Assembly: GCA_031365725.1 (NCBI GenBank) | Contig: JANLYQ010000019.1 | Location: 683 to 64,682, forward strand | Direction: 5' to 3' | Length of the DNA stretch: 64,000 bases | Source of the DNA: Sporichthyaceae bacterium | GTDB lineage: Bacteria > Actinomycetota > Actinomycetes > JACCUZ01 | Shown: positions 1 through 64,000 of the stretch, piece after piece | Layout of the letters: each line of letters opens with the position of its first letter | How positions within the stretch are numbered: the first letter of the stretch is position 1 | Made by a program: the position numbers and the translations under genes | Notes under the pieces: generated by a model | Databases searched by the model: none | Seen by the model: only the letters and a program-made list of their open reading frames with translations | Told to the model about the DNA's origin: nothing

Positions 1-1016
1 TGGACGACAGGCACCACCGTCACCCAGTCGTGGCGCGCGTCGAGCACCTGCAGCGCCGGCAGGTCGTAGAGCTCACCGGCGGTGCGGACGCCGAAGAGCA
101 GGGTCACTCGGCGGGCGCTGTTCCAGCGGGCCATGCCTTCGAGCAGGCTGCGCACCGGAGCGAGGCCGGTGCCGCCGGCGACCATGAGGAGGTCGCGGCG
201 CGAGGTCTGGTCGATGGTCAGGCCGCCGGCGGGCGGGCCGAGGTGCAACGGGTCGCCGACCAACGTGTGCCGCACCAGGGCGCCGCTGACCCACCCGGCG
301 CCGACCGACCGCACGTGCAGCTCGATGACGCCGTCGGCGCGGGGTGAGGTGGCCGGGGAGTAACGCCGCCAGGACCGCGGCCGGGCCGGGGTCTCCAGGG
401 TGAGGTGCTGCCCGGGCTCGTAGTCGTAGGGCCGGTCGGTGCGCAGTCGCAGCACCGCGATGTCGTCGGTACGCCGCTCGTGCGCGACCACCACAGCCCG
501 CCACGAGGCCGGCTCGTGGCCGGCTGCCTCGCGGGCACCCGCCTGCATAGCCGCGGCGACGAACGCGAAGACCCCGCGCCAGGCGGCCTCGAGCTCGGGC
601 ACCCAGATGTCGGCGGTGTGTCGGTGCAGCGCAGCGACCAGCGCCTCGCCGAAGACGTCGTAATGCTCATCCCGCACGCCGACCCGGCGGTGTTCGCGGC
701 CGAGGGCGGCGAGGGCGGTTCGCGTGCTGTCGACGTCGGCAAGCCCGCCCACCGCGGTGGACAGCGCCCGGGCGAACCGGCCGCGCTGGGCCGCCATGCT
801 CGGGCCGAACATCGCCCGCAGGTGCGGGGCCTCGAGGAAGAGCGCCGCGTAGAGGTCGGCGGCGACATCCTCGACCCGGTCTCCCAGCAGCCGGAGGCTC
901 TCCTGGGCGAAGGCGAGGTGCTCGGCATCGACGCTGTGTGGTAGTCCCGGTTGTCCTCCCGGTCGTACTCCCGGCTGGGCCCCGGCGACCTCGCTGCCGG
1001 CGTCCTCGCTCCCCAT
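1..1016 (-). CDS. Globin + FAD/NAD(P)-binding oxidoreductase (flavohaemoglobin-like), 3' end runs off the window
   Basis: Not in the ORF track; translated by hand from ATG 1016: MGSEDAG...ESLRLLGDRVEDVAADLYAALFLEAPHLRAMF...QRGRFARAL...LGREHRRVGVRDEHYDVFGEAL (globin, B10 Tyr, F8 His), then YEPGQHLTLE...WRRYSPA and MVAGGTGLAP (FNR-type reductase). Confidence 0.85.
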   Translation of the reverse strand, partial: MGSEDAGSEVAGAQPGVRPGGQPGLPHSVDAEHLAFAQESLRLLGDRVEDVAADLYAALFLEAPHLRAMFGPSMAAQRGRFARALSTAVGGLADVDSTRTALAALGREHRRVGVRDEHYDVFGEALVAALHRHTADIWVPELEAAWRGVFAFVAAAMQAGAREAAGHEPASWRAVVVAHERRTDDIAVLRLRTDRPYDYEPGQHLTLETPARPRSWRRYSPATSPRADGVIELHVRSVGAGWVSGALVRHTLVGDPLHLGPPAGGLTIDQTSRRDLLMVAGGTGLAPVRSLLEGMARWNSARRVTLLFGVRTAGELYDLPALQVLDARHDWVTVVPVV

Positions 1017-1115
1017 GGCACTGCAGGCTAGTCGTGAACCACCGGCTGTCACATCCCCTGGCGTGTCACCCGTTCGGGGTACGCGCCGGCGACCCGAGAG
1101 GTCCATCATCGGGCC

Positions 1116-2123
1116 ATGCCTCGTCGTCGCCCGGGTGTCCTGGCCCTGGCTCTCAGCGCTGCCCTCCTGCCGCTCGGAGCCGTCGGGGGGCCGGGGACAG
1201 CGACCGCAGCCGGCTCGGTGGCCCCTGCCATCCGGTCCAGCCGACTGCCAGGCACCCGGTGCCCGGTCTTCCCGGCCGACAACTACTGGCACGCCGACGT
1301 CACGGCCCTGCCGGTCGACAGCCACAGCGACGCGTGGCTCTCGCACATGAGCAGCGACCGTCGGCTGCACCCCGACTTCGGGCCGTCCTACGGTGCCCAG
1401 CCGGTGCCCTACGGCATCCCGGTCACCGTCGTGGGTCGTGCCCACGCGAAGGTGCGGGTGCGGTTCCAGTACGCCGCCGAGAGCAACCGGGTGCGTTATC
1501 CCCTCGGCACCGACACCCGCATCGAGGGCGGCCGGTCGGCGTCGGGCGACCGGCACGCGGTGATCGTGGACCGCAGCACCTGCCGGCTCTACGAAACCTG
1601 GGCCACCGGCACCGGCGCTGGTGGTCACTGGACCGCCGGGTCGGGGGCGGTCTGGTCGTTGCGCAGCAACCGGTTGCGCCCGCCGGGCTGGACCTCCGCC
1701 GATGCCGCCGGTCTACCGATTTTGCCCGGGCTGCTGCGCTATGAGGAGGTGACGGCAGGCACGGTCGACCATGCCATCCGCTTCACCACCGATGTCACCA
1801 ACCGAGCACACCTCTGGCCGGCCCGCCACGATGCCGGATCGGTCAGTGACCCGGCGTACCCGCCGATGGGGGCACGGTTCCGACTCTCGGCGTCCTTCCC
1901 GCTCACGGGTTATCGCGCGGACACCCGCGCCGTGCTGCGCGCGATGCAGCGCTACGGCCTGGTGCTCGCCGACAACGGGTCGCCGTGGTACTTCCAGGGC
2001 GCCTCCGACAGTCGCTGGCCGACCGGGCTGCTCGACCAGCTCAAGACCATCCCCGCCGCCGCGTTCGAGGCGGTCGATACGTCGTCGCTTCGGGTGTCCA
2101 CCGGCAGCGCCGCGACCCACTGA
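1116..2123 (+). CDS. Secreted protein of unknown function
   Basis: N-terminal signal peptide (MPRRRPGVLALALSAALLPLG...ATA); GC3-biased frame; conserved-looking motifs YGIP, GDRH, SADAAGLPILPGL, DHAIRFT, LADNGS. Confidence 0.75.
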   Translation: MPRRRPGVLALALSAALLPLGAVGGPGTATAAGSVAPAIRSSRLPGTRCPVFPADNYWHADVTALPVDSHSDAWLSHMSSDRRLHPDFGPSYGAQPVPYGIPVTVVGRAHAKVRVRFQYAAESNRVRYPLGTDTRIEGGRSASGDRHAVIVDRSTCRLYETWATGTGAGGHWTAGSGAVWSLRSNRLRPPGWTSADAAGLPILPGLLRYEEVTAGTVDHAIRFTTDVTNRAHLWPARHDAGSVSDPAYPPMGARFRLSASFPLTGYRADTRAVLRAMQRYGLVLADNGSPWYFQGASDSRWPTGLLDQLKTIPAAAFEAVDTSSLRVSTGSAATH

Positions 2124-2159
2124 CCCCACCCCGAGCCCCCGGCAGCGGGGGGTGCGGGG
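2124..2159. terminator. GC-rich hairpin between convergent genes
   Basis: CCCCCG-GCAG-CGGGGG (2136-2151) with imperfect extension, lying between stops at 2123 and 2160. Confidence 0.45.
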
Positions 2160-3536
2160 TCAGACCCCAGCGGCACGGCGTACGGCGGCAACGCTGGAGG
2201 CCACGTCGTCAGCGTCGGTGGACCAGTTGCTGACCGACACCCGCAGCACGTCCCGCCCCTTCCACCGCGAGCCCGACATCCAGGCCGTGCCGTCGGCGAG
2301 CAGGCGCGCGGTGACCTCGCGGGTGCGCTCGTCGGAGCCGAACGACACCGACACCTGGGTGAAGACGACGTCGTGCAGCACCTCGGCGCCGGGGATGGCA
2401 CCGATGCCCTCGGCCAGCGCCCGGGCATGCGCAGCGAAGCCGTCGACCATCGCGGCCACCCCGTCGCGACCCAGCGAGCGCAGCGCGGCCCACACCGGCA
2501 CACCTCGGGCCCGCCGCGACAGTTCGGGCACCCGGTCGAGCGGGTCGCCCTGCGCCGCGGCGTTGATGAGATAGCTCGCCTGCACACCGAAGGTCGCACG
2601 CAGCAACGCGTGGTCGGCCACGATCGCCAAGCCGCAGTCGTAGGGCGTGTTCAGCGTCTTGTGCGCATCGGTCGCCCACGAGTCGGCCCGCTCGAGACCA
2701 GCCGTCAGGTGCCGCAGCGACGGGCTCGCCGCCGCCCACAGACCGAAGGCGCCGTCGATGTGCACCCAGGCGCCGTGCTCGTGAGCGAGGTCGATGCACT
2801 CACCGAGCGCGTCGAAGCAGCCCGAGTGCAGGTTGCCGGCCTGCAGCGCGACGATGGTCGGACCGTCGACCTCGGCCAGCATCGCGCCGAGCGAGTCGGG
2901 CCGGATCCGACCCTGGTCGTCGTCGGGCACGACGACCGGCGCGCCCAGACCGAGATAGCGCAGCGACAGGTCGACCGTCGAATGGCGGTCCGCACCGACC
3001 AGGGTGGTGACCTTCGGGCCGCCGGCGAGACCGTCGCGGGCGAGGTCCCAGCCAGCCCGGGTGAGCACGTCGTGCCGCCCGACCGAGAGCCCGGTGTAGT
3101 TGGCCATCGTGCCGCCGGTGACGAACCCCACGCCCGCGGTCGGCGGCAGTCCGAGCAGGTCCAGCAGCCACTCAGCGGCCACCTCCTCCGCGCCCACGGT
3201 GCCGGGCGTGGCCGCGCGCATACCGGTGTTCTGGTCCCAGGCACTGACCAGCCAGTCAGCAGCCAGAGCCGCAGGCAGCGTGCCACCGATAACCCAGCCG
3301 AAGAACCGTCCGGACGGCATCGCCATCAGTCCCGGCTCGACGTGGCGGGCCAGCAGGTCCACCACCTCGGCCGGGTCGGTCGGTCCGGCGGGCAGCGGAC
3401 CACCCAGGTTGTGACCGACCGCGTCGGCGTCCAGACGTGGCGGGACCGGTCGGTCCGGGAGGCCGGCCAGCCAGCTGCGGGCGTGGGCGTGGGCGCGGTC
3501 CAGGGCGCCGTCGTACGACGATCCGCGAGCGGTCAT
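2160..3536 (-). CDS. Group II PLP-dependent decarboxylase (aromatic/glutamate decarboxylase family)
   Basis: FFGWVIGG, FVTGGTMAN, WVHIDGAFG, DSWATDAHKTLNTPYDCG (PLP lysine); start taken at ATG 3536 (MTARGSSY). Confidence 0.9.
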   Translation of the reverse strand: MTARGSSYDGALDRAHAHARSWLAGLPDRPVPPRLDADAVGHNLGGPLPAGPTDPAEVVDLLARHVEPGLMAMPSGRFFGWVIGGTLPAALAADWLVSAWDQNTGMRAATPGTVGAEEVAAEWLLDLLGLPPTAGVGFVTGGTMANYTGLSVGRHDVLTRAGWDLARDGLAGGPKVTTLVGADRHSTVDLSLRYLGLGAPVVVPDDDQGRIRPDSLGAMLAEVDGPTIVALQAGNLHSGCFDALGECIDLAHEHGAWVHIDGAFGLWAAASPSLRHLTAGLERADSWATDAHKTLNTPYDCGLAIVADHALLRATFGVQASYLINAAAQGDPLDRVPELSRRARGVPVWAALRSLGRDGVAAMVDGFAAHARALAEGIGAIPGAEVLHDVVFTQVSVSFGSDERTREVTARLLADGTAWMSGSRWKGRDVLRVSVSNWSTDADDVASSVAAVRRAAGV

Positions 3537-3561
3537 GACGTCACTCTGCCAGGGGAAGCAC

Positions 3562-4305
3562 TCAGATGAGCAGAGGTATCGCCGACGCCACGACCAAGCC
3601 GATCGCGACCTGCTCAAAGCGCTTCTGCTCGAGTCGGCGCAGCAGCAGCACCCCGAGCCCGGCGCCGGCCAGCATCACCGGCAGCAGCGCGAGGTCGAGA
3701 GCGACGGCACCGCCGCCGAGGAGACCGAGCGCGATGCTGAACGGCAGCTTGAAGATGTTGACCATCAGGTAGAACACCGCGCCGGTGCCGATGAACTCCA
3801 TCATCGCCATGCCGGACAGCAGCAGGTAGACCGTCATGACGGCGCCGGAGGCGTTGGCCACCATCGTGGCGAAACCGGCGAGCAACCCGGCGACGGCTGC
3901 GGCAGAGCCCGACCACGCGCCGCGGCGCAGGTCACCGAGTCCGGCCCGGCGGACCACGACCTGCACCGCGACCAGGACGATCAGCAGGCCCCCGATGGCC
4001 CGGCGCATGCCCGTGTCGTCGACGTGCGCCACGAACACCGCACCGACCACGATGCCGACGGCCACCCAGGGGAACAGCCGCCGGATCACCGGCCAGGACG
4101 CGTGCCGTCGGTACAGCGCGATCGCCACCAGGTCGCCGGCGATCAGCAGCGGCAGCAGCGCTCCGGTCGACTCCCTCGCCGGCAGGGCGAGAGCGAACAG
4201 CGCCGCCGCGAGCGCCCCGGTCCCGGTGATCGCGGTCTTGGCGACCCCGACCATGACCGCGGCCGCCAGCAGCAGGGCCCAGTCACCCGGGCCCAGGTGC
4301 GGCAA
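3562..4305 (-). CDS. Sulfite exporter TauE/SafE (TSUP) family membrane protein
   Basis: GVAKTAITG, multiple TM helices, GFATMVANASGAVMTVYL, NIFKLPFSIALG. Confidence 0.85.
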   Translation of the reverse strand: MPHLGPGDWALLLAAAVMVGVAKTAITGTGALAAALFALALPARESTGALLPLLIAGDLVAIALYRRHASWPVIRRLFPWVAVGIVVGAVFVAHVDDTGMRRAIGGLLIVLVAVQVVVRRAGLGDLRRGAWSGSAAAVAGLLAGFATMVANASGAVMTVYLLLSGMAMMEFIGTGAVFYLMVNIFKLPFSIALGLLGGGAVALDLALLPVMLAGAGLGVLLLRRLEQKRFEQVAIGLVVASAIPLLI

Positions 4306-4308
4306 CGC

Positions 4309-5619
4309 TCAGACGCCGAAGTCGTGACGCAACGGATAGCGCGACGTGCCGTCGCTGTCGGTGCGCGTCGCGAGCACCTGGTGCAGCTGGATGCCGTTGC
4401 GCTCGAAGGCCAACCGGGAACCGGCCATGTAGAGGCCCCACACCTTCGCGATGGGGACACCCGCCTCGGCGACGCACTCGTCCCAGTGCTCGACCAGGTT
4501 GTCGCACCACGCCTTCAGGGTGCGCGCATAGTGCACCCGGAGGTTTTCCTGGTGCTGCACCTCGAGGTTGGCGTCCTCCATGGCCTGCACGATGTGTCCC
4601 GACCCGGTCAGCTCCCCGTCGGGAAAGACGTAGCGGCCGATGAAGCCACGCTGCGGCAGGCCTGGGTGCTGGTTGTCCGGTCGGGTGATGCCGTGGTTGA
4701 GCAGCCGGCCACCCGGGCGCAGCCGCGAGCGCAGGAACGCGAAGTAGGCCGGGTAGTTCTTCACGCCGATGTGCTCGATCAGGCCGATCGAGCTGATCGC
4801 ATCGAACTCGCGCTCGCGCACGTCGCGATAGTCGCTGTGCCGCACCTCCGCAAGGTGCCCGAGACCTTCGGCCTCGACCCGAGCCTGCCCCCACACCGCC
4901 TGCTCGCGGGACAACGTCACCCCGATTACCTGGACGCCGTACTGCGCGGCGGCGTGGCGCACCATGCCGCCCCAGCCGCAACCGACGTCAAGCAGCCGCA
5001 TGCCCGGCTGCAGGCCGAGCTTGCGCGCAACGAGGTCGAACTTGTGCTCCTGCGCCTCCTCCAACGTCGAGGTGTCGGTGGGATAGCAGGCGCAGGTGTA
5101 GGTCATCGACGGGCCGAGCACGTGCTCGTAGAACGTGTTGGACACGTCGTAGTGGTGGCTGATCGAGGATGCGTCTCGCTCCCGGGAGTGCCGGATGCCG
5201 CGCCGGCGACGCGGCACGACCTCCTGCTCGGGCACCGGCGGCGGGACGAACGTCTTGACCCCGAGCGACCTGGCCCAGGTGACGGCCTGCGCCATCGGCG
5301 GACGATGCGCCTGCAGGTCGTCGTCGATCAGGCGCAGCAGCTCGTAGGGGTCACCCGGGTGCACGCCCTCGATCTCGAGGTCGCCCTTGAGATAGGCCCG
5401 CGCCATGCCCAGCGATCCGGGTGCCGTGGCCAGGTAGGAGATGCCGCGCGGGTTGGTGACACGCAGCCCGATCGCCGCGTCGACGCGACCTGCGGTGCTG
5501 CCGTCGTACGCCGAGAAGCGCAGCGGCGCGTCAGCACCGAACAGTCCCTCGAACATGTCACCGAGAGACACGGCACCCACCCGGGAACGGCCACCCGGGC
5601 CTTCGAGCTTGAGGCTCAT
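4309..5619 (-). CDS. cfa: Cyclopropane/methylene fatty-acyl phospholipid synthase family SAM methyltransferase
   Basis: ISHHYDVSNTFYE, MTYTCA, LLDVGCGWGG, FDAISSIGLIEHIG, YVFPDGEL; ATGA overlap with upstream FAD gene. Confidence 0.92.
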   Translation of the reverse strand: MSLKLEGPGGRSRVGAVSLGDMFEGLFGADAPLRFSAYDGSTAGRVDAAIGLRVTNPRGISYLATAPGSLGMARAYLKGDLEIEGVHPGDPYELLRLIDDDLQAHRPPMAQAVTWARSLGVKTFVPPPVPEQEVVPRRRRGIRHSRERDASSISHHYDVSNTFYEHVLGPSMTYTCACYPTDTSTLEEAQEHKFDLVARKLGLQPGMRLLDVGCGWGGMVRHAAAQYGVQVIGVTLSREQAVWGQARVEAEGLGHLAEVRHSDYRDVREREFDAISSIGLIEHIGVKNYPAYFAFLRSRLRPGGRLLNHGITRPDNQHPGLPQRGFIGRYVFPDGELTGSGHIVQAMEDANLEVQHQENLRVHYARTLKAWCDNLVEHWDECVAEAGVPIAKVWGLYMAGSRLAFERNGIQLHQVLATRTDSDGTSRYPLRHDFGV

Positions 5620-7016
5620 CGTCGGTTCACCGCCTTGGCATAGAGGTCGAGCAGCCGTGACTGGGGGTCGAAACGCTTCTTGGCCGCGTGGTAGTCCTCG
5701 CCGCCGTACAGCGCCCAGAAGTCCTCCGGGGTGTAGTAGGCGTCGGAGTACAGCGACTTGTGGCCGCCGTGCTCGGCGACCACCGACTCGATGCGGCGGT
5801 TGACGTCACCGTCGGTCCGGCCGTGCTCGATCGGCACGGTGGACCAGAAACCCACGTTGACGTAGGTCTCACCCCGACGCAGAGGGTAGACCGGCCAGGG
5901 TGGTCCCGCCGCGCCGGATCCGTCACCCGAGAACAGCACCGTGGCACCCACGTCACGCAGGCGCAGCGGGCACAGCCACACCGGCTCGATCGGCACCTCG
6001 CGCAGGAACCAGCGCAGGAAGTCCGCGGTGCGGGCCACCGGGATCTCGACGTCCTGCACCACACGTTCGCGCGGCAACCGACCGGCGCGCGCGTCGAGCC
6101 GGGCAGCGACGTGGAACCGGTTGTCGAGCCGGATCAGACGCCAGTAGACGTCGCTGCGCAACCAGCGTCGGGGCCACCACCGACGCAACCGCGGGTCCTG
6201 GGCTCCGAACGCGCGTGAGCACCAGAACCAGTCGGTGTCCCAACGCCAGAGATAGTCGCGCACGGTGAGGTGGTCGGTGTGCCGCGCCTGGATCGAGCGA
6301 TAGTAGATATCGCCGCCGGTGTAGTCCGAGGTGTACGGCGCATGCTCGACGAACGAGCCGAGGGTGAGGTAGGACTCCTCGGCGCTGAAGACGGTGCCGT
6401 CGAGGAAGTCGACCTGCTCTCCGTCGTGGGTGCGGCTCTCGACCACCGCTCCGGTCAGAGCCAGCAGCTCGTCCAGGTCGTGGCAGCGCACATGGCGTAG
6501 CCGGACGAACGGCTGAACCGGCTCGAGGTCGATGACCAGCCGTAGGGCGTAGCCCAACGTGCCATAGGAGTTGGGGAAGGCGCGAAAGAGATCGGCGTCC
6601 GGCCCGTCGGGGGTGGCGACCACGACGCTGCCCCCGCCGGTGAGGATCTCGATCTCCCGCACCGACTCGTGCGGCAACCCGTTGCGGAACGACGACGACT
6701 CGATGCCGAGACCGGTGACAGCCCCACCGATGGTGATGGTCTTCAGCTGCGGCACGACCAGGGGCATGAGCCCGTGCGCCAGCGTCGCGTCGACCAGGTC
6801 CTCGTACGTCGTCATCGCCTGTACGTCGGCAGTGCATGCCACCGGGTCCACCGAGAGCACCCGGTCGAGCCCGCCGACGTCCAGCCCGGGCCCGCCCTGG
6901 GACTCGCGGGGCCGGAACAGGTTCGACGTGCGCTTGGCCAGCCGGACCGGCGCACCGGGCGGGATGGCGGCGTACTGGGTGACCAGTCGCTCCCGCGCCT
7001 CGACGTGTCCGAGCAT
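5616..7016 (-). CDS. FAD-binding oxidoreductase (Delta24-sterol-reductase-like; partner of Cfa in methyl-branched fatty acid synthesis)
   Basis: PLVVPQLKTITIGGAVTGLGIESSSF, NSYGTLGY, DYLWRWDTDWFWCSRAFG, GHKSLYSDAYY; start at ATG 7016. Confidence 0.88.
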   Translation of the reverse strand: MLGHVEARERLVTQYAAIPPGAPVRLAKRTSNLFRPRESQGGPGLDVGGLDRVLSVDPVACTADVQAMTTYEDLVDATLAHGLMPLVVPQLKTITIGGAVTGLGIESSSFRNGLPHESVREIEILTGGGSVVVATPDGPDADLFRAFPNSYGTLGYALRLVIDLEPVQPFVRLRHVRCHDLDELLALTGAVVESRTHDGEQVDFLDGTVFSAEESYLTLGSFVEHAPYTSDYTGGDIYYRSIQARHTDHLTVRDYLWRWDTDWFWCSRAFGAQDPRLRRWWPRRWLRSDVYWRLIRLDNRFHVAARLDARAGRLPRERVVQDVEIPVARTADFLRWFLREVPIEPVWLCPLRLRDVGATVLFSGDGSGAAGPPWPVYPLRRGETYVNVGFWSTVPIEHGRTDGDVNRRIESVVAEHGGHKSLYSDAYYTPEDFWALYGGEDYHAAKKRFDPQSRLLDLYAKAVNRR

Positions 7017-7026
7017 GCCCCGCAGT

Positions 7027-10000
7027 CTAGTGATGGTTGTCGTCGGCAACCACCCGGAGGCGGGCCTGCTCGAGCTCCAGGACGTCGTCGATCTGCTCGG
7101 CCGGCATCGGGCGCCCGACGTGGAAGCCCTGGCCGAGGTCGCAGTGCAGCTCGCGAAGGCGGCTGAGCTGAGCAGGTGCCTCGATGCCCTCGGCCACCGT
7201 CGACAGCCCGAGGTTGTGCGCGAGGTCGATGATCGCCCCCACGAGGAAGCCGCCTTCCTCGCGCCGACCGAGCTCGTCGACGAACTCCTTGTCGATCTTG
7301 AGAATGTCGACGGGCAGCTGGCGGAGCCAGGAGAACGACGAGTAGCCGGTGCCGAAGTCGTCGACCGCCAGCCGCACCCCGAGGTCACGGAGCACGTGCA
7401 GCCGTTCGACGGTGCCGAGCACATCGGCCATGATCGCGCTCTCGGTGATCTCGAGGGCCAGTCGCGCGGGATGGATGCCGGTGAGGTCGATGACCGAACC
7501 GACCTCCCCGCCGAACTCCGGCCGACGCAGCTGGCGTTGCGACACGTTGACGCTGACGGTGAGGCCGGGTGCGGTCCGCGACCAGGCTGCCACCTGCCGG
7601 CAGGCCTGCTCCAGCACCCAGAGCCCCAGCGGCACGACCAGACCGGTCTCCTCGGCCAGGGGGATGAACTCGTCCGGCGCCACGAGCCCGCGGGTCGGAT
7701 GCGCCCAGCGGACCAGAGCCTCGACCCCGACCAGCGCGCCGGTCTCCATCGAGACGATCGGTTGATAGTGCAAGGTGAACTCGTCGTGGTCCAGCGCACG
7801 CTGCAGGTCGGCGCGCAACGTGAGCCGGTGCAGGGCCGCCGCGTGCATGTGCGGCTCGAACACCGCATAGCGCGACTTGCCTTCGGTCTTGGCGACGTAC
7901 ATCGCCGCGTCGGCGTTTCGCAGCACCTCGGCCGGGGTGACCGGACCGGCTCCGGCATACGCGAGACCGATGCTGCCCTGGACGAAGACCTCCTTGCCCT
8001 CGATCACGAGGGGTTCACCCAGCACCGCGATGATCCGCTCGACGGCGTGCACAGCGGCCTGTTCGTCGGGCAGCTCGACGAGCACCATGGCGAACTCGTC
8101 ACCACCGAGGCGCGCTGTCGTGTCGCCGGGGCGCACGAGCACCTCCAAACGGTGCGCGACTGCCCGCAGCATCGCGTCACCGGCCGCGTGGCCGAGGCCG
8201 TCGTTGACGGTCTTGAAGTCATCGAGGTCCAGCAGCAGCACGGCAACCGTCGTCGCGTCGCGCTCGCGTCGGGCGAGGGCGTGGGCGACGCGGTCGATGA
8301 ACAGCGCGCGGTTGGCGAGACCGGTCAGCTCGTCGTGGAACGCCTGATGGGTCAGCTGGGTCTCGAACTGCTTGCGCTCGCTGACGTCGCGCACGGTGAT
8401 GACAGTCGCCTGCACGTTGGGGTCGGCCTGCAGGTTGTTGACGACCGCCTCGGCGTCGAACCACATGCTGGTGGCCCCGCCGGCGTCGTCGTGGCGGCGC
8501 AGTCGCAGCTCGATCCGCCGGCTCGCGCCGGGTACGGCGATCACGTCGGTCAGTGCGGACTGGGCCCGGAGCAAGTCGTCGGCATGGCAGAGGTCTTCGA
8601 CGCTGTGCCCGACCAGGGCGCCGGCGGGATAGCCGAACATCCGGTCGGCGGAGGGGCTCTGGTAGGTCACAGCCGCGTCTCGATCGACCAGCAGGATCGC
8701 GTCGAAGGAGTTCTGCACCATCGCCCGGAACCGGGCCTCGCTCTGCCGCTCGTGCAGGTCAGCGGCAAGGCTGGCGGACTCCATCGCGAGGGCCAGCTGG
8801 GCGACCAAGGTGTCCAGCGCACTCGACGTACCAGGCTCGAGAGGTATCGGGGTGACCACGGCGACCACAGCGAGCAGGTCGCCACTGACCCGCACCGGGC
8901 GCACGTGCAGGCGACCCTGGACACCTTTGAGGCTCAGGGCGGCGAGCAGGCTGCCGTCGAGGTCGGTGACCGCCATGTCGGTGTGCACGCCGGCCAACAA
9001 CGTCTCACCGAGGCGACGACCACGGATTCGGGCGTCGTAGCGGCCGCTGCCGGCGATCAGCTCGGTCCCGTCAGGTGCGCTGGTGTCGATCACCCGGCCG
9101 GCGACCATCACGTCACCGACGAGTCGCGCGACGGCGCGCAACGCAGCAGCGTGGATGCCGGCCCGGTCGCGGGCGGCGACCAGCTCGGCAGCAGCTGCCC
9201 GAAGGGTGCGTTCGCGCTCGGCCGTGCGACCGACCTCGCGGGTGAGCAACCCGACCCGCACGAGCACGAGGCCCACCACCGCAGCCAGTCCGAGACTGAG
9301 CACGGCGACGTCGGCGGTGCTGCCGTCGCCACCGCTCGCGGCGCGCAGCGCGATGAGCGCCGGTGGGATCAGCACCACAGCGCCCAGCAGCGTAAGTCGG
9401 ACGCCCGAGAGGGCTTCCCGGTCCTCGGCCCGGGACACCAGCGGCCGGGACGCACCTGGGTGCAGCGCAGCCGCGGCGAGCAGCAGCAGCGCGAGCAGCC
9501 AGCCGACGTGCAGCACCCGGTGCACGTCGGTGCGCGAGCCGGCGTCGGCGGTCGCCGCGAGCACGTCGGTGCCGAGGAGGACCGCCAGCGAGGCTGCGAT
9601 CAACGTCGGCACCGCGCGGGTCGGCTGCGCGACCACCAGCCGGGTGGTGACTCCGAGGAGCACGACGTCGAGCACGAGAAAGGCAACGGCGACCGCACGG
9701 TCCGGCCACGGCTGGGCGACGATCTGGGGCCCGGCGATGTACACCCAGTAACCGAGCCCTGCGGTGAAGGCGATCAGCGCGGCGTCCACGATGCCGGCAC
9801 CGTCACGCCCGGTCTGGGACTCACGGTGCAGGACGTGCAAGGCGCCGACGAGCAAGGCGTACGCCGCCAGGTGCGCCATCGAGACGACCAGAGCTGCTGC
9901 GGTGAGCCGGGTGCCGGCGGCGTCAGCAGTGGGGTGGCCGGCCGACACCAGCGCCAGCACGTCGCCGAGGGCGAAGGTTGCCGCAGCCGCGGCGAGCAGC

Positions 10001-10128
10001 TGCCAGGCCTTGCGGGCCGGTGGCTTGCGGCGCACGACGCCGAGGGCGACCGCGCCGGCGGCCGCGACCATGACGGCCACCGCGCCCACGGCCGTGAGGT
10101 GTCCGACGTTGCTCACGAGCGAAGACAA
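7027..10128 (-). CDS. Membrane-anchored GAF/PAS-GGDEF-EAL diguanylate cyclase/phosphodiesterase
   Basis: About 9-10 N-terminal TM helices, PAS (FRAMVQNSFDAI), HQAFHDELTGLANR, RPGD I-site + ARLGGDEF, GVEALVRW, DDFGTGYSS, LKIDK; start uncertain. Confidence 0.92.
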   Translation of the reverse strand: MSSLVSNVGHLTAVGAVAVMVAAAGAVALGVVRRKPPARKAWQLLAAAAATFALGDVLALVSAGHPTADAAGTRLTAAALVVSMAHLAAYALLVGALHVLHRESQTGRDGAGIVDAALIAFTAGLGYWVYIAGPQIVAQPWPDRAVAVAFLVLDVVLLGVTTRLVVAQPTRAVPTLIAASLAVLLGTDVLAATADAGSRTDVHRVLHVGWLLALLLLAAAALHPGASRPLVSRAEDREALSGVRLTLLGAVVLIPPALIALRAASGGDGSTADVAVLSLGLAAVVGLVLVRVGLLTREVGRTAERERTLRAAAAELVAARDRAGIHAAALRAVARLVGDVMVAGRVIDTSAPDGTELIAGSGRYDARIRGRRLGETLLAGVHTDMAVTDLDGSLLAALSLKGVQGRLHVRPVRVSGDLLAVVAVVTPIPLEPGTSSALDTLVAQLALAMESASLAADLHERQSEARFRAMVQNSFDAILLVDRDAAVTYQSPSADRMFGYPAGALVGHSVEDLCHADDLLRAQSALTDVIAVPGASRRIELRLRRHDDAGGATSMWFDAEAVVNNLQADPNVQATVITVRDVSERKQFETQLTHQAFHDELTGLANRALFIDRVAHALARRERDATTVAVLLLDLDDFKTVNDGLGHAAGDAMLRAVAHRLEVLVRPGDTTARLGGDEFAMVLVELPDEQAAVHAVERIIAVLGEPLVIEGKEVFVQGSIGLAYAGAGPVTPAEVLRNADAAMYVAKTEGKSRYAVFEPHMHAAALHRLTLRADLQRALDHDEFTLHYQPIVSMETGALVGVEALVRWAHPTRGLVAPDEFIPLAEETGLVVPLGLWVLEQACRQVAAWSRTAPGLTVSVNVSQRQLRRPEFGGEVGSVIDLTGIHPARLALEITESAIMADVLGTVERLHVLRDLGVRLAVDDFGTGYSSFSWLRQLPVDILKIDKEFVDELGRREEGGFLVGAIIDLAHNLGLSTVAEGIEAPAQLSRLRELHCDLGQGFHVGRPMPAEQIDDVLELEQARLRVVADDNHH

Positions 10129-10187
10129 GCACGCACGACTCGCTTCACGGGGGAGGTTCGGCGTGACACGGCCCGCTCACTACATGC

Positions 10188-10616
10188 TCAGTGCCGTCGC
10201 GACGCGCAGCCGATGCACAGGGTGGCGGAGGGTCGAGCGACGAGCCGTTCGGCGGCTATGTCCTGGTGACATCTTTCGCACCGGCCGTAGGTGCCGTCAG
10301 CGAGCCGTAGCTGGGCGGCTTCGAGGTCGGCGATCTGGACCCGGGTCTCCTCGAGCATCGCCATGGCCTGCGCACGTTCGAAGGCGACGGTCGCACCTTC
10401 GGGGTCGTGCTCGTCGTCGGTGGCACCGGCCTTGGCCGACTCGACGATGACGGCGACGTCGCGCGCGAGAGCGGTCGCCCGAGCCTCGGCGGCGATGCGT
10501 TCGCTCGCCAGTCGGGCGTGGGCTTCGGCCAGCCGCGGATCCTGGGCGGCGCGCGTCGTCGAGGCGGCGCGGGTCGTGGTGCGTGCCGTGCTCTGGGCAA
10601 CTGGTGCGGCGGTCAT
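10188..10616 (-). CDS. TraR/DksA family C4 zinc-finger protein
   Basis: Coiled coil with tip ATDDEHDPEG and C-terminal YGRCERC...RPSATLCIGC; ATG 10616 overlaps fdhD stop. Confidence 0.85.
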   Translation of the reverse strand: MTAAPVAQSTARTTTRAASTTRAAQDPRLAEAHARLASERIAAEARATALARDVAVIVESAKAGATDDEHDPEGATVAFERAQAMAMLEETRVQIADLEAAQLRLADGTYGRCERCHQDIAAERLVARPSATLCIGCASRRH

Positions 10617-11533
10617 GCGGGGGCAACGCTGTCGGCCGCCGAGACGTTCCGCAGCCTGCGCCCACCGGCGTACACGTTGAAGGTGGGGGGTCGCACGAAA
10701 CCGAGCAGCGTCATGCCGACCTCCTCGGCCAGCTCGACGGCGAGGCTGCTCGGGGCCGACACCGCGGACAGCACGGGGATGCCGGCGAGGGCGGCCTTCT
10801 GCACGAGCTCGAAGGACGCGCGGCCGCTGACCTGCAGGATCGTGTCGTGCAGCGGCAGGCGCCCGTCGCGCAGGGCCCACCCGACGACCTTGTCCACGGC
10901 GTTGTGCCGGCCGACGTCCTCGCGCAGCACGAGCAGGTCGCCGGTCGCGGTGAACAGCCCGGCGGCGTGCAGACCTCCGGTGCGGTCGAAGACGCGCTGG
11001 GCCGCGCGCAGGGCGCCGGGCAGGGTCACGACGACCCGCGGCTCGAGGACCGGTCCGTCGCCGGGGGTGTGGTGCGCGACGGCGCGGATCGTGTCGATGC
11101 TCGCCTTGCCGCAGACCCCGCACGAGCTGGTGGCGTAGAAGTTGCGCTGCAGGCCGGCGATCTCGACAGTGCCGTCGGTGGTGACGTCGATGACATTCAA
11201 GGTGTTGAGCTGCTCGTCGGTGTCGGGCTGCTGGCCGTCGGCACCGGCGCAGAACCGCATGGCCGCGATCTGGTCGGCCCGGTGCACCGCGCCCTCGCCG
11301 ACGAGGAAGCCGCACACGAGGTCGAAGTCGTCGCCGGGGGTGCGCATCGTGACGCTGATCGCCTGGCCGCCGATGCGGATTTCCAGGGGCTCCTCGATCA
11401 CGAGGGTGTCGGACACCTCCCGGCGTACGTCGGCGGGTGGGTCGGCTGAGGCGCCGTCGGTCTGGCTGGTCGCGTCGGGCTGGTCGGCGACACGTACCTT
11501 GGTCACCTTGCGGCGCAAGGTCACCCGTCCCAT
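10613..11533 (-). CDS. fdhD: Formate dehydrogenase accessory sulfurtransferase
   Basis: IEEPLEIR, MRTPGDD, SSCGVCGK, TGGLHAA, EDVGRHNAVDK, SGRASFELVQKA, SAPSSLA. Confidence 0.95.
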   Translation of the reverse strand: MGRVTLRRKVTKVRVADQPDATSQTDGASADPPADVRREVSDTLVIEEPLEIRIGGQAISVTMRTPGDDFDLVCGFLVGEGAVHRADQIAAMRFCAGADGQQPDTDEQLNTLNVIDVTTDGTVEIAGLQRNFYATSSCGVCGKASIDTIRAVAHHTPGDGPVLEPRVVVTLPGALRAAQRVFDRTGGLHAAGLFTATGDLLVLREDVGRHNAVDKVVGWALRDGRLPLHDTILQVSGRASFELVQKAALAGIPVLSAVSAPSSLAVELAEEVGMTLLGFVRPPTFNVYAGGRRLRNVSAADSVAPA

Positions 11534-12624
11534 CGACGCCCCCGGACCACGACCGTGACGTCGCCGTAGGTGCCGCGCGGCACGAGCTCACCGATGACCG
11601 GTGAGCCGGGGACCTCGCCGGCGACGAGCAGCCCACCGGAGGTCTGCGCGTCGGCCAGCAACAGCGCCTCGAGCTCGTCGACGCTGCCGAGGTCGACGCT
11701 CGGTGCGACCCAGGCGAGGTTGCGCCGGGTGCCCCCGCTGACATAGCCGCCCTGCGCTGCCTGTCGCGCACCGTCGAGGTAGGGCACTGCGGCGGCGTCG
11801 ATCACTGCGGTCACCCCGCTGGCCCGCGCGAGCTTGTGCAGGTGGCCCAGCAGGCCGAAGCCGGTGACGTCGGTGGCGCAGGTGGCACCCGCCGCGAGAG
11901 CGGCAGCGGCTGCGTCGCGGTTGAGCCGGGTCATCGTGTCGACCGCCTCGGGGAAGTCCATGCCGGTGGCCTTGTGCTTGCTGTTGAGGACTCCGATGCC
12001 GAGTGGCTTGGTGAGAGTGAGCGGCAGCCCTGGTGCTCCTCTGTCGTTGCGCAGCAAGCGGTTCGGGTCGACGAGGCCCGTGACTGCCATGCCGTACTTG
12101 GGCTCCGGGTCGTCGACGCTGTGGCCACCACCGACGTGGCAGCCGGCGAGGGTGGCGACGTCCCGCCCGCCGCGCAGGACCTCGGCCGCGAGCTCCATCG
12201 GCAGGGTGTCCCGCGGCCAGCACAGCAGGTTGACCGCGACCAGCGGTGTGCCGCCCATGGCGTAGACGTCCGAGAGCGCGTTGGCGGCGGCGATGCGCCC
12301 CCAGTCGTAGGCGTCGTCGACGACGGGGGTGAAGAAATCGGCGGTGGTCACGATGCCGGTGCGCCCGACGCGGACGACCGCTGCGTCGTCGCCGGTGGCC
12401 AGGCCGACCAACAGCTCGCCGGCGGGGGTGCCGCTGGTGGGTGCGTCGCCGCTGGTGGGGGCTCGGCTGCCGGCGTACGGCATGGCGGTGCGGGGTGACC
12501 GCTCGCTGACTGTCTCACCGAGAGCAGCGACGAGGGTCTCGAGCTCGTCCGGCGGGATCTTGCACGCGCAGCCGCCGCCGTGGGCGTACTGCGTGAGCCG
12601 CACGCGAGTCGTCGGTGCCCCCAT
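11521..12624 (-). CDS. selD: Selenide, water dikinase (Cys form)
   Basis: LTQYAHGGGCACKIP, DDAAV, TADFFTPVVDD, GRIAAANALSDVYAMGG, GGHSVDDPEPKYG, DVTGFGLLGH, DAQTSGGLL. Confidence 0.96.
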   Translation of the reverse strand: MGAPTTRVRLTQYAHGGGCACKIPPDELETLVAALGETVSERSPRTAMPYAGSRAPTSGDAPTSGTPAGELLVGLATGDDAAVVRVGRTGIVTTADFFTPVVDDAYDWGRIAAANALSDVYAMGGTPLVAVNLLCWPRDTLPMELAAEVLRGGRDVATLAGCHVGGGHSVDDPEPKYGMAVTGLVDPNRLLRNDRGAPGLPLTLTKPLGIGVLNSKHKATGMDFPEAVDTMTRLNRDAAAAALAAGATCATDVTGFGLLGHLHKLARASGVTAVIDAAAVPYLDGARQAAQGGYVSGGTRRNLAWVAPSVDLGSVDELEALLLADAQTSGGLLVAGEVPGSPVIGELVPRGTYGDVTVVVRGRRWDG

Positions 12625-12713
12625 GCCTACGATGCTAGGACTCGGTGGCCGGAGGGCTCGGCGGCCGGGTCGTCCGGGTGCGTCGCTGCCTTCAGCGGCG
12701 GCGCGTTCGACGG

Positions 12714-12809
12714 GGAGGCGTCAGGGTGCCTGGTGGCCCCCGCGGTCTTCAACACCGACGTGACCGAGGATCTCGGTCAGGCGGGTTCGATTCCCGTCCG
12801 CCTCCGCCA
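12714..12809 (+). tRNA. selC: tRNA-Sec (anticodon UCA)
   Basis: GGAGGCG/CGCCTCC acceptor, G discriminator, encoded CCA; D loop TGGT; anticodon loop CTTCAAC (12747-12753); long variable arm TGACCGAG-GAT-CTCGGTCA; T arm GCGGG-TTCGATT-CCCGT; 96 nt; sits between selD and selA. Confidence 0.95.
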
Positions 12810-12811
12810 CG

Positions 12812-12930
12812 GCCGACTTCTGACTGCCGACTGCTGACTGCGGACCGCTCACTGCCGACTGCCGACTGCCGACTGCCGACTGCCGACTGCCGACTGCCGA
12901 CTGCCGACTGCCGACTGCCGACTGCCGACT
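12812..12930. repeat. Heptanucleotide tandem array (GCCGACT)n, 17 units
   Basis: Six mostly degenerate units 12812-12853 (gccgact, tctgact, gccgact, gctgact, gcggacc, gctcact) followed by 11 perfect GCCGACT units 12854-12930. Confidence 0.97.
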
Positions 12931-12950
12931 GACTGCTGCGGCGCCGTTGC

Positions 12951-13042
12951 GTCGAGTGGCGGAAGGTGGCTGGTCTGCGGGTCCTGAAGCAGCCAGGTTC
13001 CGCCACTCGATGCAGCCGACCCACCAGGTTCCGCCACTCGAC
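12951..13042. repeat. REP-like element: one inverted and two direct copies of TTCCGCCACTCGA
   Basis: TCGAGTGGCGGAA at 12952-12964 is the reverse complement of TTCCGCCACTCGA inside CCAGGTTCCGCCACTCGA at 12993-13010 and 13024-13041. Confidence 0.75.
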
Positions 13043-13089
13043 TTTGCCGGAGGCGGGTGCGCCCTTGGGTGGCGGCTTAGGGTCGGGGC

Positions 13090-14403
13090 ATGCTGGAGCC
13101 GGTCGACCCGCGGCGGCTGGTGCCGCGCACGGATGACGTGCTGCGTGACGCCCGGCTGGTGGCGGCCGAGGCACGGCTGGGGCGTCCGGCGGTGAAGGCT
13201 GCGGTGGCTGCCGCGCAGGAGGCTGCCCGGCGCGGTGAGGTCGAGCCGCAGGCCGTGCCCGACGATGCCGTACGCCGATTGCCGCCGCGCCCGAGCAGCC
13301 TCACTCCGGTGCTCAACGCGACCGGGGTGCTCCTGCACACCAACCTGGGCCGGGCAGCCCTCTCACGCGCAGCGATCGACGCCCTCGTCGCAGCGGCCGG
13401 CTGCACCGACGTCGAGCTGGACCTCGCGACCGGCCGGCGGGCTCCGCGCGGTCGTGGGCTGGTCGGGGCCCTGCTGACCACCGTACCGGCTGCTGCCGAC
13501 GCACTCGTCGTCACCAACAACGCGGCGGCCCTCGTGCTCGCCGCGACAGCGCTTGCGCAGGGCCAGGAGATCGTCGTCAGCCGGGGCGAGCTGGTCGAGA
13601 TCGGAGACGGCTTCCGGTTGCCGGACCTGCTCGAGTCGACCGGCGCACGGCTGCGTGAGGTAGGCACGACCAACCGCACGACGCTGGCCGACTACGCCGA
13701 CGTGATCAACGACCGCACCGGTTTCGTCCTCAAGGTGCACCCGTCGAACTTTGTCGTCACCGGCTTCACCGCGCAGGTCGGCATCGAGGAGCTCGCGACT
13801 CTCGATGTCCCGGTCGTCAGCGACACCGGCTCAGGACTGCTGCAGCCCGACCCAACCCTGCCGGACGAGCCGGACGCCACCACTCACCTCCGGCAGGGCG
13901 CGGCACTCGTCACCGCCAGCGCCGACAAGCTACTCGGCGGTCCGCAGGGCGGCCTGCTCCTCGGTCGCGCCGACATCATCGCGACGTTGCGCCGCCACCC
14001 GCTGGCCCGGGCCCTGCGTGTCGACAAGCTCACCATCGCCGCTCTGGAGGCGACCCTGCGCGGGCCGAGGACTCCTACCTACGAGGCCCTGCACGTGACC
14101 GTCGACAACCTCCGCGCCCGAGCAGCCACGCTGGGCAAAGCCCTGCACGACAAGGGGATCGAACACGAGATCGTCGAGACCACCGCCACCGTCGGTGGCG
14201 GTGGCGCCCCGGGCATCGACCTGCCCAGCGTGGCGATCGCGGTGGCCGCCGACCTCGCCGTGCGGCTGCGCCTCGGCGACCCGGCCGTCCTCGGGCGGGT
14301 CGAGCGCAACCGCTGCCTGCTCGATCTCCGGTCGCTCGCACCCCAGGACGACGACGCCCTCAGCAGCGCCCTGATCGCGGCGCACCAGAGCGACGCCACC
14401 TAG
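13090..14403 (+). CDS. selA: L-seryl-tRNA(Sec) selenium transferase
   Basis: VLNATGVLLHTNLGRA, VTNNAAA, SRGELVEIGDGFR, EVGTTNRT, LKVHPSNF, SADKLLGGPQGG (PLP Lys), RALRVDK. Confidence 0.96.
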   Translation: MLEPVDPRRLVPRTDDVLRDARLVAAEARLGRPAVKAAVAAAQEAARRGEVEPQAVPDDAVRRLPPRPSSLTPVLNATGVLLHTNLGRAALSRAAIDALVAAAGCTDVELDLATGRRAPRGRGLVGALLTTVPAAADALVVTNNAAALVLAATALAQGQEIVVSRGELVEIGDGFRLPDLLESTGARLREVGTTNRTTLADYADVINDRTGFVLKVHPSNFVVTGFTAQVGIEELATLDVPVVSDTGSGLLQPDPTLPDEPDATTHLRQGAALVTASADKLLGGPQGGLLLGRADIIATLRRHPLARALRVDKLTIAALEATLRGPRTPTYEALHVTVDNLRARAATLGKALHDKGIEHEIVETTATVGGGGAPGIDLPSVAIAVAADLAVRLRLGDPAVLGRVERNRCLLDLRSLAPQDDDALSSALIAAHQSDAT

Positions 14404-16215
14404 GTGCACGTTCTCGCCACCGCCGGACACGTCGACCACGGCAAGTCGACGCTGGTCCGGCTGCTCACGGGGATGGAGCCGGACCGTTGGGCCGAGGAAC
14501 GTCGGCGCGGCATGACCATCGACCTCGGTTTCGCGTGGACACCGATCGACACACCGTGGCTGCCACCCGACGAACAGGTCGCCTTCGTCGACGTGCCCGG
14601 TCACGAGCGGTTCCTCAAGAACATGCTGGCCGGTGTGGGCAGCACACCGGCGGTGCTGTTCGTCGTCGCTGCCGACGACGGCTGGATGCCGCAGTCGCAG
14701 GAGCACCTCGACGTCCTCGACGCCCTGGGTGTGCAGCACGGTCTGCTCGTGATCACCCGGTGCGACCTCGCCACCGACGATCAGCGCGTCGCGGCTCGCG
14801 CCACGGCCGCGCAGCACTTCAAGAACACCACGTTGAGCGATCTCCCCGTCATCGAGGTCAGCGCCACTACCGGTGCCGGCATCACCGGTCTTCAACGGGC
14901 GATCGCCGATCTCACTACCGACCTCCCCGCACCTGACCCCCTGGCCGACGTGCGGTTCTGGGTCGACCGCACCTTCACGGTCGCCGGCGCCGGCACGGTG
15001 GTGACCGGCACCCTGGCGGCCGGGACGCTGCGCGTCGGCGACGACCTGGAGATCGACGGGCGCCGCGTCCAGGTCCGCGCCCTGCAGGTGCTCGGCCGCC
15101 ACACAGACCTGAGCGGACCGGTCGCACGGGTCGCCGTCAACCTGCGCGGCGCCGACGTCACGACCGTCGCACGGGGCAGCGCACTGCTGACCCCGCATCG
15201 CTGGCTGGCCGCTGGCCTCATCGACGTACGGACCAGCACCGACCCGCACGACCTCCCCCGGCGGATGACGCTGCACACCGGGTCCGCTGCCGTCCCCACC
15301 ACCGTGCGGCCACTCGGTCCGGACACGGCACGACTCACCCTCGACACCGCGCTGCCACTCCGCCACGGCGACCGGGTCCTGCTGCGCGACGCCGGCGCCC
15401 ACCATGTCGTCGGCGGCACCGTGCTCGACATCCGGCCCCCGGCCCTGTCACGTCGGGGCGCGGCCGCCGCCCGCGCAGCCGCCCTGGCAACCGTCGGCAG
15501 ACAACCTGACCTCGCCGGCGAGCTGCGCCGCCGTGGCATCGCCTCGGCCGCGACCCTGACCGCCGCAGGCGTCGACACCCGCGGCCAGGAGGCTGTCCAC
15601 GGCTGGCTCGTCGACCCGCCGTTGTGGGCCCAGCTCAGTGCGCGGCTGACCGCGATCGTCACCGACCACGCGACCGCAGGGCGGCTGACCGCCGGCCCCA
15701 CCAGCGAGGACGTACGCCGACAGCTCGGCCTGCCCGACCGGCGCCTGGTGGACGCCGTGGTCGCGGGCACCGACGGCGTGACGCTGCGCGACGGCATGGT
15801 GCAACCCGCCCAGGGTGCTGACGACGTAGCCCGCCTGCCCCCTGACGTACGGCAGGCAGTCGACGCCGTCACTCGCCAGCTCACCGACGCCCCCTTCCGC
15901 GCTCCCGAGGCCGACGAGCTGCGCCGACTCGGCCTCGGGCCGGCGCAGGTCAAGGCTGCGGTCCGGGCCGGCCTGCTGGTCGAGGTAGCCGAGGGCATCG
16001 TGCTGCTCCCCCGGGCCGACGACCGCGCCGCGGAGCTGCTCGCGACCCTCGACCAGCCGTTCACGACGAGCCAGGCGAGGCAGGCGCTGGACACCACTCG
16101 CCGGGTCGCGATCCCGCTGTTGGAGCACCTCGACCGCACCGGACGCACCGAACGGGTGGACCACCAACAACGCAAGATCACCGCCGTGCATGATGGGGAC
16201 AGCGCCGGGGGCTGA
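14404..16215 (+). CDS. selB: Selenocysteine-specific elongation factor
   Basis: TAGHVDHGKST, ERRRGMTIDLGF, DVPGHERFLKNM, C-terminal winged helix TTRRVAIPLLEHLD; GTG abuts selA TAG. Confidence 0.96.
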   Translation: MHVLATAGHVDHGKSTLVRLLTGMEPDRWAEERRRGMTIDLGFAWTPIDTPWLPPDEQVAFVDVPGHERFLKNMLAGVGSTPAVLFVVAADDGWMPQSQEHLDVLDALGVQHGLLVITRCDLATDDQRVAARATAAQHFKNTTLSDLPVIEVSATTGAGITGLQRAIADLTTDLPAPDPLADVRFWVDRTFTVAGAGTVVTGTLAAGTLRVGDDLEIDGRRVQVRALQVLGRHTDLSGPVARVAVNLRGADVTTVARGSALLTPHRWLAAGLIDVRTSTDPHDLPRRMTLHTGSAAVPTTVRPLGPDTARLTLDTALPLRHGDRVLLRDAGAHHVVGGTVLDIRPPALSRRGAAAARAAALATVGRQPDLAGELRRRGIASAATLTAAGVDTRGQEAVHGWLVDPPLWAQLSARLTAIVTDHATAGRLTAGPTSEDVRRQLGLPDRRLVDAVVAGTDGVTLRDGMVQPAQGADDVARLPPDVRQAVDAVTRQLTDAPFRAPEADELRRLGLGPAQVKAAVRAGLLVEVAEGIVLLPRADDRAAELLATLDQPFTTSQARQALDTTRRVAIPLLEHLDRTGRTERVDHQQRKITAVHDGDSAGG

Positions 16216-16269
16216 AGGTCGCTCGGCCGGCGAGGTGTGAAACGCGACACCGACGGTAGGAGGCCCGGC

Positions 16270-19200
16270 GTGGGAGTGCGGACGTTCATCGAGGGCTGGC
16301 CGGTCTATCGCCAGCTGACCGGTGACGACCCGTTGGGTCGAGGCTCGGCGGTGCGCTCCAAGACGACCGACGCACTCGTCGCGCGTACCGAGCTGGCCGA
16401 TGACGTCGTGCCCTCGATCTGCCCGTTCTGCGCGGTCGGCTGCGGCCAGCGCGTCTACGTCAAGGACGGCCAGGTCACCCAGATCGAGGGCGACCCCGAC
16501 TCACCGATCTCGCGCGGCCGACTGTGCCCCAAGGGCTCGGCCAGCAAGCAGCTCGTGACCAGCCCTACCCGCGTGACCAGAGTGCGCTATCGCCGCCCGC
16601 ACGGCACCGAGTGGGAGGACCTCGACCTCGACACCGCGATGTCGATGATCGCCGACCGGGTCATCGAGACCCGTCGCACGCACTGGCAGGACACCGACGA
16701 CAAGGGCCGCGTGCTGCGCCGCACCCTCGGTCTCGCGAGCCTCGGAGGAGCGACCCTCGACAACGAGGAGAACTACCTCATGAAGAAGCTCTACACGGCC
16801 ATGGGCGCCGTGCAGGTCGAGAACCAGGCCCGGATATGACACTCCACCACCGTCCCCGGTCTGGGGACCTCGTTCGGTCGTGGTGGCGCCACGACGTTCC
16901 AGCAGGACCTCGCCAACGCCGACTGCATCCTCATCGAGGGTTCCAACATGGCCGAGGCGCACCCGGTGGGCTTCCAGTGGGTGATGGAGGCCAAGAGCCG
17001 CGGCGCCACGATCATCCACGTCGACCCCCGCTTCACCCGCACCTCTGCGGTCGCCGACATCCACGTCCCGATCCGGGCGGGCACCGACATGGCGTTCCTC
17101 GGCGGCCTCGTCAACTACGTGCTCAGCAACGAGAAGGACTTCCGTGAGTACGTCGTGGCGTTCACCAACGCCGCCGCGATCCTGCGCGCGGACTTCGTCG
17201 ACAGCGACGACCTCGACGGACTGTTCTCCGGCTTCGACGCCGAGGCGCGCAGCTACGACACCACGACCTGGCAGTACGCCGGTGTCGACGAGCCGGTCCC
17301 CCAGCGGGACGAGTCGCTGCAGCACCCTCGCTGCGTCTACCAGGTGCTGCGCCGGCACTTCGCGCGCTACACCCCCGAGATGGTGCAGCGGGTCTGCGGC
17401 ATCACCCCCGCGTCGTTCGCCCAGGTCGCCGAAGCGCTGACCAGCAACTCGGGCCGCGAACGGACCTCAGCGCTGTGCTACGCCGTCGGCTGGACCCACC
17501 ATTCGACCGGTGCGCAGATGATCCGCACCGCAGCGATCCTGCAAACCCTGCTGGGCAACGTCGGACGCCCCGGCGGCGGCATCCTCGCCCTGCGCGGGCA
17601 CGCCAGCATCCAGGGCTCGACCGACATCCCGACCCTGTACAACCTGCTGCCCGGCTACATCCCGATGCCCCGCGTCGAGTCGACCAGCCTCGACAAGCAC
17701 CTCGCCGGCGACGTCGGCAAGACCGGTTTCTGGGGCAACTCGCGGGACTACGTCGTCAGCCTGATGAAGGCCTGGTGGGGCGACGCGGCCACCGCCGACA
17801 ACGACTTCTGCTTCGGCTACCTCCCGCGCCTCACCGGCAACCACGGCACCTATCAGACGGTCCTGGCGCAGATCGCCGGCGACGTGAAGGGCTACTTCGT
17901 GGTCGGCGAGAACCCGTCGGTGGGCTCAGCCAACGCCCGGCTGCAGCGGCAGGGCCTGGCCAACCTCGAGTGGCTGGTCGTGCGCGACCTGCAGATGATC
18001 GAGACGGCGACGTTCTGGAAGGACGGACCCGAGATCGAGACCGGCGAGATGGTCACCGCCGACATCGGCACCGAGGTCTTCTTCCTGCCGGCCGCCGCGC
18101 ACACCGAGAAGGCCGGCTCGTTCACCAACACCCAACGGCTCCTGCAGTGGCACCACAAGGCGGTCGAGCCTCCCGGCGACGCGCGTAGCGACCTCTGGTT
18201 CTACTACCACCTCGGCCGCATCGTGCGGGATCGTCTCGCGGCCTCCACCGACGCACGCGACCGCCCGCTGCAGGACCTGACCTGGGACTACCCGGTCGAG
18301 GGCGAGTCCGACGACCCGTCGGCGGAGGCGGTGCTCGCCGAGATCGGTGGTTTCGACGCCACCGGCGCCCCCGTCAAGGCCTACACCGACCTCAAGGACG
18401 ACGGCTCGACCAGCGCCGGTTGCTGGATCTACTGCGGCGTGACGGCCGACGGCGTCAACCAGTCGGCCCGGCGCAAGCCCGGTCGCGAACAGTCCTGGGT
18501 CGCACCCGAGTGGGGCTGGGCTTGGCCCGCCAACCGGCGCACCCTGTACAACCGCGCGTCCGCCGACCGCGACGGCAAGCCATGGAGCGCGCGCAAGGCC
18601 TACGTCTGGTGGGACGAGGGCAAGGGCGAGTGGACCGGGCACGACGTACCGGACTTCGAGAAGGACAAGCGGCCCGACTACACACCGCCGCCCGGCGCGT
18701 CCGCACAAGCTGCTCTCGCCGGTGACGACGCCTTCATCATGCAGGGTGACGGGAAGGCGTGGCTGTTCGCACCGAGCGGTCTGGCCGATGGTCCGTTGCC
18801 GGCCTACTACGAGCCGCCCGAGTCTCCGGTCGACAACCCGGTGCACCCGGCGCAGCAGCGCAACCCGCTGCGCGAGATCGTGCGGCACCCCGGCAACACG
18901 ATGCACCCCAGCGGCTCGGAGCCCGGTGGCGACGTCTTCCCCTACGTCTTCTCCACCCACCGTCTGACCGAGCACCACACTGCGGGCGGCATGAGCCGCA
19001 CGCTGCCCTATCTTTCCGAGCTGCAGCCCGCGTTCTTCATCGAGGTCGGGCCCGGGCTCGCCGAGGAGCGTGGTCTCGAGCACCTGGGCTGGGCGACGGT
19101 GGTCACGGCGAGGTCGGCGATAGGCCCGGGTCCTGGTGACGGAGCGGATGCGACCGCTGCATCTCGGCGACCGCATCGTGCACCAGGTCGGCATCCCGTG

Positions 19201-19465
19201 GCACTGGGGACCCACCGGGCTGACCACCGGCGATGCGGCCAACGAGATCGTCGGCATCGAGCTCGATCCCAACGTGCACATCCAGGACAAGGTCGGCAGC
19301 TGCGACGTGCAGCCCGGGCGTCGGCCGCGGGGACCCGCCCTGCTCGACTACGTCGCGGGCTACCGGGCCCGCGCCGGCATCCCCGACGACGGCACCGACC
19401 TGCATCGCAGTGACGGCCCGACCAGCCGCACCACCGAGACCACCGACACTGGGGAACCCTCGTGA
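16270..19465 (+). CDS. Selenocysteine-containing Mo/W-bis-PGD formate dehydrogenase alpha subunit (FdnG/FdoG-like); in-frame UGA 16837-16839; apparent frameshift near 19121
   Basis: Joins ORF-track pieces 16237-16839, 16948-19413 and 19136-19465: CPFCAVGC..CPKG, ENQARI-U-HSTTVPGLG, GSNMAEAHPVGF, RGHASIQG, HRLTEHHTAG, HQVGIPWHWG; GTG 16270 has AGGAGG 6 nt upstream. Confidence 0.9.
16837..16868 (+). promoter_or_regulatory. UGA(Sec) codon with bacterial SECIS hairpin
   Basis: TGA at 16837, 12-nt spacer, then GTCCCC-GGTCT-GGGGAC (16852-16868), same position and GGTCT apex as the E. coli fdhF SECIS. Confidence 0.88.
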
Positions 19466-20391
19466 GCAACCGCCTGTCCGGACCGCTCGCCGACGTCGCC
19501 GGCGACGCGGGCTACGCCGCGCACCCGTCGCGCGTCGGCTTCTTCACCGACACCAGCGTCTGCATCGGCTGCAAGGCCTGCGAGGTGGCCTGCAAGGAGT
19601 GGAACGCCATTCCCGAGGACGGCCTCACCCTCACCGGAATGTCCTACGACAACACCGGCGCGCTCGGGTCGGACACCTGGCGGCACGTGGCCTTCATCGA
19701 GAAGGTCGCCCCTGCCGGCCCCGTTGCCCCCTCAGCGCACCCCCCGATCGAGACGAGCACCGTCGACCTCGGCATGCCCGGGTCGCGCCCGCCCGGCCGC
19801 GACCTCGACGCGGCCGCGGCGGTCGACGTCACCTGGCTGATGTCCTCCGACGTGTGCAAGCACTGCACGCACGCCGCCTGCCTCGATGTGTGCCCGACGG
19901 GCGCGCTGGTACGCACCGAGTTCGGCACCGTCGTCGTGCAGGAAGACGTGTGCAACGGCTGCGGCTACTGCGTGCCCGCCTGCCCGTACGGCGTCATCGA
20001 CAAGCGGCCCTCCGACGGCCGGGTCTTCAAGTGCACGCTGTGCTACGACCGCCTCGGCTCGGGGCTGACGCCGGCTTGTGCCAAGGCATGCCCGACCGAG
20101 TCGATCCAGTTCGGCGACCTCGACGAGCTGCGGGCCCGGGCGGACGCCCGCGTCGCCTCGCTGCACGAGGCGGGTGTCCCCCAGGCTCGACTCTACGGCC
20201 ACGACCCGGCAGACGGTGTCGGTGGTGACGGCGCCTTCTTCCTCCTGCTCGACGAGCCGCAGGTCTACGGTCTCCCGCCCGACCCGGTCGTCACGACCAA
20301 GGACCTGCCGGCGATGTGGCGCCATGCCGGTGTCGCTTCCCTGGGTCTCGCGGCCGGTGTCGCGGCCTGCTTCCTCGGGCGGCGACCGTGA
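19462..20391 (+). CDS. Formate dehydrogenase iron-sulfur (beta) subunit with C-terminal TM helix
   Basis: CIGCKACEVACKEWN, CKHCTHAACLDVCPTGA, CNGCGYCVPACP, KCTLCYDR..PACAKACPT. Confidence 0.93.
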   Translation: MSNRLSGPLADVAGDAGYAAHPSRVGFFTDTSVCIGCKACEVACKEWNAIPEDGLTLTGMSYDNTGALGSDTWRHVAFIEKVAPAGPVAPSAHPPIETSTVDLGMPGSRPPGRDLDAAAAVDVTWLMSSDVCKHCTHAACLDVCPTGALVRTEFGTVVVQEDVCNGCGYCVPACPYGVIDKRPSDGRVFKCTLCYDRLGSGLTPACAKACPTESIQFGDLDELRARADARVASLHEAGVPQARLYGHDPADGVGGDGAFFLLLDEPQVYGLPPDPVVTTKDLPAMWRHAGVASLGLAAGVAACFLGRRP

Positions 20392-21404
20392 CGACGACCA
20401 CCTCGATGCCTGGCGGCGCGGCCGGCAACTCGCAGCCGCCCGGCGAGGGCCGCAGGTGGCGCCGCGGCGGCCGCTACGGACGCGGCGGCTTGATGGTGCC
20501 CGAGGTGACGTTCTCCTCCTACTACGGACGCCCGATTCTCAAGAAGCCGGTGTGGCAGGAGCGCGACATCGCCGGCTACTTCTTCCTCGGCGGCCTCGCC
20601 GGTGCGTCGTCGCTGCTGGCGGCCGGCGCGCAGGCAACTCGCCGTCCTGCACTCGCCCGGACGGCGAAGCTCGGCGCCGCCTCGGCGATCTCGCTGTCGC
20701 TGGTCGCTCTCGTGCACGACCTCGGCCGCCCGATGCGCTTCCTCAACATGCTGCGCGTGCTCAAGGTGACCTCACCGATGAGTGTCGGCACCTGGATCGT
20801 CTCGGCCTACGCCCCCGCCGCCCTCGCCGCCGCCGCCAGCGACGCCAGCGGGCGGCTCCCGAGGATCGGCAGGCTGGCGACCACCGCGGCCGCCATCGCC
20901 GGCCCGGCGGTGGCGTCGTACACCGCGGTGCTCGTGGCCGACACCGCCGTCCCCGCCTGGCACGAGGGGCATCGCGAGCTGCCGTTCGTCTTCGTGGGAT
21001 CGGCGACCTGCGCGGCCGCCGGTCTCAGCCTGCTGGGCGCGCCCCCCAGCGAGACCGGCCCGGTCCGGCGGGCCGCCGTCATCGGCGCCACCGCCGAGCT
21101 TACGGCCACGCACCTGATGAAGAACCGCATGGGCATCGCGCGCGAGACGTTCGAGACCGGGTCGGCCGGCACCCTGCTCAAGACCGCAGAGGCCTTGACG
21201 ATCGGCGGCGCGCTGACCGCCGCCCTGTTCGGTCGCAGCCGGGTCACCGCGGCCGCGGCCGGAGTCGCGCTGCTCGCCGGCTCTGCATGCACCCGATTCG
21301 GCATCTTCCGCGCCGGCGTTGCGTCTGCTGAGGATCCGAAGTTCACCGTCGAGCCCCAGTTGGCCCGTCTCGACGAGCGCTCGGCCAAGGTCACGCCTTC
21401 CTGA
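20388..21404 (+). CDS. NrfD/PsrC-family membrane anchor subunit
   Basis: YYGRPILKKPVWQERDIAGYFFLGGLAG, HDLGRPMRF, SPMSVGTW, YTAVLVADTAVPAW; GTG 20388 overlaps beta-subunit stop. Confidence 0.88.
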   Translation: MTTTTSMPGGAAGNSQPPGEGRRWRRGGRYGRGGLMVPEVTFSSYYGRPILKKPVWQERDIAGYFFLGGLAGASSLLAAGAQATRRPALARTAKLGAASAISLSLVALVHDLGRPMRFLNMLRVLKVTSPMSVGTWIVSAYAPAALAAAASDASGRLPRIGRLATTAAAIAGPAVASYTAVLVADTAVPAWHEGHRELPFVFVGSATCAAAGLSLLGAPPSETGPVRRAAVIGATAELTATHLMKNRMGIARETFETGSAGTLLKTAEALTIGGALTAALFGRSRVTAAAAGVALLAGSACTRFGIFRAGVASAEDPKFTVEPQLARLDERSAKVTPS

Positions 21405-21440
21405 CTGACCACCACCACCATCGCCCCGAGCCGACCCCGA

Positions 21441-21545
21441 CTATCGCGCCGCCTCTTGTGTGGCGTCAGCAGGCAGCAGCGTGAGCGGGTTTCCCGACAG
21501 CGAGCACAGCGGTCGAAAGTGACGCTCGTCGAACGTCAGGACGTG
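21441..21545 (-). pseudogene. C-terminal remnant of a PIN-domain (VapC-like) gene
   Basis: Translates HVLTFDERHFRPLCSLSGNPLTLLPADATQEAAR*, resembling the xLTxDxRHF...LLP tail of actinobacterial VapC; no start codon, directly follows the SHOCT gene stop. Confidence 0.5.
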
Positions 21546-21809
21546 CTAGCGAGTCGTACCGCTGCGCAGCACCTCACGGCGGCGAGTGAACTCGTCCTCG
21601 TCGATCTCGCCGCTGGCGAACCGGCGTGCGAGGACGTCCTCAGGCCGATCCGTGGGCGTCCCGGTCCGCACACCTGGCTGGCCCTGGGAGCTGCGTGAAC
21701 CGCGGACCGCCCACATCACGAGTGCGATCGCCACGCCCCAGAAGAGCAGCATCAGCAAAGCCATCACGAACCACTGACCCACGCCGCCGTTCCAGTCCTG
21801 ATAGTCCAT
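21546..21809 (-). CDS. SHOCT domain small membrane protein
   Basis: MDYQDWNGG, one TM helix, then PEDVLARRFASGEIDEDEFTRRREVL; AGGAGG upstream. Confidence 0.88.
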   Translation of the reverse strand: MDYQDWNGGVGQWFVMALLMLLFWGVAIALVMWAVRGSRSSQGQPGVRTGTPTDRPEDVLARRFASGEIDEDEFTRRREVLRSGTTR

Positions 21810-21863
21810 CACGAGCAACACCTCCTGTCGTCCCACCGTACGGATCTTCGCGTCGTCCGCACC

Positions 21864-21899
21864 GGGCCGAAAGTCCCCTGAGCCGAGGACGTTCGCCGC
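21864..21899. promoter_or_regulatory. DosR/OsdR-like box pair in a divergent promoter
   Basis: GGGCCGAAAGTCCC (21864-21877) plus weaker AGGACGTTCGCCGC 22 bp downstream; matches core GGGACTWWAGTCCC. Confidence 0.65.
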
Positions 21900-21990
21900 T
21901 GCCGGTCCGGCTGCACGGACGTCAGTCTCATGACGAGGCCCGGAACTGGGCTGTCCCGCGGCTGATGGCCGCCAACTGCAGGAGTTCGCC

Positions 21991-22578
21991 ATGCGACGCA
22001 AGTCTTTCGACACTCTGCTCACCGGCGCCGGCGTGCTCGTCGCCGTGGTCATGCTGCTCGCCGGAGGCCTGCTCAGCTGGGGCAGCTCCTTCGTCTCCGG
22101 GCAGGTTCACGACCAGCTGGCGGCTCAGAAGATCTTCTTCCCGCCGAAGGGCGACGCGACCAAGGATCCCCGGATCGGTCCGTTCGTCGACAAGTACGCC
22201 GGTAAGCAGCTGGTCACGGGCGCACAGGCCCACGCCTACGCCGACCACTTCATCGCTGTGCACCTTGCCGACATCTCCGGGGGCAAGACCTACGCCGAGC
22301 TCTCCACGGCCAGCCGCGCGGCGCCCACCGACCTCAAGCTCGCCGGACAGGTGCAGACCGTCTTCCGCGGCGAGACGCTGCGGGGCCTCCTGCTCAACGC
22401 CTACGCATTCGGCACCATGGGCACCATCGCCTTCTACGCGTCGATGGTCGCCTACGTCGGTGCGGCTCTCCTGCTGCTCCTGAGCCTGCTCGGCCTGATG
22501 CACCTGCGCAGGGTCGATCCCCAGGAAGAGGTCCTGGCGGGATCTGCGCTTCGGCGCCAGGCACCCGTCACGGCCTGA
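21991..22578 (+). CDS. Two-TM membrane protein of unknown function
   Basis: N- and C-terminal TM helices flank a loop with QLAAQKIFFP, AYADHFIAVHL, GKTYAEL, FRGETLRGLLLNAY; AGGAG RBS. Confidence 0.8.
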   Translation: MRRKSFDTLLTGAGVLVAVVMLLAGGLLSWGSSFVSGQVHDQLAAQKIFFPPKGDATKDPRIGPFVDKYAGKQLVTGAQAHAYADHFIAVHLADISGGKTYAELSTASRAAPTDLKLAGQVQTVFRGETLRGLLLNAYAFGTMGTIAFYASMVAYVGAALLLLLSLLGLMHLRRVDPQEEVLAGSALRRQAPVTA

Positions 22579-22612
22579 CCGGCACGAGTCGACGCGGCGG
22601 GGCCAGGCGACC

Positions 22613-23059
22613 ATGATGGACAAGCGTGAGCTGCTCGTCCTGTCCAGGCGAGAGTGCATCGCCTATCTGCAGGGACAGAACGTGGGACGAGTCGTCTTCA
22701 CCGAACGGGCGCTTCCGGCCGTCATGCCGGTGTCGTACGCCGTCCTGGACGACGCTCTGGTCATGTCGACCGCGGCGGGGTCGAGGTTGGCTGTGGCCGC
22801 TCGTGGCGGCGTCCTCGCCTTCGAAGTGGATCATCTCGACCCGGTCACCCGCACCGGGTGGAGCGTGGTCGTCACGGCGCTTCCCGAGGCCGTCATCGCT
22901 CCACAGGACCGGGCCCGAGTCTCGTTGGTCCTCGACAGCTGGGCGCCCGGCTCTCACGACCTGCTGCTGCGGCTCCCGTTGACCGTCATCACCGGTCGGC
23001 GGATCGAAAGCACTCCCGCGCTGGTGCCGCCTGGGATAGACACGACCTATGAGCACTGA
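22613..23059 (+). CDS. Pyridoxamine 5'-phosphate oxidase-like split-barrel protein
   Basis: LSRRECIAYL..GRVVF..LPAVMPVSY, VLAFEVD, GWSVVV. Confidence 0.85.
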   Translation: MMDKRELLVLSRRECIAYLQGQNVGRVVFTERALPAVMPVSYAVLDDALVMSTAAGSRLAVAARGGVLAFEVDHLDPVTRTGWSVVVTALPEAVIAPQDRARVSLVLDSWAPGSHDLLLRLPLTVITGRRIESTPALVPPGIDTTYEH

Positions 23060-23720
23060 GGCCGCGGCGCCCGGACCGATCCGGGTCTTCCTGCTCGACG
23101 ACCACGAGGTGGTCCGTCGCGGCCTGCGGGACCTGCTCGAGTCCGCAGGCGACATCGAGGTGGTCGGGGAGTCCGGGTCGGCGCAGGAGGCCATCCGGCG
23201 CATCCCGGCACTCAAGCCCCGGGTGGCGATCCTCGACGGACGTCTCCCGGACGGGTCGGGCGTGGACGTGTGCCGCGAGATCCGCTCCCGCGACCCGGGG
23301 ATCTCAGCGCTCATCCTCACGTCGTACGACGATGACGAAGCACTTTTCGCAGCCATCATGGCCGGGGCCTCGGGCTACCTGCTCAAGCAGGTGCGCGGAC
23401 ACGACCTGCTGGACGCGGTCCGTCGAGTTGCTGCCGGACAGTCCCTGCTCGACCCCGCCATGACCAGCCAGGTGCTCCAGCGACTGCGAGAGGGTCCGCA
23501 GCTGGACTCTGCCCTCGACGGCCTGACCGCCCAGGAGCGTCGGGTCCTCGACCTCATCGGGGAGGGGCTCACCAACCGGGCCATCGGAGAGCGCCTGTTC
23601 CTCGCCGAGAAGACGGTGAAGAACTACGTGTCCAGCCTGCTGGCCAAGCTCGGCCTGCAGCGGCGGACGCAGGCAGCGGTCTTTGCGAGCAAGCACCCCG
23701 GTGCAGGCAAGCATGAGTGA
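23049..23720 (+). CDS. dosR: DosR/DevR-like NarL-family response regulator
   Basis: VFLLDDHEVVRRGL, ILDGRLPDGSG, LTSYDDDEAL, GYLLKQVRG, HTH GLTNRAIGERLFLAEKTVKNYVSSLLAKLG (near-identical to the DevR recognition helix). Confidence 0.88.
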   Translation: MSTEAAAPGPIRVFLLDDHEVVRRGLRDLLESAGDIEVVGESGSAQEAIRRIPALKPRVAILDGRLPDGSGVDVCREIRSRDPGISALILTSYDDDEALFAAIMAGASGYLLKQVRGHDLLDAVRRVAAGQSLLDPAMTSQVLQRLREGPQLDSALDGLTAQERRVLDLIGEGLTNRAIGERLFLAEKTVKNYVSSLLAKLGLQRRTQAAVFASKHPGAGKHE

Positions 23721-24708
23721 CCCCGGGCTCGTCCGCGACATCGTCGGCGCAGCCGTGCAGGCCCCGTCAGCGCACAACGCGCAACCGTGGCGATTCGTCG
23801 CGCACGGTGACGTCATCGAGCTCTGGGCCGACCCGTCCCGTGCGTTGCCGGTGCTCGACCCACATGGCCGTGCGGCGCACCTCAGTTGCGGCGCCGCCCT
23901 GCTCTTCGCTCGAGTCGACGCGGCCAGCAAGGGTCTCTCCGGCCAGACCGCGCTCCTGCCGGACCTGTCGAAGCCGGACCACCTGGCCGATCTCACCCTC
24001 GGGACGGGCCGGGTCGAGCCCGAGCTGGCTACCCTCCGACCGGCCATCGACACCCGACACACCGATCGCGGAACCTTTGACGAGAGCACACCCGTGCCCG
24101 CCGACCTCCTCCGGGCCCTCGCCGACGCCGTGCAGGTCGAGGGCTCCTGGCTGCGGGTCGTCAGCAACACCAGTGACTCGGCAGCTGTCGCCGTGCTGCT
24201 GTCACGGGCGGACGACGTCCAGTCGGCGGATCCGGACTACCGGGCCGAGCTCGGCGCGTGGACCGGACGATCGGACGACAGCCCGGACGGCGTGCCCTCG
24301 TCTGCGGTGCCGACGGTGGCCCCGTCCGAGCGAGGCTCGAACTACCGGCTGCGCGACTTCGACACCGACCGAGAGGCCGCCGGGCCACGATGGGCGGGTG
24401 AGCCACCACTGCCTGAGCATCCCGCGGTCGTCGTCCTCGGCACCGCCGACGATGACGCGGCAGCGTGGCTGCGCGCCGGCGGCGCCCTGGGTCGGTTGCT
24501 GCTCACGGCAACGGCGTCCGGCCTGGCCGCCTCTCCGATGACGCAGGCCCTGGAGGTGGACGACACCCGGGCCCGACTGGTCCAGGAGCTCGGCCTGGTC
24601 GGGCATCCGCAGATGGTGCTACGGATCGGGTTCCGGCCGGCGGACGACTCGCCCCCGCTCGGGCACTCACTGCGACGACCGGTGGACGAGATCCTCGAGA
24701 TGCGCTGA
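23713..24708 (+). CDS. Acg-family FMN-binding nitroreductase-like protein
   Basis: APSAHNAQPWRF, DPHGRAAHLSCGAAL, RHTDR, WLRAGGALGRLLL, PQMVLRIG. Confidence 0.9.
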   Translation: MSDPGLVRDIVGAAVQAPSAHNAQPWRFVAHGDVIELWADPSRALPVLDPHGRAAHLSCGAALLFARVDAASKGLSGQTALLPDLSKPDHLADLTLGTGRVEPELATLRPAIDTRHTDRGTFDESTPVPADLLRALADAVQVEGSWLRVVSNTSDSAAVAVLLSRADDVQSADPDYRAELGAWTGRSDDSPDGVPSSAVPTVAPSERGSNYRLRDFDTDREAAGPRWAGEPPLPEHPAVVVLGTADDDAAAWLRAGGALGRLLLTATASGLAASPMTQALEVDDTRARLVQELGLVGHPQMVLRIGFRPADDSPPLGHSLRRPVDEILEMR

Positions 24709-24712
24709 GCGG

Positions 24713-26431
24713 GTGGACGAGCAGCCGACCCTGCCCAAGGCACCGGGCAGCTCACAGCTCCCGGACGCCATGCGCCTCAAGCTGGACGACCTTCTGCGCC
24801 AGCTCATCGATCGCGCGCAAGAAGTGCTTCGCACCGAGGGTCGCCTGCAGGGCCTGGTCCGCGCCACCCAGTCGATCACGTCCCATCTCGACCTCCCGAC
24901 CCTGTTGCAGCACATCGTCGTGGAGGCGCGGATCCTGATCGGTGCGCGCTACGCGGCACTGGGCGTCGTGGGTGACAACGGGCTGCTCACCGAGTTCGTG
25001 CACGACGGGATGGACGCGGAGACTGTCGCGCGGATCGGTCATCTCCCGACGGGGGGCGGCTTGCTGGGCGAGCTGATCACGCGGCCGGTGCCGCTGCGCC
25101 TGGCCCATCTGTCCGACCATGCGTGTGCGGTCGGCTTCCCACCCGGGCATCCGCCGATGACCTCATTCCTGGGTGTGCCCGTCCGCATCCGCAGCCAGGT
25201 CTACGGCAACCTCTACCTGACCGAGAAGGCTGATGGGACGGACTTCACCCGCGAGGACGAGGACCTTGCCCTGTCCTTGGCGGCTGCGGCTGCGGCTGCC
25301 ATCGACAACGCGCGCCTCTACGACACCGTGGCCCGTCGTGAGCACTGGCTCCAAGCGGCCAGCGCCCTCACCAACGATTTGATGCGCATCGAGGACCGCG
25401 ACGAGGCCCTGGCCCTCGCGACGCTCGCCGTCCAGACTGCGGCTGAGGCCGACCATGCCGCCGTACTCGTCAGCGACGGGGCCGGGGTCATGCGCTTCGC
25501 AGCCGCGGTGGGACCGGATGCTGACCGCGTCATCGGGGTGGCTCCTCCGGAAGGCTCACCGGTCCTGCTTGCCGCCCGCGAGCGACGTCCGGTGTTGTTC
25601 GACGACCTGCGCGAGCACGACGAGATTCACGGTCCCATCAAGGACCTCGGGATCGGCCCGATGCTCGCCGTGCCTCTTGCCGCGCAGGACCAGGTGCTCG
25701 GAGCGTTAGTGCTGGGAAATCGCCCTGGTCGGGCCATCTTCACCCCGCAGGACGTGCACATGGTGCAGGAGTTCGCGACCCAGGCAGCGCTCGTGCTCCT
25801 GGTCGCTGCCTCGCGTGCAGCCAGCAAGGAGCTCGACCTCGCCGAGGAACGGGCCCGCATCGCGCGGGACCTGCACGACCACGCGATCCAGGGCATCTTC
25901 GCCGTCGGCCTGGGCCTCAACGGGCTCTCCCTCAAGGTCGGCGGGACCGACGGTGAGCGCATGATCGAGCTCGTCGATCAGCTCGACGATGCGATCAAGT
26001 CGATAAGACGCAGCATCTTCGCCCTGCAACGACCTGTCGGCTCAGACCCCGGGCTGCTGGCCCGACTCGGCCGAGTCGTCGCGCGTGCGACAGAGACCCT
26101 GGGATTTGCTCCCGTATTGCGGACCCACGGTGACCTCGACGGCGCAGTCTCCATGGACGTGGGCGATGACCTGCTCGCCGTCGTGGCCGAGTCTCTGTCC
26201 AACGTGGTGAGGCATGCCGGGGCCACCAGCGTCGGCGTGTCGGTACAGGTGGGACTCGACCTGGTCCTGGAGGTCCACGACGACGGTGTCGGGATCGGTT
26301 CACCCACGCGAACGAGCGGCTTGGCCAACATGCGCAGTCGGGCCGAGCGGCACGGTGGCAGTTGCGAGATCGGAGTCGGAACAGCGGGCGGCACGTCGAT
26401 CCGCTGGGCAGTACCACTGACAGGGGACTGA
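24713..26431 (+). CDS. DosS/DosT-like double-GAF sensor histidine kinase
   Basis: GARYAALGV, GFPPGHPPMTSFLGVP (heme-ligand His motif of DosS GAF-A), GNLYLTEK, RIARDLHDHAIQ, ESLSNVVRHA, DDGVG, SGLANM. Confidence 0.9.
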   Translation: MDEQPTLPKAPGSSQLPDAMRLKLDDLLRQLIDRAQEVLRTEGRLQGLVRATQSITSHLDLPTLLQHIVVEARILIGARYAALGVVGDNGLLTEFVHDGMDAETVARIGHLPTGGGLLGELITRPVPLRLAHLSDHACAVGFPPGHPPMTSFLGVPVRIRSQVYGNLYLTEKADGTDFTREDEDLALSLAAAAAAAIDNARLYDTVARREHWLQAASALTNDLMRIEDRDEALALATLAVQTAAEADHAAVLVSDGAGVMRFAAAVGPDADRVIGVAPPEGSPVLLAARERRPVLFDDLREHDEIHGPIKDLGIGPMLAVPLAAQDQVLGALVLGNRPGRAIFTPQDVHMVQEFATQAALVLLVAASRAASKELDLAEERARIARDLHDHAIQGIFAVGLGLNGLSLKVGGTDGERMIELVDQLDDAIKSIRRSIFALQRPVGSDPGLLARLGRVVARATETLGFAPVLRTHGDLDGAVSMDVGDDLLAVVAESLSNVVRHAGATSVGVSVQVGLDLVLEVHDDGVGIGSPTRTSGLANMRSRAERHGGSCEIGVGTAGGTSIRWAVPLTGD

Positions 26432-26460
26432 CCAGCTGGACCTCCGTTCTGCCTTCTCAC

Positions 26461-27348
26461 TCATTCGTGGCGCGGCACGACCGCCACCGCACAGGTCGCC
26501 AGGTGCAGGACGCCGTGGCTCACCGAGCCGAGGAGAAGACTCGTCATCGATCCGCGTCCTCGGCATCCGACGACCAAGAGCTGTGCCTCTGCTGCGGCTC
26601 CGGTAAGTGCACGCACCGGGTGGTCGTGCACGACCCGTGAGTGCACGACGACCCCGGGGTACGTCGCCGACAACGTGTCGAGCGCAGCCCGCAAGACGTC
26701 GCGTGCCCGCACGAGGAGCTCCGCCGTCTCGTCCCGGAGCGGGAACCCGGCTGCCATGACGTGCGGCGCGAGAGGATCGGTCCAGGCCAGAACTGCAGTC
26801 AACGACGTCCCCGACTCGGCGGCCTCACGAAACGCCCACTCGAGAGCTGCATCGGAGAGCGCCGTGCCGTCAACACCGACGACGATGCCTACCCCACTCG
26901 TGATCTGGGTGGGGACGGCGACAACGGGACAGTGGGCGTAGGTGGCCACGTTCATCGTCGTCGATCCAGCCAGCAGGGTGCTCAGCGCGCTGACGCCGTG
27001 CGAGCCGACGACGACGATCTCTGCACGCTCCGACTCGGCGATGAGAGCCGCCTTGGCGGAGTTCGATGCGAGCTCGGTCTGGATGGACAGGTCACGAGCG
27101 ATCGACCGGGCTTGTTGCAGCTGCTCGTGCAGCAGACGCGTGGCGGTGACCTCACGCTCCCGCGTGAGCGTGGGGAGCGAACCGCCTCCGATCATCACGT
27201 CGCTGAAGGCAGGGTCAAGGGCATGCACCAGCCGCACCGGTGCGCCCCGCCGGGCGGCGTAACGCAACCCCCACGCCAGCGCCTGATGTGACCCCGCCGA
27301 GCCATCGACCCCGATGACCACCGGGAGCACGCTGGTGTCTGTACTCAT
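26461..27348 (-). CDS. Universal stress protein (two USP domains)
   Basis: VVIGVDGS, VVVGSHG..LLAGSTT, IVVGVDGT, LVVGCRGRG..LLGSVS. Confidence 0.92.
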   Translation of the reverse strand: MSTDTSVLPVVIGVDGSAGSHQALAWGLRYAARRGAPVRLVHALDPAFSDVMIGGGSLPTLTREREVTATRLLHEQLQQARSIARDLSIQTELASNSAKAALIAESERAEIVVVGSHGVSALSTLLAGSTTMNVATYAHCPVVAVPTQITSGVGIVVGVDGTALSDAALEWAFREAAESGTSLTAVLAWTDPLAPHVMAAGFPLRDETAELLVRARDVLRAALDTLSATYPGVVVHSRVVHDHPVRALTGAAAEAQLLVVGCRGRGSMTSLLLGSVSHGVLHLATCAVAVVPRHE

Positions 27349-27411
27349 CGAATCCTCCGTGTAGCACTAGGGTGCCGAAACCTTCGTCAGCCCGCCCGCT
27401 GGGATCGCACC

Positions 27412-28293
27412 TCAGACAGTCCTGTCTGGATCACTGGTGACAGACCGCGGGACGACCAGGACCGGGCACGGCAAGGCAGCAAGCACGGCATGACTGACGG
27501 AGTCCAGCGTCATGCCGGCCAGAGCCATCGGCCCCCGGGAGCCGATCACGAGCATCCTGGCTCCGACAGCCTGGTCGATGAGGGCTGATGTAGCCGGCTG
27601 GTCGGTCAGTGTCCGTTCTACTGTCACCGTGGGGTCCGCGACGGTGACTGTGGCCACCAGGTCAGCGCAAAGGGCAGCTGCCCGCGCATGGGCCGACTCA
27701 GCGGTCTCTCCGTTCACTTGCCGGTAGGCATGCAGCACGGTGACGTGACCGGACGGAGAGGCGTAGGTCTGCGCAGCCTCGATGATCCTGGCGGCCTCCT
27801 CGTCCGGCTCCGCGATACCGACAACGATGTGTCGCACGCCGGAGGTCTCGCGCAGAGGTGTGTGCACCGGCACGACCAGGACCGGGCAGGCCGCGGCCCG
27901 CAAGAGCTGCTGGCTGGTGGTGTCCATGGCGAAAGCGGGTCGTTCACCGGGGCCGTGTGAACCCAGGACCAGAAGCCGGCAGCCCGCCAGGGTCGCCTGC
28001 ACATCGGCTGCGCTCGGCTGGTCGAGGGTCCGGGTGGCGATGGACACGTCTGGTCGCCGATCACGTTCTCGAGCTGCGGAGTCGCGGAGGGTGTGCTCCA
28101 TCCGCTCGACGGCGTACTGCATCTCCCGACGACGGGCCTGGACCGTGAGATCTGGGTTGTCGACGTCGTGCACCAGCGCCACCACCAGGAGAGGTACGCC
28201 GAGACGGGCCGCTTCCTCGGCCGCTGCGTCGACCAGACGCTCAGCATGGGGGTGGCCGTCGTGAGCGACCACCACTGGACCCGTGGTCGTCAT
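27412..28293 (-). CDS. Universal stress protein (two USP domains, divergent)
   Basis: VVVAHDG, LVLGSHG, CPVLVVP, LVIGSRG..LDSVSHAVL; ATG 28293 overlaps ppdK stop. Confidence 0.88.
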   Translation of the reverse strand: MTTTGPVVVAHDGHPHAERLVDAAAEEAARLGVPLLVVALVHDVDNPDLTVQARRREMQYAVERMEHTLRDSAARERDRRPDVSIATRTLDQPSAADVQATLAGCRLLVLGSHGPGERPAFAMDTTSQQLLRAAACPVLVVPVHTPLRETSGVRHIVVGIAEPDEEAARIIEAAQTYASPSGHVTVLHAYRQVNGETAESAHARAAALCADLVATVTVADPTVTVERTLTDQPATSALIDQAVGARMLVIGSRGPMALAGMTLDSVSHAVLAALPCPVLVVPRSVTSDPDRTV

Positions 28294-31043
28294 CGGCTGT
28301 CCGTGTCCGGGGCACTGCCGGCGACCGTCCGCAGCACCGTTGCCCGGCCGGCCTCGAGGCGAGCGACCGGCACCCGCCATGGGGAGCAGGACACGTAGTC
28401 GAGGCCCACCGAGTCGAAGAAGCGCACCGACGCCGGGTCGCCGCCGTGCTCGCCGCACACGCCGACCTCGAGCCGAGGGTTGACCGCTCGGCCCTCCCGG
28501 GTGGCGAAGCGGACCAGACGTCCCACACCCGCCTCGTCGATCTCGGCGAACGGGTCGGTCCGTAGCAGACCTGCCGCGCGGTAGGCCGGCAGGAACCCAC
28601 TCTCGGCATCGTCGCGGGAAAGCCCCCAGGTCGTCTGGGTGAGGTCGTTGGTGCCGAAGGAGAAGAAGTCGCACTCGACCCCAAGCTCGGCGGCCGTGAG
28701 TGCGGCCCGCGGCAGCTCGATCATGGTCCCCAACGGGATCGTCGGCGCGTCGACGCCCCTGACTGCGGCCACGGCCGCGATAGTGCGCTGCACCAGATCG
28801 CGGACATGAGCCAGCTCGGCAGCCTCCGCCACGAACGGGATCATCAGCTCGGCTCGCGGCCGTCGTCCCTCGGCGCGCAGGTCGAGCACCGCCTCGGTGA
28901 GCGCGCGCACCTGGACCTCGAGGACCTCGGGCACGACGATGGCCAGCCGCACACCGCGCAGCCCCAGCATCGGATTGCTCTCGTGCCAGTGCTCGACCGC
29001 CGCCAGCCGGGCGCGCAGCAGCGGGTCTACCGCGCCGGCCATTTCCTGCTGCGCGACGGCGACCGACAGGGCGGTCAAGTCGGGCAGGAATTCGTGCAGC
29101 GGCGGATCGAGCAGCCGCACCACGACAGGCAGCGTGTCCATCGCACGCAGCACGTCCAGGAAGTCGTTGCGGTGAAGGCTCTGCAGCCGGGCGAGAGCCT
29201 GGTCTCTCTCGTGGTCGAGAACAATGTTCTCGACCACCGCCCGACGGTCCCCGAGCAGCGTGTGCTCCGTGCGGCAGAGTCCGACCCCTTGAGCGCCGAG
29301 CCGTCGGGCTAGAGCAGCATCGGCTCCGCTGTCAGCGTTCGCCCGCACCGAGAGAGCGGCCTGATTGTCCGCGTGAGCGAGGAGACGCCGGACCGACGCC
29401 GCTACTACATCGTCACCGGCGGCTCGGCCGGCCTCGATCGCTTCCGCGACGGGACTCGCGCGCACCGCCAGCTCGCCGACGTACACGTCCCCGGTGCTGC
29501 CGTCGACCGAGACGACGTCGCCCTCCTCGATCCGGATGTCGTCGCGTCCCGTCACTGACCGCTCGACCAGGTCGATGTGCAGCTCGGCGGCTCCGGCCAC
29601 ACAGGTGCGACCCATGCCGCGGGCGACGACGGCGGCGTGTGACGTGACTCCGCCCCGCGCCGTGACAACAGCAAGAGCGGCCACCATGCCGGCCAGGTCA
29701 TCGGGGCTGGTCTCAGGTCGCACGAGCACCACCGGGCGCCCAGAGGCAGCCCAGCTGACGGCGGTGGCTGAGTCCAGCGCCACCTGACCCACTGCAGCCC
29801 CCGGGCTCGCGGGCAGTCCGGTCGCAAGGGGCTGGGCGACTGCATGGACGGCGAAGGTGGGATGCAGCAACGTCTCCAGCTGCGCGCCCTCGACCCGCCG
29901 CAGGGCCTCGTCGAGAGTGATGCGACCCTCGTCGACCAGGTCGCAAGCGATCCTGAAGGCGGCCGCGGGGGTGCGCTTGCCGATCCGGGTCTGCAGGATC
30001 CAGAGCCTGCCCTCCTCGATCGTGAACTCCACATCGCACAGGTCGCCGTAGTGGGCCTCGAGTCCGGCCAAGTGCTGCAGCAGCCGGCGGTGCGAGTCGG
30101 CGTCCAGCTCGGCAAGGCTGGCCAGTGAAAGCGTGTCGCGGACTCCAGCGACGACGTCCTCCCCCTGGGCGTTGGGCAGGTACTCGCCGAACGCCCCCGG
30201 CGCCCCGGTGGCCGGGTCGCGGGTGAAGCACACCCCGGCCCCCGATCGCGCCCCCGCGTTGCCGAAGACCATAGCGACGACGTTGACGGCCGTGCCCAGG
30301 TCCTCGGCGATGCCTTCGCGACTTCGGTAGAGCCGGGCCCGCGGTGAGTTCCACGACGCGAATACCGCTCGGACGGCCTCGTCCAGCTGCTCGTGGGGAT
30401 CCTGCGGCAGGTCGCGGCCGGAAGAGGCGACGAGGATGGCCCGGAACTCCGCCACGAGGGCGCGCAGCGTTGGTCCGTCGAGGGCAGCGTCGTCAGGTAC
30501 GCCGGTCCGTTTTCTGGCCCGGGTAAGAGCCGCTTCGAACAGGTCACCCTCCACGCCCAGCACGGTCCGGCCGTACATCTGGACCAGCCGGCGATAGCAG
30601 TCCCAGGCGAAGCGCTCGCCGGATCGCGCCGCCAGGCCGACGACGCTGCGGTCGGTCAGCCCGATGTCGAGCACCGTGTCCATCATGCCCGGCATCGAGA
30701 AACGGGCGCCGGACCGGACGGCGACCAGCATGGGGTCGCCCGGGTCGCCCAAGCTGCGTCCGGTGGCTTCCTCCATCTGGTGCACGTGATGAGCCACCTC
30801 AGCGGCCAGGCCCTGCGGGAGGACTCCGGAGCGGAGGTACTCGCGGCACGCCGCGGTGGTGATGGTGAAGCCGGGCGGGACCGGCAGACCCAACGACGTC
30901 ATCTCGGCGAGTCCGGCGCCTTTCCCGCCCAACAGGTCGGCCATGTCGCGGCTGCCGTCGGCGAAAGCCTGCGCCCATCGTGCGGCGGTGACAGTGGCCG
31001 GCGGAGCCGACGATCGCGTGGTCGAGGAGACGGTGTCGGTCAT
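28290..31043 (-). CDS. ppdK: Pyruvate, phosphate dikinase
   Basis: LLGGKGAGLAEM, VRSGARFSMPGMMDT, DVEFTIE..LQTR, GGVTSHAAVVARG (phospho-His), GLCRTEH, HESNPMLGLRG, SFGTNDLTQ, CGEHGG. Confidence 0.97.
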   Translation of the reverse strand: MTDTVSSTTRSSAPPATVTAARWAQAFADGSRDMADLLGGKGAGLAEMTSLGLPVPPGFTITTAACREYLRSGVLPQGLAAEVAHHVHQMEEATGRSLGDPGDPMLVAVRSGARFSMPGMMDTVLDIGLTDRSVVGLAARSGERFAWDCYRRLVQMYGRTVLGVEGDLFEAALTRARKRTGVPDDAALDGPTLRALVAEFRAILVASSGRDLPQDPHEQLDEAVRAVFASWNSPRARLYRSREGIAEDLGTAVNVVAMVFGNAGARSGAGVCFTRDPATGAPGAFGEYLPNAQGEDVVAGVRDTLSLASLAELDADSHRRLLQHLAGLEAHYGDLCDVEFTIEEGRLWILQTRIGKRTPAAAFRIACDLVDEGRITLDEALRRVEGAQLETLLHPTFAVHAVAQPLATGLPASPGAAVGQVALDSATAVSWAASGRPVVLVRPETSPDDLAGMVAALAVVTARGGVTSHAAVVARGMGRTCVAGAAELHIDLVERSVTGRDDIRIEEGDVVSVDGSTGDVYVGELAVRASPVAEAIEAGRAAGDDVVAASVRRLLAHADNQAALSVRANADSGADAALARRLGAQGVGLCRTEHTLLGDRRAVVENIVLDHERDQALARLQSLHRNDFLDVLRAMDTLPVVVRLLDPPLHEFLPDLTALSVAVAQQEMAGAVDPLLRARLAAVEHWHESNPMLGLRGVRLAIVVPEVLEVQVRALTEAVLDLRAEGRRPRAELMIPFVAEAAELAHVRDLVQRTIAAVAAVRGVDAPTIPLGTMIELPRAALTAAELGVECDFFSFGTNDLTQTTWGLSRDDAESGFLPAYRAAGLLRTDPFAEIDEAGVGRLVRFATREGRAVNPRLEVGVCGEHGGDPASVRFFDSVGLDYVSCSPWRVPVARLEAGRATVLRTVAGSAPDTDSR

Positions 31044-32104
31044 GTTGCGGCACTTCCGGCCTTCGTCATGACGACCTTGAGTGCCCCGGTGTCGGCTGCT
31101 CGACCGAACACGTCATACGCCTCGACCATCTGGTCGAGCTCGAAGGTGTGCGTGACCAGAGCGGACACCTCGAGCTGGTGGTGGGCCAGCAGGCGCAGCA
31201 GCATCGGTGTGGTCGAGGTGTCGACCAAGCCGGTGGTCAGTGTGATGTCCTTGATCCACAGAGACTCGAGATGCAGGGTGGCCGGCGCGCCATGCACACC
31301 GATGTTGGCGACCCGGCCGCACGGCCGGACCAGTTCCGTGCAGAGCTCGAACGTCTCCGGCGTTCCCACCGCTTCCATCACCACATCAGCCCCGAGACCG
31401 TCGGTGAGGTCGTCGACAAGGCCCTTCGGGTCCGAACCGCCCTCTCCGGCCAGGACCACGACGTCGGCCCCAGCCCGCTTGGCTGCCTCCAAGCGCGCGG
31501 GCACCCGATCGACGACGACGATGTGCGTGGGGGAGAACAAGCGTGCCGTGAGCACGGCCGCGAGTCCGATCGGACCGGCCCCGACGATGACGACGGTGTC
31601 GCCGGGACGGACCTGCCCGGAGAGGACACCGACCTCGTAGCTGGTAGGGAGGATGTCTGCGAGCATCACGGCACTGGCGGCCGAGAGCGTGGCCGGAAGT
31701 GCGTGCAGCGCGTTGTCAGCGAACGGCACCCGGACGTACTCTGCCTGGACTCCGTCGATCAGGTGTCCCAGAACCCAACCGCCACCGCCGAGGCACTGCC
31801 CGTACCGGCCCTCCCGGCAGAACCTGCACCGCCCGCAGCCGGTGATGCAGGAGACCAGCACCCGGTCGCCCGGCTGTACCGACCGCACACCACGTCCGAT
31901 CGCGACAACAGTCCCAACGGCCTCATGACCAAGGATCCGTCCGGGTTCGACCTCGGGTACGTCCCCTTTCAGGATGTGCAGATCGGTGCCGCAGATGGTG
32001 ACGGCATCGACACTGACGATGGCGTCGAAGTCGTCCTTCAGCTCGGGGTCCGGGACCTCGTCCCAGGACATCTGACCGACACCGTGATACACGAGTGCGT
32101 GCAT
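31040..32104 (-). CDS. Zinc-dependent (MDR) alcohol dehydrogenase
   Basis: TICGTDLHI, LGHEAVG, CITGCGRCRFC..C, DILPTSYEVG, GAGPIG; stop overlaps ppdK ATG. Confidence 0.93.
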   Translation of the reverse strand: MHALVYHGVGQMSWDEVPDPELKDDFDAIVSVDAVTICGTDLHILKGDVPEVEPGRILGHEAVGTVVAIGRGVRSVQPGDRVLVSCITGCGRCRFCREGRYGQCLGGGGWVLGHLIDGVQAEYVRVPFADNALHALPATLSAASAVMLADILPTSYEVGVLSGQVRPGDTVVIVGAGPIGLAAVLTARLFSPTHIVVVDRVPARLEAAKRAGADVVVLAGEGGSDPKGLVDDLTDGLGADVVMEAVGTPETFELCTELVRPCGRVANIGVHGAPATLHLESLWIKDITLTTGLVDTSTTPMLLRLLAHHQLEVSALVTHTFELDQMVEAYDVFGRAADTGALKVVMTKAGSAAT

Positions 32105-32196
32105 GATCTGCCTCCTCAGAGCGTTGCGGCGGATCGGCGAATGCATCCGACGCTGTCTACAACTGCACGCTAGGCCGGCCGCAACGACTGGCGGCA

Positions 32197-32232
32197 GTGC
32201 CCGAGGTCAGGACCACTCGGGACCTTTGGCCC
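32197..32232. promoter_or_regulatory. DosR-like box pair in the adh / split-barrel divergent promoter
   Basis: GGGACCTTTGGCCC (32219-32232) with secondary GTGCCCGAGGTCAG 22 bp upstream. Confidence 0.7.
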
Positions 32233-32302
32233 CGCCAACACGTATCTTCGGCCTCTTTGCCCAGCTGTGGCTGAGGGGCTTGTCTGACCGTAGGAGGACC
32301 CC

Positions 32303-32764
32303 ATGACATCTCAACCGCAGTCGGCAGCCGTCGAGTCGAGCACCTGCTGGCGCCTGTTGCGCAGCACGGACCTGGGTCGGCTTGCGGTGACCGGTCGTGA
32401 AGGACCAGACATCTTTCCCGTCAACTTCGCGGTCGACGGTGGCACCCTCGTCTTCCGCACCGCTCATGGCACGAAGCTCGAGGCCCTGACTCAGCATCCC
32501 ACCGTGGCCTTCGAGGTCGACGGTCATGACGAGGCTGCTGGCGAGGCATGGAGCGTGGTGGTCAAGGGTCGCGCCGAGCAGGTCCGCGGCTTCGTGGGAC
32601 TGCTCGACACCTCCGAGCTCGAGATCTATCCCTGGGAAGCGGCACCGAAGGCGCAGTTCGTGCGCATCGTCGTCGACGACATCAGCGGTCGCCGCTTCCG
32701 CAAGGCCGACCCTCGTCGCTGGGACGATCCACTGACCGGCATCGAGCATCGCCCCTACGACTGA
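32303..32764 (+). CDS. Pyridoxamine 5'-phosphate oxidase-like split-barrel protein
   Basis: CWRLL..GRLAV..PDIFPVNF..GTLVFRT..GTKL, VAFEVDG, AWSVVVKG, PW. Confidence 0.88.
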   Translation: MTSQPQSAAVESSTCWRLLRSTDLGRLAVTGREGPDIFPVNFAVDGGTLVFRTAHGTKLEALTQHPTVAFEVDGHDEAAGEAWSVVVKGRAEQVRGFVGLLDTSELEIYPWEAAPKAQFVRIVVDDISGRRFRKADPRRWDDPLTGIEHRPYD

Positions 32765-35300
32765 CCCGCACGCGACGACCGGCTCGGCGCGCCATCCGCA
32801 GCGCCAGGCCGGGGATGACTGCCAGCAGTGCGCACCGCCACCACATCTGCGGCGGCAAGAAGGCAGTGCCCAGGAGCTCCCGCAGGGGCGGCACCAGGAC
32901 GGCAAGGGTCTGCAGAACCATCGCACTTGCGACGGCGAGCGCGAAGAAGGGATTGTGCCGAGCGGCTCCGGGAGCCCGGACGGCCACGGCTACGCCGAGC
33001 TGGCCAAGTCCGAGGACCAGGAAGGAGCTCGTCCGCCACGGCATCCCGTCGGCACGGGCCCAGAGGGCGGCAACCATCGACACCCCGCCGACGAGCGTGC
33101 CCGTCACGATGATCTGGCGAGCCATGGTGCGGTCGACCAGCGCCGCCGTACGCGGCACCGGTCTCTGGGTCATCGCCTCAGGCGAGCCCGGGTCCGCGCC
33201 GAGCGCGACGCCGGGCAGGCCGTGGGTCAGCATGTTGATCCAGAGGATCTGCCCGGGCAGGAGCGGGACGAGAAAGCCGACGAACGGCATCAGCAGCATG
33301 ACGAGCACCTCAGCCAGGCCGCCGCCCAGGGCGTAACGCAGGTAGCGGCGAAGGTTGTCATGGATCCGGCGCCCCTCCTCCACGGCGTGGACGATCGTCT
33401 GCAGACTGTCGTCGGTGAGCACGAGGTCCGCTGCCTGACGGGCGACCTCCGTGCCACCCTGTCCCATCGCGACGCCGATGTCGGCCCTCCGCAGAGCTGG
33501 GCCGTCGTTCACACCGTCGCCGGTGACGGCGACCACCTCACCCGCCTCCTGCCAGGCCCGCACCAGCGCGAGCTTGTGCTCCGGCCGGACCCGTGCGAAC
33601 AGCACGGCGCCCAAGGAAGCGCTGTCGATGCCGTCGTCGAGGTCACGACCGGTGCGCACCAGGTCGGTCCCCGAGTCGTGCAACAGGCCCACCCGACGGG
33701 CGATCGCCTCAGCCGTGGCCGGGTGGTCGCCGGTCATCACAGCCACCCTGATGCCCGCGCCTTCGAGCAGCGCAAGGACGGGAGCGACATCCTGCCGTGG
33801 CGGGTCAGCAAGAGCCACCAGCCCCAGCAGGGTGAGCCCGGTCGGCAACGTCGTGCCGACGAGCCCGTGTCGACCCTCGGCCAACGCCAGCACTCGCGCG
33901 CCGTCCGCGGCCCGACCCACGGCCCAACTGCGAGCCGCCTCCGCCGCCGGCCCCGTCACGCTGGCGAGAAGCACATCGGGCGCGCCCTTGTAGACCACCG
34001 GGTCGTCACCAGCGGTGCCATGGGCGGTGGCCATCCACGCGCGGTCGCTGTCGAACGGGACCTCGCCGTGGCGTGGGGCAGCCGCTCGCTCCGCCGCCGG
34101 GTTCACACCGCCTCGGTGTGCCAAGGCAACCAGGGCGGCCTCCGTCGGGTCACCGACCGGTCGCCAGGTACCGGGGTGGTCCGGATCGGGCTGCACGTCC
34201 GCGTCGTTGCACAGGACAGCCGCTATCAGCAGCCGTCGGAGAGCAGCGGCGCTGGCCACGCCGCGCGGAGAGACAATGCCGATAGGACCGTAACCACCGC
34301 CGCTCACGTCGAACTCGCCAGCTGGTGTCCACACCCGTTCAGCGACCATCCGGTTCTCGGTCAGAGTCCCGGTCTTGTCCGTAGCCAGCAGGGTCACCGA
34401 GCCCAGGGTCTCCACGGAGCGCAGCTCACGGGCGATCGCCGCCCTGCCCGCCATCCGGCGGGCACCCAACGCCAAGGACAGCGTGAGCACGGCGGGGAGG
34501 GATTCGGGTACGGCGGCCACCGCGAGACTCGTCGCACTCACCACGAGGTTCGCGAGCGGCAGACCTCGCAGGAGCCCTTCGACGATGACCAGGCAGGAGA
34601 TCCCGACGGCCGCGGCGGTGAGCGTCCGCGCGAGCCGAGTGAGGCGCTCCTGCAGCGGAGTAGGTCCTGGACGTGCCGCAGCCACGAGACTGGCGATGCG
34701 ACCGAGAGAACTGTCGGCACCGGTACGGGTGACAGTTGCCATCCCCCGCCCCCGCACGACCGTGGTCCCGGCGAAGATGTCGTCGCCCGGCGCCTTGGAC
34801 ACCGGGAGCGACTCTCCCGTGAGGGCCGCGTCGTCGGTCTTGAGCTGCTGCGACTCGATCACCTCGGCATCGGCGGCGACGATGTCACCGGCTTCGAGCA
34901 GCATGAGGTCGCCCGGCACGACATCCCCCACAGGCACGACGTTGTCCGCGCCGTTGCGCCGGACCCGCGCGTGCGGTGCCGCCATGCTCCTCAACGCGGC
35001 CACCGCGTGCTCCGCGCGCACCTCCTGCACCACACCCACGGCGGTGTTGAGCACGACCACGGTAAGGATCACCGCGGTATCGCTGAGATCTCCTTGCCAC
35101 GTGGTGAGAGCCGAGGCCGCCAGCAGGAGCAGGAGCATCGGGTCGCGCAGCTGACGGCCGGCCCGCCGCAGCACCGCAGGTCGGGCAACCTCGGGCACGG
35201 TGTTGGCCCCGTGCCGCTGTCGAAGCGACGCGACCTGGACGTCGGTGAGCCCTGAACGGGCCACCTCGCGGGTAAGGCTCAGGAGCCGGTGATCAGCCAC
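32682..35300 (-). CDS. P2-type cation-transporting ATPase (CtpF-like)
   Basis: LTGES, VPESL, ATDKTGTLTENRM, GDPTE, KGAPD, TGDHP, TGDGVNDGPAL, QILWINM; C-terminus overlaps the convergent gene. Confidence 0.93.
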   Translation of the reverse strand: MADHRLLSLTREVARSGLTDVQVASLRQRHGANTVPEVARPAVLRRAGRQLRDPMLLLLLAASALTTWQGDLSDTAVILTVVVLNTAVGVVQEVRAEHAVAALRSMAAPHARVRRNGADNVVPVGDVVPGDLMLLEAGDIVAADAEVIESQQLKTDDAALTGESLPVSKAPGDDIFAGTTVVRGRGMATVTRTGADSSLGRIASLVAAARPGPTPLQERLTRLARTLTAAAVGISCLVIVEGLLRGLPLANLVVSATSLAVAAVPESLPAVLTLSLALGARRMAGRAAIARELRSVETLGSVTLLATDKTGTLTENRMVAERVWTPAGEFDVSGGGYGPIGIVSPRGVASAAALRRLLIAAVLCNDADVQPDPDHPGTWRPVGDPTEAALVALAHRGGVNPAAERAAAPRHGEVPFDSDRAWMATAHGTAGDDPVVYKGAPDVLLASVTGPAAEAARSWAVGRAADGARVLALAEGRHGLVGTTLPTGLTLLGLVALADPPRQDVAPVLALLEGAGIRVAVMTGDHPATAEAIARRVGLLHDSGTDLVRTGRDLDDGIDSASLGAVLFARVRPEHKLALVRAWQEAGEVVAVTGDGVNDGPALRRADIGVAMGQGGTEVARQAADLVLTDDSLQTIVHAVEEGRRIHDNLRRYLRYALGGGLAEVLVMLLMPFVGFLVPLLPGQILWINMLTHGLPGVALGADPGSPEAMTQRPVPRTAALVDRTMARQIIVTGTLVGGVSMVAALWARADGMPWRTSSFLVLGLGQLGVAVAVRAPGAARHNPFFALAVASAMVLQTLAVLVPPLRELLGTAFLPPQMWWRCALLAVIPGLALRMARRAGRRVRVSRRGDARCRSVDRPSDEGRPCGSGDR

Positions 35301-35308
35301 TGCACGGC

Positions 35309-35818
35309 CTAGATGAACAGCAGCTGCGCGCCATCGGTCTTGTCGATGAAGTCGGTGGCACTGATGATGCCCTCGACGCCGTCATACAGGTCCCCCATCG
35401 TCAGGTGGTTCATGTCGGCGGACATCCGGCAGGCCCAGAGGTGGCCCCCGGACTCGTGGATCTGCTCGAGGAAGTCAGGGATCTCCGGCACACCCACGTC
35501 GGCTATCGACTTCTTCAGCTTGGCCGTCGCGAGGCTGGTCATCCACGGTAAGCCACCGAGTCCCTGCGGCAGGTGCGTGGCGGTGTTGCCCAGCATCGTG
35601 AACTTCAGGTGGTTCATCGTCTTCTTGTTGATGAGCTCGAATCCCCAGAAGGTGAAGAACAGGTGAGTCTCGATTCCCTCGCCGAGAGCGGCGTTGGCGA
35701 GGACCAAACCCGGGTAGGCCATGTCCAGTGTTCCCTTTGAGCAGATGATGGCGAGCTTGCGGTCGGTGCTCGCATCGTCAAAGCTCGGGACGATCGGGGT
35801 CGTGTCGGTGGCGGTCAT
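35309..35818 (-). CDS. DsrE/DsrF/DrsH-like (DsrE2-type) sulfurtransferase
   Basis: IICSKGTLDMAYP, LFFTFWG, LWACRMS (catalytic Cys), QLLFI C-terminus. Confidence 0.88.
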   Translation of the reverse strand: MTATDTTPIVPSFDDASTDRKLAIICSKGTLDMAYPGLVLANAALGEGIETHLFFTFWGFELINKKTMNHLKFTMLGNTATHLPQGLGGLPWMTSLATAKLKKSIADVGVPEIPDFLEQIHESGGHLWACRMSADMNHLTMGDLYDGVEGIISATDFIDKTDGAQLLFI

Positions 35819-35842
35819 CGTGGCTCCTCGGTGGATAGCGGC

Positions 35843-36157
35843 TTAGACGCAGCCGCGCGGCTTGGGCAGGCCGGCGACGTAGGCCATCTTCTTGGCCGGC
35901 TTCTTGGGGAACAGCTCGAACAGGCGCTTGGTGGGGAAGCCACCGACCGTCGACACCCGGCGAAGGGTTGGGGTCTCGCCGCGCGCCTGGAAGTCGCGGC
36001 GCAGGAACGCGACGACCCGCATCGCTTCCTCGCTCAGCTCGATGGCGATCTGGCCGGCCAGGGCGCGGCCGAGAACCTCGTCCCACTCGTCGTAGGACGT
36101 GAGGAATCCCTCCGCGTCGACATGCACGTCTCGTCCGGCAATCGTGGTGACCGACAT
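35843..36157 (-). CDS. TusE/DsrC-family sulfur relay protein (single C-terminal Cys)
   Basis: VDAEGFL..WDE, FLRRDF, ELFPKKP, AGLPKPRGCV; start ATG 36157. Confidence 0.9.
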   Translation of the reverse strand: MSVTTIAGRDVHVDAEGFLTSYDEWDEVLGRALAGQIAIELSEEAMRVVAFLRRDFQARGETPTLRRVSTVGGFPTKRLFELFPKKPAKKMAYVAGLPKPRGCV

Positions 36158-36158
36158 C

Positions 36159-37421
36159 TCAGACCTCCGACCGCTCAGGCTCGCGCGTGGCCACGGTCTG
36201 TTTGCCGGCCATGGACATGGCTGATGGCAACGGGATGCGTCGGCCAGGCAGGAGCACATGCCAGTAGATCCAGCGGAACGCGAGCTTCCCCCAGTGATTC
36301 ACTCTCGTCGCTTCGAGCAGGTGGAACGGCCCCAGGCGGGGCAGTGGATACCTGCCCGGCAGCGGCTCGGTCTCGTAGTTGAAGTCGATGAGGAGCGCCT
36401 TGGCATCACCCGCTTCGATGAAGCAGTTGGCGTGCCCGTCGAACGCACGAGTCATCGGTCGTCCCTCGATGTGATCCAGGAGATTGTCGACGAAGACCTC
36501 GACCGAGAAGTGCGCGACCGAACCTGCCTTGGAGGTCGGGATGTCCGAGGCGTCCCCGATGGCGAAGATGTCGTCGAACGTGGTCGAGAGGAACGTGTTC
36601 CTGTCGACCGGCACGAGGTTGAGATCGTCGCCGAGTCCTGAGCGGGCGACATACTCTGCGCCCATGTTCAGGGGGACGGTGACCAGCAGGTCGAACGGGA
36701 CCTCGCGACCGTCATAGGACACCAAAGTCTTGTGTTCACAGTCCACCCTCTCGACCACGAAGTCCGCCTGGAGGGCGATCCCACGGTCGTCGAGCATCCG
36801 ACCGAGCAGCTGGGCGGCGATCGGCTTGGTGAAGGCATCCGACAGCGGCGTGACGTAGACAAGCTCCACGTCGCCGCGCATGCCGCGGCGCTGGAACCAG
36901 TCGTCGGCGAGGAAGGCGAACTCGAGTGGGGCGACCGGACACTTGATAGGCATGTCGACGATGTGCACGACAACCCTGCCACCCGGAAAGTCCGCAAGCG
37001 CCGCTCGCAGAGCGACGGCACCGTCGAGAGTGAAGAACTCGTGGATGCTCCGGCGCCACTCACCGCCGTCGAGCATGCCCGGAGTCTGATCCGGCCGGGG
37101 TTCGACGCCGGTCGCGATGACGAGGACGTTGTACGCGAGTCGTTCGGCGTCCTGGGTCACCACGACCTTCTCGTCCGGCAGAACCATGTCGACGGCGGCG
37201 CGGACCGTGCCGACGCGCTCGTGCAGCAGCTGCCGGGTGGACTTCGACAGGCTCTTCAGGGACCCGGCCCCGAAGGGCAGGCGGAGATAGCCCGGCTGGT
37301 AATGGTGGACATCGCTGGGTTCAACCACGGTGATGATCCACTCGTCGGACAGTCGTCGCGCGAGTGTGTTGGCCACCATCGTCCCGGCCGTGCCGGCACC
37401 GAGCACCACTAGACGCCTCAT
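36159..37421 (-). CDS. sqr: Sulfide:quinone oxidoreductase (type III-like)
   Basis: VLGAGTAG, HHYQPG..LPFG, IKCPVAPLEF, FAIGDA..PTSKAGSVAHF, FDGHANCFIEAG, NHWGKLAF. Confidence 0.85.
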   Translation of the reverse strand: MRRLVVLGAGTAGTMVANTLARRLSDEWIITVVEPSDVHHYQPGYLRLPFGAGSLKSLSKSTRQLLHERVGTVRAAVDMVLPDEKVVVTQDAERLAYNVLVIATGVEPRPDQTPGMLDGGEWRRSIHEFFTLDGAVALRAALADFPGGRVVVHIVDMPIKCPVAPLEFAFLADDWFQRRGMRGDVELVYVTPLSDAFTKPIAAQLLGRMLDDRGIALQADFVVERVDCEHKTLVSYDGREVPFDLLVTVPLNMGAEYVARSGLGDDLNLVPVDRNTFLSTTFDDIFAIGDASDIPTSKAGSVAHFSVEVFVDNLLDHIEGRPMTRAFDGHANCFIEAGDAKALLIDFNYETEPLPGRYPLPRLGPFHLLEATRVNHWGKLAFRWIYWHVLLPGRRIPLPSAMSMAGKQTVATREPERSEV

Positions 37422-37482
37422 CGCAGACTCCTCACGTCGATGTCTCACCTTCGACACTAGGAAGTCTCCGGCGTGATCGGAC

Positions 37483-37496
37483 CTGCCGAAGGTCCC
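37483..37496. promoter_or_regulatory. DosR-like box upstream of sqr
   Basis: CTGCCGAAGGTCCC (reverse GGGACCTTCGGCAG), about 60 bp upstream of the sqr ATG. Confidence 0.6.
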
Positions 37497-37550
37497 GACG
37501 GCGGAAGCATTACGTCACGTGGCGACCAGCTGGCGCCCAGCGTGGAGGGG

Positions 37551-38786
37551 TCAGCCTTGTGGCGACGAGCCCAGGCCGAGGGCGAAAGCCTCTTCGCGCA
37601 GCTCCTCTCTCACCGTGGGGTGCGCCACGTCGATGAGGGCAGCTGCCTGGGTGCGCTCGTCCTGGCCGGTGAGAAACGCGACACCGTGCTCGGTCACGAC
37701 TGCGCTGTGCTGGAAGGAGGTGACCGGCTCGTCGACCATCGCCACGATGCTGGAGCGGTCTGCGCGCGGGTGCCACGACCGCAGGGCCATCAGCGCTTGA
37801 CCCCCTGGCGAGTGCAGTGCGCCGACGGTGAAGTCGGTCTGGCCGCCGAATCCGGAATGGATCCGGGCATTGATCCGCGAGGCGTTGGCCTGCCCGAACA
37901 GATCCACCTGCAGCGCAGTGTTGATGCTGGTCATCAGCCGCTGTGCCGAGATCTGAGCTGGGGCATTGGTCCGCTCGGTCCGCAGAACCTGGACGCGGGG
38001 GTTGGCGTTCACCCACGCGTAGAGCTCCGGTGAGCCCATGACGAACGACGCTGTCACCAGCGCCGTGCTGTCCAACGCCTGGGCGCGGTCGAGAGCGAGG
38101 ACCCCGTCCGAGAACATCTCGCTCCAGATCGCCAGACCACGCCGGCCGGCCAGGCCGGCGACGGTCGCGTCGGGCACCATGCCGATCCCCATCTGCAGGG
38201 TGGCCCCGTCGGGCACCCGATCGGCGACCAGTTCTCCGATGCGCGCAGATGCGTCGTCAGGCTCCTGGTGAGAAGGCATGACAAGCGGCTCATCAGCCTC
38301 GACCAGCAGGTCGATGTCCTCGCGACGGAGCAGCCCGTCGCCGTACGTCCACGGCATGTGGCTGTTGATCTGAGCCGCCACAAGGCCACCACGGGAACGG
38401 CACGCCTCGATGGCAGCGGGCAGGACATTGACCTCGGTCCCGAGTGACCAGAGGCCGTCGCGCGCCGGCGCGACCGTCACGCACACAAGGTCCGGTGACA
38501 ACGTCGAGGAGAACAGCGCGGGCACCGTCGACAGCCGGGCAGGCACATAGGACAAGGTGGGGCTGCGCCGCATGCCTGGGCCGACGAACGGCGTCTCGTG
38601 TATCACGCCCGGCCGCGCCGGGATCCCGATCTGGGCGTTGAGCATGCAGAGGCGGTAGGCCGGCAGCAGCTCGTCGACGAGGCGCAGCAGGGTCCAGGGG
38701 GTGGCACCGTTGCCGCCGACGACGATCCTCGGGCACTGCGGCAGCGCAGCCAGCGCATGAGCGATGGCATCGTCCTGAGCCAGCAT
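37551..38786 (-). CDS. Acetyl-CoA hydrolase/transferase family (4-hydroxybutyrate CoA-transferase-like)
   Basis: SLGTEV, DGATLQMGIG, WSEMFSDG, INTALQVDLFGQAN, SGFGGQTDF, VVTEHGVA..IDVAHP. Confidence 0.9.
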   Translation of the reverse strand: MLAQDDAIAHALAALPQCPRIVVGGNGATPWTLLRLVDELLPAYRLCMLNAQIGIPARPGVIHETPFVGPGMRRSPTLSYVPARLSTVPALFSSTLSPDLVCVTVAPARDGLWSLGTEVNVLPAAIEACRSRGGLVAAQINSHMPWTYGDGLLRREDIDLLVEADEPLVMPSHQEPDDASARIGELVADRVPDGATLQMGIGMVPDATVAGLAGRRGLAIWSEMFSDGVLALDRAQALDSTALVTASFVMGSPELYAWVNANPRVQVLRTERTNAPAQISAQRLMTSINTALQVDLFGQANASRINARIHSGFGGQTDFTVGALHSPGGQALMALRSWHPRADRSSIVAMVDEPVTSFQHSAVVTEHGVAFLTGQDERTQAAALIDVAHPTVREELREEAFALGLGSSPQG

Positions 38787-38820
38787 CGCCACAGTGTGGC
38801 AGCCCACAAACCCGCGACTA

Positions 38821-38856
38821 GAGACCTAGGTCCCTGTCCTTCCCGGCCAAGGTCTC
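38821..38856. promoter_or_regulatory. DosR-like box pair in a divergent promoter
   Basis: GAGACCTAGGTCCC (38821-38834, one mismatched pair from a perfect palindrome) and CCGGCCAAGGTCTC 22 bp downstream. Confidence 0.75.
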
Positions 38857-38923
38857 TGGTCCGCGACGCGTGGCTGCGCTCTCCTGGTGAGGTCAGCATC
38901 CACGTCGAGGTCAGGAGCAGCTC

Positions 38924-39802
38924 ATGGCGAGCACCGACAGAGCCGTAGTCGTAGGGATCGACGGCTCACCGGAGAGCCGAGCTGCGTTGACGTACGCCGC
39001 CGAGCTGGCAGCCGGTCGGCATCTGTCGCTGCGGGTGGTCTGCGCGTTGCCGGAGGGTCACGCGCGGGACACGTGGACCGACATCGTGAGGCGGAAGCTG
39101 CAGACTGACGGCGAGCACCTCGTCGCCGATGCCGTGGACGAGGTGCGCCGAGACTTCCCGCGCCTGGCCATCGCCTCCGAGGTCGTGGCGGGGAGCGCTG
39201 TGGCCATGCTGCTGCACGAGGCGGAGCTCGCTGACACCCTCGTCGTCGGCAGCCGCGGCGCCGGTGGGTTCACTGGTCTCCTTCTAGGTTCCACGGCCCT
39301 GCATGTCGCGACGCGGGCTCGATGCCCAGTCGTGACCGTGCCGACCACCGATCCCACGCGTCCGGCAGGACGACGGATTGTGGTGGCGGTCGACGGATCT
39401 CCGCAAGCCCAAGCCGCCATCGAGTATGCGTGCCGGCTGGCCGACGAGCTCTCCGAGCCCGTCCTTGCCGTGCACGCCTGGAACGACCCGGTCCAGCTGT
39501 CACCCGCTGTGCTGGTGCCGCTGGACTACCAGCCGCTCTTGCTGGCCGAGGAGCAGGCCGGCCGGCTCGAGCTGGCGGAGGCACTCGCCGGGTGGGCCGA
39601 GAAGTTTCCCTCCGTCACCCTCGAGCAGCGAGTCCTGCAGGGTCAGCCGGTGCACGTGATCCTCACCGAGGCCGCCGCAGCACGCATGATCGTCGTCGGT
39701 TCGCGTGGCCACGGCCCGGTCCGGAGTCTGCTCGGGTCGGTCAGCCACGGGCTGCTGCACCACGCTGCCGTGCCGGTCGCTGTGGTCCACACGGACCGGT
39801 GA
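38924..39802 (+). CDS. Universal stress protein (two USP domains)
   Basis: VVVGIDGS, LVVGSRGAGGF..LLGST, VVAVDGS, VVGSRG..LLGSVS. Confidence 0.93.
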   Translation: MASTDRAVVVGIDGSPESRAALTYAAELAAGRHLSLRVVCALPEGHARDTWTDIVRRKLQTDGEHLVADAVDEVRRDFPRLAIASEVVAGSAVAMLLHEAELADTLVVGSRGAGGFTGLLLGSTALHVATRARCPVVTVPTTDPTRPAGRRIVVAVDGSPQAQAAIEYACRLADELSEPVLAVHAWNDPVQLSPAVLVPLDYQPLLLAEEQAGRLELAEALAGWAEKFPSVTLEQRVLQGQPVHVILTEAAAARMIVVGSRGHGPVRSLLGSVSHGLLHHAAVPVAVVHTDR

Positions 39803-39838
39803 GGCCCTCTCCACCCGAGGAGCACACATACTGGCGCG

Positions 39839-40981
39839 GTGCCGACCTCAACAGGTGACGTCCTGGTCGTGAACTGCGGGAGCACGTCGGTCAAGATTGC
39901 TGTCGTTGACCCCGCCACCGGTGCTCGCCGGGGCGCGGGGGCACGAGAAGCCGTGCCACCCGGCGGACATCACGCTGCCGTCACGTCCGTCCTGGACGAG
40001 CTGGATGCAGACCTGCTCAAGTCCGTAGTCGGCGTCGGGCACCGGGTCGTGCACGGCGGTCCCCGGTTCACCGACCCGGTGCTGGTGGACGACCAGGTGC
40101 GAGCCGCCCTCGGCAACCTGGTGTCGCTCGCTCCGTTGCACCTGCCGGCCAATCTCCGCGGGATCGACGTCGTGGGTGAGCGGCTGCCTGCCCTGCGCCA
40201 CGTGGCGGTCTTCGACACCGGATTTCACAGCAGCCTCCCGTCCCGCGCCTACCGGTACGCGGTGCCACAGTCATGGTTCGACGACCACGGGGCACGGAGG
40301 TACGGCTTCCACGGCATCAGCTGTCGCATCGTGACCGACCGCACAGCCGCGCTGCTCGGACGACCGGTCGAGGACCTGAGGCTCGTCGTGGCCCATCTCG
40401 GCGGTGGGTGCAGCGCCACCGCCGTGAGTGACGGCCGGTCGGTCGACACCAGCATGGGCTTCACCCCGCTGGAGGGGCTTGTCATGACCACCCGCAGCGG
40501 TGACATCGATCCTGGACTGCTGGCGTACCTGGCGCCCCGGCTCGGACTGGACCTGCTCCAGCTGGTCGAGATCCTGAACACCCGCAGCGGACTCGCGGGC
40601 CTGTCCGGCATGAGCGGTGACATCCGCGAGCTGACCGCTGCAGCTGCTGCAGGTTCCCCCGTCGCCACGCTGGCGCTCGAGGTGTTCAGCTATCGGCTGG
40701 CCAAGACGATCGCGGCCATGACCGTGCCGTTGGCGAGGTGGGACGCCTTGGTCTTCACCGGCGGGATCGGCGAGCACAGCCCGGAGATCCGGTCGCGGGT
40801 CATGGCGCTGCTCGGTGTGTTCGGCGTCCATGAGGATGCGGCCGCGAACGCCGCCCATGGTCAGGAGACGGCGGGCCGGGTGAGCCTCATCGCAGAACGC
40901 CCAGGGCCCACCGTGCTCGTCGTACCCACCGACGAGGAACGGGTCATTGCCTCAGACACCGCGCTGTTGCTCGGGATCTGA
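39839..40981 (+). CDS. ackA: Acetate/propionate kinase
   Basis: VNCGSTSVK, GHRVVHGG, APLH, FDTGFH, RYGFHG, HLGGG, SMGFTPLEGL, TRSGDIDP, FTGGIGE. Confidence 0.93.
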   Translation: MPTSTGDVLVVNCGSTSVKIAVVDPATGARRGAGAREAVPPGGHHAAVTSVLDELDADLLKSVVGVGHRVVHGGPRFTDPVLVDDQVRAALGNLVSLAPLHLPANLRGIDVVGERLPALRHVAVFDTGFHSSLPSRAYRYAVPQSWFDDHGARRYGFHGISCRIVTDRTAALLGRPVEDLRLVVAHLGGGCSATAVSDGRSVDTSMGFTPLEGLVMTTRSGDIDPGLLAYLAPRLGLDLLQLVEILNTRSGLAGLSGMSGDIRELTAAAAAGSPVATLALEVFSYRLAKTIAAMTVPLARWDALVFTGGIGEHSPEIRSRVMALLGVFGVHEDAAANAAHGQETAGRVSLIAERPGPTVLVVPTDEERVIASDTALLLGI

Positions 40982-40996
40982 GCAACCGACCACCGG

Positions 40997-43381
40997 TCAG
41001 CCTGCGGTGTCGCCCAACGTCCAGCCCTGCACATCTGGAAGATCCTCGAGGTGGTCGACGATGTAGGCGGCGTGCTCGGCCAGTCTGGCCTGGCACCACG
41101 CTTTCAGCTCGCTGGCTCCTGCCGGCGTACGGCGTGCGTTGTTCACCGCATCCATCACCAGGTGATAGCGCGACACCTTGTTGCGCACCACCATGTCGAA
41201 CGGCGTCGTCGTGGTGCCTTCCTCGATGAACCCGCGCACTCGGAAACGGTCCGCGTCTGGGCGCCCGTGGATCAACTGGTGCACCGCACCCGGATAGCCG
41301 TGGAACGAGAACACGACATCGACCGCGTCGGTGAAGAGCTCGCTGAACAGCGTCTCGCTCATGCCGTGCGGGTGGTCCTTGGGTCGGGGCAGAGTCATGA
41401 GGTCGATGACATTCACCACCCGCACCCGCAGGCGAGGCAGCCTCTCGCGCAGGATCTGTGCAGCAGCGACGGTTTCCATTGTCACGACGTCGCCGGCGCA
41501 CGCGAGCACGATGTCGGGCTCGTCGACACCGTCATCGGTCCCGGCCCAGTCCCAGACGCTGGCACCCCGCGCGGCGTGCGCGACAGCATCGTCGATGGAC
41601 AGCCACTGGAGCTGGGGCTGTTTGTCGATCACGATCAGGTTGACGTAGGACCGTGACCGGAAGCAGTGGTCCGCGACGGCGAGCAGGCTGTTGGCATCCG
41701 GCGGGAGATAGACCCGGCTGACGTTGGCCCGCTGGGTGATGACGTTCTGGATCAGGCCAGGGCCCTGGTGGGAGAACCCGTTGTGGTCGTTGCGCCAGGC
41801 GGTCGAGGTGAGCAGGACGTTCAGGCTCGGCACCTTCGCCCGCCAGGAGAGGTTGGACGCCTCCTCGAGCCACTTGCTGTGCTGGATGGTCTGCGACGCG
41901 CTCACCATCGCAAACGCCTCGTAGGTGGCAAAGAGCCCATGTCGGCCGCTGAGGGTGTAGCCCTCGAGCCAGCCGTGACAGTTGTGCTCCGAGAGGACCT
42001 CCATCACCCGACCGTCGCGGGAGAGGGAGACGTCCTGGTCAGTCACCCGCTCCGCGAAGGCGCGGTCGGAGACCTCGAACACGGCGCCCAGCCGGTTGCT
42101 GTTGGTCTCGTCGGGGCAGAAGAGTCGGAAGTTGTGCGGGTTGGCTCGATAGATGTCGCGCATCATCTCGCCGAGCCGGCGGGTCGACTCGACCAGCTCG
42201 GTGCCGGGCCGCGCGACCTCCACGGCGTAGTCCCGGAAGTCTGGCAGTGCCAGATCCTCAGCGAGCAGGCCGCCGTTCGCGTGCGGGCTGGCGCTCATCC
42301 GACGGTCACCGGCCGGGTTGTTGGACAGCACAACTCGCGTCGGCTTCCCCTCCGCGTCGAACAACTCGTCCGGCCGGTAGGACAGGAGCCACTCCTCGAG
42401 CAGCCGCAGGTGTTCTGGGTTGTCCTTGACGCCGGACAACGGGACTTGGTGGGACCGCCAGGTGCCGGTCACCTGGATACCGTCGACCTTCTCCGGCCCG
42501 GTCCATCCCTTGGGGCTGCGCAAGACGATGAGCGGCCACTGTGGCCGGGCGCCGTCCCACGATCCGCCCCGGGCGGCGCTCTGGATGTTGCGGATGCGCG
42601 TCCAGGCCTCCGCCAGCACGGCGGCAAACCGTCGGTGCATGCCCGGCAGATCATCACCCTCGACCTCGAGGACGTGGTAGCCGTGGCCCTCCAGCAGGGA
42701 TCGGACTTCGGCGGGATCCTTTCGGGCCAGCACCGTGGGTCCAGAGATCTTCGCTCCGTTCAGGTGCAGCACCGGCAGCACCGCTCCGTCACGGGTCGGA
42801 TTGAGGAACGAGATGCCCTTCCAGGACCCTTCCAGGGGTCCAGTCTCGGCCTCGCCGTCTCCGACGACGGCCAAGGCGATGAGCTCGGGGTTGTCCATCA
42901 CTGCCCCGAACGCATGCATCAGGACGTAGCCGAGTTCGCCGCCCTCGTGGATCGACCCGGGAGTGGGGACGGACACGTGGCTCGGGATGCCTCCGGGGGA
43001 AGAGAACTGCCGGCAGAGGATCGCGAGACCAGGCTCGTCCTGCGTCACCTTCGGATAGACCTCCGAGTAGCGACCCTCGAGATAGCCGGCGGCGACCAGC
43101 GCGGGACCGCCGTGTCCTGGTCCGGCAAGGTAGATCACCTGCTGCCCTGTGTGCCTGATGAGCCGGGAGACGTGGGCATAGACGAAGGAAAGTCCCGGAC
43201 TGGTGCCCCAGTGCCCGAGCAGCCGGGGCTTGATGTCGGCAGGGGTCAGCGGCCTACGGAGCAGTGGGTTCGCCAACAAGTAGATCTGGGCGATCGTCAG
43301 GTAGTTGGCCGCTCGCCACCAGGAGTCCAGCGCAGCCAGCTCGTCGTCATCGGGCTCGGAGAGCAGGTCGTCTCGCAGCAC
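40997..43381 (-). CDS. xfp: Phosphoketolase (Xfp)
   Basis: WRAANYL, LGHWGT, GPGHG, PGSIHEGGELGY, GDGEAETG, HLNGAKI, EVLSEH, HNGFSHQ, GFIEEGTTTTPFDM. Confidence 0.96.
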   Translation of the reverse strand: MLRDDLLSEPDDDELAALDSWWRAANYLTIAQIYLLANPLLRRPLTPADIKPRLLGHWGTSPGLSFVYAHVSRLIRHTGQQVIYLAGPGHGGPALVAAGYLEGRYSEVYPKVTQDEPGLAILCRQFSSPGGIPSHVSVPTPGSIHEGGELGYVLMHAFGAVMDNPELIALAVVGDGEAETGPLEGSWKGISFLNPTRDGAVLPVLHLNGAKISGPTVLARKDPAEVRSLLEGHGYHVLEVEGDDLPGMHRRFAAVLAEAWTRIRNIQSAARGGSWDGARPQWPLIVLRSPKGWTGPEKVDGIQVTGTWRSHQVPLSGVKDNPEHLRLLEEWLLSYRPDELFDAEGKPTRVVLSNNPAGDRRMSASPHANGGLLAEDLALPDFRDYAVEVARPGTELVESTRRLGEMMRDIYRANPHNFRLFCPDETNSNRLGAVFEVSDRAFAERVTDQDVSLSRDGRVMEVLSEHNCHGWLEGYTLSGRHGLFATYEAFAMVSASQTIQHSKWLEEASNLSWRAKVPSLNVLLTSTAWRNDHNGFSHQGPGLIQNVITQRANVSRVYLPPDANSLLAVADHCFRSRSYVNLIVIDKQPQLQWLSIDDAVAHAARGASVWDWAGTDDGVDEPDIVLACAGDVVTMETVAAAQILRERLPRLRVRVVNVIDLMTLPRPKDHPHGMSETLFSELFTDAVDVVFSFHGYPGAVHQLIHGRPDADRFRVRGFIEEGTTTTPFDMVVRNKVSRYHLVMDAVNNARRTPAGASELKAWCQARLAEHAAYIVDHLEDLPDVQGWTLGDTAG

Positions 43382-43445
43382 GCGGGTCTCCTCGGTCGCT
43401 GGGGGCGTCGGTCCGAATGCTGCCCTCGGCGCCGGTGGACGTGCA

Positions 43446-43481
43446 AGGGCTCAGGTCATCCCTGGGCAGGACCAAAGTCCC
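43446..43481. promoter_or_regulatory. DosR-like box pair between xfp and usp
   Basis: AGGACCAAAGTCCC (43468-43481) and secondary AGGGCTCAGGTCAT 22 bp upstream. Confidence 0.7.
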
Positions 43482-43569
43482 GGCAGTTCCGTCCGACCAG
43501 CCCTGACGAAGAGGTGCGGCCGGTGGTCTGGTGGAGGGGCACACCACCCGCCGTACAGGAGGACACGTC

Positions 43570-44427
43570 ATGGACAGCACGCTCCGGAGAGCAGTCGTGG
43601 TCGGACTCGACGAGTCGTCGCACGCTCGCGAAGCCGTCGATCACGCCGCTGCTCTGGCCGACCGCAAGCGGCTTGCCCTGCGGCTCGTGCACGCGGTGAA
43701 CCCTTCGCAGTACGGCGCCGGCGCCTCAGCCGGCTGGTCACCCGATCCTTTCGGCATTCCGTACCGTGCGGCGGAGGCTCTCGTCACCGAGACCGTGTCC
43801 CGCGTCAAGGACCGCTATCCGCAGCTGACCATCACCTCCAGGCTCGAGTTCCACTCCCCGGTGGACCTTCTGGTGGAGGAGTCTGAGGCCGCCGAGGTGC
43901 TGGTCCTGGGGGTGCGTGGCAGTGGTGGGTTCTCCGCGCTGCTGGTCGGCTCGACGACGGTCCGTCTGGCGAGCAAGGCACACTGCCCGGTGATCGCCGT
44001 ACGCGCGGAGCTGCATCGTCGTCGTCCTCGGCACGGGATCGTGGTCGGTGTCGATGGGTCTCCCGAGGCCGCAGAGGCCTTGGAGTTCGCCCTGAGCGAG
44101 GCAGCGGAGACCAAGCAGTCCCTGACGGCCGTCATGGCCTACGCCGACCCCGCCTCCCTGGGTAACGCCGTGATCCACCCGCTGGTGAACGCGGCGCTGG
44201 CTGAGGCACTCGCCGGCTGGGGTGAAAAGTACCCCGACGTCAGCATCGAACGGCTGATCGTCTGCGAGCAACCGGTCAAGGCCCTTGTCGAGGCATCGGC
44301 AGCAGCGGAGCTGCTCGTGGTGGGTTCCCGCGGCCGAGGCGCACTCCGGTCGATGTTCGGTTCCGTGAGCCACGGCGTCCTGCATCACGCCGACTGCTCG
44401 GTCGCCGTGGTGCACAGTCGGCCCTGA
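43570..44427 (+). CDS. Universal stress protein (two USP domains)
   Basis: VVVGLDES, LVLGVRGSGGF..VGST, IVVGVDGS, VVGSRGRG..GSVS; AGGAGG before ATG 43570. Confidence 0.93.
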   Translation: MDSTLRRAVVVGLDESSHAREAVDHAAALADRKRLALRLVHAVNPSQYGAGASAGWSPDPFGIPYRAAEALVTETVSRVKDRYPQLTITSRLEFHSPVDLLVEESEAAEVLVLGVRGSGGFSALLVGSTTVRLASKAHCPVIAVRAELHRRRPRHGIVVGVDGSPEAAEALEFALSEAAETKQSLTAVMAYADPASLGNAVIHPLVNAALAEALAGWGEKYPDVSIERLIVCEQPVKALVEASAAAELLVVGSRGRGALRSMFGSVSHGVLHHADCSVAVVHSRP

Positions 44428-44432
44428 CGCGA

Positions 44433-44466
44433 GGCGGTGACCCGGTCACACGACCGGGCCACCGCC
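44433..44466. terminator. Strong hairpin between convergent genes
   Basis: GGCGGTG-A-CCCGGTC-ACAC-GACCGGG-C-CACCGCC (14 bp stem). Confidence 0.65.
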
Positions 44467-44482
44467 GTTGCCTCGCCGCCGA

Positions 44483-44941
44483 TCAACCCGCCGTCGACGA
44501 CTGACCCGCTGTCCCAGCGCCGGGGCCGCCACCGGTCTGAGTGCCGGTCACGATGAAGTCGCTGCCGACCTGCACGATCACCTGATCACCGGCGGAGGTC
44601 ACGATGTGCGCCTCGTAGACGCCGTCCGAGTCGGTCTCGACCCTCTGGATCGTCGCGCTCGGGTACTTGGCCAGCGCGGCCGCCTTGACCTTCTCAGCCG
44701 TGGTCCCCGTGAGCAGGTGCTCGTCCGAACGCATGCTCTTGGTGGGGTCCGTCGTCTGCACGAGAGTGCCACTGCCACTGCCACTGCCACTGCGACTGGC
44801 GGTGCTGCTGCTCGCGGTGGCGGACGGAGTACTCGTCGCCGCGCTGGCCGACATGGTGCCGGCGGCCATCCCACCGACGGCGAGTCCGGAGAGCACGAGC
44901 ACTCCACCGGCGAGGGCCTTCTTCATCGTGGTCGAGTTCAT
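44483..44941 (-). CDS. Secreted protein with PepSY-like domain
   Basis: Signal peptide MKKALAGGVLVLSGLAVGG..ASA, S/T/G-rich linker, AEKVKAAALAKYPSATIQRVETDSDGVYEAH. Confidence 0.75.
   Translation of the reverse strand: MNSTTMKKALAGGVLVLSGLAVGGMAAGTMSASAATSTPSATASSSTASRSGSGSGSGTLVQTTDPTKSMRSDEHLLTGTTAEKVKAAALAKYPSATIQRVETDSDGVYEAHIVTSAGDQVIVQVGSDFIVTGTQTGGGPGAGTAGQSSTAG
44767..44793. repeat. In-frame hexamer repeat (TGCCAC)4.5 encoding a Ser-Gly linker
   Basis: tgccactgccactgccactgccactgc, read on the minus strand as SGSGSGSG. Confidence 0.85.
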
Positions 44942-45079
44942 GGGTAACTCCTTCGGTTGAGCCCCGGTCGGGGCCGATGACGACCAGCCTGGGCTGCGAC
45001 CCTCCCTGCCACCTGCGCGGCCACTGGCAGGTCCCTGCCGGTGTCAGGTCGGCGGCGGGTGTGCTGTTGACTCGGACGC

Positions 45080-45862
45080 ATGCCACAGATCACCCAGGTC
45101 CTGCCAGCCCTCACCGCGTCCCACCAGCGGCTCGCCGCCGCTGTCGCGGGACTCGCCGAGGGCGACGGCACCCGCCAGTCCTATGCCAGCGAGTGGACCA
45201 TCGCCCAGGTCCTCTCCCACATCGGGTCCGGTGCCGAGATCAACACGCGGGTCATCCAGTCCGTCGTGTCGGGCGACCCCACACCCAGCCGTGACGACCT
45301 GACCGAGATCTGGGGCCGCTGGGACGCCAAGTCGCCCGAGGCACAGCTCAGCGACGGCGTCGCGTCCGATGCCGCGCTGCTCGACGACATCGCTTCCCTG
45401 TCGGGGGAGCAGGTCTCCGGCTGGCGGCACACGCTGCATGGTGAGGAGGTCGACCTTGCCGGCCTGCTGATGCAGCGCCTCGGTGAGCACGCGCTGCACA
45501 CCTGGGACGTGGTCGTCGCAGTCGATCCCGCGGCTACGGTGTCCGCGGACGCGGTCGCCTTGCTCATCGATGCACTCGCCATGGTGGTGTCGAAGACGGC
45601 CACGCTCGCGCCGGGGTCTCGGATCGCGGTTACGACGACGGAGCCGGCGCGGACGTTCCTGCTCGAGGCGGACTCCGAAGCTGCCTCCCTCGCCGTTGTC
45701 GACCCCAACTCCTCGGCGGACGCGACGGCCTCGCTGCACCTGCCGGCGGAGGCGTTCCTTCGCTTGACCTACGGCCGGCTCGACCCCGACCACACGCCGG
45801 CCGGAGTTGAGACTGACGGCGTCGACCTCGGCACCCTGCGGCAGGCCTTCCCCGGCTTCTGA
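45080..45862 (+). CDS. Mycothiol-dependent maleylpyruvate isomerase (MDMPI/DinB-like) family protein
   Basis: EWTIAQVLSHIGSG, RLGEHALHTWD, AFLRLTYGRL. Confidence 0.82.
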   Translation: MPQITQVLPALTASHQRLAAAVAGLAEGDGTRQSYASEWTIAQVLSHIGSGAEINTRVIQSVVSGDPTPSRDDLTEIWGRWDAKSPEAQLSDGVASDAALLDDIASLSGEQVSGWRHTLHGEEVDLAGLLMQRLGEHALHTWDVVVAVDPAATVSADAVALLIDALAMVVSKTATLAPGSRIAVTTTEPARTFLLEADSEAASLAVVDPNSSADATASLHLPAEAFLRLTYGRLDPDHTPAGVETDGVDLGTLRQAFPGF

Positions 45863-45934
45863 GCCACCGCGCAACCCCCGCCCGCCTCCCGCAGTTGACC
45901 ACGTCAGGTAGGCCGACAGAGCGAGGTGGTCTCG

Positions 45935-46966
45935 CTAGGACGTGGCACTTCCTCGTGTGTTCACTGCCGGGATCACCCGTTCGCCGTACGCCGCCAGCGT
46001 CGCGTCCTTCGCGTCGTGCTGCAGGTAGAGCGCGAACTGGTCGACGCCGAGCTCGCGCAGCTGCTCCAACCGCGCCATCTGCGCCTCGACGGGACCGAGC
46101 AGGCAGAAACGGTCGATCACCTCGTCCGGCACGAAGTCGGTGTGCTCGTTGCCGGCCTTGCCATGACTGTTGTAGTCATAGCCCGCGCGGCCGGCGATGT
46201 AGTCGCTCAGGGCCGCCGGTACTGCTGCTCCCTCGGACCCGTAGCGCGCCACGATGTCCGCCACGTGGTTGCCGACCATGCCGCCGAACCACCGGCACTG
46301 GGCCCGGGCGTGCTCCATCCCGGCATCGGAACCGTCGGTGACGTAGGCCGGTGCCGCCACGCAGATGGTGATCGAGTCGGGATCCCGACCGGCGTCGGCG
46401 GCCGCCTTGCGCACCGCCGCGATGGACCACGCGGTGATGTCTGGGTCAGCGAGCTGCAGGATGAAACCGTCGGCCACCTCGCCGGTGAGAGCAAGTGCCT
46501 TCGGGCCGTACGCCGCGACCCAGATCGGCAGCCGCGAGGACGCGCCCCACGGGAAGCGCAGCTGATTGCCCTTGTAGTCAACGGATTCGCCGTTGGCCAG
46601 GCCACGGATCACCGCGATCGACTCGCGCAGCGTGGCCAGGGTCACCGGGCTGCCGTTGATGACGCGTACGGCGGAGTCGCCTCGTCCGATGCCGCACACC
46701 GTGCGGTTGCCGAACATGTCGTTCAGCGTCGCGAACAGCGAGGCGGTGACGGTCCAGTCGCGGGTCGCCGGGTTGGTCACCATCGGTCCGACAGTGACCC
46801 GATGGGTCCGGGACAGGATCTGGCTGTAGACGACGAACGGCTCCTGCCAGAGCAGGTGGGAGTCGAAGGTCCAGACGTGACTGAAGCCATAGGTCTCGGC
46901 CTTGACCGCGAGGTCGACCACCCGCCAGGCAGGCGGGTCGGTCTGCAGGACGACGCCGAAGTCCAT
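45935..46966 (-). CDS. LLM-class F420-dependent oxidoreductase (TIGR03842/CPS_4043-type)
   Basis: MDFGVVLQTDPPA, WTFDSHLLWQEPF, VGPMVTNP, CGIGRGDSA, VAAYGPKAL, FALYLQHD. Confidence 0.85.
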   Translation of the reverse strand: MDFGVVLQTDPPAWRVVDLAVKAETYGFSHVWTFDSHLLWQEPFVVYSQILSRTHRVTVGPMVTNPATRDWTVTASLFATLNDMFGNRTVCGIGRGDSAVRVINGSPVTLATLRESIAVIRGLANGESVDYKGNQLRFPWGASSRLPIWVAAYGPKALALTGEVADGFILQLADPDITAWSIAAVRKAAADAGRDPDSITICVAAPAYVTDGSDAGMEHARAQCRWFGGMVGNHVADIVARYGSEGAAVPAALSDYIAGRAGYDYNSHGKAGNEHTDFVPDEVIDRFCLLGPVEAQMARLEQLRELGVDQFALYLQHDAKDATLAAYGERVIPAVNTRGSATS

Positions 46967-46968
46967 CC

Positions 46969-48399
46969 TCAGAGCAGGTTCTGGGAGAGAGCGCGCTTGA
47001 CGAACTGGCCGTGCGACGTGCTGCCGACGTACCCGGTGTCGTCCTTGATCATTGCGCCACGGGACATGACGGTGTCGACGTGGCCGTCGACCTCAAAACC
47101 CTCCCAGGCCGAGTAGTCCATGTTCATGTGGTGGCTGCGGCCGGGACCGATGCCGATGGAGGTGTGTCCGCGCGGGTCGTAGATGACGATGTCAGCGTCG
47201 GCGCCGGCCGTGATGACGCCCTTGCGACCGTAGAGCCCGAACATGCGGGCCGGTGCCGCGCAGCAGACGTCGACCCACTTCTCCAGGCTGATCCGGCCAT
47301 CGACGACGCCTTGGTAGAGCAGGTCCATCCGGTGCTCTACCGACCCGATACCGTTGGGGATCTTGGCGAAGTTGCCGACACCCATGTCCTTCTGGTCCTT
47401 CATGCAGAACGGGCAGTGGTCGGTGGAGACCGTCGTGACGTCGCCGGTCCGGATGTATCGCCACAGCTCGTCCTGGTGCCCTTCCGCACGAGAGCGCAGC
47501 GGCGTGGAGCAGACCCACTTGGCACCCTCGAAGTCGCCCCACTCGGCGCTGCGCGCACCGAGCTGCTCCTCCAACGACAGGTAGAGGTACTGCGGGCAGG
47601 TCTCACCGAAGACGTTCTGCCCGGCATTGCGCGCCTCGGCGATGCGCGCCAGCGCCTGCTTGGCCGACACGTGCACGACGTACAGCGGTGCACCTGTCAT
47701 GTCAGCGAGCATCACGGCCCGGTGGGTGGCCTCCTGCTCGGCCTGCCACGGACGCGTGGTGCCGTGGAAGTACGGCGCGGTGTCGCCACGTTCCAGTGCC
47801 TGCTGGACCAAGACGTCGATGGCGGAGCCGTTCTCGGCGTGCATCATGATCAGGCTGCCGTTGCCGGCGGCGGACTGCATGGCACGCAGGATCTGACCGT
47901 CGCTGGACAGAAGGACGCCGGGGTAGGCCATGAACAGCTTGAAGCTGGTGATGCCCTCGCCGATGAGCTCGTCCATCGCCTTGAGCGACTCGTCGTCGAC
48001 CTCGCCGATGATCTGGTGGAAGCCGTAGTCGATCGCGCAGTTGCCGGCAGCCTTCTGGTGCCACGCCGCCACCTGGTCCTGGACGCGCTGGCCGTGCGTC
48101 TGCACGACGAAGTCGATGATCGTCGTGGTGCCGCCCCACGCCGCGGCTCGCGTGCCGGTCTCGAAGGTGTCGCTCGCTTTAGTGCCACCGAACGGCATCT
48201 CCATGTGGGTGTGCGCGTCGATGCCACCCGGGATCACGTACCTGCCTGTCGCATCGATCACGGTGTCGGCACTGACGGCAGCGAGCGCGCTCGACCCGGG
48301 CGCGATGACCGCGGCGATGGTCTCGCCGTCGACCAGCACGTCCTGCAACGACGAGCCGTGCGGGGTGACCACAGTCCCACCGCTGATCAGACTCGTCAT
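46969..48399 (-). CDS. hydA: Dihydropyrimidinase (D-hydantoinase)
   Basis: IPGGIDAHTH, GTRAAAWGGTTT, SFKLFMAYPG, MMHAENG, YVVHVS, GETCPQYL, STDHCPF, KIPNG. Confidence 0.93.
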   Translation of the reverse strand: MTSLISGGTVVTPHGSSLQDVLVDGETIAAVIAPGSSALAAVSADTVIDATGRYVIPGGIDAHTHMEMPFGGTKASDTFETGTRAAAWGGTTTIIDFVVQTHGQRVQDQVAAWHQKAAGNCAIDYGFHQIIGEVDDESLKAMDELIGEGITSFKLFMAYPGVLLSSDGQILRAMQSAAGNGSLIMMHAENGSAIDVLVQQALERGDTAPYFHGTTRPWQAEQEATHRAVMLADMTGAPLYVVHVSAKQALARIAEARNAGQNVFGETCPQYLYLSLEEQLGARSAEWGDFEGAKWVCSTPLRSRAEGHQDELWRYIRTGDVTTVSTDHCPFCMKDQKDMGVGNFAKIPNGIGSVEHRMDLLYQGVVDGRISLEKWVDVCCAAPARMFGLYGRKGVITAGADADIVIYDPRGHTSIGIGPGRSHHMNMDYSAWEGFEVDGHVDTVMSRGAMIKDDTGYVGSTSHGQFVKRALSQNLL

Positions 48400-49244
48400 G
48401 GCTTGGTCGTCGCGACGTAGGACTCCGGGCGACGGTCCCGGTAGAACTGCCAGTCGTTGCGCACCGTCGTGATCAGGTCGAGGTCGAGGTCGCGGGTGAC
48501 GATCTCCTCCTTGTCCGGAGAGGCAACCTCACCGACGTAGTTGCCCCGTGGGTCGACGAAGTACGACGACCCGTAGAAGTGCGGTGCGTCGGGCCCGAAC
48601 TCGCCGACCTCCTGGCCGATGCGGTTGTTGGCGGCGATGAAGTACTGGTTGGCGGCCGCGGCCGCGGGCTGCTCGAGCTCCCACAACCGGTTGGACAGTC
48701 CGGGCTTGGTGGCCGAGGGGTTGAAGACCAGCTGCGCATTGTTGAGACCGAGCTCGCGCCAGCCCTCGGGGAAGTGCCGGTCGTAGCAGATGTAGACACC
48801 CACCCGCCCGACCGCCGTGGTGAAGACGGGGTAGCCCGAGTTGCCCGGGCGGAAGTAGAACTTCTCCCAGAACTGGGGGAGGTTCGGGATGTGGTGCTTG
48901 CGGTAGGTGCCGAGCAGCGTGCCGTCGGCGTTGATCACCGCAGCGGTGTTGTAGTACTCACCCTCGTTGGCGACCTCGTAGATCGGCAGCACGATGACCA
49001 GGTGCAGCTCCTTGGCCAGGGCCTGGAACCGCTCGGTCGTCGGTCCGGGGACCGACTCGACGTAGTCGTAGTACTTCTGGTCCTGCACCGCACCGAAGTA
49101 GGGTCCGTAGAACAGTTCCTGGAAGCAGATGATCTGAACCCCGTCAGCAGCGGCCCGCCGGGTGAGCTCCTCGTGCTTGGCGATCATCGACTCTTTGTCG
49201 CCGGTCCACTCGACCTGCGTGACGGCTGCGCGGACGACCGACAT
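48396..49244 (-). CDS. Carbon-nitrogen hydrolase (beta-ureidopropionase-like)
   Basis: Catalytic triad motifs CFQELFYGPYF, YRKHHIP, ICYDRHFPEGWR; FYRDRRP tail. Confidence 0.9.
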   Translation of the reverse strand: MSVVRAAVTQVEWTGDKESMIAKHEELTRRAAADGVQIICFQELFYGPYFGAVQDQKYYDYVESVPGPTTERFQALAKELHLVIVLPIYEVANEGEYYNTAAVINADGTLLGTYRKHHIPNLPQFWEKFYFRPGNSGYPVFTTAVGRVGVYICYDRHFPEGWRELGLNNAQLVFNPSATKPGLSNRLWELEQPAAAAANQYFIAANNRIGQEVGEFGPDAPHFYGSSYFVDPRGNYVGEVASPDKEEIVTRDLDLDLITTVRNDWQFYRDRRPESYVATTKP

Positions 49245-49317
49245 GGTGGCTCCCATCAGGCTGTAAGTCGTGTCAACCTACTGCCTGATCCTGTCGCCGT
49301 GCTGAACCGCCGGTGGC

Positions 49318-49797
49318 TTAGGAGGCGCCGGTCGAAGTGTGCTTGACCGGGGCCGGGGCCGGTGCCGGCCGCGGGGCGGGTGCCCGCACCGCCACGGCCG
49401 GCGGGGCGGCGACAACGCCGCCACCCGAGGCGGCGTACGTCCGCGGTACGAGGCCGGTTGTACCGCCGCCGCTGCCAGGGATCGGGCGTCGGGACAGCGC
49501 CCGGGTCTGGGCGTGCAACCGGGCCAGCGCCTTCTGCAGCCGGACGACCCGGGCCTGCTCGGCTGTGGCCGCCTGCGACAGCACGATGGTCGGCTTGTCG
49601 AGGCTGCTGCGATCCACGGCAGCCACCGGGCGACCGCTCGCCACCCCGGGCTGGTCCTGGGTCGCCGTGGTCTTCTTGGCGACGGAGGCCGGGTGGGCAA
49701 CGCCCCAGGCCGTGGCAGCCGTCAGCACGCCGGCGGCCAGTGGCGCGACCACCGCTGCGGTACCCCACTTGATGTTGCGAGCCATCCGCTCAGTCAT
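49318..49797 (-). CDS. Membrane-tethered/secreted coiled-coil protein ending in HTSTGAS
   Basis: N-terminal hydrophobic helix, coiled coil AEQARVVRLQKALARLHAQ, Pro/Ala linker, terminal motif at 49321-49341; ATG overlaps upstream stop. Confidence 0.72.
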   Translation of the reverse strand: MTERMARNIKWGTAAVVAPLAAGVLTAATAWGVAHPASVAKKTTATQDQPGVASGRPVAAVDRSSLDKPTIVLSQAATAEQARVVRLQKALARLHAQTRALSRRPIPGSGGGTTGLVPRTYAASGGGVVAAPPAVAVRAPAPRPAPAPAPVKHTSTGAS

Positions 49798-50290
49798 CGC
49801 GGCCACCACCCTGACCGTCGTCGCCGCCCCCGCCGGCACTCGAGCTTGCCCCGGTGGCGGTGTGCGCGGCCGGTGCTGACTTTGCGGGCTGCTGACGGGC
49901 ACCATGCACCACAGGCTGTACGACGGGGCGCGCGGCTGCTTCGCGCGCTGCCGCGACGGCGGCGACGCGCTGCTTCGTGGCGGCAGCGATCCTGCGGGCA
50001 CGCGTCTTCTTGGCCGCTGCCAGCTGGGCCTCCGCGTCGGAGACGCGCTGGTTCAGCTGGTCGCCGCGCTGCGACATCGTGTCCACGTAGTCCTGCAGCG
50101 CCTGTCGACCATCGGTCTGCTGGGCGGACCCGACCGTGGTCAGGGCAGGGGCTGCGAGGGCGGCCGGGCTATCGGCGGACGGGGTCGTGGTGGCCGCGTC
50201 ACTGCCCACAGTGGCGACTGCTGCCCCGGCTGCGCCGAGGATCCCGGTGGCCGCGACGACGGTCATCGTCACGCGTCGAGAGCGCTTCAT
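49790..50290 (-). CDS. Membrane-tethered/secreted coiled-coil protein with HTATGAS near the C-terminus
   Basis: MKRSRRVTMTVVAATGILGAAG signal, coiled coil LQDYVDTMSQRGDQLNQRVSDAEAQLAAAK, motif at 49844-49864, GGGGDD tail; AGAGGGG RBS. Confidence 0.75.
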   Translation of the reverse strand: MKRSRRVTMTVVAATGILGAAGAAVATVGSDAATTTPSADSPAALAAPALTTVGSAQQTDGRQALQDYVDTMSQRGDQLNQRVSDAEAQLAAAKKTRARRIAAATKQRVAAVAAAREAAARPVVQPVVHGARQQPAKSAPAAHTATGASSSAGGGGDDGQGGGRDD

Positions 50291-50365
50291 GGTGTGCCCC
50301 TCTTGCTCAGCTGCTTGGTGCTCCGTGCCTCAAGCATCGGCGCCCTGCCACGGGTCCACCGCCGC

Positions 50366-50382
50366 TTAGGGGTCAGTTAGGG
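50366..50382 (-). promoter_or_regulatory. 11-bp-spaced direct repeat (OmpR/PhoB-type site candidate)
   Basis: TTAGGG at 50366 and 50377 (CCCTAA-N5-CCCTAA on the minus strand), 76-92 bp upstream of ATG 50290. Confidence 0.35.
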
Positions 50383-50423
50383 CAGCGAAAGGCGAAATTT
50401 GTCCCCCGCGGCGCCGCTCCCCG

Positions 50424-51086
50424 TCAGCGCAGGGAGAACGGTGGGTACCGGTCGGTGACGAGCAGGAACGCGTACGCCTCGACCCGCAGCCACCAGCGGC
50501 CGACGCCGACCACGTAGTCGAACAACCCACGCGGATAGCGGCCCGTCACCAGGATCGCGACCCATGCAGCGACCACCGAGAAGACTGCGCCCACGGACAA
50601 GAACAGCAACAGCACAAAGTGCGGGATGGCGAGCAGCCACTTCACCAAGGGCAACCAGCGGTTGAGGTCTTGGGCGGCGTCGGGATAGTCGAGCCCCAGA
50701 TCCACCTTCTGCTTATCGACGGTCGAGGGGTAGTCGTCAGTCAGGAGCGCGACGTAGGCACCCACCCGAGCGCCGAAACGAGCGAGCTCGAGTGCGAAGT
50801 CGAACCACCACCGCGGATATCGCTGCCGGAACAGGATCATCAACAGAGTCGCCAAGAACAGGCCACTGGCGATGCCGCCGCTGGTGGAGCTCACCGCCTT
50901 TCCGCTCTGGTCGTACACCGTCCGTGTCACACCGGACGTGAGCAACCCGTAGATGATGGCGATGGGAATGACGAGCGCGATCCGGAAGAGCGACGTCAGC
51001 CGGTTGTGCTCGGCCGTGTACTCGACGGCGAGACGGGCTGGGTAGCTCGAGGGCACTGAGGGCGCGGACTCGACCTGGTCGGACAT
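50424..51086 (-). CDS. DUF4389-type membrane protein
   Basis: YPARLAVEY, LFRQRYPRWWFDF, YVALLTDDYP, LNRWLPLVKWLLAIPHF, GRYPRGLFD, LVTDRYPPFSL. Confidence 0.85.
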   Translation of the reverse strand: MSDQVESAPSVPSSYPARLAVEYTAEHNRLTSLFRIALVIPIAIIYGLLTSGVTRTVYDQSGKAVSSTSGGIASGLFLATLLMILFRQRYPRWWFDFALELARFGARVGAYVALLTDDYPSTVDKQKVDLGLDYPDAAQDLNRWLPLVKWLLAIPHFVLLLFLSVGAVFSVVAAWVAILVTGRYPRGLFDYVVGVGRWWLRVEAYAFLLVTDRYPPFSLR

Positions 51087-51149
51087 TGAGGACCTCCTGC
51101 TGACGCCTTCTTGGCGTCCACCCTTGCCCGCACCTTCGTCGCGTGGCGA

Positions 51150-51163
51150 GAGTCTTAGGTCCC
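51150..51163. promoter_or_regulatory. DosR-like box upstream of the DUF4389 gene
   Basis: GAGTCTTAGGTCCC (reverse GGGACCTAAGACTC). Confidence 0.55.
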
Positions 51164-51212
51164 TATCTTGTCTCTACGTGGCGGTGTCTGGCGCTGCCCG
51201 ACGGCGTTGGGG

Positions 51213-53798
51213 TCAGCCCGTTCGCCGGCGCGGGTAGGTCTTGTGCGCGGCATCGACGAGTGGGATCGTCGCGGCGGCCACGAGGCAGAAAAGCCACCCG
51301 GTCGTGGTGGGCCAGGATCCGCCGAGTAGGTCGGCGACCCACGGGATCCCCAGAAACGCCACGAGCAGGGCCGCCTCGACAGCGACAGCAAGCAGGATGA
51401 ACGGGTTGCTCCTCGGGTCGCAACGCCACGCCGGGAGCGTCTCGCTGCGACAGGTGAAGGCGTTCGCGATCTGCGCCACAGCGACAACAGCGAATGCCGA
51501 CCCGGACGCCGAGGCCAGCAGTCCGGGAGAGGGGACATCGCCGAAGCCCCAGCCGTGGGCGAGAAGAATTGTGAGGAAGGCCCCCATCGAGAGCAACGCC
51601 TCGGTCGGACCGAGCACCAGCAGGGCCCGGCGCATCAAGCCTCCGTCGACGACCGACCGCGTCCGTCTCGGTCCATTCATGGCGCGCTCGTTGGCAGGCT
51701 CAGCGCCGAGGGCGAGCGCGGGCAGCATATCGGTGCCGATGTCGAGGGCAAGGACTTGAAGGACGCCGATGGCGAGTGGGATCTTGCTGCCCGTCAGCGC
51801 CCACAGGACGAACGGGACCAGCTCGGCCACGTTGTCGGTCAGGTGGAAGGTCAGGAAGCGCCGGATGTTGGAGAAGGTTCCCCGGCCCAGTTGGATGGCC
51901 TTCGGGATGGTCGCAAAACTGTCGTCCAGAAGGACCAGGTCCGCCGCCTCGCGAGCGACGTCGCTGCCCGACAGGCCCATCGCAATGCCGACGTCGGCCT
52001 CACGCAGAGCCGCCGCGTCGTTGACGCCGTCACCGGTCATCGCCACGACGTGGCCGTGCGACCGCAGGGCCCGGGCGATGCGTAGCTTGTCGGCCGGGGT
52101 CACTCGGGCGACGACGGCGCCGTCCTCGCGGTCGAGCAGCTCAGCGATCTGGGAGTCAGTCTCGGGCAGGTCGACGCCCTCCACGACAGTGCCGGTCGGC
52201 CCCAGGAGACCGACCTCCACAGCGATGGCGGCTGCCGTGGCTGCGCTGTCGCCGGTCACCATGGCCAGCCGGATCCCGGCACCTCGGCACAGCGCCACCG
52301 CTGTCGCGACCTCGGCTCGCGGCGGGTCCTGGATGCCGATGAGGGCAAGAAGCTCGAGATCGTGTCCAACGGCGGTCTCCAAGCCGCCTTCGTCGGTGGG
52401 CGGCCCGACGGCACGAGCTCGCGCCACGGCCATGACCCGACGTCCGCGTCCCGACATGTCGGCGAGCTGGGACCACTCGGTCCTCGTCGGTGTGAGGCCG
52501 GTGCATCGGTCCAGCAGCACCTCGGGTGCACCCATGACGTATGCCGTGCCGCCGACGATAGCCGCACTCGATCGCGTGGCAGCGGTGAACGGGAGACGGA
52601 TGCTTGCCGCGGCCTGGTCGGGGCAGCCCAAGCGGTGGGCAAACGCATCGAGGGCCGCGTCCATCGGGTCGCCCTCCGCCACCCATCGACCACCGAGCTC
52701 CACGCTGCGCCCCGTGGAGCAACCGAGTGCTCCGACGGCGGCCACCGACGCGAGCACCATCGCGTCGCGAGAGGCATCGACCGTTCCTCGAGGTTCGTAG
52801 CCGGTACCGGTCACCCTCAAGCTCCCGGCCGGGGTCCAGCCCTCCACCACAGACATCTCGTTGCGGGTGAGGGTGCCCGTCTTGTCGGTGCAGATGAACG
52901 TGGTGGCGCCGAGGGTCTCGACGGCCTCCAGGTGGCGGACGAGGGCGTTGTCGGCGGCCATCCGCTGTGCCGCCCGGGCGAGGGACAGCGTGACCGTGGG
53001 CAACAGTCCCTCCGGGACGAGCGCCACCATCACCCCGACCCCGAGCAGCAACGCCGAGGTGACACCAGCACCTAGGAGGAGCGAGGTACCAGCGAGCAGG
53101 ACACCGACCGACGCGGCGATGGCGGCCACGACGATCACCAGCTTGTGCAGCTGGACGGACAGCGGGCTGGGTGGACGTTGCGCCTGATCGGTGAGCGCGG
53201 CTATGCCGGCGAGGCGGGTTGCCGTCCCGATAGCGATGACAACACCCGTCGCGTCGCCCTGGACCGCGAAGGTCCCAGCGAAGACGTCGCAGCCGACAGG
53301 CCGTGGCTGAGGGACACTCTCTCCGGTGAGCATGGATTCGTCGACCGTCAGCTCATGCGCGACCTCGATCCGGAGATCGGCACCGACGCGGTCGCCCGCC
53401 GCGAGCAGGACAACGTCGCCGCAGACCAAGTCCTCGACCGCGACGCTGATGGTGCGGCCGCCGCGCCGCACGTGGGCGGCGGCCGGCAGCATCGCGTTCA
53501 GCTGCTCGGCGGCGCGGTCCGCCTTGTGCTCCTGCAGAAAGGCAAACAGTCCGTTGAGCAGCACGATCACGACGACCGCAGCAGCCAAGGGAACCATCCC
53601 CGCCAGCAGGGCAAGCAGTGCAGCTGCCCAGAGCATGCCGGCAAAGAAGTGGGTGAGCTGAGCCATCAGCATCCGCCAGGCCGGTGTGCGACGCGGGGGC
53701 GGGACGGCGTTCGCGCCATCTCGCCGATGACGCACAAGAGCTTCCGCGGCAGAGAGTCCAGCAGGAGCTGCGGCGGTGGGCGCGGTCGACGTCGTCAC
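51213..53798 (-). CDS. P2-type cation-transporting ATPase (second paralogue)
   Basis: LTGES, VPEGL, CTDKTGTLTRNEM, GDPMD, TGDS, MTGDGVNDAAAL; GTG 53798 overlaps arcC stop. Confidence 0.93.
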   Translation of the reverse strand: MTTSTAPTAAAPAGLSAAEALVRHRRDGANAVPPPRRTPAWRMLMAQLTHFFAGMLWAAALLALLAGMVPLAAAVVVIVLLNGLFAFLQEHKADRAAEQLNAMLPAAAHVRRGGRTISVAVEDLVCGDVVLLAAGDRVGADLRIEVAHELTVDESMLTGESVPQPRPVGCDVFAGTFAVQGDATGVVIAIGTATRLAGIAALTDQAQRPPSPLSVQLHKLVIVVAAIAASVGVLLAGTSLLLGAGVTSALLLGVGVMVALVPEGLLPTVTLSLARAAQRMAADNALVRHLEAVETLGATTFICTDKTGTLTRNEMSVVEGWTPAGSLRVTGTGYEPRGTVDASRDAMVLASVAAVGALGCSTGRSVELGGRWVAEGDPMDAALDAFAHRLGCPDQAAASIRLPFTAATRSSAAIVGGTAYVMGAPEVLLDRCTGLTPTRTEWSQLADMSGRGRRVMAVARARAVGPPTDEGGLETAVGHDLELLALIGIQDPPRAEVATAVALCRGAGIRLAMVTGDSAATAAAIAVEVGLLGPTGTVVEGVDLPETDSQIAELLDREDGAVVARVTPADKLRIARALRSHGHVVAMTGDGVNDAAALREADVGIAMGLSGSDVAREAADLVLLDDSFATIPKAIQLGRGTFSNIRRFLTFHLTDNVAELVPFVLWALTGSKIPLAIGVLQVLALDIGTDMLPALALGAEPANERAMNGPRRTRSVVDGGLMRRALLVLGPTEALLSMGAFLTILLAHGWGFGDVPSPGLLASASGSAFAVVAVAQIANAFTCRSETLPAWRCDPRSNPFILLAVAVEAALLVAFLGIPWVADLLGGSWPTTTGWLFCLVAAATIPLVDAAHKTYPRRRTG

Positions 53799-54700
53799 GT
53801 CCGGGTGAGCTGCGTTCCCGCGGTGCCGGCGACGACGCTCTCGGTCTCGCAGAGCGCACCGATGGAGGCCTGACCTCCGGTGTCTTCCACGAACCGACGG
53901 GCCGCGGTGACCTTCGGCCCCATGGAGCCCGCGGGGAAGGTCATCGCGCGTAGCGTGCTGACGGTGACGTCGCGGAGCAGGCTCTGCTCCGGCGTCCCGT
54001 AGTGCGTCATTACTCCTGCGACATCGGTGAGGAGGACCAGACGGTCGGCCGCCAAGGACGTGGCGATGAGCGCTGCAACGGAGTCCTTGTCCACAACCGC
54101 GTCCACACCTGACAGCCCCTCGGGGCCGTCCAGCACCGGCACCCCTCCGCCGCCGGCCAGGATCACTGTGGTGCCGTGCGCGAGCAGGGTGCGTGCTGTC
54201 TCGATCTCCACGACGCGCACGGGGAGCGGTGATGCAACGACTCTGCGCCACCCGGCACCGTCGGGCCGGACGACCCACCCGTTCTCGGCGGCAAGCGACC
54301 GCGCCCGCTGCTCGCTGTAGACACCACCGACGAACTTGGTGGGGTTGGTGAAGGCTGGGTCGTCGGCTGCCACGACGGTCTGGGTCACTAGCGTGACGAC
54401 CGGTGTGGTGGGGTCGGCATTGGCGAGCGCCTGCTGCAGCCAGTAGCCGATGACGCCCTGGGTCTCGGCCACCAGCTCACTGAACGGATAGGGCCGAGTC
54501 AGGCTCCTGTCGGCGGCGCTCTCCAGCGCGAGCATCCCGACCTGGGGCCCGTTCCCGTGCACCAGGACCAGCTCATGCGCTCCCGCTAGTGCCGCCAAGG
54601 CGGGCGCAGCCTCGGCGATGTGCTGGAGCTGCACGGCCGAGTCGGGCTTGTCTCCACGGCGCAGCAGCGCGTTGCCGCCAAGGCCCACCACGACCCTCAC
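53795..54700 (-). CDS. arcC: Carbamate kinase
   Basis: [63 protein letters not shown]. Confidence 0.95.
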
Positions 54701-55725
54701 GTGCGCCCGTCGGCAACCGCGACGTCGGCCAGAGTGGCGACCATGACGGCCTTGATCGTGTGCATCCGGTTCTCGGCCTGGTCGAAGACGATGGATGCGG
54801 GCGACTCGAAGACCTCGTCGGTGACTTCCAGGGCCGCGAGACCGGTCTTCCGGAAGATCTCCTCGCCGACGGCGGTCCCGCGGTCGTGGAAGGCGGGCAA
54901 GCAGTGCATGAACCTGACGTCCGGGTTCTTGGTCAGGGCCAGCAGCTGGGTCGTCACCTGGTAGGGCATCAGCATCGCGATCCGGTCGGTCCACGCCTCC
55001 ACGGGCTCACCCATCGACACCCACACGTCGGTGTAGACGAAGTCGGCGTCGAGCAGTCCGGTCGCCGGATCGCCGGTGCACGTGATGCGGGCGCCGGTCT
55101 CCTCTGCGATCGCGGTCGCCGCCTTGAGGACGTCCTCGGCGTTCTGCAAGGAGGGCGGAGCGACCATACGGACGTCCATGCCCAGCATCGCCCCGGCCAC
55201 GAGCAGGGAGTTCGCCGTGTTGTCCCGCGCGTCGCCGATGAAGGCGAAGGAGATGTCCCGATCCGACGTGTGAGCGTGCTCGCGCATGGTGAGCATGTCG
55301 CAGAGTGACTGGGTCGGGTGCCACTCGTCCGTGAGGCCGTTCCACACCGGCACACCAGCAAAGGTGGCGAGCGTCTCCACAGTCGCCTGGTCGAAGCCCC
55401 GGTACTCGATGCCGTCGTACATCCGGCCCAGCACGCGAGCAGTGTCGGCGACCGACTCCTTGTGACCGAGGTGGGATCCCGACGGGTCGAGGTAGGTGAC
55501 GTGGGCACCCTGGTCGTGGGCGGCGACCTCGAAGGCGCACCGGGTGCGGGTCGATGCCTTCTCGAAGATCAGGGCGATGTTCTTGCCGGCGAGGCGCTGG
55601 ACCTCGGTCCCTTCGCGCTTGTCGCCCTTGAGCCGCGCCGCGGTGTCGAGCAGGCTGCGCCACTCGTCCGGGCTGAAGTCGAGCTCTTTGAGAAAGCTGC
55701 GCCCCCGGAGCTGACCCGCCGTCAC
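54697..55725 (-). CDS. arcB: Ornithine carbamoyltransferase (catabolic by context)
   Basis: [67 protein letters not shown]. Confidence 0.93.
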
Positions 55726-56954
55726 GCCGACACCGCCTCGCGCTCGATCGGACAGGTCATGCACCGTGGTCCGCCGCGCCCTCTGCCCAGCTCCTCGCCC
55801 ACGACCGGGATGACCCGGATGCCTTGCTCGGTGAGATAGCGGTTGGTCGTCGTGTTGCGCTCGTAACCCAGGATCACCCCGGGTGCCACTGCCAGGAAGT
55901 TGTTCCCGTCGTCCCACTGCTCGCGCTTCGCGCCCATCTCGTCGATGGGAGTCTGCAGGACCCGCAGGCTGCCCACGCCGGCCAGGCCGAGAGCCTCGGC
56001 CACGACTGGGAAGAGCTCGGCGTTCTCTTCGATCTTGAAGTCGCCGGCGTCTCCCCTCGCCCGCAGGGTGAAGGACCGCAGCTCCTCCGGCAGATAAGGG
56101 TAAAGGCAGAACGCGTCGGCAGCGATCATGGTCATCACCGTGTCGAGGTGCATGAAGGCTCGCTCTTTCGGTAGCTCCACGACGATCACGTTGTCGACGG
56201 TCCCGGCCCGGAACAGGCTGCAGGCCAGCGTCTCGACCCCCTGCGGTGTTGACCTCTCCCCCATCCCGATCATCACCGTGCGGTTGCCGATGACGGTGAT
56301 GTCGCCGCCTTCGACGGTCGCCGTGTCGTGGGCGAGCGAGTCGTTGCCGTAGAGAAAGTGGGTCCCGGCAAAGAGAGGATGGAAGTTGTAGACGACCCGG
56401 GAGTTGATCGTCTCGCCGCGTCGGGCCGGCATGGCCATCGGGTTGACCGAGACACCGTCGTAGATCCAGGCGGAGTTGTCGCGCTGGAAGAGGTGGTTGG
56501 GCAGCGGACGGAGCAGGAAGTCGTCCTTGCCGAGGTAGTCCATCAGCAAGCTCGGGGCGTGCAGCAAGGACACGACGTCACGCTTGAGGACACCGCCGAT
56601 GAGCACCTCGGCAAGCACTGGGGCCGGCGTAGAGCCGACCAGCTCGTCGAGGGGTGCGTCGAGTGCGGGTCCGAACCGGGTCGCCGTCGTGAGGCGCTCC
56701 TGGAGGAACGGCCGGGCACCCGGCTCATCGAGTGCCACGGCCAAGAGCTGGGCGAAGTGGTGGACGAGCACGCCTTCACCTTCGAGCTGTCGGGTGAACG
56801 CGTCATGTTCTTCACGGGCGCGGTCGGCCCACATCACGTCGTCGAACAGCAGTTCGTCGACGTTGTCCGGAGTGAGTCGGTCGAGCTCGATGCCGGGACG
56901 GTGCACAATCGCCTGCTTGAGCAGGCCGACCTCGGAGTCGACGTGGAACGACAT
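55722..56954 (-). CDS. arcA: Arginine deiminase
   Basis: [57 protein letters not shown]. Confidence 0.96.
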
Positions 56955-56995
56955 GGGGAAGAGCCTCTCGTGGGAGTGATGCGCGAGCGCATCGG

Positions 56996-58399
56996 TCAGC
57001 GGTAGTCGGGCACGGGGTCCGGACGGGTCATGGAGCCGCGCATCGCGAGATACACCGGGATGCCGATCAGCGAGGCAGCCCCGGCCATCAGGAACGGCCC
57101 CCACACGACGTACCAGGAGCTCCCGGTGTTGGTGGAGTAGTAGATAAAGGCGATGGACATGACCAGGGCGACGACGGCAACCGAGACGTCGAGTACGAAG
57201 CGCGGCGTCCTGCCCTGCCGGTGGTCCCGCCAGCGCCAGGTGAGCTGAGCCAGCGCCGAGAACGCGTAGGGGATGGCCGCGGTGATCCCGGTCATCAGCA
57301 CCAGCGTGGTGAAGACCGTGGCCCCGCTCGTGCCCAGGTAGCTCAAGATCACGGCGAGAGAGGCCAGTGCCGTGGAGGAGATGACACCGAAGGCTGGCAC
57401 CCCTCGACCGTTCAGCTGCGCGAAGCGTCGCGGGAACAGGCCGTCGTTGGCGGCCGCCAACGGCATCTCGGCCACGATCATCGTCCAGCCGTTGAGGGCG
57501 CCGATGCCGGAGATGATCACCGCGAGAGCCACCAGGTTGCCAGCCCACGATCCGCCGCCGACGATCACGTTCGCCGCAGCGGAGTAGGACGCCTTGTTGC
57601 CATCGAGTGCCAAGGCACTTGCCGGGAGGATCCCGAAGACCGCGACGAGAGAGAGCACGTAGACGACGCCGCTGGCAAGGGTGCCGTAGATCGTCGAGCG
57701 TCCGATGTTGCGCGCCGGGTCACGCACCTTGGCAGCCGCGACCGATGCCGTCTCGACGCCGAGATAGCTGAAGAGGCAGATGGCCATGGCGCCGCCGATC
57801 GCCGAGAGGTTGCTGCTCCCGCTGGTGTTCCACGGGGTGAAGTTCCCGGCACTGATGAAGAAGAGCCCGAGCGTCGACATCAGTGCCAACGGGAGGAACT
57901 TCAGCACGGTGGTCCAGAGCTGGAAGACGCCCATAGTCCGTACGCCGACGAGGTTCACCACGGCCGGGATCCACAGTCCGGTGAGCGCGATCAGGATGGA
58001 CCAGGCGGTGCTCCCACCCTTGTTGACGAAGGTCTCCACGTAGTACACCCAGCCCACCGCGATGGCGGCGTTGCCCGCCCAGGCGGTGATCCAGTACGAC
58101 CACGCGTTGCTGAAGCCGAGACCGTTGCCGAACGCAGCCCGGGCGTAGGCGTACGGCCCACCGTCGGCGGGGAGCCGGCGGGACATGACGGCGAACATCA
58201 TCGCCAGCGCGATCGCGCCGACCGTTGCCATGCCCATCGCGACAAGACTGATGGGACCGTAGGACGCGATCGCGTAGGGCAGGCTGAAGATGCCGACGCC
58301 AATGATGCTGCCCATGACGAGCGCAGTCGACTGGGGGAGCCCTAGTCGCTGCCCTGTCGTACTGCGGGAGACGGTCCCGCGGTCCAGTACCTGTGTCAT
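56996..58399 (-). CDS. APC-family amino acid permease (ArcD-like arginine/ornithine antiporter by context)
   Basis: [34 protein letters not shown], about 12 TM helices. Confidence 0.88.
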
Positions 58400-58471
58400 G
58401 GCGACCTCTCCGACAAGGGCCAGCCCCTCATCCAGCAGCGCCACGCAACCACGGCTCGGGCTCGGTCGTCA

Positions 58472-58518
58472 GGGCCAAAAGTCCCGGTGCGCCCTGCTGG
58501 ACGGGAGGCCTCAGGCCC
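58472..58518. promoter_or_regulatory. DosR-like box upstream of the arc operon
   Basis: GGGCCAAAAGTCCC (58472-58485) and weaker GAGGCCTCAGGCCC (58505-58518). Confidence 0.68.
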
Positions 58519-58641
58519 GGCCGAGGAAGGCAGGACCCGCGGCCTTTCGGACCACGTCATCGGATCGCTAGACCGACGGAGTTGCTGCAGGTGAGTCTGT
58601 TCTCGTCTTCTCCGCAATCGCGTCCGCCTACCGCATCTCGT

Positions 58642-58743
58642 AGGCTGGTCCTGGCCACGACGGCCCTCTCCCATGTCGTTCCCGGTGGTGGAGCCGGAGG
58701 GGCTGGCTTGGGCTACGAGCTGCTCATCGCTGAAGGCGTCCCG
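58642..58743 (+). pseudogene. Possible fragment of a lysylphosphatidylglycerol-synthase TM (flippase-like) gene
   Basis: RLVLATTALSHVVPGGGAGGAGLGYELLIAEGVP resembles that family's internal motif; no credible start. Confidence 0.35.
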
Positions 58744-58801
58744 AGAGCCACAACCAACCGCGGCGCCACGACCTCGGCCGGCTCCCGCTATCCCGGACCC
58801 G

Positions 58802-58815
58802 AGGACTTTCGGCAC
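58802..58815. promoter_or_regulatory. DosR-like box upstream of the CPBP gene
   Basis: AGGACTTTCGGCAC, 35 bp before ATG 58851. Confidence 0.5.
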
Positions 58816-58850
58816 TGGCCATCGGCCGGGCACAGCGTGAGTGTTGTGCC

Positions 58851-59777
58851 ATGGCAGTCGAACCGGTGAGTGCGACGAGGGCAGAGTTGGCAGACGGTCG
58901 AGGGGCGCCGCTCGGAGCGAACGTCTTAGACCGCTTGGATGGCGAGGCTGACCGCGACGGTCGCGTCCTGAGGTGGGTGCGTTCGCATCCGCTGTCGTCT
59001 TTCGTGCTGCTGACGTACGCCGTGTCCTGGGCCTACTGGGTGCCCCTCGTGCTGACCGGTCACGTCGTGCGACTTGGTTCGGCCGCGACCCAGTTTCCGG
59101 GACTTGTCGGGCCGCTGGTGGCAGCGTTCGTGCTGACTGCCCTGACTGGCGGCTGGGCCGGGATTCGCGACTTGTCCTCGCGGGTGCTGAGGTGGCATGT
59201 GCCGGCGCGGTGGTGGCTGTTTGCGGTGGGAACGCCACTCGTGCTGCTCGGGCTCACTCTCGTGGCGCTGGCCATCGGTCCGGGGACGCCCGCGCTCGCC
59301 GGCTTCGGCCGGATGGCCGGCTTGCCCCAGTGGGGGGTGCTGTTCGTCTGGGTCGCGCTGATCGTCGGAGCGATCAGTGAGGAGGCGGGCTGGCGCGGGT
59401 ACGCGCTGCCGATGTTGCGCCGCCACAACGACGTCCTGAAATCAAGCCTTCTGCTGGTCCCGATCTGGGCTGGCTGGCACCTGCCGCTGCTCTTCCTGCT
59501 CAAGAGCTACCGCGACCTCGGGCCGGTCGGTGTCCCCGGCCTCCTGATCGGGTTGGCGTCCGCTTCGATCATCCTGACCTGGCTCTATGAGTCTGCGGCC
59601 AGCAGCGTGCTGATCGCGGCGGTGTGGCACGGCACGTTCAACCTGACGTCGGCCACCGACGGGGCACACGGAACGGTCGCGGCAGTGGTGAGCACCGGAG
59701 TGATGGCCGGAGCTGCTGTCCTTGCCTGGCGTCTGCACCGCCGGGCGAGCCTCGCCGGAGTCGCTCGCCATGGCTAG
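58851..59777 (+). CDS. CPBP (Abi/CAAX) family intramembrane glutamic protease
   Basis: SEEAGWRGYALP, WAGWHLP, AAVWHGTFN, multiple TM helices. Confidence 0.9.
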   Translation: MAVEPVSATRAELADGRGAPLGANVLDRLDGEADRDGRVLRWVRSHPLSSFVLLTYAVSWAYWVPLVLTGHVVRLGSAATQFPGLVGPLVAAFVLTALTGGWAGIRDLSSRVLRWHVPARWWLFAVGTPLVLLGLTLVALAIGPGTPALAGFGRMAGLPQWGVLFVWVALIVGAISEEAGWRGYALPMLRRHNDVLKSSLLLVPIWAGWHLPLLFLLKSYRDLGPVGVPGLLIGLASASIILTWLYESAASSVLIAAVWHGTFNLTSATDGAHGTVAAVVSTGVMAGAAVLAWRLHRRASLAGVARHG

Positions 59778-60237
59778 CCGACGGACCGGCAGTTGGGTCC
59801 GCAGCCATGTCGCGAACCCGACGCTACGGGCGGCACTGCGGTCCCCGGCCCACCGAGCACTGTCCGGATCCCTACTCCTGCTCGACTACACCAGTCGGTC
59901 CGGGCGACGCTGCGTGTTCCCAGTCCAGTACTCAGTCTCTGGTGAGGAGCTGGTGGTCGTCGCTGGCGATCACCGCACAAAGACGTGGTGGCGCCACTTC
60001 GACGACCATCCCCAACAAGTGATCGCCTACCTTCGTGGTCGCCCCACCCAGGTGAGCATGAGACTGCTCATCGCCCGTCCCGACGACCGGGCCCGAGCTG
60101 TGGCGTCGTACACGAAGCGATTTCCCAAGGCGAACGTTCTGCCCGACAGCCCGGTCCTCCTGCTCGTGCCCATAGCCGCAGCCGTTGCGGCGAGCACGCC
60201 GTCGGTCAATGGCCCGGCGCCACTGACGCCAGAGTGA
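59770..60237 (+). CDS. F420-binding split-barrel (deazaflavin nitroreductase-like) protein
   Basis: ANPTLRAALRSPAH, LLLDYTSRSGR..FPVQY, KTWWRHF; ATG overlaps CPBP stop. Confidence 0.7.
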   Translation: MASRRTGSWVRSHVANPTLRAALRSPAHRALSGSLLLLDYTSRSGRRCVFPVQYSVSGEELVVVAGDHRTKTWWRHFDDHPQQVIAYLRGRPTQVSMRLLIARPDDRARAVASYTKRFPKANVLPDSPVLLLVPIAAAVAASTPSVNGPAPLTPE

Positions 60238-60946
60238 GCTCTGGGACTCGGCTGGGGTCGTTGAGCAAGGCTCGCGACACATCCCCCAGCCGCTGGTCCG
60301 TGGAGCGTGCGTACCCGCGCAGGAGGACGAATGCTTGGTCCACGTCGACCCTGCGGAGCCGGGCCAACGCCCCTTTGGCTTGCTCGACCACGATCCTGGC
60401 GTTGAGCGCTGCCTGGAGCTGCTCGGTCAGGCTGCCGTCACGCGCCAACGTCGGTTCGTGGAGGATCGCCAAGGTGGCGACGTCGGCCAGTGCCTGGACA
60501 AGGCGCACCTCGCTCGCTTCGAAGGCCAACGCCTCGTTACCGAAGATGTTCAGCGCGCCGATCACTCTGTCCCGCACACGCATCGGGAAAGCGTGTACCG
60601 AACCGAAGCCGTACTCACGAGCCCGCGGGGCAAACAGGGGCCATCGCTCGTCAGCCCGCGCCAGGTCCGAGTTGATCACCGGAGTGCCGCTGCGAAAGCA
60701 GTCCAGACAAGGGCCTTCCTCGTTCTGGAGCTGGAAGAGCTCCAGGAGGCGAGCGTTCTCGTTCGACGCCGCCATGTAATGCAGGTAGCGGTGTTGGTCG
60801 GTGAGGAGGAGCCCGACGGACGCCGCGCCACTCACGCTCGCCGCATGAATGGTCAGATCATGCAGGAAGGCGACCAGGTCGAAGTCGGACACCAGGGCGT
60901 CGGAAACATCCGCGAATACGAATGAGAGACGTTCGACCGAGATCAC
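60206..60946 (-). CDS. GAF-ANTAR domain protein
   Basis: FADVSDALVSDFD, LELFQLQNEEGPCLDC, HAFPMR, LQAALNARIVVEQAKG, AFVLLRGYAR; AGGAAAGGAGG before GTG 60946. Confidence 0.9.
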   Translation of the reverse strand: MISVERLSFVFADVSDALVSDFDLVAFLHDLTIHAASVSGAASVGLLLTDQHRYLHYMAASNENARLLELFQLQNEEGPCLDCFRSGTPVINSDLARADERWPLFAPRAREYGFGSVHAFPMRVRDRVIGALNIFGNEALAFEASEVRLVQALADVATLAILHEPTLARDGSLTEQLQAALNARIVVEQAKGALARLRRVDVDQAFVLLRGYARSTDQRLGDVSRALLNDPSRVPELTLASVAPGH

Positions 60947-61103
60947 CGGCGTGGCCCTCCTTTCCTGGGATGCGGCTCCAACGAGGTCTGGCCGAGGATC
61001 ACCTGCGGGCCCACCGTACGCCTCGAGGGAATCGGTGACGGCGTCGGCGCGAAGGCCCGAGCCCCATGGGGCGTACGTTGGGGAGGTTCGCTGTAGAGGC
61101 CCC

Positions 61104-61136
61104 GTCGGTGCCCGACCAGTGACCGGAGAGGTCACT
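61104..61136 (+). promoter_or_regulatory. Tandem hairpins covering the RBS of the second ANTAR gene
   Basis: GTCGG-TGC-CCGAC (61104-61116) and AGTGACC-GGAGA-GGTCACT (61118-61136), ending 1 nt before ATG 61138. Confidence 0.4.
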
Positions 61137-61137
61137 C

Positions 61138-61896
61138 ATGCTGGATGGTCACACGAGCGAAGATGACCAGCAGGGTCGACGGTTGAGGGCGAGAGTCCTC
61201 TCCGCGATGGCCATCGCAGCTCCGCACCCCGGAGAGGCCGGTCCGACGGGTGTTCTCAACCGGCTCTGCCGCACCATCGTGACAGACCTCGGGGCCATGG
61301 GAGCGGCCGTCAACCTGATGGCTGGCCCCTCACACGCCCAAGCTGTGGTGGGGATGTCCGATGACAAGAGTGCGGTGGTGGACGACCTGCAGTTCACTGT
61401 CGGAGAAGGGCCCTGCCACGACGCCTTGCGCACCGGTCGTCCGGTGCACTCCAGTGATCTGGGAACGGAGACCCGCTGGCCGGGGTACTGCTCCGCCGCC
61501 CAGGAGCACGGGGTGCTGGCGGTCTATGCGTTTCCGCTCCAGGTGGGCGCGGTCAGCCTTGGGGTGCTCGACGTCTACGACTCTCGCCGGCGGGTGCTCG
61601 ACGAAGGGGCCCTGGGACTGGCTCTGGCCTACGCCGACATTGCCACCGAGAGCCTGCTCCACAGCAGCGGCGACGACACAAGGTTCATCGACCCCGGCCT
61701 CCGGACCGCCCTCGGCTCGCGCGCCCAGATCTACCAGGCGCAGGGCATGGTCAAGGTCGACAACGACATCTCGCTCAACGAGGCCATGATCCGCATCCGA
61801 GCCTTCGCCTACGGAAACCGGAGAGCGATCGCCGACGTAGCTCATGACATCGTCGAAGGGACTCTGGTACTCCCCACAACGGCGTCCCGCCTATGA
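61138..61896 (+). CDS. GAF-ANTAR domain protein
   Basis: LQFTVGEGPCHDA, AVYAFPLQVGAVSLGVLDVY, RAQIYQAQGMV, AMIRIRAFAY. Confidence 0.9.
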   Translation: MLDGHTSEDDQQGRRLRARVLSAMAIAAPHPGEAGPTGVLNRLCRTIVTDLGAMGAAVNLMAGPSHAQAVVGMSDDKSAVVDDLQFTVGEGPCHDALRTGRPVHSSDLGTETRWPGYCSAAQEHGVLAVYAFPLQVGAVSLGVLDVYDSRRRVLDEGALGLALAYADIATESLLHSSGDDTRFIDPGLRTALGSRAQIYQAQGMVKVDNDISLNEAMIRIRAFAYGNRRAIADVAHDIVEGTLVLPTTASRL

Positions 61897-62731
61897 GCTC
61901 GTTCGCCACGCAAACATCGAGCTCCGCTCGACCACCTCTCGCCACTGCGTACCTGCTGACGGCTGCAACGGCAACCACGATGGCCACGGTCACGGTGGTC
62001 GGCGTCTTCGCCGCCGGCTGGCTCTACCGCGACAACGCGCTGGTGACGGCGACGTTGCATGGCCAGGATGTGGTCACGCTCGTTGTCGCGGTCCCGTTGC
62101 TCGTGCTCGGCATGCTGTGGGAGATGCAGGGATCGCTGCGGGGGCGACTGTTGTGGCTCGCATGCTGTTCTACGCGATGTATGCCTACCTGTTTTTCGCG
62201 GTGGCTGCGGCGTTCAACCAATTCTTCCTGCTCTACGTCGCTACGTTCGGACTGCCGTTGTACGCCTTGCTCATTGCTGTACCGCGCCTCGATGTCACCC
62301 GGCTAGGTGCCTCGATGCGCGGACGCGCCGCTCGCGTCGTCGCGATCGCGTACACCAGCCTGGTGGCCTCCGGACTGGGACTGCTGTGGGTCGGACTCTC
62401 GCTCAGCTATCTGGTCACCGACAAGGTCCCTCAACCGATCGTGGACTCCGGGCACCCGACGGGGGTGGTCTTCGCCATCGACCTCGTCTTCATCGTGCCA
62501 CCCATGCTGCTGGCGGCCGTCTGGCTGACCCGCCGCCAAGCGATCGGCTGGGCATTGGCCGGGGTCATGAGCGTGGGAGGCGGTCTCTACACACTGTCCC
62601 TGGCGGCCGCGAGCGTCGAGGTCGCGCGCGAAGGCGTCGGCGCTGGCTCAGAGCTGCCGATCTGGTCGGGTCTGACGGTGCTGGGCATCGTCACGGTCGC
62701 CCTGCTGGGTAGCGGCCTCCAGCGAGGCTAG
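61893..62731 (+). pseudogene. Multi-pass membrane protein split by an apparent 1-nt frameshift near 62160
   Basis: Frame 1 YRDNAL..GQDVVTLVVAVPLL..GSLRGRLLWL continues in another frame as MLFYAMYAYLFFAVAAAFNQFFLLYV; restoring one G (ctc ggc atg) gives a continuous TM protein. Confidence 0.7.
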
Positions 62732-63433
62732 CTCCCGCCCTGACGTCGTCCTCAACAGTTCGGGGGACGTGGTGTCTTTGGCCAAGGTCTCCGCGCGCTC
62801 CTTGATTCCTCGCAGCATCCTGCGCATCATCGCGAAGTCTCCGAACTCCATCAGCACGACCCCCAAGAGCGCTGATAGCGGGCGGCTCCACCGGTAGCTC
62901 GCGTGCACTCGGGTGACGAGGCGGGTTGTCCCGTGCTCGGTCTCGGTCAGCTGCCACACCCAGGTGCTGTCGGGTTTGCGCCAGAGCAGCCACTGGTTGA
63001 CCTCGTAAGAGTCGACCCGCAGCGCATTGAGCTCTGAGGGCGTTGTCGGCGACATCGGTATCCACTGGCCCAGGACCAGGTGCTGGAGATCGGGGACGAG
63101 CTCTCGGGCACTCGGGTGCCCAAGGTTGTCCAACAGGTCGTTGCTGTAGAAGCCGGCGCGCAGGCAGCCGACCTGGACCAGCCATGGCCAGACCAGAGTG
63201 GGAGCGGCGTCGATGGAGATGGCCCGGGTGCATCGGAACTGAGCCCGGCGCACCAGCTCATCCCCGGGTAGGGCGGCTGCGACTTCCTTGGCCGTAGCGC
63301 CCCAGCGGAGGTGCCAGCGACGGAACAGAGGCGACGTGAGGAACAACGGCAAGTCTGCGATGACCAAGAGCACCTGGCCACCGAGCTCTTCTGCAGTGGG
63401 TCGCGGCGTTCCAGGAAGTGTCGCTGGCGTCAT
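62648..63433 (-). CDS. SRPBCC-like hypothetical protein
   Basis: HLRWGAT..E..LPGDELV, TRAISIDA..VWPWLVQVG..RAGFYS, STWVWQL..TRLVTR, FAMMRRMLRGIKERAE. Confidence 0.75.
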   Translation of the reverse strand: MTPATLPGTPRPTAEELGGQVLLVIADLPLFLTSPLFRRWHLRWGATAKEVAAALPGDELVRRAQFRCTRAISIDAAPTLVWPWLVQVGCLRAGFYSNDLLDNLGHPSARELVPDLQHLVLGQWIPMSPTTPSELNALRVDSYEVNQWLLWRKPDSTWVWQLTETEHGTTRLVTRVHASYRWSRPLSALLGVVLMEFGDFAMMRRMLRGIKERAETLAKDTTSPELLRTTSGRELASLEAATQQGDRDDAQHRQTRPDRQL

Positions 63434-63612
63434 CTGTGGCTCCGTTGGCTGGCGGCGGGTGAGCCGGTCTGCGGCGCGAGAGGACGTTCCGTCGTGGTCG
63501 TCACCGCGCCGTTGCCCTCGTTGTAGGTGATGGTGTCGAGACAGAAGTCCAGGTAGGTGAACGACCCGTTGGGTCCTTGCTCTGCCAAGTGGCGGTTGAC
63601 GTGCTCCTGCAC
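63430..63612 (-). CDS. Short ORF or gene remnant, 60 aa
   Basis: GC3-biased codons over the first about 40 codons; stop overlaps the downstream ATG; no recognisable domain or RBS. Confidence 0.3.
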   Translation of the reverse strand: MQEHVNRHLAEQGPNGSFTYLDFCLDTITYNEGNGAVTTTTERPLAPQTGSPAASQRSHR

Positions 63613-63628
63613 CCACCTGCTGGGGCCA

Positions 63629-64000
63629 CTAAGCGCTGGCGATGGCCTGCAGGATGTTCAGGCGCATGGCACGCAAAGCCGGAAGGACCCCGGCGAGGAC
63701 CCCCACCAGGCCGGACACCACCAGCATCGTGAGGATGAGGGCCCAGGGGATGGCGAGGCTCGTCAGCCCTTGCGAGACCAAACCCCGTTGGAGCGCCACT
63801 CCGAGTCCGAGCCCGAGGGCGGTCCCCAGCACCGCACCGAACACGGCGGTGGTCACCGCTTCGATGGTGATCATCGCGCTCAACTGCCGGCGTCGGAGCC
63901 CGATCGCCCGCAGGAGGCCGATCTCACGGGTCCGCTCGAACACGGACAGGGCCAGCGTGTTGATGATGCCTAGGACCGCGACGATGACACTGAAGAGCAA
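63629..64000 (-). CDS. ABC transporter permease (FtsX-like) C-terminal part; 5' end outside the window
   Basis: LGIINTLALSVFERTREIGLLRAIG..QL..MI..EA, PALRAMRLNIL. Confidence 0.92.
   Translation of the reverse strand: MLFSVIVAVLGIINTLALSVFERTREIGLLRAIGLRRRQLSAMITIEAVTTAVFGAVLGTALGLGLGVALQRGLVSQGLTSLAIPWALILTMLVVSGLVGVLAGVLPALRAMRLNILQAIASA

Follow-up and report, generated by a model that had tools for sequence, protein, structure and literature searches.

A probable hypoxia regulon island of the DosR/DevR type in an uncultured actinomycete from freshwater sediment

Does this locus hold a regulon of the DosR/DevR type, and which of its genes would belong to it? Within the analysed stretch of 64,000 nucleotides (the window), a two-component system and a series of palindromic boxes were compared with those of known systems and of relatives. 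The results suggest that the window probably contains a DosR/DevR-type hypoxia regulon island of an uncultured freshwater-sediment actinomycete. It would add one more member, of somewhat wider scope, to an already known regulon type.

The regulator operon and its DevR/DosT-like proteins

The gene content named in a first-pass annotation (a DevR-like regulator, a haem-GAF kinase, Acg, four USPs, two split-barrel proteins and two P-type ATPases) was borne out; the four USPs have tandem domains, both split-barrel proteins belong to Pyridox_ox_2, and both ATPases are of the P2-type (Table 1). The response regulator reached 241 bits (E 7e-71) against M. tuberculosis DevR (3c3w), with VraR as next best match (150 bits). 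According to the alignment it keeps the equivalents of DevR D54, T82, K179, K182, and N183, and its recognition helix, which contains EKTVKNYVS, is identical to that of DevR. GAF-A of the kinase scored 154 bits against DosT (2vzw) and 143–146 bits against DevS. The haem ligands of DosT, i.e., the His of HPPM and the distal Tyr of LYLTEK, are retained in the alignment, the motif GFPPGHPPM is present, and a Gly is aligned with the DosT Gly at what we take to be the position where DevS has Glu87. Judged by their sequences, regulator and kinase are a genuine DevR/DosT orthologue pair, and the kinase probably binds haem.

The Acg protein of the same operon scored 297 bits against NF047509 (cut-off 199) and 102 bits against MsAcg (2ymv). 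Profile searches of Pfam and NCBIfam gave no match for hyp2TM, homologues of which (44–62% identity) adjoin DevR/DosT and boxes in four related loci (L001, L002, L007, and L009) and arcD in another (L015). Since the 21864 box lies upstream of the hyp2TM-PNPOx-devR-acg-dosT operon, it is the predicted site of autoregulation. At this promoter, a -10-like CAGTCT is located 30 bp from the centre of the proximal box, and in Oryzihumus relatives the hyp2TM homologue is preceded by tandem boxes spaced by 23 bp.

Table 1. Genes, operons, and boxes of the island (window positions; scores from the matrix described in the text).
Feature	Position	Strand	Remarks
Primary and secondary box	21864..21899	.	Primary CGGGCCGAAAGTCCCC, 16.1 bits; secondary GAGGACGTTCGCCGCT 22 bp downstream
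hyp2TM	21991..22578	+	Conserved membrane protein; first gene of regulator operon
PNPOx, copy 1	22613..23059	+	Split-barrel flavoprotein, Pyridox_ox_2
DevR/DosR-orthologous response regulator	23049..23720	+	REC, GerE; Pfam and comparison with M. tuberculosis DevR
Acg-family FMN-binding nitroreductase	23683..24708	+	NF047509; start codon uncertain
DosT-like haem sensor kinase	24713..26431	+	GAF-A, GAF-B, HisKA_3, HATPase_c; Pfam
Operon ADH-PPDK-USP2-USP1	26461..32146	-	
USP1	26461-27348	-	
USP2	27412 to about 28290	-	
PPDK	28290-31043	-	Pyruvate phosphate dikinase
ADH	31040-32146	-	
Three tandem boxes	32197..32254	.	ADH <> PNPOx2 divergent region; primary CGGGACCTTTGGCCCC, 16.5 bits, at 32219; secondary at 32197 and 32241
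PNPOx2	32303..32764	+	Split-barrel flavoprotein, Pyridox_ox_2, copy 2
Operon SQR-DsrC/TusE-like-DsrE-like-P2-type ATPase	32682..37421	-	
P2-type cation ATPase	32682-35300	-	
DsrE-like protein	35309-35818	-	
DsrC/TusE-like protein	35843 to about 36157	-	
SQR	36159-37421	-	Type III sulfide:quinone reductase; NF049943
Weak box	37483..37518	.	Gene strand CGGGACCTTCGGCAGG, 9.25 bits; degenerate site 22 bp farther upstream
CoA-transferase	37551..38786	-	Acetyl-CoA hydrolase/CoA-transferase family protein
Primary and secondary box	38821..38856	.	CoA-transferase <> USP3-ackA divergent region; primary AGAGACCTAGGTCCCT, 14.7 bits; secondary at +22
USP3	38924-39802	+	
ackA	39839-40981	+	Acetate kinase
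Xfp	40997..43381	-	Xylulose-5-P/fructose-6-P phosphoketolase
Primary box and weak sites	43446..43503	.	xfp <> USP4 divergent region; primary CAGGACCAAAGTCCCG, 15.3 bits; weak sites at -22 and +22
USP4	43531..44427	+	Tandem Usp domains
Unboxed stretch	44.4-50.4 kb		MDMPI, LLM-amidohydrolase-CN-hydrolase, two further ORFs
DUF4389 gene	50424-51086	-	
Weak candidate box (site 51150)	51129..51163	.	AGAGTCTTAGGTCCCT, 9.75 bits; second site 21 bp away; upstream of DUF4389 gene
Operon arcD-arcA-arcB-arcC-ATPase	51213..58399	-	Translationally coupled; revised starts
P2-type ATPase	51213-53798	-	arc operon
arcC	53795-54700	-	Carbamate kinase
arcB	54697-55725	-	Ornithine carbamoyltransferase
arcA	55722-56954	-	Arginine deiminase
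arcD	56996-58399	-	Permease
Strongest box of the window	58472..58485	.	AGGGCCAAAAGTCCCG, 17.7 bits; upstream of arcD
Weak candidate box	58802..58815	.	GAGGACTTTCGGCACT, 9.1 bits; 42 bp upstream of CAAX-protease gene
CAAX-protease gene	58851-59777	+	

Box sequences, promoter geometry, and proposed mechanism

Eight palindromes had been proposed as regulator boxes, and all were found at the positions given for them, in intergenic DNA upstream of genes. The pattern by which they had been described, GGGACYWWRGTCCC, did not hold: it has no exact match in the window, the eight sites deviate from it by one to four bases, and at up to three mismatches it was not enriched (24 matches versus 20.7 expected from shuffles). 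The claimed likeness to DosR/OsdR-type boxes was confirmed, as all eight sites fit the published relaxed DosR box. This relaxed DosR/OsdR form, GGGMCNWWNGKCCC, occurs exactly at 21864, 32219, and 58472, with one mismatch at 38821 and 43468, and with two at 37483, 51150, and 58802; at no more than one mismatch, five intergenic matches stand against one coding match in the window, about 11% of which is intergenic DNA. All eight sites retain, in each half-site, the G and C without which DevR does not bind (PMC3177182).

A scoring matrix was trained solely on boxes from relatives' loci, which were chosen with a DosR-like pattern, so that the matrix, though independent of the window, is tied to the consensus. 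Within the window, the five strong sites rank 1–5 (14.7–17.7 bits, all intergenic) and the three weak sites (37483, 51150, and 58802) rank 9–11. In 1000 dinucleotide shuffles of the window's intergenic DNA, matches of at least 9 bits averaged 0.35 (at most 4) and those of at least 14.5 bits 0.013, whereas the actual sequence has eight and five, respectively; none of the shuffles reached the observed counts. All eight sites fall within 21.4–58.9 kb; 3.8 kb of intergenic DNA lie beyond the island, and there the matrix scan detected no boxes of at least 9 bits. When palindromic EM was applied to 2.4 kb of the island's intergenic DNA, CGGGAC[T/C]TA[A/G]GTCCCG came out as the top motif. Although the failure of the literal pattern would fit GC-rich inverted repeats that arose by chance, or terminator-like elements, of no regulatory function, the counts exceed all shuffles, the de novo search recovers the DosR consensus, the boxes lie upstream and not downstream of genes, and their position is conserved in diverged relatives. 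Matrix ranking, shuffles, conservation of the SQR box, and the de novo motif effectively refute this reading, which is hardly credible.

It is also very unlikely that the boxes are bound by another LuxR/NarL-family regulator encoded elsewhere, with the DevR of the window controlling its own operon alone. Two DevR paralogues do occur in one locus in some relatives (L007), but the recognition helix of the window's regulator equals that of DevR, the boxes match the DevR/OsdR motif, and the same box precedes the regulator's own operon. DevR of the window remains the putative binding protein.

Weaker second sites had been postulated 22 bp from four of the primary boxes, and they were present at 21864 (+22), 32219 (-22 and +22), 38821 (+22), and 43468 (both sides). 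This offset was the best among all offsets from 10 to 60 in the window, and 21–22 was best in 14 independent metagenome boxes. At six promoters, NANNNT -10 hexamers lie 30–32 bp from the centre of the proximal box, a range that was fixed after the data were seen. The geometry would place the proximal box near -42, a figure deduced from the sequence.

In the proposed mechanism, the DosT-like kinase would detect loss of O2 or binding of NO/CO by the haem in its first GAF domain and phosphorylate the DevR orthologue at the Asp equivalent to D54. DevR~P would then occupy the palindromic boxes (core GGGMC-N4-GKCCC), a strong primary box would aid the filling of weaker boxes 21–22 bp (two helical turns) away, and from the promoter-proximal box approximately 42 bp upstream of the start site DevR would recruit RNA polymerase. 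Predicted outputs are its own operon (autoregulation), the four USPs, Acg, the PNPOx-like flavoproteins, the sulfide:quinone reductase-DsrC-DsrE operon, and the two P2-type cation pumps, as well as O2-independent, ATP-yielding functions: phosphoketolase with acetate kinase and CoA-transferase, the complete arginine deiminase pathway, and pyruvate phosphate dikinase with alcohol dehydrogenase. The boxed genes would be induced under hypoxia.

Alternatively, the same parts might respond to a redox, NO/CO, growth-phase, or developmental cue and not act as an energy switch upon O2 depletion; the view of DevS as a redox sensor and of DosT as an O2 sensor counts for such a role. A role of this kind has been proposed for OsdR in Streptomyces: in S. 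coelicolor, genes for stress responses and development are under OsdR control, and OsdR peaks at a growth stage (PMC5069765). However, the boxed genes overwhelmingly encode O2-independent ATP-yielding or redox-balancing enzymes, and the DNA originates from freshwater sediment. The kinase also has the DosT-like Gly where DevS has Glu87, and we consider the alternative improbable.

Boxed modules and extent of the predicted regulon

Upstream of ADH, a TAGCGT -10 lies 32 bp from the proximal box and predicts a leader of about 14 nt. The CoA-transferase transcript is possibly leaderless; a 57% homologue of this protein with an upstream 16.8-bit box is found in the Streptosporangiaceae DosT locus L007. 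At xfp, a -10-like CAGCAT is located 31 bp from the proximal box, and the phosphoketolase/acetate-kinase module plausibly belongs to the regulon.

The best-scoring box in the window belongs to the arginine module, claimed as a regulon member; the centre of this box precedes the arcD start codon (ATG at 58399) by 79.5 bp. The last three junctions of the arc operon are 4-nt start/stop overlaps, and L019, L088, and L092 show the same linkage of arc genes and ATPase. Strong boxes also precede the arc operons of distant metagenome relatives whose ArcA is only 50–58% identical (L031, L034, L036, L045, L055, and L058), and arcA lies inside DosR islands in L028 and L032. No recognisable secondary box and no -10 element at the expected distance were found at the arc promoter, and in L015, the closest arc relative (ArcD 76%), the site reaches only 8.4 bits. 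The module is a plausible member.

The same applies to the claimed sulfur module, whose SQR scored 582 bits against NF049943 (cut-off 525). Its weak box precedes the SQR start codon (ATG at 37421) by 68 bp. The SQR-DsrC-DsrE triad is kept in L095-L099, and in five of five relatives with this triad the box is conserved in position, with an invariant GGAC half-site and a conserved TAG[C/T]GT -10 approximately 31 bp downstream.

The island had been described as spanning about 37 kb. Boxes are indeed distributed across that range, but about 6 kb (44.4–50.4 kb) are without a credible box. In total, the window holds about 8–11 boxed transcription units with approximately 25 genes, compared to approximately 48 genes in the M. 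tuberculosis regulon. On the scale of the window, these counts lend no support to the claimed programme much broader than in mycobacteria, and the claimed single sensor is conjectural, since a second kinase may be encoded elsewhere in the genome. Three coding-region matches (18782, 53907, and 55598; 10.9–12.1 bits) outscore the three weak intergenic sites (9.1–9.8 bits), and therefore 51150 and 58802, each uncertain if taken singly, are possibly chance matches. If so, function would be confined to the five strong boxes, perhaps together with the SQR box, and the DUF4389 and CAAX-protease genes would fall outside the regulon. Both sites are without conservation support, and their nearby second sites lie at +13 or -21, not 22. 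On the other hand, three weak intergenic matches of at least 9 bits were seen besides the five strong ones where shuffles give 0.35, each of the three is located within the island and precedes a gene, and the equally weak SQR site is the one conserved in all five relatives. We give this narrower regulon somewhat less than an even chance.

Comparison with known systems

The predicted island regulon shares with the DevR-DevS/DosT system of M. tuberculosis an orthologous regulator in which D54 and T82 are conserved and the recognition helix is identical, a kinase built as GAF-A(haem)-GAF-B-HisKA_3 (haem being putative here), a palindromic core with invariant G and C, and boxes two helical turns apart. 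Autoregulation, predicted here, and a proximal box near -42, deduced here, are further likenesses. Tandem USPs and Acg-type nitroreductases are common target classes, as is the P2-type ATPase (ctpF-like) among the M. tuberculosis DosR targets. In keeping with the preferred offset of ±22 bp here, the tgs1-Rv3131 boxes of M. tuberculosis are spaced by 21 bp. In contrast to M. tuberculosis, there is one kinase in the window, which is co-operonic with acg, hyp2TM, and a flavoprotein gene, and none of hspX, narK2/narX, tgs1, nrdZ, and fdxA is found in the window. Among the boxed genes are instead those for phosphoketolase/acetate kinase, CoA-transferase, the entire arginine deiminase pathway, PPDK/ADH, and SQR-DsrC-DsrE, which to our knowledge, and in the literature searched, are not reported as mycobacterial DosR targets.

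Classical arc operons are controlled by ANR/FNR, ArgR, or ArcR. As in these systems, the ATP-yielding arcDABC would be switched on when O2 is lacking, but the signal would enter via a two-component system with a haem-GAF kinase and an activator of the NarL family, and not via an FNR/CRP-family protein.

The OsdR/OsdK system of S. coelicolor (SCO0204/SCO0203) resides in a chromosomal island (SCO0167-SCO0219) with many USPs, where PPDK (SCO0208), a Zn-dependent ADH (SCO0199), PNPOx-like proteins, and a nitroreductase are each located behind a DosR-like box, and its kinase is considered DosT-like (PMC5069765). ADH, PPDK, USP, PNPOx, and nitroreductase are targets, predicted or tested, that OsdR has in common with the island. 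The centre of the OsdR consensus (AGGGCCGATCGGCCCT) is GC-rich; that of the present boxes is A/T-rich, as in the mycobacterial motif. Unlike in S. coelicolor, no Nar2 nitrate reductase is found here, and the OsdR targets named in the literature searched do not include arc, xfp/ackA, or sqr. Among the in-silico DosR regulons of other actinomycetes, that of Rhodococcus equi (Table S6), with the consensus NNNGGGHCNWWNGNCCCBNN and boxes within approximately 150 nt of start codons (PMC2947987), resembles the present case in its relaxed consensus and approach. Genes for xfp and arginine deiminase are also present in R. equi, where the text searched does not link them to DosR boxes (PMC2947987), whereas both are boxed here.

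Regulator, kinase and layout of the island

The response regulator of the island consists of a receiver domain and a LuxR/GerE-type helix-turn-helix domain of the NarL subfamily (PF00072, PF00196). Its match to M. tuberculosis DevR (3c3w; 241 bits, E 7e-71) exceeded those to VraR (150 bits), E. coli NarL (120 bits), and M. tuberculosis NarL (3eul; 67 bits). The alignment retains the equivalents of D54, T82, K179, K182, and N183, among which Asp54 is the phospho-acceptor and Lys179, Lys182, and Asn183 are the DNA contacts of the DosR-DNA structure, and DevR shares its recognition helix, EKTVKNYVS, with this regulator. The kinase gene, located 1 kb downstream on the same strand, encodes a GAF-GAF-HisKA_3-HATPase_c protein whose GAF-A domain scored 154 bits against DosT and 143-146 bits against DevS. 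Aligned to 2vzw, 2y8h, and 2y79, this domain keeps the proximal haem histidine (HPPM) and the distal tyrosine (LYLTEK), and a glycine aligns with that of DosT at the position where DevS carries Glu87. Judged from these alignments, the pair is an orthologue of M. tuberculosis DevR-DosT. Between both genes lies acg (NF047509, 297 bits vs. a cut-off of 199; MsAcg, 102 bits). Profile and alignment matches also identified four universal stress proteins with tandem domains (USPs), two Pyridox_ox_2 split-barrel proteins (PNPOx), and two P2-type ATPases, and thus bore out the complete gene content listed in the first-pass annotation.

The first gene of the regulator operon, hyp2TM, codes for a membrane protein without family assignment. 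Homologues occur in L001 (a relative's locus; 4899-5480), L007 (a Streptosporangiaceae DosT locus; 4120-4683), and L015 (an arc contig; 3691-4260), and its relatives in Oryzihumus, Streptosporangiaceae, and metagenome contigs adjoin DosR boxes, DevR/DosT, or arcD. On this sequence context, hyp2TM is a conserved, uncharacterised putative member of the regulon.

The transcription units were drawn after revision of start codons (Table). The proposed 37-kb regulon island is not boxed throughout: the matrix scan found no credible box between 44.4 and 50.4 kb, where an MDMPI gene, an LLM-amidohydrolase-CN-hydrolase operon, and two unknown ORFs are located, and the 37 kb are therefore not one uniformly regulated block. 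Horizontal acquisition of the island was considered as well; the GC content is only slightly lower than upstream (0.686 vs. 0.717), and no mobility genes were seen. The DNA originates from freshwater-sediment metagenomes; all sequencing runs found to contain it are DNA runs, with no RNA run among them.

A complete selenocysteine system adjoins its client upstream of the island, with a 4Fe-4S subunit and then an NrfD-type membrane subunit following the formate dehydrogenase-type subunit. No DosR box was present upstream of these Sec and formate dehydrogenase genes in the window. A PAS-GGDEF-EAL protein is encoded upstream of this cluster, and a divergent pair of GAF-ANTAR regulator genes follows shortly after the island.

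Table. Genes, predicted transcription units, and matrix matches in the window
Feature	Position	Strand	Content or location	Box	Matrix bits (rank)	Mismatches to relaxed form	Secondary site (bp)
PAS-GGDEF-EAL protein	7027-10176
FdhD	10613-11587
Sec system with client	11521-21404
selD	11521-12720	-
tRNA-Sec	12714-12809
selA	13081-14403
selB	14404-16215
Formate dehydrogenase-type molybdopterin subunit	16216-19413		in-frame TGA 16837-16839
hyp2TM	21991-22578	+
Regulator (devR)	23049-23720	+
Kinase (dosT)	24713-26431	+
SQR	36159-37421	-
Unboxed operon	45935-49256		CN-hydrolase, dihydropyrimidinase-like amidohydrolase, luciferase-like monooxygenase
ATPase of TU13	51213-53798	-
GAF-ANTAR genes (two)	60206-61896		divergent
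TU1		+	hyp2TM, PNPOx, devR, acg, dosT	21864
TU2		-	ADH, PPDK, USP, USP	32219 (common to TU3)
TU3		+	PNPOx2	32219 (common to TU2)
TU4		-	SQR, DsrC-like, DsrE, ATPase	37483
TU5		-	CoA-transferase	38821 (common to TU6)
TU6		+	USP, ackA	38821 (common to TU5)
TU7		-	xfp	43468 (common to TU8)
TU8		+	USP	43468 (common to TU7)
TU12		-	DUF4389	51150
TU13		-	arcD, arcA, arcB, arcC, ATPase	58472
TU14		+	CAAX protease	58802
Box	58472		intergenic		17.7 (1)	0
Box	32219		intergenic		16.5 (2)	0	-22 and +22
Box	21864		intergenic		16.1 (3)	0	+22
Box	43468		intergenic		15.3 (4)	1	-22 and +22
Box	38821		intergenic		14.7 (5)	1	+22
Match	18782-18795		coding		12.1 (6-8)
Match	53907-53920		coding		11.9 (6-8)
Match	55598-55611		coding		10.9 (6-8)
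Box	51150		intergenic		9.75 (9-11)	2	-21 (weak)
Box	37483		intergenic		9.25 (9-11)	2	+22 (weak)
Box	58802		intergenic		9.1 (9-11)	2

DosR-like boxes and promoter geometry

The eight palindromes of the first-pass annotation were all found at their coordinates and in intergenic DNA, but the pattern proposed for them, GGGACYWWRGTCCC, had no exact match in the window. With up to three mismatches it was not enriched (24 matches vs. 20.7 expected from shuffles), and sites 37483 and 58802 reach it only with four. The literal pattern was therefore dropped in favor of the relaxed published DosR/OsdR form GGGMC-N-WW-N-GKCCC, which the eight sites match with 0-2 mismatches and which is essentially equal to the Rhodococcus equi DosR consensus NNNGGGHCNWWNGNCCCBNN (PMC2947987). 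With at most one mismatch, this form had five intergenic matches vs. one coding match, intergenic DNA making up ~11% of the window.

A symmetric 16-bp matrix was built solely from boxes in relatives' loci around kinase homologues, which were drawn from genome collections. The closest of these loci were from Oryzihumus MAGs (kinase 56-57% identical, DevR 79%), and the others from Pseudonocardiales, Leifsonia, Antrihabitans, Mycobacterium, Streptosporangiaceae, and Nesterenkonia. Five of the eight sites took the highest ranks, followed by three coding matches and then the remaining three sites (9.1-9.8 bits). When the intergenic DNA of the window was shuffled 1000 times with dinucleotides preserved, matches of at least 9 bits numbered 0.35 on average (maximum 4) vs. 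eight observed, and those of at least 14.5 bits 0.013 vs. five, so that the boxes exceed chance within the window. Intergenic DNA amounts to 2.56 kb between 21.4 and 58.9 kb, and all eight matches fall there; the other 3.84 kb of it contains no match of at least 9 bits. The 3' end of arcC contains the coding match at 53907, which precedes the ATPase start by ~110 bp and could be an internal promoter for this ctpF-like pump.

Palindromic expectation maximization (EM) on the 14 intergenic regions of the island (2.37 kb) yielded as best motif CGGGAC[T/C]TA[A/G]GTCCCG, the mycobacterial DosR core. The motif was recovered once the search was limited to true intergenic regions of the island; a first run on all stretches called intergenic had been swamped by codon-like periodic signals, probably from unannotated ORFs. 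A matrix derived from published S. coelicolor OsdR sites was also discarded, as it was poorly specific here because of the GC-rich center of the OsdR motif, its best matches being GC-rich coding sequence, and a search of the window for perfect palindromes returned nothing useful. G3, C5, G10, and C12 of the 14-mer, i.e., the G and C of both half-sites, are kept in all eight sites; these bases are indispensable for DevR binding (Chauhan et al., PMC3177182). The relaxed consensus match and the EM motif agree with the proposed likeness to the M. tuberculosis DosR core and the Streptomyces OsdR site, and the original observation is real, with its consensus corrected.

Secondary sites were sought by scoring every offset of 10-60 bp from each primary site. 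An offset of 22 bp was best in aggregate for all eight and for the five strong sites (mean -6.8 vs. -15.5 for the next best), and second sites exactly 22 bp away are indeed present at the four boxes 21864, 32219, 38821, and 43468, whereas 58472 and 58802 have no recognizable secondary site at offsets of 10-60 bp. Offsets of 21 and 22 bp again ranked highest among 14 independent strong boxes on metagenome contigs, and box pairs in relatives' loci are spaced by 23 bp (Oryzihumus) and 22 bp (Antrihabitans). No DevR promoter of M. tuberculosis has fewer than two tandem boxes, cooperative binding needs helical phasing, and the tgs1-Rv3131 boxes are centered at -42.5 and -63.5, i.e., 21 bp apart (PMC3177182). 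At 6 of ~11 promoters in the island (hyp2TM, ADH, SQR, CoA-transferase, xfp, and CAAX), a NANNNT -10-like hexamer occurs 30-32 bp downstream of the proximal-box center, a distance window picked after the data had been seen; this spacing is compatible with a predicted box center near -42, overlapping the -35 region. For the CoA-transferase (38786) and CAAX protease (58851) genes, the predicted start site (box center + 42) coincides with the start codon, which suggests leaderless transcripts.

Arginine and sulfur modules in relatives

Pfam matches (ADI, OTCace, AA_kinase, AA_permease_2) identified arcA, arcB, arcC, and a transporter gene as a co-directional operon, and start and stop codons overlap at the last three junctions of TU13. 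The last gene of this operon, which encodes the P2-type cation ATPase, is coupled translationally, and an arc-ATPase neighborhood was also found in metagenome contigs L019, L088, and L092. When 80 metagenome contigs encoding ArcA relatives (546 kb) were scanned with the matrix, boxes of at least 14 bits were located directly upstream of arc genes (contigs L031, L034, L036, L045, L055, and L058), upstream of USP/DosT/DevR genes, or within contig L028, and nowhere else. L028 is itself a DosR island (DevR 68% and DosT 42% identical, USPs, a CBS-BON gene) and has a box directly upstream of its Hsp20 gene. Since ArcA of the boxed contigs is only 50-58% identical to that of the window, the link to the box appears conserved or recurrent rather than a result of inherited intergenic sequence. 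It is not universal, as in the closest relative, L015 (ArcD 76%), the site reaches no more than 8.4 bits. The best box of the window, upstream of arcD, and the strong boxes before arc genes in relatives argue for the proposed inclusion of the arginine module in the DosR programme.

The sulfide:quinone reductase (SQR) gene was compared across five contexts with SQR proteins 69-78% identical. The SQR-DsrC-DsrE triad is kept in all five, three of which lie among USP, CoA-transferase, PNPOx, nitroreductase, or acetate kinase genes. Each context has a box (8.3-17.0 bits) 70-78 bp upstream of the SQR ATG and a TAGCGT -10 element ~31 bp past it. Two blocks are invariant in the aligned upstream regions, the -10 element and, within the box, the GGAC half-site; the remaining DNA has diverged. 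On the gene strand site 37483 reads CGGGACCTTCGGCAGG, nearly identical to CGGGACCAACGGCAGG in one of these contexts (L096). This conservation raises the weak site 37483 from doubtful to probable, and its counterparts in all five contexts likewise point to the sulfur module as a part of the programme. The SQR exceeds the cut-off of the NCBIfam model "type III sulfide quinone reductase, selenoprotein subtype"; its gene contains no in-frame stop codon, though the Sec machinery is 20 kb away. In two SQR contexts, L096 (6939-7199) and L097 (9148-9245), a CsoR/CstR-family (Trns_repr_metal) gene is located near SQR, so that in some lineages persulfide sensing may control the operon as well, or in place of the DosR switch. 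Retention of arc and sqr boxes in distant relatives suggests that these links are ancestral or recurrent in the regulon and not one-off.

Proposed role and comparison with known regulons

DosR regulons have mostly been studied as a persistence mechanism of tuberculosis. The island offers a view of the targets of this switch in a free-living sediment organism, which are predicted to serve mainly oxygen-independent ATP generation and redox balance (arginine fermentation, phosphoketolase shunt, PPDK/ADH) plus sulfide handling, and it lends support to the idea that DosR arose as an adaptation to environmental anoxia. We propose, with slightly less than even confidence, that many uncultured soil and sediment Actinomycetes possess a conserved and so far undescribed DosR branch for substrate-level ATP and sulfide oxidation, in which DosR would, beyond its part in dormancy and stress, be the master switch of a fermentative supply of maintenance energy. 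Its outputs may comprise PPDK, phosphoketolase-acetate kinase, and the arginine deiminase pathway for ATP production, and SQR-DsrC-DsrE for sulfide oxidation. Small phosphodonors such as acetyl phosphate and carbamoyl phosphate can phosphorylate response regulators; since two of the boxed pathways yield these compounds, the regulon could, more speculatively, reinforce itself independently of the kinase.

The island resembles the OsdR/OsdK region SCO0167-0219 of S. coelicolor, where boxes occur at PPDK, ADH, USP, PNPOx, and nitroreductase genes, several of them confirmed by EMSA (PMC5069765). The box center is A/T-rich as in mycobacteria and unlike that of Streptomyces, and Nar2 of the OsdR system as well as hspX and tgs1 of M. 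tuberculosis are absent from the window. Set against these known systems, the xfp-ackA, CoA-transferase, arcDABC, and sqr-dsrC-dsrE operons carry boxes here; full-text literature searches found no report of their control by DosR or OsdR. Together with the conserved membrane protein heading the regulator operon, they represent new candidate target classes. On the sequence evidence the island is a further example of a known DosR-type regulon with modestly new predicted target classes, and the earlier interpretation is supported in part; it can be said that the predicted regulon differs in content from the mycobacterial one and is centered on energy metabolism.

Follow-up and report, generated by a model that had tools for sequence, protein, structure and literature searches.

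Two translationally coupled actinomycete proteins with C-terminal ApbE-type heptads are candidate flavin carriers of a transmembrane electron-transfer module

ORF A and ORF B, two overlapping genes in the window (the whole 64-kb stretch of DNA that was analyzed), encode proteins without a folded domain that share a conserved ApbE-type heptad at or near the C terminus, and their homologues lie directly upstream of apbE and three genes for electron-transfer proteins; gene structure, motif conservation, gene linkage, and the lack of a folded domain are all shown. On balance (probability ~0.6), we favor the reading in which A and B serve as the substrate subunits in a module, specific to Actinomycetota, for flavinylation and transmembrane electron transfer. 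Flavinylation, the topology of the two proteins, the electron path, and complementation in trans remain inferences, with no biochemical evidence for any of them. An earlier note, made from sequence alone, had read the pair as minimal, domain-less FMN carriers; comparative genomics supports that reading, and no flavin has been shown.

A and B comprise 166 and 159 residues, respectively (Table 1), and their genes overlap by 8 nt (ATGACTGA, 49790-49797, minus strand), the ATG of B (49797-49795) lying inside the last codons of A, whose TGA stop occupies 49792-49790. This overlap is kept in the homologues, where A always ends in DD immediately before its stop codon and B always starts with MT[ED]; we infer from the sequence that the two genes are translationally coupled. 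In its AlphaFold2 model, each protein has a hydrophobic segment at the N terminus and a single long helix, with disordered tails and no globular domain. B has no Pfam or NCBIfam match at E ≤ 1, A has chance-level matches only, and neither is matched by the FMN-binding domain PF04205 (FMN_bind). The likeness between A and B is confined to the surroundings of the motif (hhalign, 20 columns, E = 1.3e-5). Of what the earlier note had claimed about this architecture, the coupled pair held, with an 8-nt overlap rather than one of the 4-nt ATGA type; the positions given for the two heptads held exactly; and the shared layout of hydrophobic N-terminal segment, helix, and disordered tail was seen in both models.

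Table 1. Features of the A/B gene pair and its 5' region, in positions of the 64-kb window
Feature	Positions	Strand	Description and basis
ORF A	49790..50290	-	Basic N terminus (MKRSRR) and hydrophobic segment, long helix, disordered tail with HTATGAS, Gly/Asp-rich end
A residues 1-29	50204..50290	-	Twin-arginine-like n-region (R-S-R-R), Ala/Gly/Thr-rich hydrophobic segment to AVA/TVG (slash marks the boundary); signal peptide or membrane anchor (sequence)
A residues 55-120	49931..50128	-	Single long helix (AlphaFold2, pLDDT 95-98)
A residues 143-149	49844..49864	-	HTATGAS, candidate ApbE flavinylation heptad, putative acceptor Ser149
A residues 150-166	49793..49843	-	Gly/Asp-rich tail to DD; strongly acidic and His-rich in relatives
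ORF B	49318..49797	-	Conserved transmembrane anchor, helix, Pro/Ala/Gly-rich disordered tail, HTSTGAS as final seven residues
B residues 3-32	49702..49791	-	Transmembrane helix with family-wide block RW-x-T-A-A-x-V-A-P...W-[GA]-x-x-H-x-P (AlphaFold2 helix and conservation)
B residues 63-102	49492..49611	-	Arg-rich helix (EQARVVRLQKALARLHAQTRAL) (AlphaFold2, pLDDT 82-93; conserved)
B residues 103-152	49342..49491	-	Disordered Gly/Pro/Ala linker including (AP)n repeat (AlphaFold2)
B residues 153-159	49321..49341	-	HTSTGAS-COOH, candidate ApbE flavinylation heptad, putative acceptor terminal Ser159
Ribosome-binding site of A	50297..50304	-	AAGAGGGG (sequence)
CCGATGCTTGAGGCAC block	50325..50340	-	Kept as CCGAYGNTG... 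in homologous 5' regions (by eye)
Direct repeat CCCTAA-N5-CCCTAA	50366..50382	-	Generalizes to YTAA-N7-YTAA in an 11-bp register; lies 90 nt before the A start; conserved cis-acting element, probable operator
GACAAAT block	50397..50403	-	Conserved upstream of repeat in homologous loci, possibly -35-like (by eye, no statistics)

The T-G-A-S core of the heptad falls at residues 146-149 of A and 156-159 of B. Because the motif is unvarying in 10/10 close homologues and forms the C-terminal end of 42 of the 47 B-family sequences, we do not regard it as a chance occurrence. Within those 42 sequences, the final Ser (position 0) is universal (42/42), Thr(-3) is present in 40/42, and all but one (41/42) have H, N, Q, or D at position -6 (H 31, N 5, Q 3, D 2, A 1). 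Small ORFs with xxx[ST]GA[ST] at or near the C terminus lie upstream of the enzyme genes described below in 19 of the 23 loci with readable upstream DNA (27 loci in all). Degenerate motifs (T-K-A-S, T-R-A-S, or T-S-G-S) occur in a few loci, and one clade has lost the motif from A but retained it in B. Both window proteins have His at position -6, so the Asp of the D-x-x-[S/T]-G-A-[S/T] consensus is not matched; the canonical Asp is found in the Actinoplanes/Paractinoplanes orthologues (L021, L023) and in P0020 and P0039. This Asp has been described in a review as strictly conserved, yet its replacement by Ala is reported there to have only minor effects, and the minimal ApbE motif is given there as seven residues, functioning best at a terminus (PMC12052999). 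The existence of Asp-bearing orthologues, together with these published properties of the tag, makes the earlier note's proposal that His stands in for Asp reasonable, with the qualification that His is not invariant. Its check on conservation of the motif among homologues was run and passed, and its question whether the motif is the sole conserved block is answered in the negative, the transmembrane segment of B and both helices being conserved as well.

All seven informative contigs (L001-L007), whose homologues are ~50% identical to the window proteins, share the gene order A, B, ApbE, Ferric_reduct protein (FRD, MsrQ-like), NuoF-like protein, and ferredoxin, the genes directly after A and B matching PF02424, PF01794, PF01512/PF10589, and PF13459. 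The four-gene module (ApbE, FRD, NuoF-like, ferredoxin) is present in 27 GTDB genomes, all Actinomycetota, and apbE is kept in 27/27 loci. A further check named in the earlier note, for apbE and MsrQ/ferric reductase genes near homologues, was thus passed, both being immediately downstream in every informative contig. Assignment of FRD rests on the PF01794 match, obtained in 5/5 homologous loci tested, and on the spacing of its invariant histidines, with His104/118 on TM3 and His181/194 on TM5 paired at intervals of 14 and 13 residues, respectively; the FRD profile had no significant match among PDB sequences. The two most conserved peptides of FRD are predicted to lie in outer loops, the topology being inferred by the positive-inside rule. 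In the annotated homologous loci, no FMN-binding-domain gene is called beside or between A, B, ApbE, FRD, NuoF-like, and ferredoxin, and A and B sit where such a partner would be. Since none of the NuoF-like protein, FRD, ferredoxin, and ApbE of the cluster has a conserved [ST]G[AG][ST], A and B are its sole candidate ApbE substrates.

It is possible, although we think it unlikely, that A and B are instead nonflavinylated accessory subunits (for assembly, anchoring, or regulation) of an MsrQ-like/NuoF-like complex, in which case the C-terminal peptide would serve in docking or processing, for instance by binding the outer loops of the cytochrome or by being O-glycosylated or cleaved, and ApbE would serve another target. 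In support of this alternative, the transmembrane segment of B is conserved as well as the motif is, suggesting a specific partner within the membrane; predictions place ApbE in the cytosol and the tails outside; and some members have Lys or Arg for Gly, or Gly for Ala, within the motif. Against it, the motif agrees in register with the ApbE heptad wherever the latter is constrained, the canonical Asp is present in some orthologues, the other cluster proteins offer no candidate site, and the retention of apbE in every locus implies that a substrate is needed.

In the substrate reading that we prefer, the ancestral operon would have comprised A, B, ApbE (FAD:protein FMN transferase), an MsrQ-like di-haem Ferric_reduct cytochrome b, a NuoF-like NADH dehydrogenase, and a single-cluster ferredoxin. 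Each of A and B would consist of an N-terminal anchor or signal, a long helix that may pair with that of its partner, and a disordered Pro/Ala/Gly tail bearing a minimal ApbE recognition heptad, [H/N/Q/D]-x-x-T-G-A-S, to whose last Ser ApbE would transfer FMN from FAD as a phosphoester. Electrons from NADH would then pass through the NuoF-like protein and the ferredoxin to the two haems, and from the outer haem to the FMN borne on the flexible A/B tails, which would hand them to an unidentified external acceptor.

The compartments required by this scheme are predicted only. By the positive-inside rule, A and B, with basic N termini and neutral or acidic regions past the hydrophobic segment, would be oriented N-in/C-out, with their tails outside; the cluster ApbE has at most ~21 residues ahead of the conserved FRSMAT with which its homology starts, and in none of the loci examined does it have a hydrophobic signal. 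ApbE and the A/B tails are therefore predicted to reside in different compartments, unless the tails are modified before export, and this complicates a picture in which flavinylation takes place outside the membrane. One alternative is that the flavinylated tails act in the cytoplasm, or are modified there and then exported; were they inside, FMN would link the ferredoxin or NuoF-like protein to the inner haem and there would be no external wire. The signal-less ApbE favors this alternative, as do the existence of cytosolic ApbEs (PMC12052999) and the N terminus of A, where R-S-R-R-V-T-M-T followed by an Ala/Gly/Thr-rich segment, found in the window and in near relatives, is compatible with Tat export after cytosolic modification. 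We nevertheless consider it very unlikely, because the charge distribution predicts N-in/C-out for both proteins, because the twin-arginine motif, kept as R-[ST]-R-R-[IV] in near relatives of A, is missing from distant A-type proteins and from B, and because the NuoF-like protein already supplies a flavin on the cytosolic side.

A bolder form of the preferred reading, which taken as a whole we hold to be slightly less likely than not, is that A and B would be natural "flavin-tag" proteins, the first of their kind: ApbE substrates without any flavin-binding domain, with FMN attached to the final residue of a disordered tether rich in Pro and Ala. This FMN, its redox properties approximately those of the free cofactor, would serve as a captive shuttle on the outside of the MsrQ-like cytochrome, and the signal-less ApbE would modify the tail in the cytosol before export. 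A folded flavodomain, on this account, could not be modified in the cytosol and then exported through Sec.

In the window itself, which derives from sediment metagenomes, the pair stands apart from its module. As the earlier note had stated for apbE and ferric-reductase-like genes, no apbE (PF02424) or Ferric_reduct gene was found in the 64 kb by tblastn, cluster-specific HMMs, and Pfam scans of ~60 ORFs, nor was a NuoF-like or FMN_bind gene, and B is followed by pyrimidine-catabolism genes, the first of them 61 nt past its stop codon. The enzyme module and the pair, with its promoter element, appear to have become separated, so that ApbE and the other partners would be needed from elsewhere in the genome; such complementation in trans is inferred. 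A 1.7-kb contig that is 98.5% identical (L008) has the same arrangement. Between the two there are 10 substitutions and one indel in B, the latter a 6-nt change in the (AP)n repeat, and none in A; the changes in B are 6 synonymous vs. 4 nonsynonymous, none in the helix or motif. Two possible synteny anchors between the window and the homologous loci were rejected: for MDMPI_N, the window gene at 45080-45862 shows no detectable relationship to the one that precedes A in those loci (tblastn E = 0.09), and the CN_hydrolase genes differ in size and context.

These observations could also mean that the window pair is a stranded remnant, A and B being no longer modified or useful after a rearrangement took away ApbE, FRD, the NuoF-like protein, and the ferredoxin. 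The absence of the module, the unrelated genes directly after B, the same arrangement in L008, where in addition the second upstream repeat is mutated to CCCTCA, and the concentration of substitutions in B all speak for a remnant. However, both ORFs, their motifs, the overlap, the ribosome-binding site, and the upstream element are intact, and most changes in B are synonymous, with the helix and motif untouched. MsrQ-like/apbE clusters are common in Actinobacteria (PMC8238504), which makes a trans-acting ApbE plausible, and the converse split, a module without A and B, is found in one locus (L013), showing that split arrangements occur. We regard the remnant explanation as improbable; any function of the pair here would need partners encoded elsewhere.

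The direct repeat upstream of A, generalized as YTAA-N7-YTAA, has a single copy in the 64-kb window and is found upstream of A in eight loci, the window included; its offset from the A start is -85 to -94 in 6/8 of them, with outliers at -48 (L003) and -155 (L011), and 1.17 Mb of background sequence contains only 3 further copies. The element is thus conserved and highly specific and is likely to be an operator, with no binding data to support this. Pairs of an OmpR-family response regulator and a kinase adjoin 10/27 clusters (confirmed by Pfam in L023), and none is adjacent in the window; the OmpR-type control proposed in the earlier note is accordingly plausible and unproven. In L023 (Paractinoplanes durhamensis NBRC 14914), the regulator gene spans 7145-8098, the A/B pair 8224-8995, and apbE 8860-9951. 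Rfam gave no match over the 5' region and genes, and scans for sigma-70 promoters and intrinsic terminators found nothing. A search of the region upstream of A for a DosR-type palindrome was negative, and an IdeR/DtxR iron box was rejected because the repeat is direct rather than palindromic (judged by eye against the consensus).

Clusters of the MsrQ-like/apbE type are typical for Actinobacteria; among those described, 31 include a NuoF-like gene (Meheust et al. 2021, eLife, PMC8238504). The homologous loci resemble this NuoF-like subtype in that they, too, belong to Actinomycetota and join apbE to genes for a di-haem protein with six helices (PF01794) and an NADH-binding NuoF-like protein (PF10589), and our scheme shares its proposed logic, in which electrons pass from cytosolic NAD(P)H through membrane haems to an extracytosolic flavinylated protein. 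They differ from it in having two domain-less proteins with terminal tags in place of an FMN-binding-domain gene, an ApbE without a signal peptide, and a separate ferredoxin; the window has the pair only. Like the known ApbE substrates (FMN_bind PF04205, DUF2271, DUF3570, NqrB/RnfD, Flavodoxin_4, and FMN_red), A and B have an [S/T]GA[S/T]-type site ending in the Ser or Thr that is the acceptor in those classes and are encoded next to apbE, in the homologous loci though not in the window; in those classes, however, the site lies inside a folded, flavin-contacting domain, whereas in A and B it lies in a disordered tail, at the very C terminus in B. To our knowledge, no ApbE substrate has been described with its flavin outside a folded domain. 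In this respect A and B resemble the engineered Flavin-tag (Tong et al. 2021, as cited in PMC12052999), for which a seven-residue motif suffices without a domain and works best at a terminus; that tag is a laboratory construct beginning with Asp, whereas A and B would be natural and begin with His, Asn, or Gln, and rarely Asp. PplA and other multiflavinylated Gram-positive surface proteins are, as proposed here for A and B, membrane-tethered and extracytosolic, with FMN attached by ApbE/FmnB and electrons moving outward, but they are lipoproteins made of FMN_bind domains and fed by Ndh2 and quinone, whereas the A/B module has an MsrQ-like cytochrome. The lipoyl domains of 2-oxoacid dehydrogenase E2 carry a covalent redox cofactor on a flexible Ala/Pro-rich tether. 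The parallel with this swinging arm is an analogy only; cofactor, chemistry, and compartment differ, and there is no homology. A and B are likely to be natural tethered flavin carriers of an undescribed kind, although no flavin has been demonstrated on either.

If this is true, flavinylation would be biologically useful even without a binding pocket, and the pair would offer a simple model for electron transfer by tethered shuttles across Gram-positive envelopes. Domain-based surveys would then overlook part of the flavinylome, and filters that demand an ApbE with a signal peptide also miss A/B clusters. With ApbE predicted to be cytosolic and its candidate substrates exported, a testable question arises as to which comes first, modification or export. 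Scans by peptide pattern found no B-family relatives in the GTDB genomes or JGI metagenome contigs scanned, and a full B-family HMM search of 1.84 billion representatives returned 42 hits only; by these measures the family is rare. The cultured strains Paractinoplanes durhamensis NBRC 14914 and Actinoplanes sp. NPDC049599 are among its carriers, which opens the idea to direct testing.

ORF A and ORF B overlap by 8 nt (ATGACTGA), with the ATG of B lying inside the last codons of A, and this arrangement is kept in homologues, where the last two residues of A are invariably DD and the first three of B are MT[E/D]. On the pair itself, the earlier note was right in all particulars, with the single exception that the overlap is 8 nt and not 4 nt. 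The copy in the window retains its RBS and upstream element together with the overlap. Neither protein has a meaningful match in Pfam or NCBIfam. AlphaFold2 models of B show a hydrophobic anchor helix (residues 3-32) and a confident helix (63-102), the remainder being disordered and including a 57-residue Gly/Pro/Ala tail with the motif at its end; those of A show a hydrophobic N-terminal segment, a single long helix (55-120, pLDDT 95-98) and then disorder throughout the tail, where the motif and a Gly/Asp-rich end lie. In a profile-profile comparison of the two families, the alignment is confined to 20 columns around the motif.

Coordinates of the A/B pair, its sequence elements and other features of the window
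Feature	Position	Strand	Detail
ORF A	49790-50290	minus	166 aa, intact
ORF B	49318-49797	minus	159 aa, intact
HTATGAS	49844-49864	minus	A residues 143-149
HTSTGAS	49321-49341	minus	last seven residues of B
(AP)n repeat	49342-49380		in B tail
CCCTAA-N5-CCCTAA repeat	50366-50382		general form YTAA-N7-YTAA
DUF4389 membrane protein	50424-51086	minus	adjoins A upstream
Flavohaemoglobin-like gene	3-1628	minus	truncated by window end
SelD-like AIRS protein	11521-12624		
tRNA-Sec, SelA, SelB and formate-dehydrogenase-like genes	12714-12809, 13090-16215, 16216-19413		tRNA-Sec, SelA and SelB form a complete selenocysteine set
In-frame TGA	16837-16839		formate-dehydrogenase-like gene, context R-I-U-H-S-T
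DosR-type island	21900-44500		hypoxia/dormancy, by appearance
Island genes (examples)	23049-23720, 23683-24708, 24713-26431, 26461-27348, 38924-39802, 43531-44427, 40997-43381, 39839-40981		
GGGAC-N4-GTCCC near-palindromes	21864, 32219, 38821, 43468, 58472		1 mismatch; intergenic
GAF-ANTAR regulator	60209-61135	minus	
GAF-ANTAR regulator	61138-61896	plus	

Word-indexed searches of 5.8 billion proteins found three relatives of A and seven of B, none of them annotated. Contigs were readable for seven homologues: six that are ~50% identical (on seven contigs, L001-L007) and L008, a near-identical relative of the window. Gene order in L001-L007, read only up to each contig's end, is uniform: A, B, ApbE (PF02424), Ferric_reduct (PF01794; MsrQ-like, here FRD), NuoF-like (PF01512 and PF10589) and a Fer4_15 ferredoxin; the B gene of L002 is present though uncalled. 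A scan of GTDB (one genome per species) with the Ferric_reduct alignment as query yielded 27 loci, all in Actinomycetota and mainly from soil and sediment MAGs, with Paractinoplanes durhamensis NBRC 14914, Actinoplanes sp. NPDC049599, Jatrophihabitans, Kineosporiaceae, Propionibacteriaceae and Acidimicrobiia also represented. Local HMMs place ApbE, FRD and NuoF-like genes in 27/27 loci and the ferredoxin in every one reaching that far (L034 stops within its NuoF-like gene). DNA upstream of ApbE was available in 23 of the 27, and 19 of them have, immediately 5' of ApbE, one or two small ORFs with xxx[ST]GA[ST], either C-terminally or preceding an acidic tail. The four exceptions are L024, which ends in NTSTSGS, L027, which has TTTKAS, L035, in which no motif was found upstream of ApbE, and L013, where a rearrangement has put other DNA upstream and cut into ApbE. 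The genes, their motifs and their linkage are shown, and the finding is real.

An HMM search with the B profile through 1.84 billion representative proteins, in full, returned just 42 sequences. Across all B-family sequences in hand, the motif lies 0-5 residues from the C-terminus in 42 of 47; three of the other five are fragments. Among the motif-bearing sequences the acceptor is Ser in 42/42, position -3 is Thr in 40/42 and position -1 is Ala in 36/42; the residues seen at -6 are H (31), N (5), Q (3), D (2) and A (1). D-A-T-T-G-A-S, the canonical ApbE heptad, is found in A-type proteins of Actinoplanes and Paractinoplanes. Based on this conservation pattern and the canonical heptad, the A/B motif matches D-x-x-[S/T]-G-A-[S/T] position by position, with the first position relaxed to polar residues. 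According to a review of ApbE (PMC12052999), seven residues suffice, a terminal position is best for tags, Asp-to-Ala has only minor effects, and Ser, although a less good acceptor than Thr, is accepted. A conserved [ST]G[AG][ST] is absent from the NuoF-like, FRD, ferredoxin and ApbE proteins of these clusters, and therefore A and B are the sole candidate substrates of the ApbE retained in 27/27 loci.

The idea that A and B are a domain-less flavinylated electron-wire pair survives both computational refutation tests set in the earlier note: the motif is conserved in homologues, including all 10 close relatives, and apbE and ferric-reductase-like neighbours occur in L001-L007 as far as readable and throughout the GTDB loci. 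What failed is the notion of the motif as the only conserved block, since conservation extends to the B transmembrane segment (RW-T-A-A-x-V-A-P ... W-[GA]-x-x-H-x-P) and to both helices. Flavinylation, the topology and the terminal acceptor are inferences without direct evidence. In one clade (L009, L010, L012, L016) the motif is gone from A and retained in B; the A-type proteins there have a very long Asp/Ser/His-rich acidic tail (e.g., DSDDSDDSDD repeats). Because this tail outlasts the TGAS motif, it may serve a separate function, for example in binding cations or minerals.

PF01794 matched all five FRD proteins tested. His104/His118 and His181/His194, in the third and fifth hydrophobic segments, are invariant, with spacings of 14 and 13 residues, the bis-haem pattern of the superfamily. 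The positive-inside rule would place both FRD termini in the cytosol and the most conserved peptides, GDRNAPWI and DSYAGVGW, in outer loops as candidate contacts for the A/B tails. Meheust et al. (PMC8238504) reported MsrQ-like/apbE clusters to be typical of Actinobacteria; these normally include an FMN-binding-domain gene and, in 31 clusters, a NuoF-like gene. The loci here resemble this NuoF-like subtype, except that A and B replace the FMN_bind protein. The type of system, ApbE-dependent MsrQ-like electron transfer, is therefore already known; however, domain-less ApbE substrates are not described in that paper, its 2024 follow-up or the full-text literature searched, where the A/B architecture has no precedent.

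In L001, L002 and L004-L007 the ApbE reading frame is bounded by an in-frame stop, which leaves room for only ~21 residues ahead of the conserved FRSMAT(D/E)VTL start, and in the other loci where this start was found, the residues preceding it contain no credible hydrophobic signal. Given this absence and a length equal to that of signal-less crystallised ApbEs, the prediction for the cluster ApbE is a cytosolic location, for which other ApbEs give precedent (PMC12052999). Neither signal peptide nor lipobox was seen in ApbE of the cluster type in the loci examined (L001-L035; e.g., L004 3341-4330), which contrasts with the N-terminal export/anchor segments of its sole candidate substrates. The C-termini of A and B are predicted to lie outside, since their N-termini are basic and the regions past the hydrophobic segment are neutral or acidic. 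The tails could be modified before export: Sec passage is plausible for an unfolded tail with one FMN, and Tat can take proteins that are small, unstructured and hydrophilic. An R-S-R-R in A would suit Tat in near relatives; conservation of this feature does not reach the distant ones, and it is absent from B. Alternatively, the topology or role of A and B may depart from this model.

The earlier note had also stated that no apbE or ferric-reductase-like gene lies in the window, and this held: tblastn, cluster HMMs and Pfam on ~60 ORFs found no apbE, Ferric_reduct, NuoF-like, Fer4_15 or FMN_bind gene in the 64 kb. Within that span, the rest of the genome not being covered, A and B are detached from their enzymes. 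A CN_hydrolase gene begins 61 nt past the stop of B, followed by a dihydropyrimidinase-like amidohydrolase. L008 (98.5% identical) alone shares the order DUF4389, A, B, CN_hydrolase; the DUF4389 gene was not found beside A/B in any other locus, so its product is probably unrelated to them. Between the window and L008, A is unchanged and B carries all 10 substitutions of the A-B region (6 synonymous, 4 nonsynonymous) and a 6-nt indel, one Ala-Pro unit of the (AP)n repeat, leaving its helix and motif untouched; this is weak evidence that the pair is still under constraint. The window sequence was found in freshwater-sediment metagenomes. The converse arrangement is seen in L013, a GTDB genome in which the ApbE-FRD-NuoF-like-ferredoxin module (8875-12227) is present without A and B, and a dnaE-like gene on the opposite strand abuts the clipped 5' end of ApbE.

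The 11-bp-spaced CCCTAA repeat had been read as a sign of OmpR-type control. Eight loci, counting the window, have YTAA-N7-YTAA 5' of A; relative to the A start it sits at -85 to -94 in six, at -48 in L003 and at -155 in L011. Three additional loci have ATAA variants, and in L008 the second repeat copy is mutated. A background of 1.17 Mb holds just 3 further copies, and the only copy in the window is the one upstream of A. Of the 27 loci, 10 have an OmpR-family response regulator and histidine kinase beside the cluster, and in Paractinoplanes durhamensis the pair (Pfam-confirmed) lies immediately 5' of A. As the repeat recurs specifically upstream of A and these regulators sit beside the clusters, OmpR-type control is a reasonable inference, made without binding data.

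Elsewhere in the window, the flavohaemoglobin-like gene encodes Globin, FAD_binding_6 and NAD_binding_1 domains behind an N-terminal extension of ~250 residues without a Pfam match. The region resembling a DosR-type island contains a GAF-GAF-HisKA_3 sensor kinase, a LuxR-type response regulator, a nitroreductase, three tandem-USP proteins, two Pyridox_ox_2 proteins, phosphoketolase with acetate kinase, PPDK, an alcohol dehydrogenase and two P-type ATPases. The overall count of GGGAC-N4-GTCCC near-palindromes is no higher than chance. The molybdopterin formate-dehydrogenase-like gene with the in-frame TGA lies close to genes for its Fe-S subunit, an NrfD-like subunit and FdhD. The two GAF-ANTAR RNA-binding regulators are divergent, back to back.
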